Source: Glaucostegus cemiculus (taxonomy: Eukaryota). Taken from it: a stretch of DNA of 64,000 nucleotides. The notes under the pieces were generated by a model that saw only the letters and a list, made by a program, of their open reading frames with translations, ran no database searches and had not been told where the DNA came from. Location: assembly GCA_976551045.1 (NCBI GenBank), contig CDPCPM010000010.1, forward strand, positions 31,620,001-31,684,000. Direction: 5' to 3'. Position numbers and translations under genes: made by a program. Below are positions 1 to 64,000 of the stretch, piece after piece. Within the stretch, counting starts at the first letter, position 1. Each line of letters begins with the position of its first letter.

Positions 1-417
1 TACCCCAATCCCATTATTTAGAATACTTAAGGAGCTTCCTCGTCTGACACCCCCCCCCCCCCTCCAGTGGCAGAAGAACCCTAAACTGTAGTCCTTCCCC
101 ACCGAGCCTTTGCATTTCATCGGGTGTAACACTTGAAAATCTTGGCCTTGGAGCACATTAGAATCAGTCCACGCATTTACACAGGGAACCACTTTTCTGT
201 TGTGGGCTCTACCTCTGGAACATTGCCACTGCTGTAATCTGGAATTACCACAGCCCACCTGTGTTTTCAAACCCACATTAAGGGGCTGCCGTTTAGTTTG
301 CTGGTAATGTTCACCTACGCTCTGACATCTTAATTTTTGAAACATTTATTTCCTGCTTCTCAGCAAAATGGTTTCAAGTAACTTGGACCTCACTGGTCAG
401 TCCATGAACTGAGCAGG

Positions 418-1006
418 CAGCAGAACAGTGAGGGAGAATGAAAACCTCAAACAGTCCCAGAGCATCGCTGGGGAAATCCATTTCAACATGGATTTTTTGG
501 GCTGAAGGGTCTGTATTGTTCTGTATTGTTCCATGGTTCTATAGAACATTTTGTATTGACCAGGCAACAAGAAGGAAATCTTTAAAAATGTGTAAAATAT
601 CAGACGCTGCTCATTGAGCTGTGAGAAAAACCCTTTATTGTAATTTAGGGAAAACGGAGACAAAACCAAATGATGTTTTAATGCCCTTGTTTAAACGAGA
701 GCAGAACAGACTGCAACAGGAGAACTGATTGACAAGGTGAAATGTCAAACACTTCAAGATTAAGAACATGGAATTCAGTTTGTAGGTCCCATTTAAACCC
801 CTTCTTTCCCTGAAGTGAAACAGCAGTGAGGTCACCTACCTGGTGGGAAGAAACTGGAGAAGGAGTCCGGAGACTGAGCAGCAAAGGTCTGAGCACAGTG
901 ACACGCGACGAGCTGAGGTCCCCAGGCTCACTCTGCACAGTAACTGACACTGTCTCTGGTGAAACGACAGGACAGGCGAGCTTCCTCTTCCCTTCCAGCT
1001 CAGGGT
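418..1006 (-). repeat. Cluster-specific ~0.5 kb module, copy 1 (candidate promoter / first exon), inverted
   Basis: Reverse complement matches 12530-13240 and 48775-49265; CAG|GTAGGT donor on the minus strand at 840/839. Confidence 0.7.
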
Positions 1007-3439
1007 TCCGAGATCACTCGTGGCTGATGGGTGTTTGAGCTGACAAAAAGTCAGCTTCAAAAATCTGATTTGGACAACTCAGAAATGGGATGTTACTTCA
1101 CTCAAAAATTCATTGGATGTTTAGACTTGGAACCTCATTATTTTAAAAATCATTAGAAGGTATCAAATGTCTAAGATAATAGGAAATGACAGAATATGCC
1201 ATAATGAAAGGAATATTGGCAATATTGTTGGGTTCTAGCTTTGTTACTGAATTGCATTGGTGTGGTGGTTTAAAACTGTATCCAACTGCATGACAGCATG
1301 GTGGACTTGGGTTTAGGAAAATACACATGAGCTTGATTTGATACTCGAGTTCACAAAAGATTTTCAAGGTTAGTCCAAGACTGAGTATGACTTACTCTTA
1401 AGTTCCCAATTTCACCCACGGAGGAAGTTCCAGCCACCACCTTCATAATGATCCAATTTTCTCCTGCATCTTTAGCAGGAGAAAATGTGAAGCACACTCG
1501 ATGGGTCGAATGGCCTAACCCTGCTCTATATCTTGTGGTTTTATGACCTTTCAGTATTCTGCATGTCTGACCTCACAGAATGAACCAAGACCTTCACAGC
1601 CAAGACCTTTACATTTTTCAATTTGACGCAATGTTGATTTGTAAAGTAATTTTCTGCTATTTATGATCAGTTTACTCCCTAGTAAACCACACCTTATTAA
1701 GAAATTGTCTGAAGCTATTTTTTAACAATATTAATGAAACTGCACTATTGAAAATAATTCAGGAAACACTTTTGAAAGTACAAATAATGCCTTTCATGAT
1801 TGCAGTTTAAACCTGTCTTCGCTAGCACCGGCTCAGGGTGCTGATTTGCTGAAGTCTGAAATCTATTCTGGGCACTTCCTCAACTGAGAAACTACAGTTG
1901 TGAAATGTTGCTAACCATGTTTCATGCAAAGAACACTGGAGTCTTCTTTAGTCGTTCTCAGAATGTGGATGCCACTGATGGGGCCGACATTTATTGTCCA
2001 TCCCTACAAATCCCATAAAGTGAATGGATTACTTGGCCATTTCACAAGGCAGTTAAGAGTTGACCACATTTCTGTCAGTCGGGAGTCACATATATGCCTG
2101 GGCAGATCATGAAAAGGATTTCTTCCTCTGTAGGACAATAATGGACCTGGTGGCTTTCCCCAACAAATCTCACCATGACCAAGGCTGGCTCTGTTTTCCA
2201 GATTTCTTCATTGAGTCCATATGAAGGGAGACAGTTTGTGGATAGAACGGGGATCTGAAATTATTTGGCACCTGGAAAGGTGCCTTAAATTGGTAGGTTG
2301 ATAAATGGTTTATTGGGTGCAGGTGCTTTGAAACACTGGACCCTGGAGAACTTTGTTTTCCAAAGCAAGCAACCCAGTGACATGCAACAACTTTCTTTTG
2401 GGACATGACTTGGAGGAGAATCTGCAGGTGGGGTGCTTCCATGGGCAAGAAGTGTTTGTCTTTCTTGGTGTTGGAGATCAGCTCTGGGAGGTGATGTGGG
2501 AGTAGGCTAGGTGAGTAATAGCAGTGCACCTTGTAGATGGTATTCACTGCAGCCTGTGGTAGATGGGATGATTGTGTAGAGTCATACCAATCAAACAGGC
2601 TAGGCTACCCTGTCTTGGATGGTGTCAACACCACCATTTGCAGAATCCACTCCAACCTACTTCAGTGTTAAAACTACTTTATTAATAACTACATCCAATA
2701 ATACGTAAAATAAGAACAAAAAGTTAGTATATTAGTACACAATAAAATATTAGAATCTTAAACTATAACCCCAAAAACTACTCGTCGTGTGTGTGTGGCA
2801 AATTCCTAAACTCCAAGTCCAGGAATTAGTTCTTAAAATTTAGTTCAGTAAGCCGTAAGATGAAACATGAATAAAGGCTTCTTCACAAGCACCGTCCACC
2901 GAAGACAAAACATAGATATAGAGAGAACTTAGAGAGGAATCACGAAATCTGAATGTTCCACTCAGAACTCAAACGACATTTCAGGGCTTACTCGGTAGTG
3001 ACTTTCTCACCCCGAAATCTCCTGGATCATGACTGTCCATGCAAATACCTGTGTTCTTCTACAGGTTAGCAGCAAAGTGAATTCCGTCACTTTGTTCCAC
3101 AGTATCTGCCTCTCTGAAGAGCATCCAAAATGTGGTTGTCCACACAAACACCTGTGTCCTTCTACAGGTTAGCAACAAAGTGAACTCCACTGGACTACTC
3201 CAGAAATCCATCCACGGATTTTAGTGACAAACACAGTTACTGTCCTTCATCCATCGACAGAAACAAAACAGGCTGCCATCTCTCCTTCTTCTCTCTTTCC
3301 GTCTGTCTGTCTCTCTCTCTTATCTTTTTCTTTCTTGTAATGACCTCATCACGTTAGTCTTATCTTCTGTTGACGTAATACGTTGCACACACACACAATG
3401 TCCCATCTTAAAGGGATATTTGCCTACCTTCATCCATCG

Positions 3440-3990
3440 ACAGAACCATCCTGAAATGGAAATACATCACTGGATGGACAGCACTCATCCAGGCAAGTCA
3501 GAAGTATTCCTTCACCTTACTGACTTGCAGATGGTGAGTAGGTTTTGGGGAGTCAGGAGGTGAGCCATTCACTGCAGGATACCCAGTCTCTGACCTGTTC
3601 TTATTTCAACAATATTTATGCTGCTGCTCCAGCTGAATTTCTGATCAATGATTACCCTGAGGATGTTGATGATGAGGGAAGTGACCTTGGTAATCTCATT
3701 GACTGCTGGGATGTCTGGTTAGATTCTCTCTTGTTGGAGATGGTCTTTTCTGGTATAAATGTCTCTTGCCACTCATTGGGTCATGCCTGAATATTGTCAA
3801 GTTCTTGCTGAATGTGGACATGGACTGCTTTATCTGCAGGAGATCTGTGAATGGAATTGAGCATTGTGTAATCATCAGCAAACAGTCCCACTTCTGACCA
3901 AATGAAGAACGGAAGGTCATTGATGAAGCAGCTGAAGACAGTTGGGTCCAGCACCCTTCCCTGAGGAACTCCTGCCCTGATGTTCAGGGA
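3440..3990 (-). mobile_element. Old non-LTR retrotransposon RT fragment (CR1/L2 group)
   Basis: Minus strand reads SEVGLFADDY (RT catalytic motif) near 3870-3900; degenerate. Limits approximate. Confidence 0.55.
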
Positions 3991-3995
3991 CTGAG

Positions 3996-4264
3996 AATTT
4001 AATTTAATTTAATTCTTTTTAAAATTTTATTTACAGCATGGTAACAGGACCTTACGGCCCAACGAGTCCGTGCCGCCCATTTTAAACCCCCAAATTAACC
4101 TACCCGTACGTCTTTTAGAATGTGGGAGGAAACCGGAGCACCCGGAGGAAACCCACGCAGGTACGGGAGAACGTACAAACTCCTTACAGTCAGCGATGGG
4201 AATCGAACCCCGCTCACTGGTGCTATAACTGCGTCACGCTAACCGCTACGCTATCGTGCCGCCC
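3996..4264 (-). mobile_element. tRNA-derived V-SINE (elasmobranch HE1-like)
   Basis: Minus strand: A box tagcgtagcgg, B box ggttcgattcc, V-domain gggtgctccggtttcctcccac, AT-rich tail. Confidence 0.85.
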
Positions 4265-6482
4265 ACGATACTTCCGATGATATTCTTGCTTTGTGCAAGA
4301 TATTACTTCAGCCACAAGAGGGTTTTCCTTTTGATGTCCCTTTAACTTCAGTTCAGTCAAATGCTGCTTTAATATCAGTACAGTACCCTTGTAGGTGTTT
4401 TTTTCCTGCTTCTATTTTTTTTTCTGGGTTCAGATTGAACCTAGTTTGGAAAAGTCAGATAAAGTTCACAGGCATCATAGCTCTGAACTCTGTTGAACAG
4501 TTTCCTTGACCAAAAGCCACAAATAAAATAATATAAACACAAGTACCACAAATTATATTGAATGGTATGATATAAAATGTTACAGACTGATGCATTCTAA
4601 GGCCCTCTGTATGTTGCACCTTACAGACTTTAAACCCTTAAATACAACTGCTGGCCTTTTTCTCCCTGCTTTTGCCTTGCACATTGCACTTTTAACTCTA
4701 ATCATGACTTATCCTCTAACTCTAGATGTCTTTTGACAGAACTTATTATGCCACCCTTTCAGATTATTCTCCCTCTGACTCCTTGCAAGGTGTCCCCTTA
4801 GCCCTTAACTGCATCTGCTTCTGTCTTTCTTGGAACACTCATTACTTATAATCCAAAAATCGCACCCATCATAATTTGATTAATAGAAGCTTCATTTTTG
4901 ATTGCACCACCTCCATTCTGATTGTCCCACATGAGAATGTTTGATCTTTAATCACTCACACAACAAAGATGCTCTAACGGGGACAATTTTTTTTAGTTTG
5001 TCATCTATCTTAAACTTGTTAATGAATGTTTCCTCCATTCGTCACATCTGCAAAGGCCTGCTGAAGACAGAGTTGGACACGCTGCAGTCATCTTGTCATT
5101 TATGTGATGGCTTGTTACCGCGATAACATTGTCACATAGCACAGGGTCCAGACATAAAAAGTCTTCAAAGTACTTCAAGGTTTCCTTTCCTGCTCACAGT
5201 CTGTTTAAAAACTTCAGCTCCACAGCACCTGAGATAGGAACTTTTTGGTCAGTTTTTGGTTCACCATCAGTTATGCATTCTTTCTGCAGGTAAATGTGTA
5301 CAGTTTACGGAACAGCACCTGGACAGTGGTAAACTCAGGTGTGAAATGAACGGACAGAGACTTCCAGCACGCACCCATGTCTCCCCACTGCAATGAACAG
5401 ATGCTGACCTCAGGAATGTGATAACACACACACCGCAATGACTGGGAAATTTCCAGCAGAATCATCAATGACTAACCATCAATGTAATCCAGCCCAGTAA
5501 TGAACAGTCAGCAGGACTTTCATAAGGGAATTTTTTGTTTGGATTTCAATATCAGAGAATTTTTTTGAAAAGGTTTCAGGGACAAGAAGCAGAACAGAGC
5601 AATTAGTTAAAAAAATAAAAAATGAAGTAGTCAAAGGAGGTTACTCACAAAAGGCGGAAGTGGTGTCCCACAGTGGCCAGCTCTGAGTCTGCTCTTCACT
5701 TGATATGTTGTGGGTGACATCAAATGTGGATGTGTGTTTGTTACAGAAGAAGCTTGCAACAAAACGTGAGGCATAAGCTGCAAATTGCAGAAGAATTTCA
5801 ATGGAGGAGAGCATGGGGAGGTACATTTGGTGGGAGCAATAAGGAGTGTGCACACTTCTTGGAATATAGCAGTCTAAATGGAGCAGAGACTGACAGTGAT
5901 CTGGGGGCAGACAGACAAATCATTAAAAATACCGTCACTGCTTAATAAAATTAAAAAATAGTGAGCGGGTTTCATATCAGGAGGGAGAAAATTCAAACAC
6001 TGCCAAAGTCTATTCAACTGCAGCAGGACCTTAGTTGAGTCACAGCTGCAGCAATGGGCAGAGTTGAAGCCTCATTACTAATGAAAAGATCCGGAGTCTG
6101 TGCAGAGAAGGTTTGCAAGAATGGATCCAGCACTGAGAGGGAAGACTGGAGGGAGTTGGGCTTTCTCTTTGAGAAAAGTTCAGTGAGAAACTGGTTGGAG
6201 CATAAAACTTGCTGCAAGTTTTTCCACAAACTTAACTGAAGTTTAACACTGAGTAAGATAGTGAACTGAACCTGCCACAGAGGATGTGGTTCACAGAGGG
6301 ATAAAGTGGTTTCTGTTACCAACACAGCTGCAGCTGTCTTGGCCCCGGTTAGTGACATCAACAAGAATAACCACACAGAAAAATAGAGTCAAAGGGAGTG
6401 TCCTCAAAATGTCCTTGCCTCAGGAAAGACTTGTGATTTGATTGCACCTTCCAAAACCAAAGAATCACTTCTGAAGTGCAGT

Positions 6483-9400
6483 CATAGTATCATAGAACAG
6501 TACAGCATGGGAACAGGTCCTTCTGCCCACGGTGACTCCACCAAACAGGATGATGAATTAAACTAACTCTCTTCTGTCTGTACATTATCTCTGCATTCCC
6601 TGCATATTCATGTGTCTAACAGGACTCCTAAACACCACTGTCAAATCTGCTTCCACCACTCCCCCACAGCCCATCCCAGGCACCTACCACTCTCTGTGTA
6701 AAAACAAACTTGCCCTGCACATCTCTTTAAACTTTCCCTGTGTCACCTTAAATGCATGTCCTCTAGTACTTGACATTTCTTTCTTTTTCAATCTTTTTTA
6801 TTGATAACAAATCAATACAGGTTAAGATATATAACAACAAAGTTTACACATGTATTATAGAAATATCAAGTAACAATCGTAGGTAATCATAAAAAAAAGC
6901 AATAAAGTATGATATATATAAAAGAAATAGTTCCAACGATCTCTCGGTTCGTAAGTGTAATGTAAAAGATAGAAAAGAAAAAGATTTGTTATATAATAGA
7001 AAAAAACTCAAAAAAACCCCAAATCAATAAAAAAAATCATAATAATATAGAATAAATTAAACCAAAAACGAATTTAAAAAAAAGAAAAAAAAAACAAAAC
7101 AAAGAAAAAAAAAACTGAGCTAAAATTTTCAATAGAAATAGAACAATATAATGTCGTCAGCTCTGTTTCTCTGAATTAAAAAAAAAAGTTATAGAAGGGG
7201 AAACTACATCATATGAAAGTATTGAATAAATGGACTCCAAATATCTTCAAATTTAAGCAAAGAATCAACAGTGCCACTCCTAATTTTTTCCAAATTAAGA
7301 CATGATATATTTTGAGAGAACCATTGAAAAGTGGTAGGGGGTATTGGATCCTTCCATTTAAGCAGAATGGCTCGTTTGGCCATCAATGTAACAAAAGCAA
7401 TCATACGATTAGCAGAAGCAGGTAAATGGCCAGACTTTATCCATGGTAATCCAAAAATTGCAGTAATAGGGTGAGGTTGTAAATCGATCTTCAATACATC
7501 TGAAATAATATTAAAAATATCTTTCCAATATTTTTCTAAATAAGGACAGGACCAGAACATATGCGACAAAGAAGCCACGTTCTATTTACATCTGTCACAT
7601 ATAGGGTTTATACGGTCATAAAAATGAGCTAGCTTATCTTTGGACATATAGGCCCTGTGCACAACTTTATACTGTATCAATGAGTGTTTGGCACACATTG
7701 AGGATGTATTAACTAAATGAAGAATTTTCTTCCAAGTCTCTATAGATATAGAAATCTGGAGTTCACTTTCCCAATCATTTTTAATTTTGTCCAGTGAATC
7801 TGACCATATTTTCATAATTAAATCATAAATTATTGCTGTCAAGCCCTTCTGATGGGGATTAAACCCTAAAATTTTATCAATGATTTTGTCTTTATAAAGA
7901 AACGGAAAGGAGGGTATAGTAGCTTTTAAAAAATTTCTAATCTGCAAGTATTGAAAAAAATGTGATCTAGGTAAATTATATTTATTAGCTGTTCAAAAGA
8001 TGCAAAACAATTACCAATGAATAGATCACGAAAGCATACTATTCTCTTCCTTTTCCAAAGGAAAAAGCTGTATCTAGTCTAGATGGTTGAAAAGGTACTT
8101 GACATTTCTACCCTGACTGTCTACCCAATCTGTGCCGCCCATAATCTTATCAACTTCTATCAGGTCTCCCCTCAGCCTCTGATGTTCCAGAGAAAACAGC
8201 CCATATTTGTCAGCTCATACCATCAAATCCAAGCAGCATCCTGGTAAACCTTTTCTGTGCTCTTTCTGAAGCCTCCACATTCTTCCTGTAATGGGGCAAC
8301 CAGAATTGCACCTACTAATCCAGGTGTGGCCTAACCAAAGTTTTATACAGCTGCCACATGACTTCCTGACTCATATACTCAGTGCCATGACCAATGAAGG
8401 CAAGCGTGCCATATGCCTTCTTTAACACCCTGTCTACTTGTCTGTCCACTTTCGATGATCTATGGACTTGGACCCCAAGATCCCTCTGTATATCACTGCT
8501 GTTAAGGGTTCATTAACTGTATACTTTCCCCTAACATTAGACCTCCCAAAGTGTAATACCTCATACTTGCTCCAGCTAAACCTGATCTGCCATTTCCCTG
8601 CCCATATCTGTAATTGATCTGTATTTTGCTGTATCTTTTGAAAACCCTCTACACTGTCCACAACTCCACCAATCTTTGTGTTGTCTACAAACTTACTAAC
8701 CCACCCATCAAAACTTTCATCCAAGTCATTTATATACATCACAATCAACAGACATCCCAGCAGCGATGCCTGTGGAACGCCACTGGTCACTGACCTCCAA
8801 CCAGAATAACACTCTTCCACCACTACCCTCTGTCTTCTGTGGACAAGCCAATTCTGAATCCAAACTCCCAAGTCACCATGGATCCCATGCATCTTAACCA
8901 TCTGGATCAGCCTACCATGAGGGACCTTATTCAATGCCTTCATAAAATATAGGTAGACAACATCCACTGCCTTACCATCATCAATCACTTTCATCACCTC
9001 CCCAAAAAACTCAATCAAGTTTGTAAGCCTGACCTGCACTGCACAAGGCCATGCTGACAGATACTAATAAGCCCATGATTTTTCCAGCTGTGCCTATAGC
9101 CTATCCCTAAGATTCTGCTCCAATAGCTTCCCTACCACTGACGTGAGACTCACTGGCCTATAATCTTCTAGACCTTCCCTATTTCCCTTCTGGAACAAAG
9201 GAACAACACCAGTCCTCTGGGACCTTGCCTGTTGCTAGTGAGGACACAAAAATCTTTGGCAAGAACTTGCAATCTCCTCTCTTGCCTCTTTCAATAACCT
9301 GGGACGTAATCCATCAGAACCTGGGGAATTATCCACCTTGATGCCATTCAAAAGACCCACCACCACCTCCTACCTGATCTCCTGGCACATTAGCATGCCC

Positions 9401-9575
9401 CACTCTGCACTCACTATCCTCCATGTCCTTCTCCTTGGTGAATACTGATGTAAAGTACTCATTTAGAACCTCGCCCAAATCCTCTGACTCCAAGCATAAA
9501 TTCCTTCCTTTATCAGTGAGTGGTCCTACCCTCTCCCTAGTTATCCACTTGTTTTTAATGTAAGTATAAAATAAG
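6483..9575 (-). mobile_element. CR1-type LINE, 5-prime truncated, interrupted by an L1
   Basis: ORF 8434..9039: TNLIEFF...AVDVVYL...KVPHGRL...SGVPQ...YINDLD...KFVDNTKIGG (CR1 RT); 3-prime end continues to ~6483. Confidence 0.9.
6781..8094 (-). mobile_element. L1-clade LINE 3-prime fragment with 15-bp target-site duplication
   Basis: ORFs 7582..7947 and 7204..7578 (CDRC...HMFWSC zinc finger of ORF2); GTACTTGACATTTCT at 6766-6780 and 8095-8109. Confidence 0.9.
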
Positions 9576-10464
9576 TGTAACGTGTCATTGTTATAACGTA
9601 GATAAGTTCTGCACAGCAAGTTCCCACCAACTGAGAGGTGATAAGCATCAGTTACACTGTTCCATCTTAATTACTTCTCTCCCCCAACTTTAACTGCCAG
9701 TCCCTGGGAATCTGGGTCCTGGATCTCTCAGCACTTCCTTCTGTTTCAGGGAGTTTAGCTGGCCTCAACCAGACATTGAGATCAAATTGGGACCAAGGAC
9801 TAGAACTGAGCCTCCCCACCCTGACCCTTCCCTCTGGATCAGTGACTTATTTGGAAGATGTCAAAATCCCACCCCCTAAAAATTCCCACGGGATGTGAAG
9901 TCAAGGAAGTTGATCAGAATTACATGGGGAGCTCTCCAGAACAGCCCAGCCATTTCAGGACTCTTGCAATTTCATCCTCGGTCAGTAGATTCAAACTTTA
10001 CAGAAAAAAAACTTTAGATGGCATCTGTTGTGAGCTCTCCACTCTTTGCAGTGTTCTGCAGCCAGTGGAGTGATATTCCATGCCCGGCTCATCTGCTCTC
10101 ACTTGGTTTCCCCTGTTGCCAAAGTCACCCTCACCCACAATGATCTACTCAGCCCGGGCTGTGTCCACCTGATCCACCTGAGTCTATCCTTGGCAATGTA
10201 AATAGTTAATTCCCCATTTTGACAGGCAGTTCCAGTTAACAATATGAGGAAATGGGCAGTGAAAGTTGTTCCTCATTTTAGTATGACTCAGTTCAAACTG
10301 TTTAAGCAGATATCAATCTCCAGCTGTGAGAAATAATTACTGTCAATCACAGTTTCTTCCCACATATTGTTGTCTTGGATTTTCTATCAGCTCTGCTTGA
10401 ATCAATTGCCTTCATTAATGTGGACAAGTTGGAGACACTTGAATACAGAAGCAATCATGAAGAA

Positions 10465-10980
10465 GGCATGCCAGTGGCCTTGATGTGTCAACAAAGACTC
10501 TTACAAATCTCTGTAGATGTATGGTGGAAAGCATTCTGACTGGTTGCATTACAGCCTGGTATGGAGGGTCCAAAGCACAGGGCCACAGGAGGCTGCAGAG
10601 CGTTGTAGACTCAGCCAGCTCTATCACAGGCACAACTCTCCCCATCAGCTATGACCTCTTCAAGAGGCAGTGCCTCAAGAAGGCAGTGGTATCCATCACT
10701 AAGGAACCTCATCATCCAGGACATGCTCTCTTATCACTACTACTGCCGGGGAGGAGGTACAGGAGCCTGAAGACCCACTCTCGACGATTCAGAAACAGCT
10801 TTTCCCCTCCACCATCAGATTTCTCAACGATCCATGAACCCATTTTTTTTGCACTATTTATTTATTTTTGTAATTTACAGTAATTTTATGTCTTTGCACT
10901 GTACTGCTATCGCAAATCAACAAATTTCACATCATACAAGTCAGTGATAATAAATCTGATTCTGTTCCTGATTCTGAATT
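10465..10980 (+). mobile_element. Rex1/Babar-type LINE 3-prime end
   Basis: ESILTGCITAWYG...LQSVV...GRRYRSLKTHSRRFRNSF; AATAAA followed by a tctgat-like tail. Confidence 0.8.
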
Positions 10981-12529
10981 TCCTGGCTCTGCCCTGTCGC
11001 TAGACTCCGCTCGGAAACAGGTGGAGGAGGAGCAGCAGTTTGCTGAGATTCGCAGCATTTTAACTGGGAAATCTGCTGTAGATCCAGCGGCAGATTTGAC
11101 CTGGTGCAGGATCCAAAGTTCACTTCCCTTGAAGTGGGAATCTATGTCTATGAGAGAGAAATTCAAGCAAGGTGAATTATTTGCTTTTGCACCAATTTTT
11201 TTAAATGATTTCAATTAAGCTAAATGATATTATGCATGCTATTTTTCTTATTTTTAAAATTCTTCATAATTTTATTTTGAATTCTTTATTTAATTGTTAA
11301 TACTTGTGAATGTCCAGGGTATTCAAAACATTGAGAAGACATAACCCGGGTCCATCTGATGTGCAGCACCTTCTACAGACTGACTCCTTGGGGACACTTT
11401 AATCAGATTGGAATGGTCCTGAAGATTATGTGAAATGGCATTTATGACAACCTCTTGCATTTTCTCTTACTCTCAGCCAAATAAAAGGAAATATTACTTA
11501 ATGTAAATGAGACTGACTTAACCATGACACCAAGGTGAAACAAGTTGTGAAGTGTGTGCAGAAAATCAGTTCCGCTGGCATTTTCTTTTCCTGTTCCACT
11601 TCAGCCCTTCTGGGCACCATGAAGCTACCTCAAGGTTTCCTCAGACTCATTTCACTGCCACTTGGTCCTCCTCACATCCCCCCCCCCCCACTTTTGTTTA
11701 CTTTCTCAAACTATCCATTCTTCAGAACTGAGCCCAATTCCCTCTCCAACCCGTGTTGTCTGTCTGATACAAGGGTCTTTCCTGATCAAATACTCCATGA
11801 AGCAGGGCCTATCACTGATAAAGTCACCAGTACCTTGACCCCATTCAAGATTTCATCCTTGCCCCTTACTCCCTCGGTATTACCTTCACTGGTCTCAAAC
11901 CTAAATTCAGGAATTCCCTCTAAAAACCCTCATCAATTCAAAATAGTGTGATGCTCTGCAAATGCAATGCAAGGGCCTTCTTCACCATTCCTGGCAAATG
12001 GTCCTCCTGATCTCTGGAATCATCTTCCTTGCTCACCTCATCATTCTTCCAAAAGGAACCTTATTCTTCCTGTGGCTGTGTGTAACTAAAAGTTGTGCAT
12101 CAGAGTGTAGTTGAGGTCAGACTGAGTATCGACAGATTTGTGCTAAGAGGTATGCTTGCATACACCTGGTACATTGTGTCCTGATTTGCCTTCACTCAAT
12201 TTCTCTCTCCAGCATCCCTTGTCTCCTGGACCTTCCAGCAGGGGAGAGGAGGCTTCACAGGTCAGGATCACCCAAACTTGTGTCAGAATTTGGGACATGA
12301 TTAGGGTTCAAGGCAAGAGGCTCCCAGCTCCATGGTGAATTGAAAACCCTGATGGTATAAAATGACTCCCAATGTAAAGTGTAAAGCATCATGAATTACC
12401 ATGAGTTCCGCCATTTGAGATCATCCAGCAACTTTTGAAAAGCAGGTCTACTTTTGACCTTCCCTCTGCTTTGTTTTTGAGCTTGTTTATCATTTTAGGT
12501 CAGGAGTCCTCAATGTCAATAATGTCACA

Positions 12530-13240
12530 ACCCTGAGCTGGAAAGGAAAAGGAAGCTCACATTTCCTGTATTTTCATAAGACACAGCATCACTGACTGAG
12601 GCTGGGGACCTCAGCTTGTCGTGTGTCACTGTGCTCAGACCTTTGCTGCTCAGTCTCTGGACTCCTTCTCCGGTCTCTTGCCACAAGGTAGGTGACCTCA
12701 CTGCAGTCTCACTTCAGCTAAAGGGGTGATTCACGTGGGATCTAAGTGTTCAGAGATCTTGTACTGTTTGACAGTTCACTTTTTGAATTAGTTTTCCTGC
12801 TTCAGTCTGTTTCATCTTCGATTAAACAAGGGCAGCAAGCCATTATTTGTTTGTGAGAGTGAGAACCTCATTTTCTTCTTTGTCACTGTGCTCAGGGCTT
12901 TGCTGCTCAGTCTATGGACTCCTTCACCAGTCTCTTCCCACTGGGTAGTCGACCTCACTGCAGTCTCACTTCCAGAAAAGGAGGAGTTTAAATGGGATCT
13001 AAAAACTGAACACAGCGTTCAGAGTCTTTGTACCTTTTGATCTTTTACCCTTGCAACCAGTCCTTCTGAAACACCAGTTACTCCTCACAAGGACAAGGAT
13101 ATCAAGTTTGTAATTATTTGGATTTATCTCCTAAAACTCCAATAGACGAGCTTTTTCACAATTAAGTCATGGCCATTTACTCTTTTACTGATTTGAAGCC
13201 TTCCTGCTTGTTGCCAAGACAATGTCAACCTTTCATCCAC
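12530..13240 (+). promoter_or_regulatory. Module copies 2a and 2b (partial tandem duplicate) upstream of gene A; candidate promoter and non-coding exon 1
   Basis: AGGAAG and TTCCTG ETS-like cores; AAG|GTAGGT donor at 12687/12688; second partial copy from ~12880; the gene A leader exon starts with an acceptor. Regulatory role is inferred. Confidence 0.5.
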
Positions 13241-13544
13241 AATTTGATTTATTTTTCTGGTTTCCCAGGTGATGCCCTGGTTTGAATCGAGCTGTTCATT
13301 GTCCTATGCATTGCTGGTACATATCTGGTTCATTGATCATATTTGGTACGCATTTGGTCCAATTTAATTGAAACACCTGAGAGAGCAACATTAAGCAGAT
13401 GAATCATTATGAGTAAACTGAGTAGGCAGCCCTTGGTTTGGGCTTGACAACTAGTTCAGTGAGTGTGATGCAGGGATCAGAAGAAGCTCTAACTGCCCTC
13501 ATATTTGCCAAAGGGCCTGTACAGTGCTGTAATGTTCTACATTC

Positions 13545-13925
13545 TAAATTGGTTTATTATTGTTACAAGTACCAAAGTACAGTGAAAACTTTGTTTTGCA
13601 CACCACCCCTACAGATCATTTCATTAAAGCAGTGCATTGAGGTAGTACAAGGTAAAACAATAACAGAATGTAGAATAAAGTGTTACAGCTACAGAGAAAA
13701 TGCAGTTCAGGCAGACAATAAGGTGTAAGGACATAACGAGGTAGAGAGTGAGGTTCAGAGTCTATTTAATTGCACTAGGGGACTGTTCAATGGTCTTATA
13801 ACAGCGGGATAGGAAATGTCCTTGAGCCTAGTGGTACGTGGTTTCAGGCTTTTTTATCTTCTGTGCAATGGGAGGGGGAAGAAGAGCAAATATCTGGGGT
13901 GGAAGGGGACTTTGATTATGTTGGC
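13545..13925 (-). mobile_element. Rex1/Babar-type LINE 3-prime remnant
   Basis: Matches 17105-17505 and 41315-41700. Confidence 0.65.
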
Positions 13926-14619
13926 TGATCCCCACAATGTTTTAACTGAGCTCAGAAAACAATGCAATTGTATCCTGCAGCCTTTAATACTTACATTGAA
14001 TTTATTTTCTCTTTCCCAGCACGGGAAAGCGATGTGTGTGAGATGGTGAAATGTTCCTGCACTGAGAACTTGTCTATGTCCCAATGTGAGGAGCAGTTCA
14101 TCTGCCCTTGAAGAAATCTGCTCTGGAAGTCTGTGAACAGAATTACTGTCTCCAGAAAGTTGTTCAGGTGTTGTTTTTCAGAGGAAATTTTAACCTTGTC
14201 CCTGTCTACTCTGTCAAATAGTGGTTCCTTATCCTGGAGGACTATTCCAGGAAGGACCAGTGTGTAGCCTTGCTGTCAGGGTCAACATTGCCTGTGGCCA
14301 ATCTCTGAAACAGATGTTCTGGTCTGATATTTCATCCCTGTTTGTGGATCTTGCTGTGCACTGACTGGCTGCTGGATTACAGCAGTGAGTATATTACTGT
14401 GGTGAAGACCACAAAGGAAAGGCCTGTTCAGACAGTAATTATGCGAGGTTGGTTCTGTAGGGCATGAAGCCAAAGGATTTTGAACTCGTGACAATAAGAC
14501 ATTTGTTCATCTATTGCAAACTACCGATCTGATGCACCTTCCTAGGATGGGGAAGTCTGAGCAGGTGGGACCAGAGGCAGGGATTGGGTCAAACAATTCA
14601 CCCAATGATGATGAGACTC

Positions 14620-15195
14620 AAGTGGGTTTCCGGTGCTCAGTCTGAAGCTGCATGTAATTTCTTACAGGGAATCCACAAAATGAGGCTGAGGTTTCTCTGC
14701 AGCAGTTTGCCTGCTGGTTTGATGTTCGGTTGCTTTGTTATTCTACTTCGGCCTGTTTCCACACGGGGTAAGTGCTTTCTCTCCACCCATCACCACACGT
14801 TGCTTTACTTTATCATTGTCCGTGTGAACTCACACCCCATTGTCACACTCGCTTTCCTCTCCAAGTCCCTGAATGTGCTGCTCCCTCACAAATCCATGCC
14901 ACCGTTGCTGGAGCTCTGGTTCTGTGCCCCTCCAGTCAGGACCCTCCCCTCTTGCTGCACCGACACGGCTCTTACCACAGTCAGGAGTGACATCCCGTGA
15001 GCCTGGTGCAGAGGGAAGCTCTCCCTCCTCACCCTGCCCAGCCTGTCTGCAGCCTCTGACACGGTTGTCCACACCATTCTCCTTCAATACCTCCCCACCG
15101 CAGTGCAGCCGGGTGGAACTGCCCTCGACTCATTGATCCAGTCGCGGCCCCAGAATCACCCGCACTCTCTTCACTTCCCCCTCCCGCACAGTTCC
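14620..15195 (+). repeat. Near-identical duplicate of 49924-50499 (leader exon plus proximal intron)
   Basis: Colinear match with only scattered substitutions, visible also as near-identical ORF-track entries 14584..15000 and 49885..50304. Confidence 0.9.
14680..14767 (+). CDS. Gene A leader (signal peptide) exon
   Basis: cttacag acceptor ending 14667, ATG at 14680, [29 protein letters not shown], donor g|gtaagt, phase 1. Confidence 0.85.
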
Positions 15196-18100
15196 CAGTG
15201 GCACAGCATCATGGCGGTTAGCCCTGCCTCCTCACAGCTCCGGGGACCTGGGTTCGACCACACAATCTCTGTGTGGAGATTGTACGTTAATATGTGTCTC
15301 CACCATGGTGCACTAGCTTCTTCCCAAATCCCAAAGATGTGCGTTGGTGGGTGAATTGGCCACTGTAGGTTGTCCCTAGTGAAGGTAAGTGGCAGGAGAA
15401 TGGTGATGGGGGTGGACCGTGGAGATGGAGGTGAAGGGGACATGAGAGGAAGAGTGGGATTTAGTGCACAAGCCTCCATATCCAACAGATCATTCTCCGC
15501 AACATCCACCACATCCAATGGGATCCTACCACCAGGCACATCATCCCCTCACCCACTCTCTCCACTTTCTTATAGGACTGCTCTCTCCACGACTCCCTTG
15601 TCCACTCATCCCTCCCCACTGATAACCCCACTAGCACTTATGCCTACAACCACAACAAGTGCTACGCCTGTCCCTACACCTCCTCCCTCACCACCATTCA
15701 GGGCCCAAGGCAATTCTTCCAGGTGAGGTAACACTTCACCTGTGAGCCCGAGGGTGTCATTTATTGCACCCGGTGCGGCCTCCTGTACATTGGTGAGACC
15801 CGACGCAGATTGGGTGACTGCTTCGTGGAGCACCTTCGCTCCATCTGCTGCAACAGCCAGGACCTCCCGGTGGCCACCCACTTCAATTCCACATCCTACC
15901 CCCATAGGGACATGTCTATCCACGGCCTCCTCTACTGCCACGTTGAGGCAAGATGCAGGTTGAAGGAACAACACCTCGTATTCCACCTTGGGAGTCTCCC
16001 ACCTGATGGCTTCAAAATCCATTTCTCTAAGTTTCAGTAACCCCACTTTTTCTTTTTCTCCACTCCCCCACTCCTTTGTCTTCCCTTATTCCCATGGCTC
16101 CCTTCCCCCACCTTAATGACCCCTCCCATCTCCTCTACTCCTCCCCTTCCATCTTTATTCCATGGTCCACTGCCCTCTCCTACTGGAATCTTTTTTCTTC
16201 AGCCCTTTGCCTCTTCTACCTATCCCCTCTCCGTTTATTACATGTTCCCCTGCTCCCCCACCCACCTACCTTCCCCCTCTCACCTGGACTCGCCTATCAC
16301 CTGAACTCACCTATCACCTGCCTGCGTGTGCTCATCCCCTTCCCCCCTCCACCTTCTTATTCTGGCTTCTGCCCTTTTCCTTTCCAATCCTGATGAAGGG
16401 TCTCCGCCCGAAACGTCGACTGTTTATTTCCCTCCATGGATGCTGCCTGACCTGCTGAGTTCCTCCAGCACTTTTTGTGCATTGCTCCAGATACCAGCAT
16501 CTGCAGAGTTTCTTGTGCCTCAGGGATTTGGTGCTGATGGTCGGCATGGATGTGTTGCCTGAAGGGTCAGTTTCCACAGCACGGGACTCAATGATTCTCA
16601 TTGAATCTAATCTGCCCTGGGCCTCTCCGATTTCCCATCCTCCTGCACCCCTTCAGCCAAAGATTCGGCATTCCATTTGTTCACTGTCAGCACCAGCTCA
16701 CCATCCCACCACTGCTTCCCTCAGACTTTCCACCGTCTCAACATTTCCTGACTTCATCTCAGACTCCCCACTGTCCAGTGAGCAGGGAATAGGAGAAAGC
16801 CTGAAGCCATTGGGCTGGATCACCCTGGACACTGCCACAGTGCCCAGCAGCCTCACTGATCTGTTCCAATCCTGTGGACTGGACCAGTCCACCCACTGAT
16901 CCCGGGAGGATTCCCGCTAGACAAAACAGGTGACAAGTGCTTCAGTGAATACGTCTTGAGGCCCCATTACCCAGATCTGTGGAATATCTGGGAACGGGAC
17001 CTCAGATGCACACTACAGCCAATGACCTTTGCGCTGTTTTCAAATGCCCTGGGTAATGAAGGTCACATGATACAGTGGTTTCTCAGTGTGTATCAGCACA
17101 GCACTGTATTGGTATTGGTATTGGTGTTGGTTTATTACTGACACTTGTACCAAGGTACAGTGAAAAACTTGTCTTGCGTACCGATCGTACAGGTCAATTC
17201 ATTACACAGTGCAGTTACGTTGGGTTAGTACAGAGTGCATTGATGTATTACAGGTAAAAACAATAACAGTACAGAGTAAAGTGTCACAGCTACAGAGAAA
17301 GTGCAGTACAATAAGATGTAAGGTCACAAGGTAGATTGTGAGGTTAGAGTCCATCTCATCGTATAAGGGAACCATTCAACAGTATCACAGTGGGGTAGAA
17401 GCTGTCCTTAAGTCAGGTGGTATGTACCCTCAGGCTCCTGTATCTTCTACCTGATGGAAGAAGAGAGAAGAGAGAATGACCTGGGTGGGTGGGGTCTTTG
17501 ATTATGAACTTTCTCTGGACTGAATTCCTCAAGGGGGCAGGTCTTTCCAGCTTCTGTGGGAGGGAATGACACTTTGTTTTGCTCTCTGTTCTTGCCTGAT
17601 TTTGGAGAACTGACAACATCCAATGAATTGGGCAAGACCCTGGGGGGAGTGGGGAGGAGGGGGTGCAGTGGGAGGCACTGCCCTGTTTTTTGAGCAGAAA
17701 ATGAGTGTACAAGGACTGTATTCAGTTTTAGGTGATTATTGTGATGACTGTATTAGGCCGGATTATTCCAGACAGGCAGCTCTTCACGGGCTGTGTCTGC
17801 ATCACTGAAGGTTCTGTAGAATGTCAAAAATGACTGGAAGTCGAGAAATAATTACTTTATACGTGATGAAGGAACTGCATTTTAAGTATTAATTTTTACT
17901 TTGTTTCTCCTTCCAACAGGAAGCATAAATCGAATTTATTTCTTGGAAAATGGGGGTGATATTCTATTAAAGGGACCAGACAATCCTGGGAATGGCCCTC
18001 TTGTCTTGGAATGGAGACCACACTCAGGGCAGCAAGCCCATGTGCTGATGATTTTCCACAGAACATCGGCGGGCAACTGGAGCAGACGTAGGAACAGGCA

Positions 18101-19029
18101 TTATGTAAACCTCTATGTCCTGCAGGAGATACGTGGGGATCCGAACACCCTTAACCTGAGAATTAGGAATCCCACATTTAAACTCGCAGGATCATTCACT
18201 TTAATTCAAACACAGCCAAGGAAGCAGATCTTGCAACAGCACGAGATTTTCGGGATCAAAAGTGAGTCATGAATGAGCATTTCTGTAATTCAATTGGGAT
18301 TGTGGGGATCAGATTCCACCTGTACAGTGTGACCCTACTGCGGTATAGTTGTGGTCCAGTGGTGGTTAAGTTTCTGCATGAATAAACCTTGACATAGATT
18401 AAAAAATCTAGGGATTCAAGTTCAAGTGGAAATTTGGGATTTAAATTCAGTCAGTAATCTGCAATTAAAACTGAAACAGTTTATCTTAGTGATGATGGCC
18501 ACAATGCTGCTGGATTGTTATTAAAAACTCTCCGGTTCACTGAAGTTTGTCAAGGGGTGAAATCTGCCATCCTCAATTGGTCCGGCTGATGGGTCACTCT
18601 GGACACACAACGATGTGGTGACTGTTGAAAAGGCCCTGCAAGTCATTCTGGATAATGAGGGAAGGGAACCAGATTCTGTCCTTGCAAGTGGCATCCCCTT
18701 CCTGATAAAAAACCCTTTTTCAATACCAAGGGCAAGGTCTTTGTTCATTGCTTCTAAAATGGTCAACATGAGTAAAAATAGTTAATAATCTCACCGAGGC
18801 ATCTGCTACATGGAGAGTATTATGGTCTACTCACCAACACACTATATAGGATGGTGTTGTGTGAAATGGTTCTTTCACGGTCTGAAGGATCAAGGACTCT
18901 AAACACCAGTTTTATAGAGCAAAACCAATGTAATCACAAAGTCAAACACAGGGACAGAGTGAATGGGAACAGACACACTCACACAGGATACCACGGAAGT
19001 GAGAGAGGGATCACAACTGGGGTAGAATA

Positions 19030-19105
<76 letters not shown>

Positions 19106-22100
19106 TACACACAAGCATTGAATAACAATATACAACTTCAGGTTATAACACTTCAATGCTGGCCCACCCTAGTGTTGGCTCTAAAGACTACCCAGAGTCT
19201 GAGTAGAACGCTCCCTGACCATGTGGTGATGCACTCTTACCAATGATCTCTGCAGTATGGTCTCACTACTTCTGGGGTTGTCAAAGAGACTGGACTATGG
19301 GGATCAGCCCTTTTTATGGGGCTGGAAGGCTGGGTGGAGCCTTACTGTTATGATTTGAAGGAGCCAATAGTGGGGAGGTCTAGGACAAGGGCCTCTGCTG
19401 CAGCCAATGGTCAAACAAGTTCAGAGACAAAAGGACTGGTCAGACAGGTCCAGAGTCAAGAGACACTCTCACACCTGAGGGATGGGTGGAGCTGCACCTT
19501 GATTGATGGTAATATGACTTCCAGTTAATAAAGCAATGCTGTCCTCTGGTCAGTGGGGGTCAGTGTCATTACTGTCATGTGACAGCCATGTTGCTTTCTC
19601 ACAACAGATGATTTGAATCTTGCTGTGAAGACCTGCCGTAATAAGCCTCAGCATTAACTTTCTTGGACTTTGCCTGGGGGTTAACAACTTGAGAACATCT
19701 GGGGGACACCTAGCAGTGAGAAACATGGATACCTTTTCTGAATCAGTAAAAATAGTAAAAATATTTCAGAGTCACCGGGCTGAACCTTGCAGGTTCCACC
19801 AGCAGTCACCGGGCGTTCAGCCAGCATTCCCCTGCGTGAATTCCACCCACCGTTTCTGAACACAGAATTCATGAACTTGCTGACCGCTGCACCAGTAAAT
19901 ATGCCAGAACTCCCCGTCGCTGCACTCCGCATCCTTGCCTTCGCAGACCGTGGCAGAGGATTTTAAAAATTGTGACTTTATGTTGGGGACAAATTGTGAC
20001 AATTTGGGGAATTGTGCACGTTTCTGGTTGCTGCACCATAGGAAGGGTGGGGATGCACTGGAGAAAGTGCAAAGAAAGTTCACCAGGATGTGAAAGAAAT
20101 TTAGTTATGGAGGGGTTGGACTTTCAGAAGGCTGAGGAGTAACCAGATCATGGTGCATAAAACAATAAGAGGCATAGATATGGTAGATATCAGAATCTTC
20201 TTCCCATGCTAGGGCTGTCAAAACCAAGAAGGCATAAAGGGAGAGGTATTGAGGGGATTTTAACACAGAGAGTGGCTGATATCTAGAACTGGCTACCAGG
20301 GGTAGTGGTGGAACCAAACACAGCCGTTACATTTAAGAAACATTTAGACAGGCACTTCGATAGGCAAGGCACAGAAGGACATGGACCTAAGGGGGCAAAT
20401 GGGATCAGTGCAGAGAGGTAGAAGGTTGGCATGGACATGATGGGCCGAAAGGCTCTATTCTGTGCTGAACAACTCCATGACTTTGCCACTCTAATTCCCG
20501 GCACTGACAGCGGGAAAACTGCTGGCGGATCCAGCATCCGGCTGGAACTGGTGCAGGATCCTTGAGGTCTCTCATTTCACTGGAGAATGTGCAGGCATGA
20601 GACAGGAACGACAGAATAAGAGAAGTCTCACGATTCTGTTCGTTTCTTTGCTGCGCCGACTTTAATCATTTAAAGCATTGTCAATTATTTTTATTTGTTA
20701 CGAAATTTAGAAAACATGCATTTATTATGTTTTTAATAGATTTGGATACCTGAAAATCAGGGACATTCAGAACAATTCCAAGAGTTTGACAAATTTAACA
20801 GAGAGAAAATTTAGGGCTGTGGCTTTGCCTCTGTCAGATGATTTCTCATTTGGTTTGTGGGCCAGGCTCGTTCATTTCCGCCCGTGAGACCAGAAAACAT
20901 CAGACGATAACATCAGACGAGGACTCTGTGTGACACAGCGCCGCCTAATCAGCTCCGGGGTGCTCTTGGTCTGTATTCAGCCTAATGCATTTGAGCGCAA
21001 CTGAGTGCAGGACCCTGGGGAATCCGGGCGGCGCCTCCCTCAGCACAACCCGAGCCGAGGCGGTCTGAAGACTAGGGAGGAGGCTAAACAGTGACACCCA
21101 CTGGACCGGTGGGTACAGCTGGGTCCTGAAGTGCGACCCTGGCCGAACCACAGTCCTGACTGTACTGGCCCTGGACTATTGCTCCGGAGGTGTAATTGCA
21201 CCAGAGCTCAACAGAAAGTCAATCACTGTCTGGAACTGTCTGTAATGTCACGGATCCCGCACCAGTTCCGACGGGGACAATTACAGTCTGGAGTTTGATT
21301 ATTTCTTGCCGTGTTTCGGGAGGGACTGAAAGTCAGGGCGGGCATTTGGAGAACCGGCCTCTCCTGAAGATCCGTTCCTCATGGAGGCTCAATGATCGGA
21401 GCCCTGCTCAGGTGCATTTTGGCAGCTTAGGAAGTTAAATAACACCTGGGACTGTTATGATCTCACTCCGAATCTCATTGGTCTGTTTCTCACAGTTGAG
21501 GCGAGTCCACAGCGGCCTGCGGTGGGCAGCGACGTCACCCTCAGCTGTACCATCTCCAGACTCCCAGATACAGTCAGTCTTCAGTGGGAACCAAAGGACT
21601 CGTCCCAGCAGAACAGGAGGAACACTGATCAGATCTGTCTGAATAACACGGTCTATCTGATAGTCCGAGGCGTTACAGTGGAGGATGGGAAGTCGTATGT
21701 GTGTCAAGTGCGGGAAAACGGAGGCATTGTTCACACAAGTAAAGCAGATTTTGTTGTAAGCAATGGTAAGTGTCAATAACTGACATTAGGTATTAAAGAG
21801 GCACTTGTGTCATTGGTGGTTCACATAATAGTGCTTTGGGTGAACAGGGCGTACCGGGGCAATTTTCCACATGGTTTCATAGATGCCGGTGTTGTACTCG
21901 GGCAGCTTGTCTGGAGGTGCAGGTAGCTCTGAAACAGAGATCTTCAGTGCACAGCTGGGATGTTGTCTGATCCCATTACCTTTGTTATATACATTCTCGG
22001 GCAACTGTTGCTATCAAGATACTGGAGGATAGTTTATAAGTTAAACTAGAGATTAAAAAGGACTGATGATGCTGGAATCGAGATGAAAAAGCATCTTCAG

Positions 22101-23212
22101 TCAAAGAAGGGTCTTAACCCGAAGCGTTGACCGTCTGATTTTCTCCACGGATGCTGCCTGACCTGCTGAGTTCCTCCAGCACCTTGCTTTTTTGTAAGTT
22201 AAACTAACCAAGTTCTTTATCTAATAAAGGACCTGAGACAATTACTTCTGTACCATGCGCCTATCACACCGAGACGAGCAGGCAGCAACTCCGCAGGGGC
22301 TTGTAGCCTGTGACCAACTGCTCTGGTGTATAAATCACAGCGATGTCTGGAGAGATGCTTCCGGAAAGTCCGTCCGTAGAGCTGTTGTCTGTCCCCGTCT
22401 ATCATTCACCTGCTACTGATTTCCAACCCCACCCGCGCTCCCCTCGCCTACCTGCCTCCACCTGCCTGTCATCTACAGCCCTCCTCATTCCACTAATCGC
22501 CTCGGACTCCTTTCCCGCCTCTCCCTTTCTCTTCTCTGTACCAGCCACCTCTCCCCTCTCCACTCCCAGTCCTGATGCAGGGGTTCGACCCGAAACGTGG
22601 ACAGTTCCTTTCCTCCCACATATGCTGTTGTCCAGCTGAGGTCTTCCAGCAGATTGTTTGTCATTCAGGGCGATGATCCCAGTATCACAGCACCTGAGTT
22701 CCTGGACTGACAGTGGAGTCCGTTCACATCCGTTGCTACTTGGTGGGTGCATGGGGGTCCTGACATTTCAGGTCTCCGACTGCAAATTGGGGAGTGAAAG
22801 CTGCCTATCTGTGACTTGTTTTATTGTGTGATGGACATTACACATCAACTACCATATGGGTGTGACAGAGTGAGGATAAGGGGGTCCAAGGTGACCGGAG
22901 ACTAATCTCTGCTGCGTGGACGTTAACTCTCCCTCTCACACAGAGACACAGACACAGACACACACCCACACAGGTTCTCACATACAGGCGCTCAGACACA
23001 TACACACACTAGCACACCCTCACACACACAGACGCTCACACACACACATACACGCACACTCACAGGCTTCACACACACGCACACACACACACACACACAC
23101 ACACGCTGACACACACATACACGCACACGCTGACACACACGCGCGCTCACACACAAACACCCACATACACACGGACACATACATACACAGACTCGCACAC
23201 ACGTACATACAG

Positions 23213-23266
<54 letters not shown>

Positions 23267-26200
23267 AAGGTTCACCGGAACTCACCTATCCCCTGCCTGT
23301 GTGTGTTCCTCCTCTCCCCCACCTCCTTATTCTGGCTTCTGCCCTCTTCCTTTCCAGTCCTGATGAAGGGTCTCAGCCCGAAACGTCGACTGTTTATTTC
23401 CGTCCATAGATGCTGTCTGACCTCCATTGCTCCAGATTCCAGCATCTGCAGAACTTCTTGTGACTCCGTAAGGTTTGATAGCTCTGTTTGGGGTTGTTTC
23501 AGGAGGAGCATCACCTGAGGTGCTGTGCCGACGTCTGATTTAAAAAATATATATATCACGAGATTAAACCGTGTTGACGACCAACCTCCGATTAACAACC
23601 CTGGCCGAGCCGAGAGGAACCCCGACTAATTTTTCAGCGTGAATTAGGCATTGGATGCTGCTATAAATTCCGGCCTCGCCTGCGGCGAGGGTCGTCTCTC
23701 TCCCCTGTCCTCACGCCGCTCCTCCACCTGTGAATTTCTGTTACATCTCCCCCTCCTCACCTTCAACCCCAGCCGGGGGGAGGAGGGGATGATCTCTGCA
23801 CGGACCCCACCACACCACGGCACTGGCGCCTGCAAAGATCTGAACCCCTCAAATTCACCGACGTGGGCGGTTCAGTCCCCATACAGACAACCACTGGGCT
23901 GGTCACATCCGTGGTCTGAACGGCACTGACTCTCGCACCCTAACAGACAGATTCATCTCCCGGGCCGCGCTGGGCAGCCCCCGGGAGGTTTGATTTCATT
24001 CTGGGACATTCCAGGACTATCCGGAAGGGTTGACAACCCGAATGGGAACACACAGAAAATAAATCAACCTAATTAAACCCAAAAGATGTTATTTTTATAA
24101 ATATCTGATGTGGTTCGGTGTGGAATTCATACAAGATGTCATATTTTGAAATTTGATCAGCTGAAGAAAACTCAAAGAATGTTGATATTAATGTGTTTAA
24201 GATTTTTTGGCTCTTTTCTGTAACACGGCAAGTATAAAATTCTAGCATGTTCTTCCCTATCTCTCTGACACAGATTTATATCAACAGAGCTACACACTTT
24301 ATCGCTCGGGCACAGATCACAGCGAGCTTCACCTGATTTGTTTCCACATATATAATGTCTCGTACTTTAATGCTGCTTGGACCTGGCGTTCACATCACCT
24401 TCAAGAAAAGGAGAAGAAAGTGGCATCTGTAACATACTCACAGCCCATCAGTGTCAACAGGGCCGAGTTCGGGAATCGGCTGGTGACCTCAGTGAAACGC
24501 TTTAACGGCAAGGATTTCAGTGTGAGGATTGTCCCTGTGCTGTTCGAAGATGCCGGTGATTACTCGTGTTATCTGGGATCAAATCTATATCTGAACATTA
24601 CACTTATCACAGTTAAAGGTAGGTTGTTAAAGGACAATTAAAGACACAGATAGAGGACAGAAGGCTGTTGTCATTTTCAGTGGTAAAATCATTGTGTGAA
24701 ATGAAATGATTTTCTTGCTTCCACAGTCACAGCTGAGCCACCTGATGCAGTGACTGAGGGAGACACCGTCACCCTGACCTGCTCTGTGTCCGACGTCACT
24801 GAACCAATGAGACTGGTTTGGATCAATGGTGATGGCGAAATCGTGGGAGAAAAAATATTCAACGAACAAAGTCAGGAAAAGAAATCTTTCCAGCTGATTG
24901 TCCCGAAAACTGATGGTGTCCGGGGGAAATGGACGTGCTGTTTCCTTCATTACAACATTCCAAGATTTTTCATCTCACATTCCCTAAAGAACAGTAAGTG
25001 TCTCTCTTTTGCTTCTTCTCGCCTCCATCGAAAGTTACTTTCACTGTCTCGTCTCTCACTGGGATGACCTCCTGGCTTCAGGGACTCAGCATTGACGCTC
25101 AGTAGAGATCCTGAGTGCGGGTCGATCTTTATACCAGAGACAACCATTCATTCCTCGCACCGCAGTTCACATCACGTTACCAACAAGTTCCATATTTAGA
25201 AGGGTTCAGACCACAGTTTGGAAGCACACGGAATATTGCTCAGTGAAATTAACCACTCCTGACTCGGACACGCGGGGGTTAACTTTGAGTGTGGGTGACA
25301 ATGCCTTGTGACTGATAGCAGATCAGCCACCCATTTTGCATCTCTCCTGATTTGAGTTCAGAGTCAAATTTGAGCTCAGAGTAGTTCTGGCCTGGATTCT
25401 GCGGTACCGCTTGCCAGACGGCAGTGGGACAAATAGGTCGTGGGAGGGATGAGAAGGGTCGTCTATAATTCGATAAACCTTACCTGTGCAGGCACGTGTA
25501 AGGCCATCACAGGAACGGTAACATATTGGTTAGCACAATGCTTTCCAGCGCCAGCAACCCGGGTTCAATTCCGGCCACTGTCTGTAAGGAGTTCGTACGT
25601 TCTCCCCGTGTCTGTGTGGGTTTCCTCCGGGTGCTCCGGTTTCCTCCCAGATTCCAAAGACGTACGGGTTAGGAAGTTATGGGCATGCTATGCTGGCGAC
25701 GGAAGCGTGGCGACTCTTGCAGGCTGGCCCCTCCCCCCCCCCCCCCCCCGCGCCCATAAATCACTACGCAAAAGAAGTATTTCACTGCTTGTTTAGATGT
25801 ACATGTGACTAACAGAGATCTTATCTATTGCTACAGCCAGAACGACTGCAGGGATGGAGGGAAGGGTGGAGAAACCATTGCCGGTCATTTCAGAACATTT
25901 CCACCCAGTTCCATGGTGTGTGGGGTGGGAGGAGGGAGCCTTGACCGCCAACAACAGGGTCCTGAGCCGTGGGGTTGCGGCCACTAATTACATCAGTAAA
26001 TTGTGTTCCAAGCATGGAGAGAAAGTTAAAGACAAAAGACTAGAGACAACGTGACAGGTCAGTTTCAGAGGTCTGCTCCAAATTGCATCTGATATTCCTG
26101 ACCATGTCCAATGCCATGGGAGACTGGTCGGCAGAGTGTCCTGAGAAGGTCGTCAACCTGCTGCTCCGGGTTCCTGACATGCACTGAAGATGTGATAGTT

Positions 26201-26595
26201 GGTAGGTTAATTGTCTGTGAAGTGATCCTTGGAGGTGGGAGGCAGGAGAATCAGGTTTTCGTTGATGGGTAGATGAGAGGGAACAGGTTACAGGGATATA
26301 AACGGGGCAATGGGAATTAATGGGATTGTTCAGAGAGGCGTCGGAACTCCACGGAGTGTGTGAATGGCCTCCCATGTTGTAAGTAAATTGGAGAAAAGAT
26401 GGGAGGAAGAAACAGATGAAAATGTGAAAAATGTCCAGTTATTAAACAGGACGGAGAGCCCAGCTGAAAATACCAAATTTGTCTTTCACAGTGAGAACAT
26501 TTTCGGACATCTGGATCATCGCACTTCCGGGATACTTGTTGGTTAAACTGGCCGTTGCTCTGGGACTAACTTGCTATTCGTTGGGAATGAACTGA
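14680..26595 (+). CDS. Gene A: complete 6-coding-exon IgSF receptor (leader-V-C2-V-C2-TM with Lys, minimal tail), 471 aa, CD4/LAG-3/G6F-like architecture
   Basis: Exons 14680-14767, 17920-18261, 21496-21765, 24274-24618, 24727-24993, 26492-26595. All introns GT-AG and phase 1; joined length 1416 nt = 471 aa + TGA with no internal stop. Confidence 0.85.
15478..16515 (+). mobile_element. Penelope-like element 3-prime part (GIY-YIG endonuclease)
   Basis: [21 protein letters not shown]...PVATHFNS...[11 protein letters not shown]; terminal cctgatgaagggtct...gaaacgtcgac...ctgacctgctgagttcctccagca motif. Confidence 0.85.
17105..17505 (-). mobile_element. Rex1/Babar-type LINE 3-prime end
   Basis: [26 protein letters not shown] on the minus strand; ccaata-like tail repeats. 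Confidence 0.75.
17920..18261 (+). CDS. Gene A D1, V-like Ig domain without cysteines
   Basis: ttccaacag|GA acceptor, a|gtgagt donor; [34 protein letters not shown]...[22 protein letters not shown]...EIFGIK; three paralogous exons in the window. Confidence 0.88.
19031..19101. repeat. (CA)n microsatellite
   Basis: Perfect AC run of about 70 bp. Confidence 0.97.
21496..21765 (+). CDS. Gene A D2, C2-type Ig domain
   Basis: cacag|TT acceptor, g|gtaagt donor; GSDVTLSC...LQW...EDGKSYVC (B-strand Cys, C-strand Trp, F-strand Cys). Confidence 0.92.
22935..23263. repeat. Compound/imperfect (CA)n microsatellite
   Basis: Degenerate CA-rich tract ending in a perfect run. Confidence 0.95.
24274..24618 (+). 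CDS. Gene A D3, V-set Ig domain
   Basis: cacag|AT acceptor, g|gtaggt donor; [23 protein letters not shown]...WTW...FGNRL...[19 protein letters not shown] (canonical DxGxYxC). Confidence 0.93.
24727..24993 (+). CDS. Gene A D4, C2-type Ig domain with WxC F-strand
   Basis: ccacag|TC acceptor after a 108-bp intron, a|gtaagt donor; EGDTVTLTC...LVW...GKWTCC. Confidence 0.92.
25510..25825 (+). mobile_element. V-SINE
   Basis: B box ggttcaattcc; V-domain gggtttcctccgggtgctccggtttcctccc. Confidence 0.8.
26492..26595 (+). CDS. Gene A transmembrane/terminal exon
   Basis: gtctttcacag|TG acceptor in the required phase 1; translates [34 protein letters not shown]-stop. Too short for the ORF track; read manually. 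Confidence 0.78.
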
Positions 26596-28074
26596 GGAAG
26601 AATTTTCTTGGAATTTCAAGTAAATCATAAAGGTGACACTGGTATTGACACAGTGGGTGTTCATTCAACAGATATGAATTGCTAGCAATTTATATTTTAA
26701 AATGTTACTAAACTGTAAGGTATTATCAACTGATAAAAACATATGGACTAGGAGCAGGAGTCAGCCGTTTGTCCTTTAAGCCTGGTCTGCTATTCAGGGC
26801 GAACAGCTTTTATTCCAAAGTAACATTTCAACAGTCCCCTGTCTCAGCGCTGGTTATTTTACTTAACAAGGGCCACTTCCCTAGAGTGCTACACAGAAGA
26901 AAATCTGTGGAAGACAATGATGTGGATGTTGGGCCGAGTTCTTGATCTCCACACTGTCCACTGGGACATAGTTTTACAACTGTAGGGATTGACCGTGGCC
27001 CAGTGGTCCAGCCGTGTGAGGAGCTCGAAGAACCGTGACTGCGTGTCCTCAGTGACTGATCTCAGATGGAGCCTCCCTGCAGATACGCAGAATGGAACTG
27101 GGTTTTACAAATAGGAATGAATGAAAGTGAGCCCAGGTCTCCCCTCTCCCTCCCAGGACCAGTACACACCCTGAGAGAGCGGGATCTCAGGAGGGGGCGG
27201 CCTCTGTGCTCTCACTCAGCGAATTATTTACAGCCGAGCGCCAGTGACTGGAAGATTGCCAGAAAAAAAATCATCATGGATTATTGTTGTGAAAAACGCT
27301 TAATGCGAGAACAATTACACGAAAGGAGTGTTTTACTAACTTTCCGCGAGAATTGTTGAACGTCCCTGATGACTGCTTGCTTGGGAATTGTGATTGTGAT
27401 GAAGAAGCTGACCTACAATCAAATGGAAAAGTATTTGCTTTTATCGTTGAACTATTATTGTTGTACAGGCGATCAGGGACTTGAGCTTTTCCCTTCTCAC
27501 CCCGGTCACTGACCTGGCCATCTCATTGCTGAATCTGTGTTAAATGTACAACACTCAGTCAGTTAAGATAATTTATCATCTGACTAAATCATGTCTATCT
27601 TCTCCCTGCCTATGAACTGGTAATGTTAAATATTTCATTAAGTTGTATACCTACATACATTCTGAGTGGTAATAAAGGAATAATTTCTCATTCATGGTTT
27701 GCTCTGTTTTGTTTACTTGATGTATTAAATACACAAAGGCTTTTTTTTACATGTTAGAAGGTTTAAACCCAAAATCAAAGGGGGAAGTGAAATCTTCAAA
27801 GCTCGGCCTGCTTGGACCAAATCATAAAGATTAAACATCAGTACAACTGCTGCATAACTTGACTGATGCTGGAATGCTGGGGTGGGATGGATGGAGTGAT
27901 GCAGTATCAGTTTGAACGATCCCTCTCTCCTTTTCCAAACCCCTGAAGGCCGAAGGTCTAGTCTACTCATTCTGTCCTCAAACAGCAAACGCTCCACCCT
28001 GTTTTCAGGGTCATACCTCAATTACTGCAAAGGTATCCAACTCCAGGCTCTGTCTACTCTCTGCAGATCATTCA

Positions 28075-28219
28075 NNNNNNNNNNNNNNNNNNNNNNNNNN
28101 NNNNNNNNNNNNNNNNNNNNNNNNNNNNNNNNNNNNNNNNNNNNNNNNNNNNNNNNNNNNNNNNNNNNNNNNNNNNNNNNNNNNNNNNNNNNNNNNNNNN
28201 NNNNNNNNNNNNNNNNNNN
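28075..28219. other. Assembly gap (145 N)
   Basis: Run of N. Confidence 1.
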
Positions 28220-28789
28220 TCAACACATCAGCGGCCCAGTAGGTGTCACTGTTTAGCCCCCTCCCAGGTTCTTCAAACGGTATTGGCCTGGGCTGTGCTG
28301 AGGGAGGCGACTCCCGCACTCGGATTCCCCAAGGTCCTGCAGTCACTTGGGTTCGATCCGTGAGGCCATACCCTGCCTGACGGCATCCTGGAGCCGGTCA
28401 GTGAGGCCTTATCTGACAATGGGACCGAGTCCAGTGCTGTTCTGTCATGTGGATGGGACAGAACCAGCTCCGCTCCCACAAGTGTGGAGAATTCATCTGA
28501 CAGCAGGCAAAGGCACACCCCCAGGTTTGTCCTCTGTTGAAGCTGTTGGAATGTTTCTGAACGACCCCAAATTTCAATAGTATCCATGTGAATTAAAATT
28601 AAATAAACAAATATGTTTTCGGTTTAATAAATATAATTTTAAATAGAAAATCCTTTGAAAATGCTTCAAAAACCAGAGGAACGAAAACAGCAAATGCTCG
28701 AAATAAAAAAGATAAACAGAAAATGAAAAGATCCTCATCTATGGAAAGAAAAACAGAGATAAAGCTTCAGGTCAATGACCCTTCCACGT

Positions 28790-29550
28790 TGTGCTGATCT
28801 TGATGCCAATTTATTGTAAACGTTCTCCTGCTGTGTGTCATCCATATCCCTCCATTCCCTTCATATTCATGAGTCCATCTAAAACCCTCTTCATCTCTAC
28901 CAAACTGCCTGCTTCCACTACTACCCCTGGTAACCCGTTCCAGGTACCTACCACAATCTGCAGAAAATAATACCTCCCAGGTCGCCTTTAAACAGCTTCC
29001 CCCCGCCCCCCCCCCCAACCTCTGGCGTTTGACATTGCTACCCTGGGGAAAGATTCTGACTCTACCCTATCTATGCCTCTCATAATTTAAAAATCTTCAG
29101 GTCTTCCCTCATCCTCTGTCACTCTAGGGAGAACAACCAAAGTTTGTCCAACTTTTCCTCATAGCTCCTACCTTCAAATCCAGGCAGCATCCTGGTAAAC
29201 CTATTCTGTGCTCCTTCCACAGTATCCACATCGTTTCTGTAATGGGGCGACCAAATATCCACAAAATTCTCCAAATATTGTCTAACTAAAGTTTCATATA
29301 GTTACATCATGACTTCTCTACTCTTATACTCAACACCCTTACATTCCATATGCCCTCTTTATCACCTTATCCACTTGTGTAGCTACTTTCAGTGAACTAT
29401 AGACCTGGACCCCAAGATCCCTCTGTACCTCAATGTTGTTAAAGGAAGCTCCCATTAACTGTATACTTTCTTCTTTCATCTGACTTCCCAAAGTGAAACA
29501 TCTCATACTTTTCCGGATTAAACTCCATCTGCCACTTCTCTGCCCATATC
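28790..29550 (-). mobile_element. CR1-type LINE 3-prime fragment
   Basis: Colinear with 8110-8610 (gaccccaagatccctctgta, ccatctgccacttctctgcccatatc). Confidence 0.8.
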
Positions 29551-29904
29551 AGGCAGCACCTGTGGAGAGAGAAAGTATGATCTTTACATCAGAACTGTGA
29601 AAAGTAAGAGATCGAACCCAGAGTCACACAGCACAGAAACATGGACTTTGGCCCAGTGGGTTTGTGCAGACCAGCAAGCACCCATTTACAGTCGCAACTG
29701 TTTTTTCTCTCCACACTTCCCTTGGCTTCCCACAGATTCTAATATTTGTTAATAAGACTCTAATAATTCTCAATGGTGGGGACATTTTACTGTGGCCAAT
29801 TAACCCACTAACCAACTTGCCTTGGGTATGTGAGAGGAAGTTGGAACAGCCAGGAGAAACCCACACGGTCAGAGAGCAAACTCCGCACAGACATCAGAGG
29901 TCAG

Positions 29905-30410
29905 GTCAGCAGAATGGTGAGGGACAAAGAAAATCTCAAACAGTCCCAGAGCTGGGAAACTGGAAAAAACAAATCCAATTCACGATGGAAAGTTTTGTAT
30001 TGACCAGACAACAAATAGGACTGTTGAAAGTATGTATCCTATCAGATGCTGGTCATTGAGCTGTGAGTAACCCCTTTATTGCTGTTTTGGGAGAAAATGG
30101 AACAAAACCGATTGGCATTTAAAAAAAAAACACATTGGAACAGGAGTAGTTCAATGAGTAAATTGTACAAGATCTCTGAACCCTGTGTTCAGACTTTAGG
30201 TCCCATTTAAACCAGTCCTTTCCCTGAAGTGAGACTGCAGTGAGGTCTTCGACCTTGACACTGAGTGAAAGAGTCCAGAGACTGAGCAGCAAAGCGCCAA
30301 GAACAGTGGCACACAACAAGCTGAGGTCCTCATACTCTGCACAGTCACTGACGCCCTCTCTTGTGAACCAACATGACAGGCGAGCTTCCATTCCCTCTTC
30401 AGCTCAGCTG
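29905..30410 (-). repeat. Module copy 3, inverted, donor degenerate
   Basis: Same orientation as and colinear with 418-1006; donor reads AAG|GTCGAA. Confidence 0.68.
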
Positions 30411-32366
30411 ACCAACATGATTGGTGTTAAACACACAGAGCTGAGCTTAACCACCATCCCGAAAAGGAAACAGTGGAAACTGACCAAGCTCAAAAGAATT
30501 TCTGGGGATACCAGTCTTGGTACCTTGTTGTGTTGGATGTTGCAGGGGATCTCAGATGGCAGAATACACCCCAGGTCAGAGAATCTGTTGCTTTATTATC
30601 GTGAGTGATACTCTGAAGGATTGGGGTCATATTTAAGAAATGCATTGCTCTCAGATCAGCCGCTGAATTTAACTATTCTCACCCTTCCCCGTGCCTCCAG
30701 CCATGAGTATTTACCTCATTCGTATCCCGGGGATGGGTTAGTAAAACCCAAAACACAAGTTCAATACAGCTGTAAGGATAAGTTGTGGTGCATCTAACAC
30801 ATTCCGGAGGGAGCATTGGGAGACAACTGGTCCTGTGAAGTGAGATGATTTGTGATGAGATGAGAGAGAAAAAAGTCAGGAAACAATGGAATCAGACGCA
30901 AATGGATTTCAACCTTCTCACAGCGATCTCTAGGACACTGGATCGGACCCTTGCTGCAAATGTTATGCACTGCTTTGCTCGTCTAGTTATAGAAAGCATT
31001 TTGGTTCTGAATCACTAACTCTGTTTCTGGTCCTATAGATGCTGCCTGACCTGCTGAGTGTTTCCAGCGCCTGCAATCTCCGACGTTTACAGGAAGGAGA
31101 CTGTTGCATTTGGAAGTTTTCAGAGGCCAGCATGGAAGATGCTTCTGGAGGTCAGGAGTTTAATTGATCAGGATGGATTAACTAGGTTGTTCTTGTCCAT
31201 TTTCCTGTGCTTGGCTTTTCCTGGTGCTCATTGCCCAGATGGATTTCCACCGTAAATGCTGGGGAATTGCTGCAGCTTCTCACTGTGCCGCAGAGAATGG
31301 ATGACGGTGATCAATCGAATCACACCAATCCATGAGACACATTGTTACCCAAGGATTTATTCTCATCTGTTGACCCCCGAGGTCTATAAACATTGTTTTG
31401 TGCATGTCCTCACTCCACATTTTCAATGGAAATGCTGGGTTACATCAAATTCACTGGGTAGTTTAGTTTTTGTCGTTTCAACTTTAGCTTCAAACAAATC
31501 AGGATCCTGTCCGAATTAACTGACACACCCTTCCATGTTTACATTTAAAAACGTTGAACAGATGCACAATACCATGGCGCCTCCCGAGTTTAGGGGTAAT
31601 ACCACTCTTTGTCCCATAGTATCACATAGCACGTCGCAAAGTAAGTTTCCCTTTATATCTGGTTAAGCTGAATTAGTTCTGCACAGCGTGCATTTTACTT
31701 TTGCTCACAGACCGGCATGTTATCAGAGATATTTCCTTTGTTCCTTCCATCCCTCCCCTACATCGCTATGCCGTCAACGTAACTTGTTTTCTCTCTTTCC
31801 CGGTTTTGCGGAAGGATCTTCGGCCTGAAACGTTAATTCTGTTTCTCATAATTCACACTCAAACCACAAGACAGACTGAATCTCTGATGGCGAACACCCT
31901 GAGGGGAAGAGGGCGTAATGGGGCATGGAAATATATGAATTTTCAAAAGAAAACATCGGCGTTGCATTATGAATATCCCTGATTACGACTTAAACACTGC
32001 GCTATGCTGATAATTTACCTGTAAGAAATAGCTCGTTGGCATTACGGAGAAGTTGTGCATCACTTCCACAGTGAGCAGCTCATTATGTCCATACTTGTCA
32101 GAATATAATGGCACAAACTGGATGCATGTCTCACATAGGAGGCATGACTTGGTACGGCATAGTTCAGTCACGGAGGCTGTAAATGACAATTTACACGAGT
32201 AACACTACAAGGAGAGAATTATTCTGCTGTCCTGCAGAGAACAATGAAGTAGAGAACTCAGTTCCCTCCCGTGGGAGAGCGGCTGTTGCAGAATTTCCTG
32301 CAGGTGACATCTAGCCTTCGACCAGAAAGGCAGCAAGAAACAAAGGGTCGGGGTGCCTCGGGGACG

Positions 32367-32427
32367 ATGTTGAGAGGGCTGGTCATATCTTTCTTCATCC
32401 TGCTGCCTGGGTCCGTTTTCACACAAG
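32367..32427 (+). CDS. Gene B leader (signal peptide) exon
   Basis: ATG 32367, MLRGLVISFFILLPGSVFTQ, donor g|gtgagt, phase 1. Confidence 0.85.
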
Positions 32428-32559
32428 GTGAGTGGACAAAGGTTTTCAAACATTTATCTAGCCAGAGGTGGTTCTTTTCCACAATTGGTACTTCTAATCC
32501 CGTTAGCGAATGAGCTGTAATTCATTCTAAACTTGCTGATGTCTTCCATTTTGTCGCAG

Positions 32560-32898
32560 AAGAGTCCCTTGCTCTTTATGTCCCGGTAGGGAAAATGTCC
32601 ATCGTCCTGAATGGATCGGATATTCCCGCCGGTGGCACTGCTGTCTGGGAATGGAGACCACACCGGGGGCAGCCCAGCACAAAGGCGCTGGTCGAGGTGA
32701 AGGCGGAGGGACGCGGCTGGAGAGCAGAATGGCTCAGTGAAGGTCTGAAGAGCCACGGACCCAGGTGGCATCGGATCAACGACTCTCGCCACCTTACCAT
32801 CGAAAAGGCTGCTTTTGAAGCTGCCGGTCTGTTTATCATCAGACAGACGGAACCTGAGAGGAAAATACTGAAACAGTGTGAAATATTTCTCATCAAAG
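32560..32898 (+). CDS. Gene B D1, V-like Ig domain lacking the canonical disulfide
   Basis: gtcgcag|AA acceptor, g|gtaggt donor; EESLALYVPVGKMSIVLNG...VWEWRPHRGQ...FEAAGLFIIRQTEP...EIFLIK; homologous to D1 of A and C. Confidence 0.85.
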
Positions 32899-33921
32899 GT
32901 AGGTGGACGAAGAATAGTGAACTTGATCAGACATTACTATGTAATAATAAGGGTTTCGCATGTTGCTTCGGGCAATTCTGGAACGATTGTGAAAATTAAT
33001 TCAAAATATTTCACTGAAATATGTTCGATGATGACGAAGAAAGAAAATGTATTTTTCTCTAGCATTCTCCACTCATTCCCCGCCTCCCATATGCCCAGTG
33101 ACTGTGGATCAGACTGTCAGTGACTGTAAGGTGCTTCAATATTCTAAAGTTGAGAAATTCTGCATTCTCGCTGCTTCTTTAATCTACACTCTTGGTTTTG
33201 CCCACTTCCCCCTTCAGTTCAGACAGAGAAAATAACAGTTCTAATTTTAAAAACGTGAACCGATCTGGTTGTCTGTGTCTCTGTTCCATCTCACAGATGC
33301 TGCAATGGTTGTAGTCTGCAACTGTACTCAGCACGTGGTTATTGCTTCGGTCCCTCCCTGGCCTTGCCATTCCGACACAGACAGTGAAACTATCAGGTGG
33401 GCCGTGTTATTTTCAGCTGGATCTGGTCCGTGATGTTACTCCTGTGCCGAGATAATTCTTTCTCTGTCCAGTGAAGACTGACGGTATCAGGGAACCAGGA
33501 GATGGTACAGCTGAGGGTGTCATATAAAGTTGTACAGCACAAAAACAGGACGTTCAGTGCACCAAGTCTGCGCTAACCATCTAACAGGCATTTATATTAA
33601 TCCTGCACTAACTCCATTTTATTCTCCCCACATTTCATCAACTTTATAGGACAATTATCTCTCCATTACTGCTGATCACCTCCCTGACACCCTCCCTGTA
33701 ACCTCAATTACCTCCACCCTTTCTCACCCAACCAGGTCCCATGAACTGTGGTTTCTTTCCCATATCATGTTTATTCCTGTGTTGTACAGTATTCATCATT
33801 TCCAAAGGCTGGTAATGTTAAGTTATGAATGAGTAAATGAAGGTGAACCACCTCCTAGGGTAACAATTCCAAATCATTCCAGATTCTCTCATTACTTTAT
33901 TTCATTTCCTTTAACATACAG

Positions 33922-34191
33922 TCGAGTGGGATCCCCGGTATCAGTATCTGGGCAGTGATGTCACCCTCAGCTGTACCATCTCCAGGCTCCCTGACACCGT
34001 CAGCCTTCACTGGACAGAGAAAGAATCATCTCGGAACAAGAGGAACAACACAGACCAGATCCAGCTGAATAACACAGTCTATCTGATAGTCCGTGATGTC
34101 CAAACACAGGATAAGGAACGATATGCTTGTGAAATACAAGATTATGGAAGAACAGTCCTCACTGTTAACAATGAATTGTATCTCAATCTAT
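33922..34191 (+). CDS. Gene B D2, C2-type Ig domain (missed by the ORF track)
   Basis: atacag|TC acceptor, t|gtaagt donor, 270 nt like D2 of A and C; [31 protein letters not shown]...[25 protein letters not shown]. Confidence 0.9.
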
Positions 34192-34339
34192 GTAAGTGCA
34201 AAATCTGTAGTCCAAATCTGTAAATATCAGCTCATGCTATAACACCATTGCACCATGTTTCAGAAAGATACCTTTGTTAGCCTGTGCCTAAATGGCCATC
34301 TTCAGGTCAAAACCAGCCCCAGACTAATTGAGACACAAG

Positions 34340-35146
34340 AGGGACTGTAGACACTGGAATTCTGGAGTAGCACACACAAAATGCCAGAGGATCTCAGCAG
34401 GTTAGGCAGCATCTATGGAGGGAAATAAACAGTCAATATTTCGGGTTGAGACCCTTCATCAGGACTGGAAAGAAAGAGGACAGAATCCAGAATAAAAGGG
34501 CTAGTTGTGGGATGGGGGGGGGGGGGTGGAGAGCAATGGGGAGCAAAGATCATGGAATAAAGGGAAGGAGGTAGGAAGATTGTGAGGGGAGGGGGAAACA
34601 AAGGGGTGAAGGGGCCACAGGATTGAGGGAAAACAAAGGAGGGTGAAATCAGAGGGGAATATTCTCCAACCTGATGGCATCAACATTGATTTCTCTAACT
34701 TCCAGTAACCACACCCCTCTGTTGCACCCTCCCATGTTTTCCTGTTTTCCTATGGCCCCTTTACCCCTTCTCTTCCTCCTGTCCTGTCCTCATGACCTGC
34801 CCATTACGCACACCGTCTCTCTGGTTCCCCATCTCCTTCTCTTTAGTCCATGGTCCACTGTCCTCTTCTATCAGATTCCTTCCCTTCAGACCTTTGCCTC
34901 TTCCACCTGTCACCTCCCAGCCTGTCACATCATTCCCACCCCACCCCTACTTACCTCTGCCCCTCACCTGGACTCACCTGTCACCTGCCAGCTCATGCTC
35001 CTACCTCATCTCCCCACACCTTTTATTCTAGATTCTGCTCTCTTTCTTTCCCATCTTGATAAAGGGTCTCGACCTGAAACGTCAACTGTTTATTTCCCTC
35101 CATAGATGCTGCCTGACCTGCTGAGTTCTTCCAGCATTTTATGTGC
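34340..35146. mobile_element. Penelope-like element with inverted terminal repeat
   Basis: Terminal motif on minus strand at ~34375-34500 and on plus strand at ~35020-35146; ccaacctgatggcatcaacattgatttctctaacttc end of the GIY-YIG ORF between them. Confidence 0.75.
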
Positions 35147-35437
35147 CAACCTGATTGAAATCTGTTCGCATTTCCTTTCTTCTGTTTGTGTGGTGTGAAT
35201 ATTTCCTTGAGCAGATTCAAACTGCACAGCTTCGGGGTTAGAAAAGCTGCTAACACAACGTACTGCAGACATTGGAATCTGGACCAAAAAAACAAACTGC
35301 TGGAGGAAGCCAGTGGGTCACTCAGCATCTGTGCAGGGAAAGTGTTGTGGATGTTTCAGGTCGAGACCCTGCAATTTGTTGTTTAGGAAAGCTTCTTCCT
35401 CAATGCTCCATTTGGTCAGTAAGCAAACAGCATTTTG

Positions 35438-35846
35438 TGTCATGATTCTGAGTACTGGTCCTTGATTTGGTCCCTTAGATGCCTTGTTGTACAGCACATG
35501 GATTCCATGCTGGACTGATTGCATAATGACACACACCTGAGCCCCATCAGGGGCCTAGCATAAGTACCTGGGTTTCTCTAGCACTAGTGGCCAGAGTATT
35601 GGTCAACCTTGAAGATTCAGTTTGGTTCCTCTCTGCTTAAAGACGTTTACTCCAGAGCAGTCCTGTGTTCTCTAGTCCTGCTTGAAGATTCAGTTCATGT
35701 TGGGATTACTACTCAGATCTCCGAGGCAACATTTCCTTCCAGTGTTTCCTGTGTCCGGTCCTGAGGAAGAATCCTGACTCCAGTCTTGTACCAGTGTGCT
35801 GCATTTGGGTTCTCTGTGATCTTGCTCTTCAATCAACATTGTGACA
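35438..35846. mobile_element. Solo LTR, 409 bp
   Basis: Starts TGTCA, ends TGACA, flanked by TTTTG at 35433-35437 and 35847-35851. Confidence 0.7.
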
Positions 35847-36502
35847 TTTTGATCCCAGTTGAGATTCATCTTTCTGAAAAGGCTTCACTTTCACAGGCTA
35901 CAAGACAACAGTGTGAGCAGTTAGAAGCTACTGATACTGGTGGAGGTTTGATGATGATACTGATCCTCTTGCTTATATTGGCACCATTGATGCTTGTGGT
36001 GCTGTTGAGCAGAGAGTTGGTGATTCTGCTCATTCATGCTCATTCTAACTGCTGCCGTTGATGCCAATTTTGACAATAGATCTGTTGTTGGTGCAGAAAT
36101 GAGTGAATGTGCTGGATCTGGAGCGGATGCATGGATTCACGTTGTTTTGTCCTGGCATTAGTGTTGGCCCCAGTGCTGTCCTGATGCACTCCTTGCTTGT
36201 GCCAGTTTGAATTGTTGCTCTGAAAAATGGAGCTTCATGAATTTCCAGAAGTTGGATTTGTGTTATTCTTGCTCATCTGGTGACACGGCAATTAGTCCCA
36301 TCATTTAATAATCAGGAACATTTGTAATGGAGGAACAGCAAGGCCTGAGCACAATGGAAGCTGGTTCCTCTCTCTCCTGACACCAGGACCTGAACTTGGT
36401 GCTGGATGCTTCAGTGGATGTTCACACTGAGCCCTGAGCCATGAATAACTGAAGCAGTGTCAGATCAACTGATAACAACTTATGTTTCTGTCTCTCCCTG
36501 TC

Positions 36503-36534
<32 letters not shown>

Positions 36535-36554
36535 ATGTCCTTTACCTTCTGTAG

Positions 36555-36880
36555 TCGTAACCACACCAACACACACCATTATGTTCTATCGTAAAGGGAC
36601 ATTCACCAATAGAAACCCAGTTTGTAACACAAGCACATACAAAATGCTCCATTGATTTAAGAGAGATTTAAGTGACTGCACCAAGAAAGTCACTGAGTGG
36701 AAATGAGAAAAAGGAGGTGTCAAAGAGTGCCCAGAAAGCAATGGGTCAGGTTGCAGGTGAAGAGGGCTGAGATACAGATTGGGAGTATGGAGTTTAATGG
36801 GGGATACATTCAATGCACCAGTGACTGGTAAATGTCTGAAATACCTGTGAGGCAGCTACCAAAACATAATAGAGAGACTA
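36555..36880 (+). pseudogene. Decayed D3-like exon of gene B (in-frame TGA at 36653)
   Basis: Long pyrimidine tract then ctgtag|TC in phase 1; FYRKGTFTNRNPVC resembles [15 protein letters not shown]; TGA near the expected Trp; later RL and FNG remnants in shifted frames. End approximate. Confidence 0.5.
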
Positions 36881-39687
36881 TTGAAACCCACTCCCGGTGT
36901 GTGGGTACCAGGCATGGTATTGGAATGTCTACTCACTTCAACACCTGTTGCTGTGGAAACCTTACTGCTCACTTGAATCAGGAGGATATCTCTCTGGATG
37001 ATCAGACTCTGGTCATGCAGAGTGCAGGTCTAAGCATCTCCTCCTTGGGGAAGATAGAAAAGAAAGTGAACAGGAACATGAATTAAATCACTGATCTCCT
37101 GCTCTTTCAGATGCACCAAGATGTAGACTAGAGTAGAGACTCCCTGGCTAAGGCAAAGTACCTTTAGGCCATTGTCATAAACAACATGGCATGATCTTCC
37201 AGCAGAGAGATAAAGGGGGACACCGCAGGGTTGGTTCTAGGTAGAGAAAGTCTGGAACGGTTCAAACTGACCTGAACCATGAACTGCAGGCGAGAGTGAA
37301 CTATAGTAAACCCATATCTGGTTACCAACCTCACAACAATCCCATAAACTCCAAGATGGATGCTTGCCATTGTAGCTATAATGTGAAGACGGAACTGCAC
37401 ATGGCTCATGTAGCACACATGGAGCTCAAGCTTGACACTGCAAAAGGCTTACCTCACTCTATGTATGTACAATGCATGTCGGATAGAGATAAAGGGGGAA
37501 AAGTAGATAAGAAATTATGTAAGAATATTGGCAACTTTGGACTGGGTACCCTTTGTTCCAGGACAAATGTCTGCCCTGTTGATATCAGTTTGTAATAAAG
37601 AGTAAGTTTGTTCTGAAGACAAACCCCGGATTCCTTGTGAATTCTTTCCATCTGCAGCCATCCTAGGGAATGATGCCCTCACAGATCTCTGAGGCATCAC
37701 AGCTTCCAGTGCCAGAGGAGATGCTGGGCCGGGCACTGACAGATGACTGAAAGGTTTATTCTACCCAACGATTGTAATTTACTTCAACATTACAAATTCA
37801 TATCAACACAGCTAAAGGGACTCATACCTGATCGTAACAAAGCAAGGCGTAACAAAGCAAAGGTAAGGTGGTAATAAGAACAACAGATTTAATTAGTAAA
37901 TTCAGTGTCCTGCTCTGCCAGAGCCACCGTGCAAACATCACAGGCACTCAGAACTCCTACAATTCCAGAGTTTGGAGCAATACGCCAAAGAACACAAACC
38001 TCCGCACTAAACCCAGCTCAGTGAAAAACTCGAAGGCACTGTTTGGCTCTGTGAACAGCTCCTTGAGGTTTTCTCAAAAACCAAGCTCGAAGAGGATGTC
38101 AAACTGCAAAAGATTAACAATAAAACTACTTTCTGTCTTTCCCAAGGTTACAATGATCAATAATATGTAGGTCAGGTGGTTTGCAGGTCAGCATCTCTTT
38201 TGGAGACTAAAATTTCCAGCTCGACCTGAAGTCTAGTTTCACGAATACAGTGCTCCTTTGCAGGGAGGCTTCTCAAATCAGAATCAACGCATCTCCCATC
38301 CCGGTGTATTAACTACCTGGCTGCACTCGAAATATCACAGCGTATTTTCTAACAGATCAGTTCTCGATTCTGCGGGGATGTTGCTCGATTGATCAGATCA
38401 GCTGATGTTCAGAAAGTCGCCCAACCAAGGCTATAAGAGCTCTATCCCTCCCCCTGCTGGTCGTGCGGTTGGTTTCCTGCTGTTTAGCACCTGACACAAA
38501 CGCGGGTCAGAAAGTGGCCGAGACAGGTGGAATAATGTAATAGTTCTTGACTTGCTGCCAATTTATCAAAATCCCCTTTAATCTTCCCACTAAAGCTACA
38601 CACTGGTCTTCGATTCTAACTGGTTACTTGCAAACTTAAACAAATTACTAAAGAAAGATAATATCTGAATCCCAATTACATTAGTAAAGAGAGCAATAAG
38701 AATAGGCTGTAAAGGTGACATCAAACTGGTGAGAGGCACACGGACCCATCAAGCCCGGGCTCCAGGTCCAGGAGTTGCCACCCACTGAAGATGTATTAAA
38801 TCCACCGAGCCACAGGGGCCACACCGCCCGGACAATGCCTCTGAGGAGCCGAGGACCCAACTCCAGCTGACCCGTCAGGTGGAAGAACGCACTTCCAAGG
38901 TGGCCAGTGCCCGTGTGGTGACAGATCCAACAGCCCAGCCCTCGGGGTTGGATCTTCCACAGTCTCCGTGGGTAAAGCTCAACAGCTTCAGCTGTGGAAT
39001 GATCGGACCGGCTGCAGGTGACGATCAGCCGGGCTGTTGGTCTCCCCCAGTGGTGTAGCTCCGTGGGTAATGAGTCACATGTCCCTCTGGCACAGGGGCT
39101 GTCTTATTCTCCGACGGATACTGAGCCCAACAGGCAAATGACAGCTGAGGTTTGAGGGAGGGCAGGAGAGAACTGTTCTCTTCTACCGCATGGAACAAGG
39201 GCGTTGAGGACGTTCGGTATGGGGAGAGATGGGCAGGCGGGGCTTGTTGCCTCTGGAACACAGGAGACTCAGGGGTAACCTGGGAGCAGTGTCTCCGATT
39301 CTCCGAGCCGGAGATAGGGCTGATTGTCACTTTTTCATTGTTTGGGTATCAAACACAAGAGGGCACATTTTAAAGGCAGAAGCTGCAGAGGAATCTGCAT
39401 GTGAGTTTATTTAAAAGAGAATATGGTTAATATCTGGAATGCGTTGCCAAAGGAGGGGTGGAATCAGATACAATTACTACTGGAAAGAGGCATTTAGACA
39501 GACACTTAAATAGGCAAGGTATGGAAGGACACGCTCCTAATGCGGGCATATGGGATGAGTGCAGATGGACAGAAAGGTCAGCACGGATGTGTTGGGCCGA
39601 AGAGCCGTTTCTGTGCTGTTCAACTCTGTGACTCGAAGGCTCCGTTCCATCTTGCGGGAGCGCAGCCGTTGCAGACTTTCTCCGCAG

Positions 39688-39808
39688 GCGAGACCCCGCC
39701 ACTGCTCCAAGGGCAGCAACAAGCGAAGAATGCGGGTGCCTTCGGGCCAGCGTTAGGAGGACTGGTGATCGCTCTCCATCCCGCTACTTGGATTCGTTTT
39801 CACACAAG
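39688..39808 (+). pseudogene. Degenerate copy of the gene B leader exon
   Basis: Aligns by eye to ~32270-32455 including the end cgttttcacacaag|gtgag; ATG replaced by GCG and a frameshift present. Confidence 0.72.
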
Positions 39809-40116
39809 GTGAGAAGCCGATGGTTTTGGAACAAACATTCGGCGAGCGTGGACGAGGTGGGTTGCAATTCTGAGGCACCACGGGACGGGGTCACTGGGAG
39901 AGTTTCCACCGGGTAACACGAACCTCTGAACTGATTGCAGGTGGATGTTGAGCCGCTTTGCAGAGAGCGGATGAGGGGTTCAGGGAAGTAAAATGTGAGG
40001 TCCCCGACTCTGTATCGCTTTACAACACGGAGAAGTTATGTGGGTGAATGAAGGTGGGAATCTCAGGGCTGAAATCTCTCAGCATTGCTCATTGCTGCAA
40101 CAACAACTTATCCTAG

Positions 40117-40373
40117 TTGTGGAGACGGTGACTCCCCCTCAATCGCTGGCTGAAGGAGACGGTGTTACCCTCACCTGCTCTGCACTGAAGCAACAAGGTT
40201 CATTTGGTGGAAGCTAGCGGGAAAAGCCTTGAACAAGGAAAGACATCTGAAGCCCGGCGAGAGGGAATCATTAGCCTGCCGCTGTTCGTTCAGAAGATCC
40301 AGAAGATGGAGTCTCCCTGTGTTCAATCCAGAATTTGCAACATTTTAGTTCATGTGGCAGTTCGAGGTTAACA
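40117..40373 (+). pseudogene. Frameshifted D4-like exon remnant
   Basis: tcctag|TT then VETVTPPQSLAEGDGVTLTCS, frameshift to TEATRFIWW, further indels and stops; matches D4 motif [10 protein letters not shown]. Confidence 0.7.
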
Positions 40374-41314
40374 GTGAATGTTTCATGCTCTGCACCTTGT
40401 GTGGGATGTGGATGAACAGCCAGTTCCTGGGCCTCTTTACGCACCAGCAGCCATCCTAAAGTTTCTCGTCTACTCAACTTCACCTCGGTTTACATCACTC
40501 TCCTGACTGGCCGGTCTCTCCATCCCCAATGGTCCCACCATTGTTATTATACCCACTCGCCTCCCTTCCCTTACCCAACTGACTACAAAGTTCCCCAGCT
40601 CAGTCTATCCCATCCATTCCTCAGTAGCATCAGCCTCACCCCCATTCCCCTCCGCGATCACCCACCGAGTCTGACATGAGGATCGGTTCCAGCATCACAG
40701 AGCCCGGATCCTCAAACCGACCCTATCGGGTGAGCTGCCTCTTATACTGCGCGGCTCAGGCCCCGAAGCACAACATTGGGACCTCCCCAGTCCTCGTCAT
40801 TCAAGGACAGAGACGGAGCCCAGTGCCCCACCGACCCACGCCAGTCTCCAGCTCCACACAACAGGACAACAGCCACCGATGTATTCTGAAAACCAACCTT
40901 CTCTCTTCCAACCCTCCTCTCCCTCACACACTACCCACACTCCCAACCTCCCTAAATTACATTGACCACATTCCCGGCCAGCTGTTCGATTTTACCTGTT
41001 CCAAGACTCTCGGCCCCTGTCCTCTCGATGTTCCACAGGACTGTTGTTAACCATTCCCTATGGATGCAGTGCCACATATGTACAACCACGGGAGACTCCG
41101 GGATTGATCAGGACCCCCCTCTCCCGTGGGCCAGTTGCTGATCCGTTCCACTCGCCGTTTCACAGGGCAGCATTTCCCACTTACCTCTGATGCAGGTCTC
41201 CACCCGAAGAGTTGACACACACCTTCTGCCTCCACAGATGCTGCTTGACCCACTGAGTTCTTCCAGCGTTCTGTTTTTTTTCTTATTGCAGCATCTTCAG
41301 TCTCTTTTGTCTTC

Positions 41315-42105
41315 ATTTGGTATTGGTTTCTTATTGCCGCTTGTGCCGAGGTACAGTGAAAAGCTTGTCTTACAAAGCGATCGTACGGGTCAATTCATTA
41401 CACAGTGCAGTTACATTGTTAGTGCAAAGTGCATTGATGTAGTACAGTAAAAACTGTAACAGTACAGAGGAAAGTGTCACAGCTACAGAGAAAGTGCAGT
41501 GCAATAAGGTGTAAGGTCTCAACAAGGTGGAATGTGAGGTCAGAGTCCATCTCATCGTACAAGGGAATCGTTGAATAGTCATACCACAGTGAGGTAGAAG
41601 CTGTCCTTAAGTCTGGTGGTACATGCCCTCAGGGTACTACCCGATGGAAGAGGAGAGAAGAGAGAATGTTCTGGGTGAGTGGGGTCTTTGATTATGCTGG
41701 CCGCTACGCCAAGACAATGAGAGGTAAAGACAGAGTCCAAGGAGGGGACGCTGGTGTCTGTGATGCATTGGGCTGTGTCCACAACTCTCTGCAGCTTCTT
41801 GCGGTCCTGGGCAGAGTAGTTGCCATACCAAGCTGTGATGCATCCAGATAGAATGCTTTCTATAGTGCATCGGTAAAAGTTGGGGAGAGTCAAAGGGGAC
41901 AAACCAAATTTCTTTAGCCTCCTGAGAAAGTAAAGGCACCGGTCAGCTTTCTTGGCTGTAGCATCGATGTGGTTTGACCAGTACAGGCTGTCGGTGATGT
42001 TCACACCCAGAAACCTGAAGCTCTCAACATTCTCGACCTCAGCACCATTGATGTAGACAGGTGCATGTATACCACCCCCTTTCCTGAAGTCAATGACCAA
42101 CTCTT
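41315..42105 (-). mobile_element. Rex1/Babar-type LINE 3-prime fragment
   Basis: ORF 41579..42100: VIDFRK...FRFLGVNITDSLYWS...LYFLRRLKKFG...FYRCTIESILSGCITAWYGN. Confidence 0.88.
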
Positions 42106-44254
42106 TTGCAAATGATATTGTTGATCAAACCAGAAAACAAGACAACTGAATAAAAAAAAACAGACAACCAGAATACTGAGAGCTGATTTCCTGCACACAC
42201 CAAGTGTGGAATCACTGCCGATAAAGAAGCCTCCCTGTGAGGAAGTCCTGTGGCTTGTTGGCCGAGCAGAGACCCGTGTCAATGGGAAATGCTGTGGTTC
42301 ACCGCCGCTCTTCCCCTTCAGGATGTGGTGCGGTTCTGCACTGTTCAATGTGGAGAATGCCGGCACTGGAAGTAATGATGGGCTGGAGGGAGACTTCATT
42401 TGGCATCTTCTATGAGCTTTTCTCATTCTGCAATCCCGCAGATGCCACAAAAATGCAAATGCAGATTTTACTTGTAAACTCTGAATCTATGCATTGAGGG
42501 TGAATTTGTAACAAGTCCGGGAATTGCTGTGCTGTTCTGGTGAGCTCTCCCTGTAATTCTCACCAATTCCCTCGGGTTCATATCCACGGTGGAGATTTCT
42601 GTGGGAATCTTTAGCGGGTGGAATCTCAACATCTTCCAAATAAGGACACTGGCACAGAGGTGAGGGGCCAGAGTGTGGGGGCAGCGTGTCAGTGTTTCCA
42701 GGCCTTGGTCCCACTTTGGCCTCAGTGTCCTGTGGCTGTTGGACATCGATCATCCAACCTGCGGAACATCACTGTAGTTGCCAGTCTGTTCATTGTATGG
42801 CCTGAACTGAAATTAAGCAGATAGCTTTGTTCGAAGATCAAGCATTTGTATTTCGAAAACCAACCATAACCCAGAGCTCTCTGTGACTTTCTAGTCCGCT
42901 CATCTCTCCCCACTCACCCCTTCCCCTCCCCAGGCACTTTTGCTGCCTCCGTAGGAGGTGCAACACCTGTCCTGACACCTCCTCCCTCACCACCACACAG
43001 GGACTTAAACTGCTCTTCTTACCTTTGAACCACCTCCCGGTTGATCTGCTCTCCCCTCCTCCCCTGCACCTGCCTATCACTGTCTCTTATCTGCATCTAC
43101 CGATCACCACCTTGTGTCCACCCCCACTCCCGTCTTTTGTCTACCTCTCACTATTCTGCTTCCCCCCCCCCTTATAATGGGCTTCCGGTTTGCTCAGCAC
43201 CTACGCTCTGTCCACAGTAGCCATCTGGAGCTCCCAGTTACAGGCCATATTAACTCCCCTCCCCACTGCCACACCACCTGTTTGTTTTCAACCTCTTCCA
43301 CCGCCAGACTGAGTCTAAACACAAACTGGAGGAACTGAACCTTATGTTCTGCCTGGCTTGCCTACATCCAACAGTGTGAACATTGAATTCTTGTGTTTCC
43401 ATCTTCCTGAACACACTCACGTACAATAATCCTGTTCTTCAGGGATCGAACGGGGTTATGTCTATCCACAGCTCAGTTTATGCCACTCCACAAACTTGAC
43501 CATTTGGCTGTGGATTGTGCCTGACACAGTGGGGACACATGTCCCAGATCAGACACACACCTTGTGTTGTCAGTCCCCATGCCATGTGTGTTCACTGCCA
43601 CGCTGGCAGGATTTGTTGAAGAGTACTGCCATTGGAAACAACAGCTCAGCAAGACTTTAATAGCACTGCTCTCTCCATGGCAGTGCGATTTGAAGGGAAC
43701 CTTCTTGAGCAGGTCCTGGCTTGGGGCTGGAACCCAACGCAGACCGGTTGCCTTTCATTAATTTACTTACTAGCTCCCATTCGGACCCAACAACCTCTGA
43801 AGGGTTCTGAACCCCATCACTGCCGTCTGAAAAAGATCAGGACAATCGTTTGACAACTACTCCCACCAACCGCCAACTCAGCAACTGGTGACTGAGGATC
43901 AGAGGACCCATCTTCACTGTTCCCTAGCAGCCGACCTTTGCTGCAGACATACCTGATCCTGTTTGCATCCTTCACACTGGTGAATGGAAGGACTTACCTT
44001 GTTTTTAAGTCATTCAGCTCCACCCAAAGTTTGGGTCTCTGAGAAACAGGTCACTGAAAGTTAACGCAAGTGGCCCATGACCATAAACAGTCCCTGGAGT
44101 TCAGCGCTTCAGTTGGTTAATGAGGTAAGTTGACGAATTTATTGATATGTTTCCTTTCCTCACCCGTGTTCACCAAGTTGTCACTTCATCTGAGGTGCTC
44201 CAGGTTGCTGAGGAAAGTCAGAGATGAAATTGCAGGGACTCTGTTAACTTATTT

Positions 44255-44510
44255 GACACAATAGAGTAGCAGTTAGCACGACGCTGTTACAGCGCTAGCA
44301 ATCGGGAATCGATTCCCGACGCTGACTGTAAGGAGTTTGTACGTTCTCCTGTGTCTGCATGGGTTTCCTCTGGGTGCTCCGATTTCCTCCCACATTCTAA
44401 AAAAGACGTACGGGTAGGTTAATTTGGGGGTTTAAAATGGACGGTGCGGACTCGTTGGGCTGAAAAGACCTGTTACCGTGCTGTAAATAAAATTTAAATT
44501 AAAAAAATTT
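44255..44510 (+). mobile_element. V-SINE, same subfamily as 3996-4264
   Basis: Shares gacgtacgggtaggttaatttgggggtttaaaatgg and the ctgtaaataaaattt tail. Confidence 0.85.
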
Positions 44511-44749
44511 AAACGTAAGAGAGAAGATCGATGAGGCTGACATGTTTGTGGACATTCCGAACTTCTTTGCCAAAGTACCACAGGGGCCACCTTAAAACGC
44601 TTGGGAATAATGCGATGGTGTCAAGAATGGACAAAAAGTCATCTGAGAGTTGACAGAAAGCTGAGGGCGATGGCGACCAGCTGTTTCTGCTCACCTGGGG
44701 GAGGAGTCGAGCAGCGCTCCCAGAGTTCAGTGGTGAGAGCTGCGCTCTC

Positions 44750-45945
44750 TGATTTACTTTAACCAGATGGAATTGGGTGAACAGCATAATCCCCAAGTTT
44801 GCAAAGATGAGCGAGTTGGCTAAATGGATACACATTTGGTTTGATGGTAGAAAGCAGAAGGTGGTGGTGGAAGGTTATTTCTTTGTTTGTCGGACTGGAG
44901 GCCCGTGACTCGTAGTGTGCCTCAGGGGGTAGATTCTTGGCCCACTGTTGTCTGTCATTTATATCAGTCATTTGGATAAGAATGTACAAGGCATAGTTAA
45001 GAAGTTTGCAGATGATACTAAATGAAGTGGCATAATGAGCAATGGTTATTAAAAATTAGAGAGGGGGTCTTATTCAGCTGAGTAAGTGGGCCAAGGAATG
45101 GGAAATGCAATTTAATGCAGATAAGTGTAAGGTGTTGCATTTTGTAAAGTCAAATGCAGGTAGGTTTTCACAGTGAACAGTAGTGTCTTGGGGAGTGTTG
45201 TAAAACAGAGGGACCTTGAAGTACAAATACATGGTTCACTGAAAGTGGAGTCACGTGTACACAGGGTGGTGAATTAGGCTATTGGTACGCTGACCTTCAG
45301 AAGTCATGGCAGTTAGCATAAAAGTTGGGAGGTCATGGTGTGGTTGTACAGGACACTGGTCTCTCACCTGGACTCACATATCACCTGGTTGTATAGGACA
45401 CTGTTGACTCCCCACTTGTCGTATTGTGTTCAGTTCTGGTTGCTTGCTTTTGGAAAGATGTTATTAAACTGGAAAGGCTGCAGAAAAAATTAACAAGCAT
45501 GTTCCCAGGACTTGACGGACAGAGCTGTAGGGAGAGGTTGGACAGGCTAGGATTTTAGTCCTTGGAACATAGACTGCTAGGAGTTCATACAGATGTGTAT
45601 AAAATCATGAGGACCATAAAAAAGGGTGAATGCACTTGTCTTTTCCCCAGGGCTGGGGAATCAAGAACCAGAGGGCATAGGTTCAAGGTGAGACTGGAAA
45701 GATTTAATACAAATGCGAGGGGTATCTTTTTTTTACACAAAGGGTGGTACGTGTGTGGAATGAGCTGCCAGAGACAGGTACAGTAACAACTTTTAAAAGA
45801 CAGTTGGACAAGGACATAGATTGGAAAGTTTTCGGAGGTTATGGGCCAAACACTGGCAAATGGGACAAGCTTGGATGGGCCATCTTAATCGGCATGGACC
45901 AGTTGGACCGAAGGGCCTGTTACCATTCTGTGTAACCCTATGGCT
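44750..45945 (+). mobile_element. CR1-type LINE, degenerate RT and 3-prime end
   Basis: KFADDTK at ~45002; CR1 terminal motifs (SRTRGHRFKV, VRVWNELP). Confidence 0.85.
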
Positions 45946-48139
45946 CTAGGAAACAAGGCTGAGAATGGTGGTAAACAATGAAGAGGGAAAGGACAGGTTT
46001 AGGTGGACAGAGCCAGTCTGGTGACATGGGCTGAATCATTGAAGGTGAAATGTAATGCAGAGAGTGTCAGGTGATGCATTTCAACAGAAACAATGATGCT
46101 GCAGGTTGAAAGAACCCTTGGCAACAGAGAGACATGGATGATGGTAGCCTTGTGTTTATGGCTGTACCAGTGTCAATTGGCCAGCATTTTTGATCTGCAG
46201 ATAAGAGTTCAAATCCTGCCACTGCAGCTGGGGAATTTAAATACAAGGAATTAAAATCAGAATTCATGGTGCTGATGGTAACTGTGAAGCTACCAGACTG
46301 TGGTAAAACCCACCTGGTCATTCATGGACTTCAGGTGAGGAAATCTCACCTGGTCCGGGATATATGTGACTCCAGACCCACAGCAATCTGGTTGGCTCTT
46401 ACTGTCCCAGTAGTTACTCCACCCCTTCAGGGGCCAATTAGTGATAGGCAATAACTGCTGGTCCTGTAGCAGCCTCCCCATCCCAGGAATAAAAACTAAA
46501 TGTCTACAGTATACATTGTCAGAGTGAAACTGGACATATTTTGCAAATGGACTTTTCAGTGGGGCTGTGCTATGAATAGATTTCAGAGAAGCACCAGTGG
46601 AATGTGTGGCTGATGGTGTGATATTGCCATAAATGGAAGATCACATCAGTCAATTTCAAAAGCTGTGAAATTCGTGCAGCCGGAAGTTTCAGCTTTGGGT
46701 GCAACCAGCAGCAGAAGAAGAAACAACACCAATATCACAGAGTTTCAAATCTGCCTTTGCCTCAAGTTTCCATGTAAACTCATTTGCATATCACTGACCC
46801 CCAAATCATGCCCTGAACCAGCACAATTGGACAGTTTTACATTTCCTTGAAAATGTGAAGGGACCAATCAAATGGTAACAAACAGCAACAACACACAAAG
46901 CGCTGGAGGAACTCAACGGGTCAGGCAGCATCTATGGAGGGAAATGGACCAATGATGTTTTGGATTGAGTGTGGTGATGCAAACAGGTGGGTAAAAAAGG
47001 CAACACGCAGCAGGATAGTGAGGGACAGAAGGGTCTCAGAGGGTGTATGCACTGATCCCTGGTATTAGCAGTGCATGTGGGCAAGTTGGATAAAGTGTTT
47101 TCTGGGATACTTGCCTAGATTGGCTGAGTCATTGCATGCAGGGCCAGGGAGATCTGTTGAAGGCATTTAAGAGGCTCTTAGATAGGCAGATGAATATGCA
47201 GAGAATGGTAGGATTTGGACCATGTGTAGTTAGAAGGGATTAACTGTCATTGGCTTAATTAGTTCATCACAATATTGAGGGCCGAAGTGTCTGTTCATGT
47301 GCTGTACTTTTCTATGTTCTACGTTCTAATTAATAATGATAATGTTAATGCTTTCAAAAATATTTCCTGATACTTTGTAGCTTGGTACAGTTTTATTCAC
47401 ACTAAATGTTGAGCAGATATTTGGTCCATCAGAAAGAAAAGAACAGTGAAACCTCCTGCCCCACTTACTTACCCCAATTACTCATATGAACCTGTTGCCA
47501 TTGTGACTGGGTTCTCCCAGTCAACAGTTGCTCCCAACCCCTCCCCATCTTCCGGCAGATCCACCTCCAGCTCTGGTTTGAACCAGATGGGATCCAAAAA
47601 CCTTGTATGTTGATGTGTCTGGGAACTTGTTGCCATTTTCCTACAAGTTAATTCAAAGGAAAGGAATTATTTTTTACAGATGTGAATGGACCAATCAAAT
47701 AGGAACAAACTGCAATTGGAATTCAAACTAGAGTAATGTGATGATGGAAATGGAGAGTGCAAATGAGGCAACAAGTAGCAGGATAGTGAAGAACAGAAGG
47801 GTCTCAGAGGGCATGTGCACTGATCCCTGGTGATAGCAGGACAGGTGGGCAAGCTGGTGAAGGATTCATCCAGGGAACTTGCCTGAATTAGCTGAGACAT
47901 TGTGTAAAGGAGCAGGGAGATCAGTCCCAAATGTCATAAAAAGGCATTTAGACCTCTGCTGGTGCACAGTGTACAGTTCTGGTTTCCATCTGGCTGGGTT
48001 GGATCAAAGCTTGGAGCCATGCATATTTCTGGAGTCTGGTGGCGAGTACGGGAATGATGAGACCTGCCTAACTGAGCTGACTGAGTGTAACTCGTGCATC
48101 CATGCTGAAGACCTTCACCTGGGAGAGGATGCTAGTGCA

Positions 48140-48590
48140 ATACACTAAAAGTGCTGGAGGAACTCAGCAGGTCAGGCAGCATCCATGGAGTGAGAAAACA
48201 GTTGACATTTCAGGCTGAGACCCTTCATCAGGACTGGAAAGGAAGAGGGCAGAAGCCAGAATAAAAAGGTGGGGTAGGGGGAGGAGAATACGCAGGCAGG
48301 GAATAGGTGAGTTCAGGAAACAGGCAATTCCAGGTGAGGGGGGGGGGGTGACAGGTGGGTGGGGAAGCGGGAGAAGATGTAATAAACGGATGGGTAGAAG
48401 AGGCAAAGGGCTGAAGAAGAAGGGATCTGGTAGGAGAGAGCAGTGGACCATTGACTAAACGACAGAGGAGGGGAGGAGCGGAGGTGGGCAGGTCATCAAG
48501 GCGCGGGAACAGAGCCACAGGAATAAGGGAATTAAAAGAAAGGGTTGGTATTACAGGAAGTTAGAGAAATCGATGTTGAGGCCATCAGGT
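48140..48590 (-). mobile_element. Penelope-like element terminal fragment
   Basis: Reverse complement of the 16000-16480 type sequence. Confidence 0.78.
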
Positions 48591-48774
48591 TGGGTGTTAG
48601 AGGATGCTGGTGGTTGTCTGCTGTCTTTCTGCTGATTTGGAGGATCTTGCAGACACTCCTGATGGCCTTTCTCCAGTGCCGTGTGGTGCCAGCTCAGAGA
48701 AGGACAGAGTTCAGTGCTGCCTGGTCGAGCATGAGTGTTGTGATGTGAGGCCTTGTTTTTCAAACACCTCCACA

Positions 48775-49265
48775 AAGGCTGTAAAGGAAGAGGAAGCTCG
48801 CCTGCCCTGTGGTTCCACAAGACACAGTGTCAGTTACTGTGCAGGGTCAGTCTGGGGACCTCAGCTCGTCGTGTGTCACTGTGCTCGGACCTTTGCTGCT
48901 CAGTCGCTGGACTCCTTCACCAGTCTCTTCCCACCAGGTAGGCGACGTCACTGCAGTCTGACTTCAGGGAAGGAGGGGTTTGAATGGGATCTACAAATCG
49001 AACACAATTTGCAAAGATCGTGTATTGTTTGATAATTCACTCTGTGTATTAGTTCTCCTGTTGCAGTCTGTTCCACTTTGTTCTCCTTTTCACCTAAAAC
49101 AGCTATAAAGGGGGTTTCTCACAGCTCAATGAACAGCAGCGGATATTTTACATATTTTAAGCTTTCCTACTTGTTGTCTGGTCAATATCAAACTTTTCAC
49201 CGTGAACCGGATTGCTGCACTGGTTTACCCAGCCGTGCTCTGGCACCGTCTGAGGGGTTCAATGT
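48775..49265 (+). promoter_or_regulatory. Module copy 4 upstream of gene C; candidate promoter and non-coding exon 1
   Basis: AGGAAGAGGAAG (48785-48796, ETS/PU.1-like), TGTGGTT (48808-48814, RUNX consensus), CAG|GTAGGC donor at 48937/48938, about 1 kb upstream of the leader acceptor. Regulatory role is inferred. Confidence 0.52.
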
Positions 49266-49983
49266 CAGTTCACTGACTGACCAGTGGGATCAAATTTGGT
49301 ACAAAATATCTCACAGAAAAATACAAAGTAAAAAGGACAAAATGCAAAATGTCTTTGAGAAGATGGAACATGAGGGGGAAAAAGTAAGACAGCAACAGGA
49401 ATCCTCCTGCATCTGCATTCAGGACGCTCATGGCTGCTCCTTTATCTCACTATCAGGAACCCGCTCTTCCGCCAAACCACTTGCTGCCTTTTGTACCCTC
49501 CATAAAACCTCTGTCGTCCCATCACACGTCACCAATTTAGTGCACCTGTCCAGCTGGGAAACTATATCAGGCCCTTGTTCCATCCACCATGTCTCTGTCT
49601 GGGTTATGGTGTCCATGAACTGCTGCTTGTTTTAAAATCCCATCCTGGTCATTGTTGTCCGTCCACACCCAGTCTGAAATATATGTGAGTCCAGACCGAC
49701 AGCAATGTGAAGTGGGACTGTGTGAGACCACTTCTCTGAAGTAGTCTCACAGTCCCCTAAGGTCAAAGACAATTCAGGCTGGGCCGGCCTTGTCAGTGAC
49801 GCCCGTATCCAGTGAAAGAGTAAAACACGAGAAAGAATTTGCCGACTTGTGTCACCTCACTTCACCTTCTCCGCAGTCTGAACTGTGGAACCAAACGGGG
49901 TGACTCGAGCTGTCTGTGCACTCGGGTGGGTTTCTGGCGCTCAGTCTGAAGCTGCATGTCATTTCTTTCAGGGAATCCACAAA

Positions 49984-50071
49984 ATGAGGCTGAGGTTTCT
50001 CTGCAGCAGTTTGCCCGCTGGTCTGATGTTCGGTTGCTTTGTTATTCTACTTCGGCCTGTTTCCACACGGG
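49984..50071 (+). CDS. Gene C leader exon
   Basis: tttcag acceptor ending 49971, ATG 49984; peptide identical to the gene A leader; g|gtaagt donor. Confidence 0.85.
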
Positions 50072-53000
50072 GTAAGTGCTTTCTCTCCACCCATAACCAC
50101 ACGTTGCTTTACTTTATCATTGTCCGTGTGAACTCACATCCCATTGTCACACTCGCTTTCCTCTCCAAGTCCCTGAATGTGCTGCGTCCTCACAAATCCA
50201 TGCCACCGTTGCTGGAGCGCCAGTTCTGTGCCCCTCCAGTCAGGATCCTCCCCTCCTACTGCACCGACACGGCTCTTACCACAGTCAGGAGTGACATCCC
50301 GTGAGCCTGGTGCAGAGGGAAGCTCTCCCTCCTCACCCTGCCCAGCCTGTCTGCAGCCTCTGACACGGTTGTCCACACCATCCTCCTCCAACATCTCCCC
50401 AACACAGTGCAGCCGGGTGGAACTGCCCTCGACTCATCGATCCAGTCGCGGCCCCAGAATCACCTGCACCCTCTCCACTTCCCCCTCCCGCACAGTTCCC
50501 TCCGGCTCCCTCCGACAAACTATCCCGGGACCCTCCTGTTTCCCATCCTCACGCTGCCCTTCGGTGACACCAACCGAAATTTGACCGCTGCTTCCACTCG
50601 TTCACGGTGGGCACCACCTCGACATCTCCACCCCCTCCCTCGGCCCCGCCACCGTCTCCAAATTCCCAGCATGAATGTGGGACGCCCGGTCCAGGATGAG
50701 CAGAAATCACACTCCCCCAGCCACACCCCCACCAACACCACCCCACCCACCCCCCACCAAACCAATCCCGTGAAGCCTTAACCCACTGTCGCCAGTCCCG
50801 TCACATCTCTCTCCCCGGCCACCGACTCTACCCGTCTCCCGCAACTGCCTGAGACTGACCAGACCGGTAGCAGCCACGGAATGTCAACACCTACAAAATT
50901 AGTGATAGCAGAGCTGGGATGAAGGAAATGTGTTTGAAATATTAATTCCTTCATTGTTCCTCTCTCCGACAGAAAACAGACATCAAATTTATTTCTTGCA
51001 TGAAGGAGAGGACGTTGTGTTAAAAGCACCAGCCAATCCTGGGAATGGCCCTGTTGTCTGGGAATGGAAACCCCACTCGGGGCAGGACATCCAGCGGTTG
51101 GCGACTTTCAGCAGACGGGACTGGGGAGAGTGGAGCGTACAGTGGAACTACGATTGGAGAAAGAGTGGCTGGTACCAGGAGCTGGGTGTGGAGAGTGGTA
51201 CTGTCAATCTGAGAATTAGCAGACCCACCTTTAAATTTGCGGGATTGTTCACTTTGACTCAAACACAGCCGAAGAAGCAAATTCTGAAACAATACGAGAT
51301 ATTTGGGATCAAAGGTGAGTGGCTCCGACAACGATCAATTATGTGTTTGTAGATATTTTCACGTAAAAAGATGAACGATACTGTGAACCGTGAGATTTCT
51401 TTCACCCAGGGAAGAGAGAATCTCCCATTAAAACAACCAGGGGAAAGATGCGTTAAGTCACGTCGTCGAATTTGTTGTCATACGCACCAGTAATTGTCTG
51501 CACAGGGGCAGTGATAAACGTGTTTGCAGCAGCATTACAGGCACATGGTACTGAGGTACAACTCTCAGCAGAGAAACACAAATTAAACATAAACTGTATA
51601 CAAAATGTGCAAGAAAGAAAACATTTAGGGCCCAAAGCAAATTTGAATGTGGTGCAAAATGGCCATAGTGTTACTGCACTGTGACAAGGATTAGGCGTTC
51701 TGAAACTAAATGGTTGAAGGGAAAATAGCTGTTCTTAAGCTGTTCTTGAACCTGGTGGTGTGGGACCTCAGGCTTCTCTACTTCCTGCCCACTATTAGCT
51801 GTTGATGTGTTGTGATGGTTGGCAAATTGAAACAGATCCAGGTCATCTCTGAGGCAGAAGTTGACTTGCACCATAATTAAACTTTCAAAGCACCTTATTA
51901 CAGTTGATGTAATCACTTCCAAACAGCAGTCATTCAGGCAGTTCACCATGCTCTTCTTGGGCACTGGTACAATCCATGTCTTTTTGAAGCAGCTGGGGAC
52001 CTCAGACAATAGAAATGAGAGTTTGAATATGTCCGTAACTACTTCAGCCCGTTTGTCCACACTGGTCATGTATGCCATCTGGACCAAACGCTTTACATGG
52101 GTTCATCCGCTTGACGTATGCCTGGATATTGAGACTGAGATTACAGAGTCATTGCAGGGATGTGGGTGTGTCATTGTTCTCCCTATCAAAGCACGCAATA
52201 AAAGGCATTGAGCTCATCGGGGAGTGATGGATCATTGTCACTCATGCCACCCAGTCTTACCTTGGAGGCAGTAATATTGTGCAGGCCCTGCCACAGCTGT
52301 AGAGCATCCATCTGTGAATTCAGTTTAGACTGAAATTGCCTCTTTGCACATACAATAGTCTTCCCAAAGTTGTACCTGGATTTCTTGTATGACTCCGGGT
52401 CACCAGCCCCAAACTCAACATATCAAGGCCTCAGCACTTTATGAATCTGCTGGTTCATCCAAGGCTTCCGATTAGGGAAGACTTGGAATGTTTATGTGGG
52501 TTTACACTCACCCTCACGCATCCTTCTGAATTCTGTGGCCACTGCAACATTTTCATTTAGGTCGACTAACAAATCCTCTACATGGTCCAGCCACTGACTT
52601 GAAGCTATCTTGAATTGTTCCAATGATTCTTGATCATTTCTTGTCAAATGGTTGACATAAGTAGAAGTAATTTGATTATTTCAACAGGAATTGCGAGCAA
52701 TGTACTGCACAGTGAGTATTATGGTCTGCTCACTGGCCCACTGGAATGTGGACTGAATCCTGTTGTGAAACCCTGAGATGATTTGTGGCAATAAACCTCA
52801 GCACAGAGGGCCAGGGGTGAGATAGGACAGTGACACTGCTGCTCAGTGTTGGTCGAGATCCCAGAGGAAGTCCATCGTCTGTGGAATTGTAACTCTGCCA
52901 GAGAGTTCACACCTTGAGGGGAGTTGGGGAGACGTATCAAGGAAAAAATAGAAAAAAAGATATCAAATTAGTTACATTTAAAACTCATTAGCCTTCATAA

Positions 53001-56000
53001 ATCAGATTCACACGGCTGAGTCTTGCAGGTTCCACCAGCAGTCCCGCGTGACTGTGAACAAGTTAAAGACTTCCATCCGCACGTTTCCGGGTGTGGAATT
53101 CCCTGATTTGCTGACAATTCAGGCAGGTGAATCTGCTGCGCTCTACAGGGAGTCCCGTGGTGGAACAGGAATACGCTGATATTCCCTGGCACTGACAGAG
53201 GGAACACTGCTGATGGATCCGGTGCCCGGTTGAAGCTGGTGCAGGATCCGCGAGGTAACTCGTTTCACTGGAGGATTTACAGCGGCGAGAAGCGCAGGGC
53301 GGAAAGAGGGAAGTGACACGGTTCTGTCTGTGTCCGTTTGCGATAATGCTTCTAATTATTAAAACATATTCATAAGTGTAATCATTTATCATTCATAATA
53401 ACCCATTAATTTTGGAAGTTATCTTAAGTGACCTCATTTTTAATGATTTTGCATAGTTAGTCCCTTTCAGAACCATTCCAGCAGTTTAAGAGCATTAACG
53501 GAGGGGAAACCTGGGGATGGGGCTTCACCTCCTGGAGATGATTCTCCACAGTTGTAGATGCAGGGCTGTTTCTGTCACACACCCCAGACCCAAGAATATC
53601 AGGCAAGCCCCCAGCACCAGACAAGGCGTCATCAACTGGCTTCAGGATGCTCTAGGCCAATGTTTCGCCTTATGAAACCAACCCAGGTGAATGCAGGACC
53701 CTGGGGAATCCGAACTGTGAGTGCGGGAGGTGCCGCCCTCAGCACAGCCCAGGCCAATACCGTCTGAACACCAGGGCTGGGGCTGAATTGCGACTATAGC
53801 GGGAGGCTGGGCAAGCTAGGACTTTATTCAATGGAGCACAGTCGATGGAGGGACCGTATAGAGGTGCATAAACCATGAGGGACATTGATAGGGAGAATAC
53901 ATACTGTCTATTTCTTAGAAAAGGGGAATAGATGCCTGCCACCAGCTCGTTCACTTTAAAACTATTTATTTAACTTGCCGTATTTAATTTAAACTTCCGT
54001 AGTTTTAGTGGTTTTTTTTGTTCAGTGTGTCTGTGTGTCTCTGCTGTTTGTTATTTAATGGGACGTGCATCTGAGGAGGACGGTATCTCGCTCCTACGCA
54101 TACTATGTATGTATATGGTTGCGACAATAAAACTGGTTCTGATTCTGATTCTAGAAAATAAAAACTAGTGGGCACAGGGTTAAAGTGAGAGGGAAAAGAT
54201 TTAAAAGCGACGTGAGGGCCAACTTCTTCAGCCTGGATGTGAAGCAGATGTGGAAGTGTTTGAGGCATGTGCATTGAAGCAGTTGATCAGGAAAGTCTCG
54301 AGGAATATGGGCTAAACGCGGGCAAATTGGACAAGCTCAGAGCGGCATTTTGGTCAGCATGGGTCGACTTCGGCCAAAGGGCCTCTGACACCGGAAAGTT
54401 AAGTTACTTCACACAGTCTGGGGTTTGGTTATTTCTTGCCGTGTTCCAGGAGGGACTGAAAGTCGTTTGGAGAACCAGCCTCTCCTGAAGAGCCGATCCT
54501 CACGGAGGCTCAATGATTGGAGCCCTGATCAGGTGCATTTTGGCAGCTCACTCATTTAAATAACTTCTGGGACTTAATGACCTGTAATGTGGGTTTTGTG
54601 CACAGGCTCCAGTGCATATGTCGGGTGGTGTTGCGGAAGTGAGCTGGCACATTGACCACAAAGTCGGACTGGTGCCTTCTCCAGGTCTAATAATGCAGCC
54701 GCTGCACTTCCAGTGCACACAGCTCTGGTGAGATTCCATCACCTGCCCACTGTGTTGTCAACAGCCACAAACACCCTGCAAGCCGTGTGTCCCTGAGTTG
54801 AACCCTGACAGTGCAGCAGGTGCAGGGGCTCTGCTCTGCCCCACTGACCCTGGTGAAGTCAGCTCACGAGAATCTGACCGAACTGTGTTATTCTATGTCT
54901 TGAATGCACATATGTGTCATCAGTCTGACTCACTCACTCAGCAGGGTAGAAGTGCTGATAATGGGCAGATCCTAAAGTCAATGTTGACCCAATCATTAGA
55001 CTTTTCACGTCACCACTCTGAATCTCGTTGGTCTGTTTCTCACAGTTGAGGCAAGTCCACAGCGGCCTGTGGTGGGCAGTGACGTCACCCTCAGCTGTAC
55101 CATCTCCAGACTCCTAGATACCGTCAGTCTTCAGTGGGAACCAAAGGACTCGTCCCAGCAGAACAGGAGGGATACTGATCAGATCCGCCTGAATAACACG
55201 GTCTATCTGATGGTCCGACACGTTACAGTGGAGGATGGGAAGTTGCATGTGTGTCAAGCGCGGGAAAACGGAGATATTGTACGCACAATAGAAGCAGATT
55301 TTACTGTTGGTACAGGTAAGTGTCACCAAACATTAGATACTAAAGAGGCACTTGCATCATCAGTGGTTCGTGTAATGTTGGGTGTGCGCCCCTTGGAAGT
55401 TTGTAATCCGTGATTAACTGCTGACCTGTATAAATTTCAGTATTACTGAGAGCGAGATCTCCATAAAGTGTCTTTGTGGAGCAGCTGCATGGTTGTCTCT
55501 GTGTGACAGCACAGGAAGGAGCGTCTTCTGTGATATTTGATCATTAAATTACCTTCGTTTGATGGTTTAACTTACCTTCAATCATCCAGTACCTCAGACT
55601 GAGATCCTGGTAAAGAATCATGTCAAAGTATTATCGAGAGAGTGGAGTCCCCACAACAAGCACCAGCACCTCCTGCTCACACCCAGCACTGGGGGTCAGG
55701 GTGCACACATCAGCTCTGAACAACAAGCCATCCTCTCTCCCTCACTCGCCCTTCCCGCCGAGTCCTGCTGCTGTTTGCAGTGATTCCAGCTGCTGCAGAC
55801 TCAGGCTTCAGACCAGCGCGCAGCTGGGAGCAGGACCAGGGGAAGAGGGAAGGGCAGGGAATCAGTAGGTGCGAATGGGAGAGGGATGGATGGGAAGAAC
55901 GGGAATAAAAGGAAGGTTGGGATGAGTTACGACGAGAGGAAGAAGGCAGCTGGTGGACGGAGGGAAGTGACAGACGTTGTGGGTGAGTGGGGGATGATGA

Positions 56001-59000
56001 TGGTAACATGCTGGGTCTGTGTGAGAGGGAGCGAGAGGGTCAGGAGACGTTCACTAACCTCACGGGGGATGTTGTTAAGATGCCAGACCCGCTCATTCTT
56101 CATGGCAAAACCCACCCCATGAAGATGCCCCTTCTGATTTGCCACTCCAGGAGAGTGTGTTCCCAGCGCCTTGTTCTGTAAGCTCGCCACCTCCTGCTCC
56201 TCATCTCTTGCTCAGTTCGGTCATGTCAGTGTCAGAACATCTGAGTCCCCGGGCGATGGTAGCAGCGCAGTGTTCAGTTCTGTCACTGACAGGGCCGTCC
56301 ATGCCGGTCCTGAGTCCAATTCCCTGGCTTCCTACCGAGGAGCTGGAATCGACCGCCCGAGACTTGTTAGAAAGTGCGAGGGCCGTTCCACGGCAGCTCC
56401 CACGCATTCGGATAAGAGGTTTTTTTTCTAAATGTGGTTGAGAATTTTTCCTCCTTCTCTCTGTCACTGAGCTGTTCTAAGATTCCATCGTGTTCTCCCG
56501 TCTCTGTGATACAGATTTATATTTCAAGAGTTACACCATTTATCGCTCCAGCGTAGATCACAGTGAACTCCACCTGATCTGCTATGATGAATATGTTAAC
56601 TCTAATGCTGTGTGGACCTGGCGCTCACGTCAGCATCAGGACCAGGAGAAAGAAATAGCGTCTGCCACAAGATATCAGCCCATCAGTGTCAGAAGGGCCG
56701 ACTTTGGGAATCGACTAGTGACCTCAGTGAATCGCTTCAATGGAAAGGATTTCAGTGTGAGGATTGTCCCGGTTTTGTTTGAAGACGCCGGAATTTACAA
56801 ATGTTCTCTGGGCTCATACACATTTCCGACCATTGATCTAATCACAGTGAAAGGTAGGAGAAAGGTTTTGTTGTTGCTTTTACCGATGAAGTCACTGTTC
56901 AAAATCTAAATAAACCGCTTGTTTCCACAGTCACAGCTGAACCACCTGATGCAGTGACTGAAGGAGACACCGTCACCCTGACCTGCTCTGTGTCTGACGT
57001 CACTGAACCAGTGAGACTGGTTTGCATCAATGGTGATGGTGAAACTGTTGGAGAAAAGTCACTGAGTGGGGAAGAGAAATCACTGAGTCTGATTGTTCAG
57101 AAAGCTGACAGAGGAGTAAGGAACTGGCGATGGGGTTTGTTTCAGCAAAACATGCTCCGGATTCTGGTCCCGTTCTATCAGGAGCCCAGTGGTAAGTGAC
57201 TCAGGGTTTGCTCTTCGTACTTGGAATCAGGATCACATTTTGATGTCACTTATTGTTCTATTTGCCTGCAGCGACCCCTCCTTTATATCCTGCATGGGTG
57301 GCTCTACCATGGGGCAGTGCCTGGGAATATGGAATAGGAAAGGGTTAGATAGATCTGAGGGCAGGATAAAATGCTGGCACAACATTGTGGGCTGAAGGGC
57401 CTGTACTGTACTGTAATGTTCTATGTTCTATGTTTATTGATCTATGTTCTAATATTAGGGGAACCTTCTTCACCCAGGGATTGGTCAGTACCTGGACTAC
57501 ACTGCCTGAAAGAGTGGTTGACAGCATTTAAGAAATGTGTAGATGAGAACTTGAATTGCCTGGGCACAGAGGGTGATAGACCAAGTGATGAGTGATGGAA
57601 TTAATGTAGAAGAGTGCACATGGGTCAGTGTGCATGTGTTGGGCCAAATGGTCTGTTACCATGCTGTATGATGCTATGATTCTCTGAATCATAACTAACA
57701 ATGTACTAAAGACAAATTATCCAAAGACCGTGACAATCAATCTTCTCTATGCCACTCATAATTTTATAAATCTTGATAAGGTCACCCTTCAGAAAGGAGT
57801 CCCAGCCTATGCAGCTCTCCTACTAACTCAAGACCTCTGTTCCTGGCAACATTCCTGTGAACATTTTCTGTACCATTTCTAGCTTAATCACATTCTTCCT
57901 GTAGTATGGTGACCAGAAATACACACCATATTCCAGTTGTGGTTTCATCAACATTTTGTCCAGCTGTAACATGACACCTTAACTCGTGTACTCAATGTTC
58001 CATTCAATGAAGGAGTAATGAACAACTTACTAAAGACAAATTCTCCGCAGTATTCCCAATGACACAGATCAGATTGAGAAGTTGTCTGATTTTTAACATT
58101 TTTGTTTCATTTCCTCGCAGCAAGTGGGAATTCTATTTACTTTTTCCATGAGGAAGGGAACTTCGTACTGAAGGGGCCGGACAATCCTGGAAATGGCCCC
58201 ATTGTCTTGGAATGGAGGCCACACAGAGGGCAACAAACCACAAAGCGATTGGCCACTCTTCGCAGAGAAGATCAGCGGTGGGCCGTAGAATGGAGTGACG
58301 AGTATAATAAAATGCCTGGCATTTCCCAGAAGATGCATATGGACTGGGGCACCCTTAAAGTGGGAATCAGGAAGCCCACCTTTGAACTCGCGGGACTGTT
58401 CAGCTGGACTCAGACACAGCCTGGTGTGACAATCCTGAGACAGTGGGAGGTATTTGGGATAAAAGGTAAGTTGATCAAGCAGTAGAAAGAATTTAAGTGT
58501 ATGATTATCTCTAACCATTTCTACAAATTCCTAACAGAATGTGAGGATTGTGTCCAATCATTTTGGTCTATAATCCAGCTCAAAATTAATCACTCATTTA
58601 AATCATCCCGGTGGGCAACATTCTTTTTTGCCATTTATTTTGGTCTGTTTGGTACAAACCTTGTTGCAGAGTTGGAGGTGATGGGGCCGAGTTCATGGTT
58701 AGAGCTGAGGGAGGTGGCTCTGCTCTCCCGAATATCTAACAGGAGGAAACTACAGCTCATCCGTGACAAAGTCTCAGATCTGGCAACTGGAATGACAGCA
58801 GAACTGTTCACGTTCAGCAATATCACTCATTGAAATTGACAGTAACTTTGAGATTTCCACACACATGCACGGCTTTATATACAAGTCTGAAGTTGCTGTC
58901 AGTGATACCCAGCTCTCCCATAGGGCAGACTCTTTTACACTCTTCCTCAGTGGGATCATGGGAAGTTAATGAACTGATGAAAATGTGTAGCATTTACAAA

Positions 59001-62000
59001 CTGCTCTCTCTGACAGGTGTAAGATGTGGATTCATCAAATTGTCATTTACATGCTAAGCCAAATTACTGCTCAGATTCCCCGACATAATAAAATATCAGA
59101 AATTGATGGAAAGACTCCGCAAGGCAAGCAGGAAGCATTCGTATCAGTTTCCTGTAAACACCAGTGAAAGAGAGAACTAAAGTAATGCAGGTGGCAGAGA
59201 AATGTTATTGAAACCTGAGGAATTTCTCTGACAGAATGAAGACATGTGGCAGGGCAGGCTTGGTAGCGTAGTGGTCAGTGTAACACAATTCTGGCTGCTG
59301 TCTGTAAGGAGCTTGTACATTCTCCCCATGACTGCTTGTGTTTCCTCTGGGTGCTCTGGTTTCCTCCCACATTCCAAAGATGTGCGGGTTAGGAAGTTGT
59401 GGGCATCCTATGTTGGTGCTGGAAGCTTGATTACACTTGTGGTCTGCCCCCAGAAGCCTCTATGCAAAAGATGCATTTCACTTTGTGTTTTGATGTACAT
59501 GTGAGTAACAAATATATCATATCTTATCTAAAAAGAAAAATGAGATAAGTTCAAGCTATTGTGGCTGTGCAATTTGTTGCTGGTGTGGTTCTGACCTACT
59601 GGTACACACACTGTATAGCGTGAGGATAATGAAAACAAGTAACTCAGACAGTAATGGTTCTTGTGTGGACAGAGAGAAAGAGCATATTTTCTACAGTTGG
59701 CAGACTGAATATTAAGTCCAAAAGGCTGCAACATGTCCAGAGTGAAGATGAGATGTTGTTCCCAGAGCTTGTGTTAGGTCTCCTGGTAACAGTGCAAGAG
59801 GCCACCATGGAGAGATCTGAGTGGGAGTGTGATGGGGAATTCACTGTTGTTGACTGTTTCTCTTTCCGCAGATGCTGCCTGAACTGATGAACTTTTCCAG
59901 CATTGTCTGTGTTTCAATTTTCTAGATTCTTCTTTTATATTTTATTTTGATCCCTCATCTAATACATTGACTTTATGCAAGAGGAATACAATTACCCCAG
60001 GTAAACAAATCAGGGCATAGAGCAGAAAAGAATATAAAGTAATTATGATTTAATTTTCAAAAATTATGCTTATATTTCAGCCACATCTATATTCTTAAGT
60101 TTGTGTTCCAATATATTGAACTCAGTAAACTCTTTGAAATATCAACATTAACTTTGTTTCCCCCATTTCATTTTCTGTCCGTGAGAAGTATTCAAAGTGA
60201 TAGTCAGCACAGCAACACAGTAACATCATATTTCCATCAGGTATCCCCTTAAACTGACCCGACACCAATTGACACTGGGAAAGTGAAATCTGGGATACAA
60301 AGAGGACTCTGTCCTTGTGGGCAGCTTTTTCATGTTCCAAAGTCAAATTTCTGTACTAGGCCATTGTTAGTCAAGAGATGGACGGCACATAGACCATGGG
60401 AGGTTTGAGAGAGGCATTGGGAAGCGGAGATGGTGCTGAGAACTTGCCTGTGGAAGCTGCTCAATTGTTTTGGATGATATTCTCAGGGTGCAGTGGGTAG
60501 ATGAGGGCCAAGGGGGACAGGTGGTCACTACCTGAAAGTGTTGATTACCATCACTGAGCATGGCTGGTCAGCATTCAGCCGACTGTCTGGTTGTGGGAAA
60601 AGGTCAGTACTGCCTGCAGCAGGTCAGGCAGCTTGTGGGGAACTGAACCACACGTCATATGTCTGTTTCCACAGTTGAGGTGGACTCACAGAGACCTGTG
60701 GTGGGCAGTGACATCACCCTCAGTTGCACCATCTCCAAACTCCCAGATGCAGTCGGTCTTCACTGGAAACCAAGAGGCTCATCTCAGCGGAACAGGAGCA
60801 GCAACACCGATCAGATCCACCTGAATAACACCGTCTATCTGATGGTCCGACACGTTGGAGCAGGAAATCCCAATCTGTACACATGGGAAGTGGAGGAAAA
60901 TGGCTCAGTTGTTCTCACTGGAGACACAAGTGTTGAAGTGGATCAGGGTGAGTCTAAAGCAGCCTTGCAGCAGGTATGAAATAGTTGCTGATATCAAACT
61001 GTTCCACATATTGTACAGTGAGCACAAACTCCACCATGGGCTTTCACTGCTGGATGTGGCCATTGCTTTTACCCTGGGCACAGGTGTAAATATAAAATGG
61101 TGGCACTGAGATTGAGGGAGTCACCCAGGTGAACCAATGGATTCAATTCAACTCAGCTGCAGAAATAAAAGGGAATAAATTCCATCAATGGAGAAAAGCA
61201 AATGGTCTTCTAGTCTATAATGGAAAAGGGACATTTTAATTAAAGATACAGATACCGGTGTTACAAGATTAGGGTCTTGGCTCAGGGATTCTTTTGGGTT
61301 GAGTGCTGGAGGTCACTCACTCCAATGATCTGAGTGTCTGATATTTTGGGGGTGTTTGCATCTTCCCAATTATGGTCATATCTCCCCTCTCCCTCTCCCT
61401 CTCCCTCTCCTTCTCCCTCTCTCTCTCCCCTTATTGCAATCTTCTATAAACAATTGTAATAGATAGAGGTGCTCAGTTCAATGATTGCTGACATGGTGTA
61501 ACAGATTGTCTAACATCACTTTGCTGGGGTCTGCATTTGGGGAAGATGGGCTTTGTCACACAGATGGCATTTGAACAATGGTCACCTGGGCCGTCAACCA
61601 GCGTATTCCAGCTCCCAGCCGACTTCCCTCTCCCAGTGAGGCCCTCCCTGCTGACATCCCAGGAACTGAGTGTTTGTCCCCGTGGAAACTCAGACACTCT
61701 GTGGATAGTCGTCTGTATCTCAACATCTATAAAAATCTAATTCTTTGTTCCCTGTCCCTCTCTTGCAGATTTACACAATAAGACATACACAGTTTATCGG
61801 TCAGACAGAGATCACAGTGAACTCGACCTGATTTGTGAGGCTTCTGCTGAGCTCACTGAAACCAAATGGACTTGGAGGTCACAGTTTGTCCAGAATCAAG
61901 AGACGGAAATAGGCTCTACTCACAGATCTGAGCCGATCGATGTTGACAGGAGCTACTTTGAAAATCGACTGGGAATCACAATGGCAAATGTGAATGGCAA

Positions 62001-63096
62001 GAATATCAGTGTTAGGATTGTTCCTGTTCGGTTTGAAGATGCCGGAGTTTACACATGTTCTACGGGATCATATAAACATGTGACCATTGAACTAATCACA
62101 GTCAGAGGTAGGAGACAGAATGTTGCAGCTTTTGATGACAGGTCATTGGGGAAGAGTTTCCACTTTCAATGCAGGCTGAGATCTCAGCACAAGTTTCCCC
62201 AAATACTTCCCCAATTTGAAAAGAGTTCCTTCTCCACCGGAACTGCTGCTCAAACTAATTTGCATTTTACTCGACAAAAGATTCACCTGGTGTTGAGGTT
62301 GTCCCAGTGGTTGGGGTGAAGGAGGCACCCAAAGGAGAACTGGTTGGTAAATAAATTAAAGGGTCCCTCCTGCATCCAGTTCCCATCACTGGTTTGGGAC
62401 CTGCTCAGGGAGGGTCCAATTAGTTAATGGAGTAGCATGTCTCACAAGGGGTTTGCAAACTTGCTGCAGCAGGACTGAGCTGTGGCCCCATGGATCACCA
62501 GCCCCAATGAAAATCCAGGCAGTGCATATCCACGTCCTCCGTGCGCAATGTGCTCGAGCACAGAGGGACCTGGGACAAAGCTGTGGTAACTTTTCTGAAA
62601 GTTTCACTCTAATCTTCTTAAAACCTGCCTTTAATTTCTTTTCACCCTGAAGTTCCAGTTTATTCTTGGAGCCACCTTGAAGCTTGAAAAGGATATCATT
62701 TCCAAAGTGATAGCAAAGGTTGTCCGTGATCCTTTGGGTTAGTTTGACAGACATCATGGTTTAAGAACACATTGGGTAGAAACTCCAGCTATTATTTTAA
62801 TTCTCAATGTATTTCTTCTTCCACAGCCACAGTTGAACCATCTGATGCAGTGACTGAGGGAGACAGTGTTACCCTGACCTGCTCTGTGTCTAAGGTCACC
62901 GAATCAATGAGACTTGTTTGGATCAATGGTGATGGCCAAATAGTGGGAGAAAAACTTTTGAGGGAGTCAAGGCAGGAAGATAAGTCTTTACAGCTGCTCA
63001 TTCCAAAAGCTGATGCAGACAAAAGGAAATGGACATGTGGTTTGTTTCACCAGAATACACTCAAGGTTTTCATTCCGAATTATCCAAAGAGGAATT
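49984..63096 (+). CDS. Gene C: IgSF receptor with leader plus at least 8 Ig domains, (V-C2-V-C2)x2; 3-prime end outside the window
   Basis: Exons 49984-50071, 50973-51314, 55046-55315, 56515-56853, 56931-57191, 58121-58465, 60675-60947, 61769-62107, 62827-63096; all GT-AG phase 1; 2527 nt open (842 codons + 1 nt). Confidence 0.78.
50973..51314 (+). CDS. Gene C D1 (Cys-less V-like domain)
   Basis: ccgacag|AA acceptor, g|gtgagt donor; ENRHQIYFLHEGEDVVLKAPANPGNGPVVWEWKP...FAGLFTLTQTQP...EIFGIK. Confidence 0.9.
51475..52630 (-). mobile_element. Rex1/Babar-type LINE, internally deleted
   Basis: DIFKLSF...VPSCFKKTWIVPVPKKS...LND...ITSTVIRCFESL RT N-terminal motifs. Confidence 0.72.
55046..55315 (+). 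CDS. Gene C D2 (C2-type Ig)
   Basis: cacag|TT, g|gtaagt; GSDVTLSC...LQW...EDGKLHVC. Confidence 0.92.
55930..56190 (-). mobile_element. RTE-clade LINE endonuclease fragment
   Basis: HGVGFAMK...ERLLTLSLPL...VTIIIPHSPT resembles the RTE APE motif GVGFAI...ERLMTLRLPL...SAYAPT. Confidence 0.68.
56515..56853 (+). CDS. Gene C D3 (V-set Ig)
   Basis: atacag|AT, g|gtagga; HSELHLIC...WTW...FEDAGIYKC. Confidence 0.93.
56931..57191 (+). CDS. Gene C D4 (C2-type Ig, Trp/Cys swapped)
   Basis: ccacag|TC after a 77-bp intron, g|gtaagt; EGDTVTLTC...LVC...NWRW. Confidence 0.88.
58121..58465 (+). CDS. Gene C D5 (second Cys-less D1-type domain)
   Basis: ttcctcgcag|CA, g|gtaagt; [34 protein letters not shown]...LAGLFSWTQTQP...EVFGIK. 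Confidence 0.88.
59250..59530 (+). mobile_element. V-SINE
   Basis: V-domain tttcctctgggtgctctggtttcctcccacattccaaaga; same 3-prime part as 25510-25825. Confidence 0.78.
60675..60947 (+). CDS. Gene C D6 (D2-type, F-strand Cys replaced by Trp)
   Basis: ccacag|TT, g|gtgagt; GSDITLSC...LHW...LNNTVYL...NLYTWE. Confidence 0.88.
61769..62107 (+). CDS. Gene C D7 (D3-type V-set Ig)
   Basis: cttgcag|AT, g|gtagga; DHSELDLIC...KWTW...FENRL...FEDAGVYTC. Confidence 0.92.
62827..63096 (+). CDS. Gene C D8 (D4-type C2 Ig with WxC)
   Basis: ccacag|CC, t|gtaagt; EGDSVTLTC...LVW...RKWTC. Confidence 0.9.
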
Positions 63097-63439
63097 GTAA
63101 GTATCTCAGCTTCTGCTCTGTGATTTCCACAAGAAAGTTGTTGCTATATTTTTGCTTCTAGCTTGTAATATTTGATGACTTCCTGTGGTTAGAGCTCAAT
63201 CATAAACAGTACTTTTATATCCCTGGAGTCCATTACATGCCTGGTGGGATACTTCTGTCATAGGCAGTTAAAGTTTCAAAAGCATGTAGGATAGACAGGG
63301 ATCACTGCTTCCTGTGGACCAAAAGCTGTGCTGGTACATTGAAGGTGATGCTGAATTTGCCTGCCCTTGCTTCTCAGTGATATTTGAGATATGAGAAGTA
63401 GTCCCTGTTTTATAGAGTGTTACTGTGAACCTTCATTGA

Positions 63440-63995
63440 CAGGAGACATTGCTGTTCAGTGGAACAGGTTGGTGGAGGAACTTTGTCCCACAGATGTTGA
63501 GGGTAATGCCCATCCTCTGGAAAGCTAACACCAAGATGGTCTCTGCAAGATCCCCCAAATTCACTGGAAGGATAAGTGAACCAATACTGGTGCCCTCCCC
63601 CAGACCAGCTTCCCCACCAAACCCTGAGTTACACTCAGTCAGTTCTGTTGGGCAGCCCACATTGGTCACATGTCCAACATCAGACTCTGAAACAGGCCTC
63701 GTGTTCTGAGCTCCTTCACGGGAGGAGGCTACAAGGTGGACAGAGGGAAAGATTGAAGGATGTACTCAAAGACTCCTTAAAAAAACTAACAACCCCGCTG
63801 ACATTTGGGGTGGCATTGGGAGCCTCAATTACCTGAGAGAGGAGCTGGCAGAAGCTTGAATAAACAATGGAAGGATCGCAACTCCTCACAAACTGCCCAC
63901 TCACCCACCCTGTCTGCTACCTGCTGCCTCAACTGTGGAAGAGTCTGTGGTTCCCATGTTGGCCTCATCAGTCACACCAGAATCCACAACACTGG
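63440..63995 (+). mobile_element. RTE-clade LINE 3-prime fragment
   Basis: ELLHGRRLQGGQRERLKDVLKDSLK followed by a degenerate zinc-finger-like end. Confidence 0.7.
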
Positions 63996-64000
63996 AGTGG

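Follow-up and report, generated by a model that had tools for sequence, protein, structure and literature searches.

Gene content of the locus

The window, i.e., the complete stretch of 64,000 nucleotides that was analyzed, contains two intact Ig genes, gene A with four and gene D with eight Ig domains, together with a decayed two-domain copy, gene B, and relics. It belongs to a cluster that spans approximately 350 kb on contig C10 of the genome (G000). The cluster comprises about a dozen cell-surface genes without names, ten of which have a membrane exon in addition to a complete ectodomain. The following features were found (positions within the window, D1 to D8 denoting the Ig domains of a gene):

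14680..14767, + strand, gene A leader exon, same protein sequence as in the leaders of gene D and the ITIM gene G8
17920..18261, + strand, gene A D1, cysteine-less V-set Ig domain
21496..21765, + strand, gene A D2, C2-type, YxC, without WxC
24274..24618, + strand, gene A D3, V-set, both cysteines present
24727..24993, + strand, gene A D4, C2-type with WxC
26492..26595, + strand, gene A membrane exon, central lysine followed by a stop; orthologous model P0063
32367..32427, + strand, gene B leader exon
32560..32898, + strand, gene B D1, 89% identity with G6 D1
33922..34191, + strand, gene B D2
39730..39808, + strand, broken leader-like relic, kin of the gene B leader
40117..40330 (end approximate), + strand, frameshifted D4 relic, G6 type
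49984..50071, + strand, gene D leader exon
50973..51314, + strand, gene D D1, 93% identity with G8 D1
55046..55315, + strand, gene D D2
56515..56853, + strand, gene D D3, inside a 925-bp tract 95.8% identical to G8
56931..57191, + strand, gene D D4, F-strand cysteine lost (WRW)
58121..58465, + strand, gene D D5, second D1-type domain, cysteine-less
60675..60947, + strand, gene D D6, second D2-type domain, one cysteine remaining
61769..62107, + strand, gene D D7, second D3-type domain
62827..63096, + strand, gene D D8, WxC
C10:31,685,780-31,689,749, past the window end, gene D membrane exon (arginine) and tail exons

Each of the 14 Ig exons of the window is bounded by AG and GT, is of phase 1-1 and contains an open frame, which confirms the preliminary description of real exons, one per domain and all in phase 1. 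The strict count of exon candidates, which takes in alternative boundaries, was 21 for the window versus 0–3 across 20 shuffles, and this rules out a repeat or chance artefact as their source. The exons listed earlier can indeed be spliced without stops, yielding 471 aa for gene A and 842 aa for the leader and eight domains of gene D. Gene A is predicted to encode an activating form without a tail. The tail of gene D contains one intact ITIM, and its second ITIM has a Cys in place of the Tyr.

A D3 exon and a membrane exon were searched for downstream of gene B D2, none was found, and gene B is therefore truncated or a pseudogene. It is a decayed copy of G6, a gene elsewhere in the cluster, and the frameshifted relic at 40117 is probably its former D4. 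Forms with four, eight and two domains had been reported before; the first two are the intact genes A and D, and the "two-domain form" is this decayed copy. No leaders were located for G1, G2 and G6.

The cluster is flanked by P4HA2 and an ARAP gene, which is a 5q31-like setting. MHC genes are absent from its immediate flanks, and the sole MHC II beta match lies on another contig, contigs not being chromosomes. This bears on the earlier question of whether the flanking synteny is that of the CD4/LAG-3 region or of MHC class III. TPI is multi-copy in G000 and therefore cannot mark the CD4 region. Contig C10 also bears an IRF gene, a candidate for IRF1 or IRF2. Two bony-fish-type queries did not locate CD4 or LAG-3 in G000: the CD4-like query gave no match, and one weak match in this search was butyrophilin-like.

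Ectodomain architecture and variability

The domain order of the ectodomain is V-C2-V-C2. Cluster-wide, 12 of 14 D4-type exons contain WxC, versus 0 of 15 D2-type exons. The preliminary description had assigned WxC to the D4-type domains in general, and this holds for two of the three in the window, the exception being D4 of gene D with WRW. No Ig domain of Pfam was matched by the D1-type exons, of which 13 of 15 across the cluster lack cysteine; nevertheless, structure models predict a V-set Ig fold for them. The predicted structure also has continuous strands across D1-D2 and across D3-D4, a trait of CD4 and LAG-3.

When the whole ectodomain was compared using Foldseek, LAG-3 and CD4 occupied ranks 1–4, with low TM-scores (0.24–0.32) that limit the match to domain order and types. 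LAG-3 also represented four of eight weak PDB sequence matches, and the named sequences nearest to the ectodomain were LAG-3 and CD4, which had profile scores of 115–149 versus 61 for DICP-like proteins. The CD4/LAG-3 shape proposed before was thus borne out by domain order and by the top structural and profile matches.

The mean column entropy among eight paralogs was 1.16 for D1, 0.94 for D3, 0.80 for D4, and 0.50 for D2. D1 and D3 are thus variable on a homogenised D2. Site models gave a positive-selection signal in all four domain types without singling out the V domains, a signal that can be mimicked by conversion.

Membrane segments, tails and probable gene conversion

The ten cluster genes comprise four with a lysine and a short tail, four with ITIMs, one with an arginine and one ITIM, and one ambiguous gene without a found motif. 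A tally of 126 chondrichthyan database proteins, which counts isoforms and partial models, contained 54 ITIM, 22 lysine, and 6 arginine forms, 1 with both, 6 plain forms, and 37 proteins with no membrane segment detected. The tails of the family are either multi-exon with ITIMs or nearly absent. The lysine membrane motif GYLxVK recurs in sturgeon and bowfin, which shows that the putative activating membrane motif was in place before sharks and bony fish diverged.

Several genes share near-identical parts. The lysine gene G2 and the ITIM gene G4 are inverted and have D2-D4 in common (dS 0.02–0.08), while their D1 differ. Genes D and G8 share a tract of 925 bp at 95.8% identity, whereas the surrounding flanks are mostly 70–88% identical, and a common leader block of about 580 bp is 95–96% identical among A, D, and G8. 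Tracts of 96% identity in genes of opposite type are as expected if gene conversion had taken place.

Relatives and age of the family

Relatives under automatic names were found in chimaera, coelacanth, sturgeon, bowfin, eels, salmonids, and a frog. A few members are labeled obscurin, CD276 or VCAM1, and these identities were rejected. The restriction to elasmobranchs that had been proposed did not hold, and the impression of a chondrichthyan-only range gained from word-indexed searches was overturned by the full profile search. The family originated before the split of sharks and bony fish and is likely as old as jawed vertebrates. In quick trees, which had no known shark CD4/LAG-3 rows and did not include a G6fL sequence, it forms a clade of its own (SH-aLRT 99 and 96) with unresolved deep nodes. 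Literature searches found no description of the family, in agreement with the earlier view of a candidate undescribed locus, and the bamboo-shark genes LOC122556490/491 are absent among the markers listed in single-cell supplement tables. Apparently, the family represents undescribed, ancient paired receptors.

Probable paired receptors and alternative explanations

Paired receptors follow a logic of ITIMs versus charged residues (bioRxiv 10.1101/2021.06.11.448072). Their hallmarks are present in the cluster: ITIM and charged-membrane short-tail paralogues occur side by side, opposite types have near-identical ectodomain parts, and there are pseudogenes. Because of the lysine and ITIM forms, the pseudogenes and the conversion tracts, we consider it likely that this cluster of CD4/LAG-3-shaped Ig genes encodes paired immune receptors, and the paired-receptor family under birth-and-death evolution proposed in the preliminary description is upheld. 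Activating and inhibitory twins that are kept alike by conversion are also known for KIR, LILR, Siglec-5/14, and CEACAM1/3, which share the twin logic as an analogy, not as specific sequence kinship. A multigene set of activating and inhibitory Ig receptors, MDIR, is likewise known from the skate, also a cartilaginous fish (PMC3031540), but MDIRs resemble CD300/TREM/pIgR; in a comparison by name, no MDIR-named proteins were among the matches of the word-indexed database searches.

The shape shared with CD4 and LAG-3 could mean that the genes are extra CD4/LAG-3 paralogues that serve T cells as MHC class II co-receptors. The Foldseek ranks, the PDB matches to LAG-3 and the continuous strands are in favor of this, and shark CD4/LAG-3 also have one exon per domain. 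However, the TM-scores reflect agreement in domain order and types only, and sharks already possess one CD4 and one LAG-3 (PMC10768021). CD4 and LAG-3 contain WxC in both D2 and D4, whereas the family has it in D4-type exons only; it is, in addition, multi-copy, with four- and eight-domain forms. Signaling differs as well, with lysine or double ITIMs in the family versus Cx(C/H) in CD4 or a single-exon (F/Y)xxL(D/E) in LAG-3, motifs that are absent from the family tails. Because of these missing motifs, the cysteine-less D1, the restriction of WxC to D4-type exons and the separate clade, an identity with CD4 or LAG-3 was rejected, and the co-receptor explanation is very improbable. An expansion of a CD4-like scaffold, as suggested earlier, is not supported either; in view of its own clade and its P4HA2-ARAP locus, the family is better read as a putative sister lineage.

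It is also hardly credible that the family is the chondrichthyan arm of DICP. The DICPs of ray-finned fish and coelacanth likewise form clusters of paired receptors. Their ectodomains are built as D1-D2 or D1a-D2a-D1b-D2b, with one exon per domain, and they include ITIM or charged forms as well as pseudogenes; P0261 and P0262, which we take to be DICP-like, were weakly matched by the profile (E about 1e-12). Yet DICPs retain C23/C104 in their D1 and D2 domains and are MHC-linked, whereas D1 of the family lacks the cysteine pair and P4HA2 and ARAP are its neighbors; the DICP-like profile score is below that of CD4/LAG-3, and the DICP-like proteins were placed outside the family clade. Another candidate is a set of thrombocyte/erythrocyte receptors akin to G6F-like and G6B, with collagen or matrix ligands that tune the activation of clotting cells instead of leukocyte recognition. 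By language-model features, compared via cluster names, these are the nearest proteins: G6F-like clusters were the best informatively named matches of the sawfish orthologue (ranks 2–3) and ranks 1–2 of a tarpon member, followed by a G6B cluster. G6fL has four Ig domains, a YxN motif and a cytoplasmic ITAM (PMC3528668), and a proximal YxN is found in the inhibitory family members as well. On the other hand, no ITAM was found in the screened family tails, none of 128 new rows from the full profile search had a G6fL-type ITAM tail, and a paired, multi-copy cluster with conversion would better suit pathogen pressure. Therefore, this possibility is quite improbable.

Proposed function and significance

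For the paired receptors considered likely here, the variable V domains would bind the ligand. Inhibitory members may read a self ligand and set the threshold of leukocytes, with ITIM tails predicted to act through SHP-1/2. Their activating twins might be remade by duplication and conversion in answer to pathogens that mimic or exploit the self ligand. A more far-reaching idea, which we regard as unlikely, is that the CD4/LAG-3 lineage has a third branch, formed by this family, which has provided NK-like cells with a diversified, MHC-reading activating/inhibitory receptor set since the first jawed vertebrates. In that case, sharks and rays would have in this family their missing counterpart of KIR, and it would serve as a living model of the ancestral scaffold that later gave rise to the specialised CD4 and LAG-3.

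The family bears on the question of how, and by which germline receptors, leukocytes of sharks and rays have their activation threshold set. Close relatives by which the origin of CD4 and LAG-3 could be rooted have so far been almost lacking, and a scaffold of their type can run as a diversifying paired system. Named, testable genes are available from some 20 chondrichthyan genera, with orthologous clusters such as Pristis LOC127570086-90, Chiloscyllium LOC122556490/491 and Scyliorhinus LOC119965406/407, and from several lineages of bony fish, among them salmonids and bowfin (LOC136752729). Since these genes have already been modeled by automatic annotation and paired receptors are a familiar principle, the surprise is limited.

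Concerning adaptors, the prediction for lysine-membrane members is activation via one of the DAP12 type; a DAP10 family search of G000 gave no match. KIR2DL4 offers an analogy for an arginine form that couples to FcR-gamma, and the arginine form of gene D might couple likewise. Two zeta/FcR-gamma-type membrane exons were found in G000.

Ig exons and gene content of the cluster

The window contains 14 Ig exons on the + strand, which are AG/GT bounded, have phase 1 at both ends and carry open frames. Strict Ig-type exon candidates number 21, in contrast to 0-3 per shuffle in 20 composition-preserving shuffles. Therefore, the Ig exons that the preliminary description had read from the sequence are real.

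Genes and relics in the window
Gene A, + strand: leader, D1-D4 and membrane exon, 471 aa
Gene B, + strand: leader, D1, D2
Gene D, + strand: leader, D1-D8, running on beyond the window end
Relics, + strand: one broken leader and one frameshifted D4

Pfam assigned Ig families to the D2-, D3- and D4-type exons of the window, and none to any of its four D1-type exons. Across the cluster 13 of 15 D1-type exons contain no cysteine, yet the AlphaFold model of D1 (pLDDT 87) matches V-set domains, with a best Z of 13.9 and an rmsd of 2.1 over 104 residues. The introns of the window are rich in short interspersed repeats, and fragments at 7200-9700, 10460-10880, 41580-42120 and 51670-52420 resemble retroelement frames, which we take to be LINE.

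One D4 exon gave 15 matches and a divergent family member 45, and every one of them falls in 31.38-31.73 Mb of contig CDPCPM010000010.1 (C10); therefore, with these two queries, the family has a single locus in the G. cemiculus assembly. The window spans 31.620-31.684 Mb of C10; the 464 kb around it were read for gene content, and exon ends were then corrected. Ten genes with an ectodomain and a membrane exon were found on both strands, four with eight domains and six with four. The cluster of the preliminary description is real, and larger than held there.

Membrane and tail types of the cluster members (C10)
G1, G2, A, G12: central membrane lysine, short tails
G4, G6, G7, G8: neutral membrane segments, two or three ITIM-type motifs
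D: membrane arginine, one ITIM, a second ITIM with Cys replacing Tyr
G5: membrane exon of the inhibitory type, no ITIM found
Rest of the cluster: gene B; G3, a pseudogene; leaders standing alone; one spare membrane exon with the lysine; one dead membrane exon of the inhibitory type

The leader exons of G1, G2 and G6 were not located in the 464 kb. The dead inhibitory-type exon lies directly before the lysine membrane exon of G2, and the spare lysine exon follows G1 (dead and spare exons: C10:31,411,810-31,411,893 and 31,401,344-31,401,445); both appear to be traces of signalling-type switching. The tail of gene D (stretch L031:1780-5749) has the membrane arginine and has lost the tyrosine of its second ITIM, while its sawfish orthologue, database protein P0013, has neither change. 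Mobula members combine a membrane arginine with short tails.

Sequence exchange and divergence

G2, a lysine gene, lies next to the ITIM gene G4 in inverted orientation; dS between the two is 0.02-0.08 in D2-D4, and their D1 domains differ. Between D and G8, dS is 0.02-0.04 in D1, D3 and D4, with a 925-bp tract at 95.8%, and D5, D7 and D8 are older. At the level of sequence, the lysine and ITIM types share one scaffold, held similar by sequence exchange, and differ in carrying opposite signalling anatomies. A leader block of ~580 bp, 95-96% identical in A, D and G8, suggests common regulation. Mean identity is 45% for D1-type and 62% for D2-type domains, and variation peaks in the middle of D1 and in the B-C loop of D3. 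For each of the four domain types the M1a/M2a test favoured a class with omega ~3 (p 8e-6 to 4e-3), a result that conversion can inflate and that is given little weight.

Relatives in other vertebrates

A D3 search yielded 62 matches, in sharks and rays only, and 106 of the 108 matches of a profile search were chondrichthyan members at E<=6e-44, chimaera among them. Their database names are 'uncharacterized' or 'hypothetical'; a few bear automatic labels instead (obscurin-like, VCAM1-like, CD276 homolog). The nearest proteins are from Pristis pectinata, mostly with 80-95% identity per exon, and the RefSeq model P0063 has the layout of gene A. A screen of 126 chondrichthyan proteins revealed ITIMs in 54, the lysine in 22, the arginine in 6, both in 1, neither in 6, and no detected membrane segment in 37. 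In nurse shark, the accession of the 'obscurin-like' member, AGQ17915, directly follows that of CD8, AGQ17914; it is therefore likely a transcript deposited by someone, who may have discussed it in a supplement.

The full profile search gave 72 matches at E<=1e-30 and 152 at 1e-10, and full-length members extend into bony vertebrates. Coelacanth, bowfin, sturgeons, frog and eel were named among 10 of 150 rows looked up, too few to infer absence from amniotes; eels, tarpon and salmonids made up 30 of the 32 matches of a further search. With full-length members in all these groups, and with chimaera, the family is not specific to elasmobranchs, which does not fit the 'elasmobranch' label of the preliminary description. 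The bony-vertebrate members retain the cysteine-less D1, the WxC of D4 and the ITIM tails, some having lost D1, and the GYLxVK motif of the lysine membrane segments is also present in sturgeon and bowfin members.

Kinship with CD4 and LAG-3

In the full profile search, coelacanth CD4 and LAG-3 were named below the family; further CD4-/LAG-3-like labels were assigned from tail motifs, and two of those proteins had Pfam CD4-tail matches. The D3-D4 unit scored 149 and 139 with LAG-3, 115 and 120 with CD4, 109 with the family's own D1-D2, 61 with DICP-like, 52 with butyrophilin-like and 150 with the multi-domain XP_078461712, all of these scores being biased upward because the comparators were chosen by the family's own profile. 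In whole-ectodomain Foldseek searches LAG-3 and CD4 occupied ranks 1-4, with low TM-scores, and in the Atlas the G6F-like and CD4 clusters were nearest among those informatively named. Quick D3-D4 trees united shark, ray, chimaera, coelacanth, sturgeon, bowfin, teleost and frog members in one clade outside both CD4 and LAG-3. Its SH-aLRT was 99 with 88 rows and 96 with 31 of these, values that apply to the family clade in trees lacking G6F-like, the deep nodes not being settled. Taken together, these results argue that the family is akin to the CD4/LAG-3 V-C2 unit and belongs to neither gene lineage; the earlier notion of a CD4-like scaffold is supported as kinship, but not as descent within either lineage.

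XP_078461712 (P0190/P0199), a membrane protein with multiple V-C2 units, carries tyrosine motifs and by score is as near to the family and to LAG-3 as these are to each other. On another contig (C200:133,000-203,000, stretches L083-L090) butyrophilin-like V and C exons form a cluster on both strands.

Proposed function and novelty

From established receptor biology, the lysine forms would pair with a DAP12-type adaptor, the arginine forms would pair with FcR-gamma, and the ITIM tails would recruit SHP-1/2. Two zeta-family membrane exons are present in the genome. D1/D3 of the inhibitory members likely read a putative self ligand, and the activating twins would likely counter pathogens that exploit it.

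No paper describing the family by title or abstract was found in the open-access literature searched, nor any paper for six locus ids of family members. The literature consulted included PMC10768021, PMC3528668, PMC3031540, PMC5340972, PMC8813856, PMC11372145, the PMC3964593 tables and bioRxiv 10.1101/2021.06.11.448072. Apparently, the family represents hitherto undescribed paired receptors of jawed vertebrates related to CD4/LAG-3; the candidate locus of the preliminary description is real, but larger and, with members in bony vertebrates, older than held there.

Flanking genes and other observations

The cluster is flanked by P4HA2 exons, which match P4HA2 better than P4HA1, and by exons of an ARAP gene, the sole ARAP among its matches being ARAP3. 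Human 5q31 carries both P4HA2 and ARAP3. Weak support comes from bamboo shark, where the LOC number of an NDFIP1-like gene is close to those of family members. In the P4HA2 gene one exon of the catalytic domain occurs in two variants arranged in tandem (stretch L056:7049-7399, C10 ~31.277 Mb, - strand), which suggests mutually exclusive splicing, a feature of P4HA1. Triosephosphate isomerase is normally encoded by a single-copy gene; its exons gave 57 matches on ~17 contigs of the assembly, as spaced multi-exon copies, possibly due to amplification or assembly redundancy.

Follow-up and report, generated by a model that had tools for sequence, protein, structure and literature searches.

Siglec-5/14, LILR/PIR and KIR are mammalian paired receptors that are kept alike by gene conversion. 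In sharks and rays, little is known of receptors that are paired in an activating and an inhibitory form. The DICPs of ray-finned fish form clusters of two-domain units with ITIM, charged-transmembrane and ambiguous forms, and they include a doubled form, D1a-D2a-D1b-D2b, the second half of which is largely monophyletic (10.1101/2021.06.11.448072). G6f-like (G6fL) is a teleost thrombocyte receptor (PMC3528668), and CD4 and LAG-3 have been described in the shark (PMC10768021).

Gene C of the ray Glaucostegus cemiculus begins within a 64,000-nucleotide stretch of DNA (the window) and contains eight Ig domains, D1 to D8, in two four-domain blocks. With a probability of about three in four, judged from sequence, it encodes a type I membrane protein whose eight Ig domains stem from an ancient four-domain doubling, and which is likely a member of a family of paired activating/inhibitory leukocyte receptors. 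The demonstrated part of this reading comprises the exon chain, the intact frame, the fact that block 2 arose once, ahead of the divergence of sharks and rays, and the separation of ITIM from lysine-transmembrane forms. Literature searches found no description of the family, and searches of 10 supplementary files of PMC10768021 and one of PMC3964593 gave no match.

Comparison with described receptors

The nearest named matches among those looked up are coelacanth CD4 and CD4-1/LAG-3 (E ~2e-12) and sturgeon LAG-3 (1e-9), and a PDB search similarly returned LAG-3 chains (E ~4e-4). The ray family shares with CD4 and LAG-3 the V-C2-V-C2 block, a WxC motif in D4 (here also in D8), the use of one exon per domain and an origin in which a set of exons was duplicated in tandem. 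However, WxC is found in D2 and D4 of CD4/LAG-3, whereas across 23 eight-domain genes it is present in D4 (21/23) and D8 (22/23) and in neither D2 nor D6 (0/23 each). The ray family also differs in its cysteine-free D1 and D5, its eight domains, its multigene cluster and its charged-transmembrane forms, and it forms a separate clade in the tree. The LCK-binding motif of CD4, Cx(C/H), is absent from gene C and occurs in 1/100 tails of relatives, an odd one, and CD4 membership was rejected on this motif. LAG-3 membership was rejected on the FPAL motif (0/100 tails; a loose (F/Y)xxL(D/E) pattern matched three), and the tail is encoded by one exon in LAG-3 but by four in gene C. The family, which is unnamed, is distantly like CD4 and LAG-3.

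The ray cluster adjoins an ARAP3-like gene and not the conserved CD4/LAG-3 locus. With 148/359 flank ORFs scanned, only RhoGAP/PH exons gave clear matches and the other flank held no clear gene. TPI1 is a marker of the CD4/LAG-3 locus; none of 57 TPI-like matches lies on the contig of the ray family, and the marker is uninformative because of its many copies.

G6fL resembles the family in its four Ig domains and YxN motif (PMC3528668), the latter being present in gene C and in 40/100 tails, and g6f-like clusters are among the nearest models (TM 0.39-0.45). In contrast to G6fL, the ray family is multigene and paired, and membership was rejected since a cytoplasmic ITAM is found in 0/100 tails. 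None of the looked-up homologs is named g6f-like. The likeness to the DICPs lies in clustered receptors, mixed signalling forms and a doubled form with a largely monophyletic second half. DICP D1 carries C23, C104 and DICP-specific cysteines, whereas none of the 23 eight-domain genes has a conserved cysteine in D1 or D5, which argues against a DICP identity. DICPs are also MHC-linked; 0/38 MHC class I matches fall on the 42-Mb contig of the ray family (C10), which is one of 1511 contigs in the assembly. The name DICP is absent from 64 matches of a cyprinid relative and from 29 looked-up representatives.

The MDIRs of the clearnose skate are likewise multigene activating/inhibitory Ig receptors of a cartilaginous fish, but they are described as resembling CD300/TREM/pIgR (PMC3031540). 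No CD300/TREM/pIgR match was returned by the PDB and Atlas searches, and no homolog is named MDIR. Siglec-5/14, LILR/PIR and KIR serve as a working analogy only: they combine near-identical outer domains with opposite signalling ends, as gene C and its neighbour X3 may do.

Structure of gene C

Gene C lies on the forward strand and consists, in genomic DNA, of a single open frame of 967 amino acids in 14 exons, every intron being GT-AG. The chain contains a leader exon, eight phase-1 Ig exons, a transmembrane exon and four tail exons. The leader (49984..50071, ATG at 49984, phase 1) is near-identical to those of genes A and X3. D1 (50973..51314), a V-type head without cysteine, is the most variable domain and shares 94-98% DNA identity with X3. 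It is followed by D2 (55046..55315), a C2-type domain with two cysteines that lacks WxC, and by the V-set domain D3 (56515..56853), where a conversion-like tract begins (56411-57333, 95.8% identity with X3). D4 (56931..57191) is C2-type, with a tryptophan in place of the F-strand cysteine in both gene C and X3.

After an intron of exactly 929 bp (57192..58120, phase 1, GT/AG) the second block opens with D5 (58121..58465), V-type and again without cysteine, a domain that forms a single clade in sharks and rays. D6 (60675..60947) is C2-type and lacks the F-strand cysteine, the second cysteine not being conserved in the 23 genes; D7 (61769..62107) is V-set and D8 (62827..63096) is C2-type with WxC. 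All are open and in phase 1, so that the exon order and compatible phase read in the original prediction are borne out. Pfam assigns V-set to D3 and D7 and Ig to D2, D4, D6 and D8, mostly below curated cut-offs, and gives no match for D1 or D5. The structure of the gene C D5 is extrapolated from P0007, a paralogous protein of the sawfish, whose D5 is V-set in the Atlas model (TM 0.71-0.76). The V-C2-V-C2 ectodomain is thus present twice, by Pfam for D2-D4 and D6-D8 and by this model for D5.

The intron after D8 (2683 bp, from 63097) leaves the window past 64000. As had been expected, the membrane anchor lies outside, and extending the sequence placed it 1.8-5.8 kb past the edge: a transmembrane exon (L001:1780-1887), the helix of which has an arginine within its N-terminal third, then four tail exons (L001:2924-3022, 4438-4494, 5504-5547 and 5684-5752) and a stop, all on the same strand. 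The tail contains YxN, one ITIM-like IxYxxI and a terminal motif in which cysteine replaces tyrosine.

The D4-D5 intron had been described as mostly LINE-end debris devoid of leader or transmembrane exons, which agrees with the present searches. At least one other copy within 464 kb covers 79% of its length, and it contains two LINE-end remnants in opposite orientation, presumably CR1. A short-word search with four leader and eight transmembrane/tail queries gave no exon-like match in it (the best, E 0.016, lies in another gene and none is listed for gene C), and AATAAA is absent from the 929 bp. Block 2 is also no assembly duplicate, as already argued from its divergence: within-gene identity between blocks averages 45% (D1/D5), 59%, 53% and 60% over the 23 eight-domain genes.

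Origin of the second block

The relatives comprise 133 chondrichthyan proteins, most of them automatic gene models, in addition to 11 local models. The D1-D8 order is present in 26 of the 133, from 16 species, and the local cluster contains four eight-domain genes, each without leader or transmembrane exon between D4 and D5. Block 2 of sharks and rays forms one clade (support 100/99), within which gene C has a one-to-one sawfish ortholog. In the concatenated tree with bony-fish outgroups it is sister to block 1 (SH-aLRT 97). The AU test rejects a recent doubling, whether placed within gene C or within rays (p ~1e-7 and 1e-13). The doubling of the four-domain block is ancient and family-wide, occurred once before the shark-ray split and is not special to gene C. 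The intact frame, together with orthologs in both sharks and rays, upholds the proposal of one (V-C2-V-C2)x2 receptor.

The original prediction had offered fusion or internal duplication. The trees favour the latter, which is the likely and best-fitting origin; fusion with a G12-like donor is still compatible (p 0.42) and we consider it fairly unlikely. In such a fusion two older tandem paralogs were joined, the upstream gene losing its transmembrane segment and tail and the downstream, G12-like gene its leader, with function unchanged from the main explanation. A block 2 plus G12 clade lowers the log-likelihood by 2.5, quick single-domain trees place D6 and D7 weakly with the G12 lineage (SH-aLRT 85 and 89), heads of that lineage lean weakly to D5 (13-22 bits), and a fusion route has already been proposed for four-domain DICPs (10.1101/2021.06.11.448072). 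The concatenated trees, however, hold the two blocks together with G12 outside (89/91, one chimaera row unresolved; 97). Nor was a stand-alone gene with a leader and true D5 found among the 133 proteins and 11 local models, and none of the four local D4-D5 introns retains a leader or transmembrane relic.

Internal duplication would have proceeded by unequal crossing-over between phase-1 introns, and the same process would still add or remove four-exon units. Four-domain mosaics of the types 1-2-3-8 (five), 1-2-7-8 (two) and 1-6-7-8 (one) are the pattern expected from in-register loss of four exons. Within the window, on the forward strand, gene A (14680..26604) is a four-domain paralog of the D1-D2-D3-D8 type with a lysine transmembrane segment and short tail, and gene B (32560..34191) is a D1-D2 remnant of the G6 lineage. 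Other members have 4, 12 or 15-16 domains.

Signalling forms and the outer domains

A transmembrane segment is present in 100 relatives. Of these, 65 carry an ITIM-like motif, 22 a transmembrane lysine and five the arginine of the gene C type; in none of the 100 does an ITIM-like tail occur with either charged residue. Both ITIM-tailed and charged types are present in the local ray cluster, which thus contains the related ectodomains, with an ITIM tail or with a charged transmembrane segment and short tail, that define a paired cluster. ITIM members would recruit SHP-type phosphatases and lysine members would pair with a DAP12-type adaptor.

Two different binding heads had been predicted, with a possible splice from leader to D5. 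No leader lies directly before a true D5 among the 133 relatives, no such isoform is found among their gene models, and D5 is less variable than D1 (72% against 52% identity among local paralogs), so that two heads are unsupported. A receptor in which variable D1 and conserved D5 both bind ligand is distinctly unlikely. The predicted V-set fold of D5 in P0007 despite its lack of cysteines, the higher shark-ray identity of D5 (67%) than of D1 (49%) and the retention of block 2 in 16 species speak for it; against it, four-domain genes of the 1-2-3-4 type without D5 are common (23 rows) and model P0051 skips D5. The dN/dS ratio stays under 1 in each of the eight domains (0.37-0.64), and D5 has a lower dS than D1 with an equal ratio (0.39 and 0.37), which makes no case for positive selection on D1 or stronger constraint on D5. 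The uniformity of D5 among paralogs instead tracks dS and points to homogenisation. In the preferred reading ligand specificity would reside in the outer block, in its D1 and D3, and block 2 would be a homogenised inner arm raising the head off the membrane.

X3, the ITIM-bearing neighbour, shares converted head exons with gene C. Their dS is 0.02-0.04 in D1, D3 and D4 but 0.33 in D5 and 0.45 in D8, and the near-identical tracts end sharply. Gene C differs from X3 in its transmembrane arginine and missing last tyrosine; the sawfish ortholog P0031 lacks the arginine and retains both ITIM-like motifs. It is close to an even question whether gene conversion gave gene C nearly the head of X3, the arginine and lost tyrosine making it a twin that either inhibits weakly or activates. 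The missing D4 cysteine and terminal tyrosine, the latter replaced by cysteine, would also be compatible with decay, as would the charge inside the membrane segment. A decaying copy with a still open frame that no longer works as a receptor is nevertheless highly unlikely, as 14/14 exons keep an open frame and canonical splice sites, five proteins of manta and stingray have the same arginine, the D4 change is common to gene C and X3, and block 2 has its one-to-one sawfish ortholog. That the blocks are two separate genes whose phases happen to agree and which gene prediction has merged in error is extremely unlikely: the gene C junction is read from genomic DNA and the database model P0005 (order 1-3-8-1-2-...) resembles a merger, but in all four local genes block 1 lacks a transmembrane exon and block 2 a leader, the D1-D8 order is unchanged in 16 species, and nurse shark record AGQ17915.1, which has no contig and which we take to be a cDNA, covers the D4-D5 junction.

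Four-domain relatives occur in bony fish (sturgeon, eel and zebrafish) and chimaeras also hold family members; the zebrafish relative is shorter and is named si:ch73-7i4.3 in carp records. As one joint and tentative proposal, which we lean against, an undescribed branch of CD4/LAG-3/G6fL-type V-C2-V-C2 receptors may have become a KIR/LILR-like paired system of cartilaginous fishes, in which a cysteine-free D1 would read a self ligand that is polymorphic, MHC for example, receptor size would change by four exons at a time, and gene C would be the activating twin of X3 by gene conversion. The doubling has precedent in CD4 and the DICPs and is to that extent less surprising. It repeats the proposed exon-set duplication of CD4/LAG-3 one level up, with a unit that would be added and removed in register. 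For searches for shark CD4-like genes, the family is CD4-shaped yet not CD4. It provides a defined cluster in which both signalling types occur, together with orthologs from at least 16 species and a zebrafish relative open to functional tests.

The eight-domain frame of gene C

Gene C, which runs past the end of the window (C10:31620001–31684000), forms a single frame of 967 amino acids with no internal stops, made up of a leader (exon 49984–50071), domains D1–D8, a transmembrane (TM) exon and four tail exons. A second set of D1- to D4-type exons begins 929 bp past the D4 exon (56931–57191), at 58121–58465 (D5), 60675–60947 (D6), 61769–62107 (D7) and 62827–63096 (D8). All five exons are in phase 1 with GT-AG ends, bearing out the compatible phase claimed in the original prediction. 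The TM exon expected beyond position 64000 was located, with the four tail exons, 1.8–5.8 kb past the window end, and the frame stays open.

The D4–D5 intron of gene C, 79% of whose 929 bp is matched elsewhere in the region, contains two LINE-end remnants of opposed orientation, presumably CR1. A search of it gave no leader-like exon, TM-like exon or AATAAA, in agreement with its earlier description as LINE-end debris, and none of the four D4–D5 introns of X1, X2, X3 and C (0.9–5.4 kb) holds a leader or TM. The nurse shark record AGQ17915.1 ('obscurin-like', without a contig), assumed to be a cDNA, crosses the D4–D5 junction. Among the local paralogs dN/dS is below 1 in every domain, which fits translation of the second block. 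The eight-domain gene is a real feature, broader than was first held and less unusual as an event in one gene.

The surrounding cluster

The 464 kb around the window contain four eight-domain genes (X1, X2, X3 and C), six four-domain genes (G2, G4, G5, G6, A and G12) and two remnants (G3 and B). Genome-wide searches with D7 and D5 gave at least 15 matches each, and all matches listed lie inside the cluster. Its nearest identified neighbour is an ARAP3-like gene (E 6e-27), with RhoGAP and PH exons on the reverse strand (flanking stretches L038:9687–9998 and L040:2155–5313), about 20–35 kb past the leader of G12, the last gene of the cluster. None of 38 MHC class I matches lies on this contig, C10. 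Triosephosphate-isomerase-like exons gave 57 matches, with many intron-bearing copies, on at least 16 contigs (e.g. C154, C565, C386, C621, C75, C32, C3 and C31), reflecting either an unusual amplification or an artefact of the assembly.

Several further features of the cluster were observed. Gene B (window 32560–34191) is a D1–D2 remnant of G6 whose intron holds an inverted D2 fragment (33389–33519, reverse strand); a short D4-like scrap lies downstream (40125–40190). A broken D3–D4 remnant, with a stop within D3 and a frame break within D4, is followed by an orphan leader exon (G000:C10:31423319–31427257, L027). Downstream of X1 lie two lysine-TM exons that differ from each other (G000:C10:31397112 and 31401340–31403060; L030, L029), the second accompanied by a tail exon; these are either alternative ends or a relic gene. 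The G6 lineage (G000:C10:31506208–31525315, L019–L017) is a divergent gene of four domains that is retained as far as sharks and chimaera; its tail exons are repeated, and each carries a tyrosine motif.

Age and route of the doubling

Two homology searches gave 133 proteins, from cartilaginous fishes throughout and almost all labelled 'uncharacterized'. Profile scoring assigns the order D1–D8 to 26 of these, drawn from 16 species of shark and ray; as 18 of the 26 were also in the profile training set, the trees serve as the independent check. A tree built from 109 domains of D1 type unites true D5 of sharks and rays in a single clade (40 rows, 96/96), and in a D1–D3 concatenation (46 rows) block 2 (D5–D8) is likewise one clade (100/99); block 1 (D1–D4) there joins the four-domain genes of the main line (94/96), with the lineages of G12 and G6 outside. 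The window genes cluster mostly with sawfish orthologs, which marks the genome as that of a batoid.

Doubling within gene C was rejected by AU testing over 26 rows (p 9e-8), and so was doubling within the rays (p 1e-13). With the trees, these rejections place the doubling before the shark–ray split, some 250–300 million years ago. The proposed doubling of gene C stands, but as an old event shared across the family. Fusion, with block 2 akin to G12, is the less likely route: that topology passes the AU test (p 0.42), and the best topology joins block 1 with block 2 (p 0.65). A quick tree with bony fish, CD4 and LAG-3, which has long branches, also makes the blocks sisters (SH-aLRT 97) and sets the family apart from CD4/LAG-3. 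Internal duplication is favoured from these sequence comparisons.

No true D5 directly follows a leader among the 133 relatives' models and the local models; the only model that opens with true D5 starts mid-domain. Four-domain mosaics of order 1-2-3-8 (n=5, A and G5 of the local cluster among them), 1-2-7-8 (n=2) and 1-6-7-8 (n=1) fit in-register loss of four exons. The D3–D8 intron of gene A is 108 bp, so D4–D7 are really missing there; part of the database mosaics could be annotation skips.

Longer models have 12 domains (Heptranchias) or 15–16 (Scyliorhinus and Mustelus), with repeats such as 2-3-4-5. Block repeats of independent origin occur in P0058, P0060 and P0097: those of the G12 lineage, from Heterodontus and Chiloscyllium, carry a second head closely related to the first, and in a chimaera model D4 is followed by a D1-type domain. 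A full-library search turned up relatives with four domains, identical at about 30% of positions, in bichir, sturgeon, bowfin, eel, tarpon, cyprinids, a salmonid and pike; 29 of its 150 matches were looked up, and of these the closest named proteins are coelacanth CD4 and sturgeon LAG-3. The eel relatives P0137 and P0143 carry repeated D1-D2-D3 units, multiplied separately in the teleosts; P0137, which has internal TM stretches, may be merged genes. P0198 (named as lamprey) and the similar P0206 (E 3e-21 and 1e-18) combine multiple V-C2 domains with WxC and tyrosine tails and are possible jawless-fish relatives.

Signalling motifs and a proposed role for the second block

Of the 100 relatives that have a TM, an ITIM-like motif occurs in 65, a TM lysine in 22, an arginine at gene C's TM position in five and YxN in 40; no lysine-TM or gene-C-arginine member has an ITIM-like motif, and neither ITAM nor FPAL occurs in the 100 tails. 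Locally, ITIM-like tails occur in X2, X3 and G4, and a lysine TM in X1, G2, A and G12. Gene C is intermediate: its TM has the arginine, and its tail has YxN, a single ITIM-like motif and a Cys replacing the terminal Tyr. It is 93–100% identical to X3 in the leader region, D1 and the D3–D4 tract, compared with mostly 70–89% in other introns and 82–87% in D5. We read this as patchy gene conversion, in either direction, by which C and X3 have probably become a pair. The sawfish ortholog, in which the arginine is missing and both motifs are retained, speaks against this; gene C is possibly decaying instead. The leader exon and next intron are 95–100% identical in A (window 14616–15196), C (49920–50500) and X3 (in L008), genes that differ elsewhere.

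Comparison drew on excerpts of PMC10768021, 10.1101/2021.06.11.448072, PMC6238376, PMC3964593, PMC6795676, PMC3528668 and PMC3031540; a term search of PMC11372145 gave nothing relevant. The family resembles CD4/LAG-3 in shape but lacks tested features of CD4, LAG-3 (FPAL), G6fL (an ITAM) and DICP (conserved D1 cysteines). Like DICPs and NITRs as defined in those excerpts, it divides between ITIM-like tails and charged TMs, and by analogy would act as DICP/NITR/LILR-type paired receptors; established knowledge suggests adaptor and phosphatase coupling. Neither the family nor its eight-domain form is described in the literature searched, mostly at title level and outside subscription papers and the original DICP, MDIR and G6fL-discovery papers. 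Venkatesh 2014, according to passages in two other papers, reported several CD4/LAG3-like molecules, probably described in a supplement, and may already have noticed the family.

Neither D1 nor D5 has a conserved cysteine, and D6 lacks its second cysteine; D5 of relative P0007 is nevertheless modelled as a V-set. Across 23 eight-domain genes mean identity is 52% for D1 and 72% for D5 (shark versus ray, 49% and 67%). By crude counting over six non-independent pairs of four local paralogs, dN/dS is 0.37 (D1) and 0.39 (D5), and dS 0.84 and 0.27. Selection on D1 and D5 thus appears not to differ measurably. D5 might be a conserved second site; because its dS is lower at near-equal dN/dS, block 2 looks homogenised between paralogs, with old lineages persisting in D1 and D3. 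Two different D1-type binding heads are unsupported, D5 being the more uniform and never following a leader. Specificity would reside in the outer block, and block 2 would serve as an inner arm.
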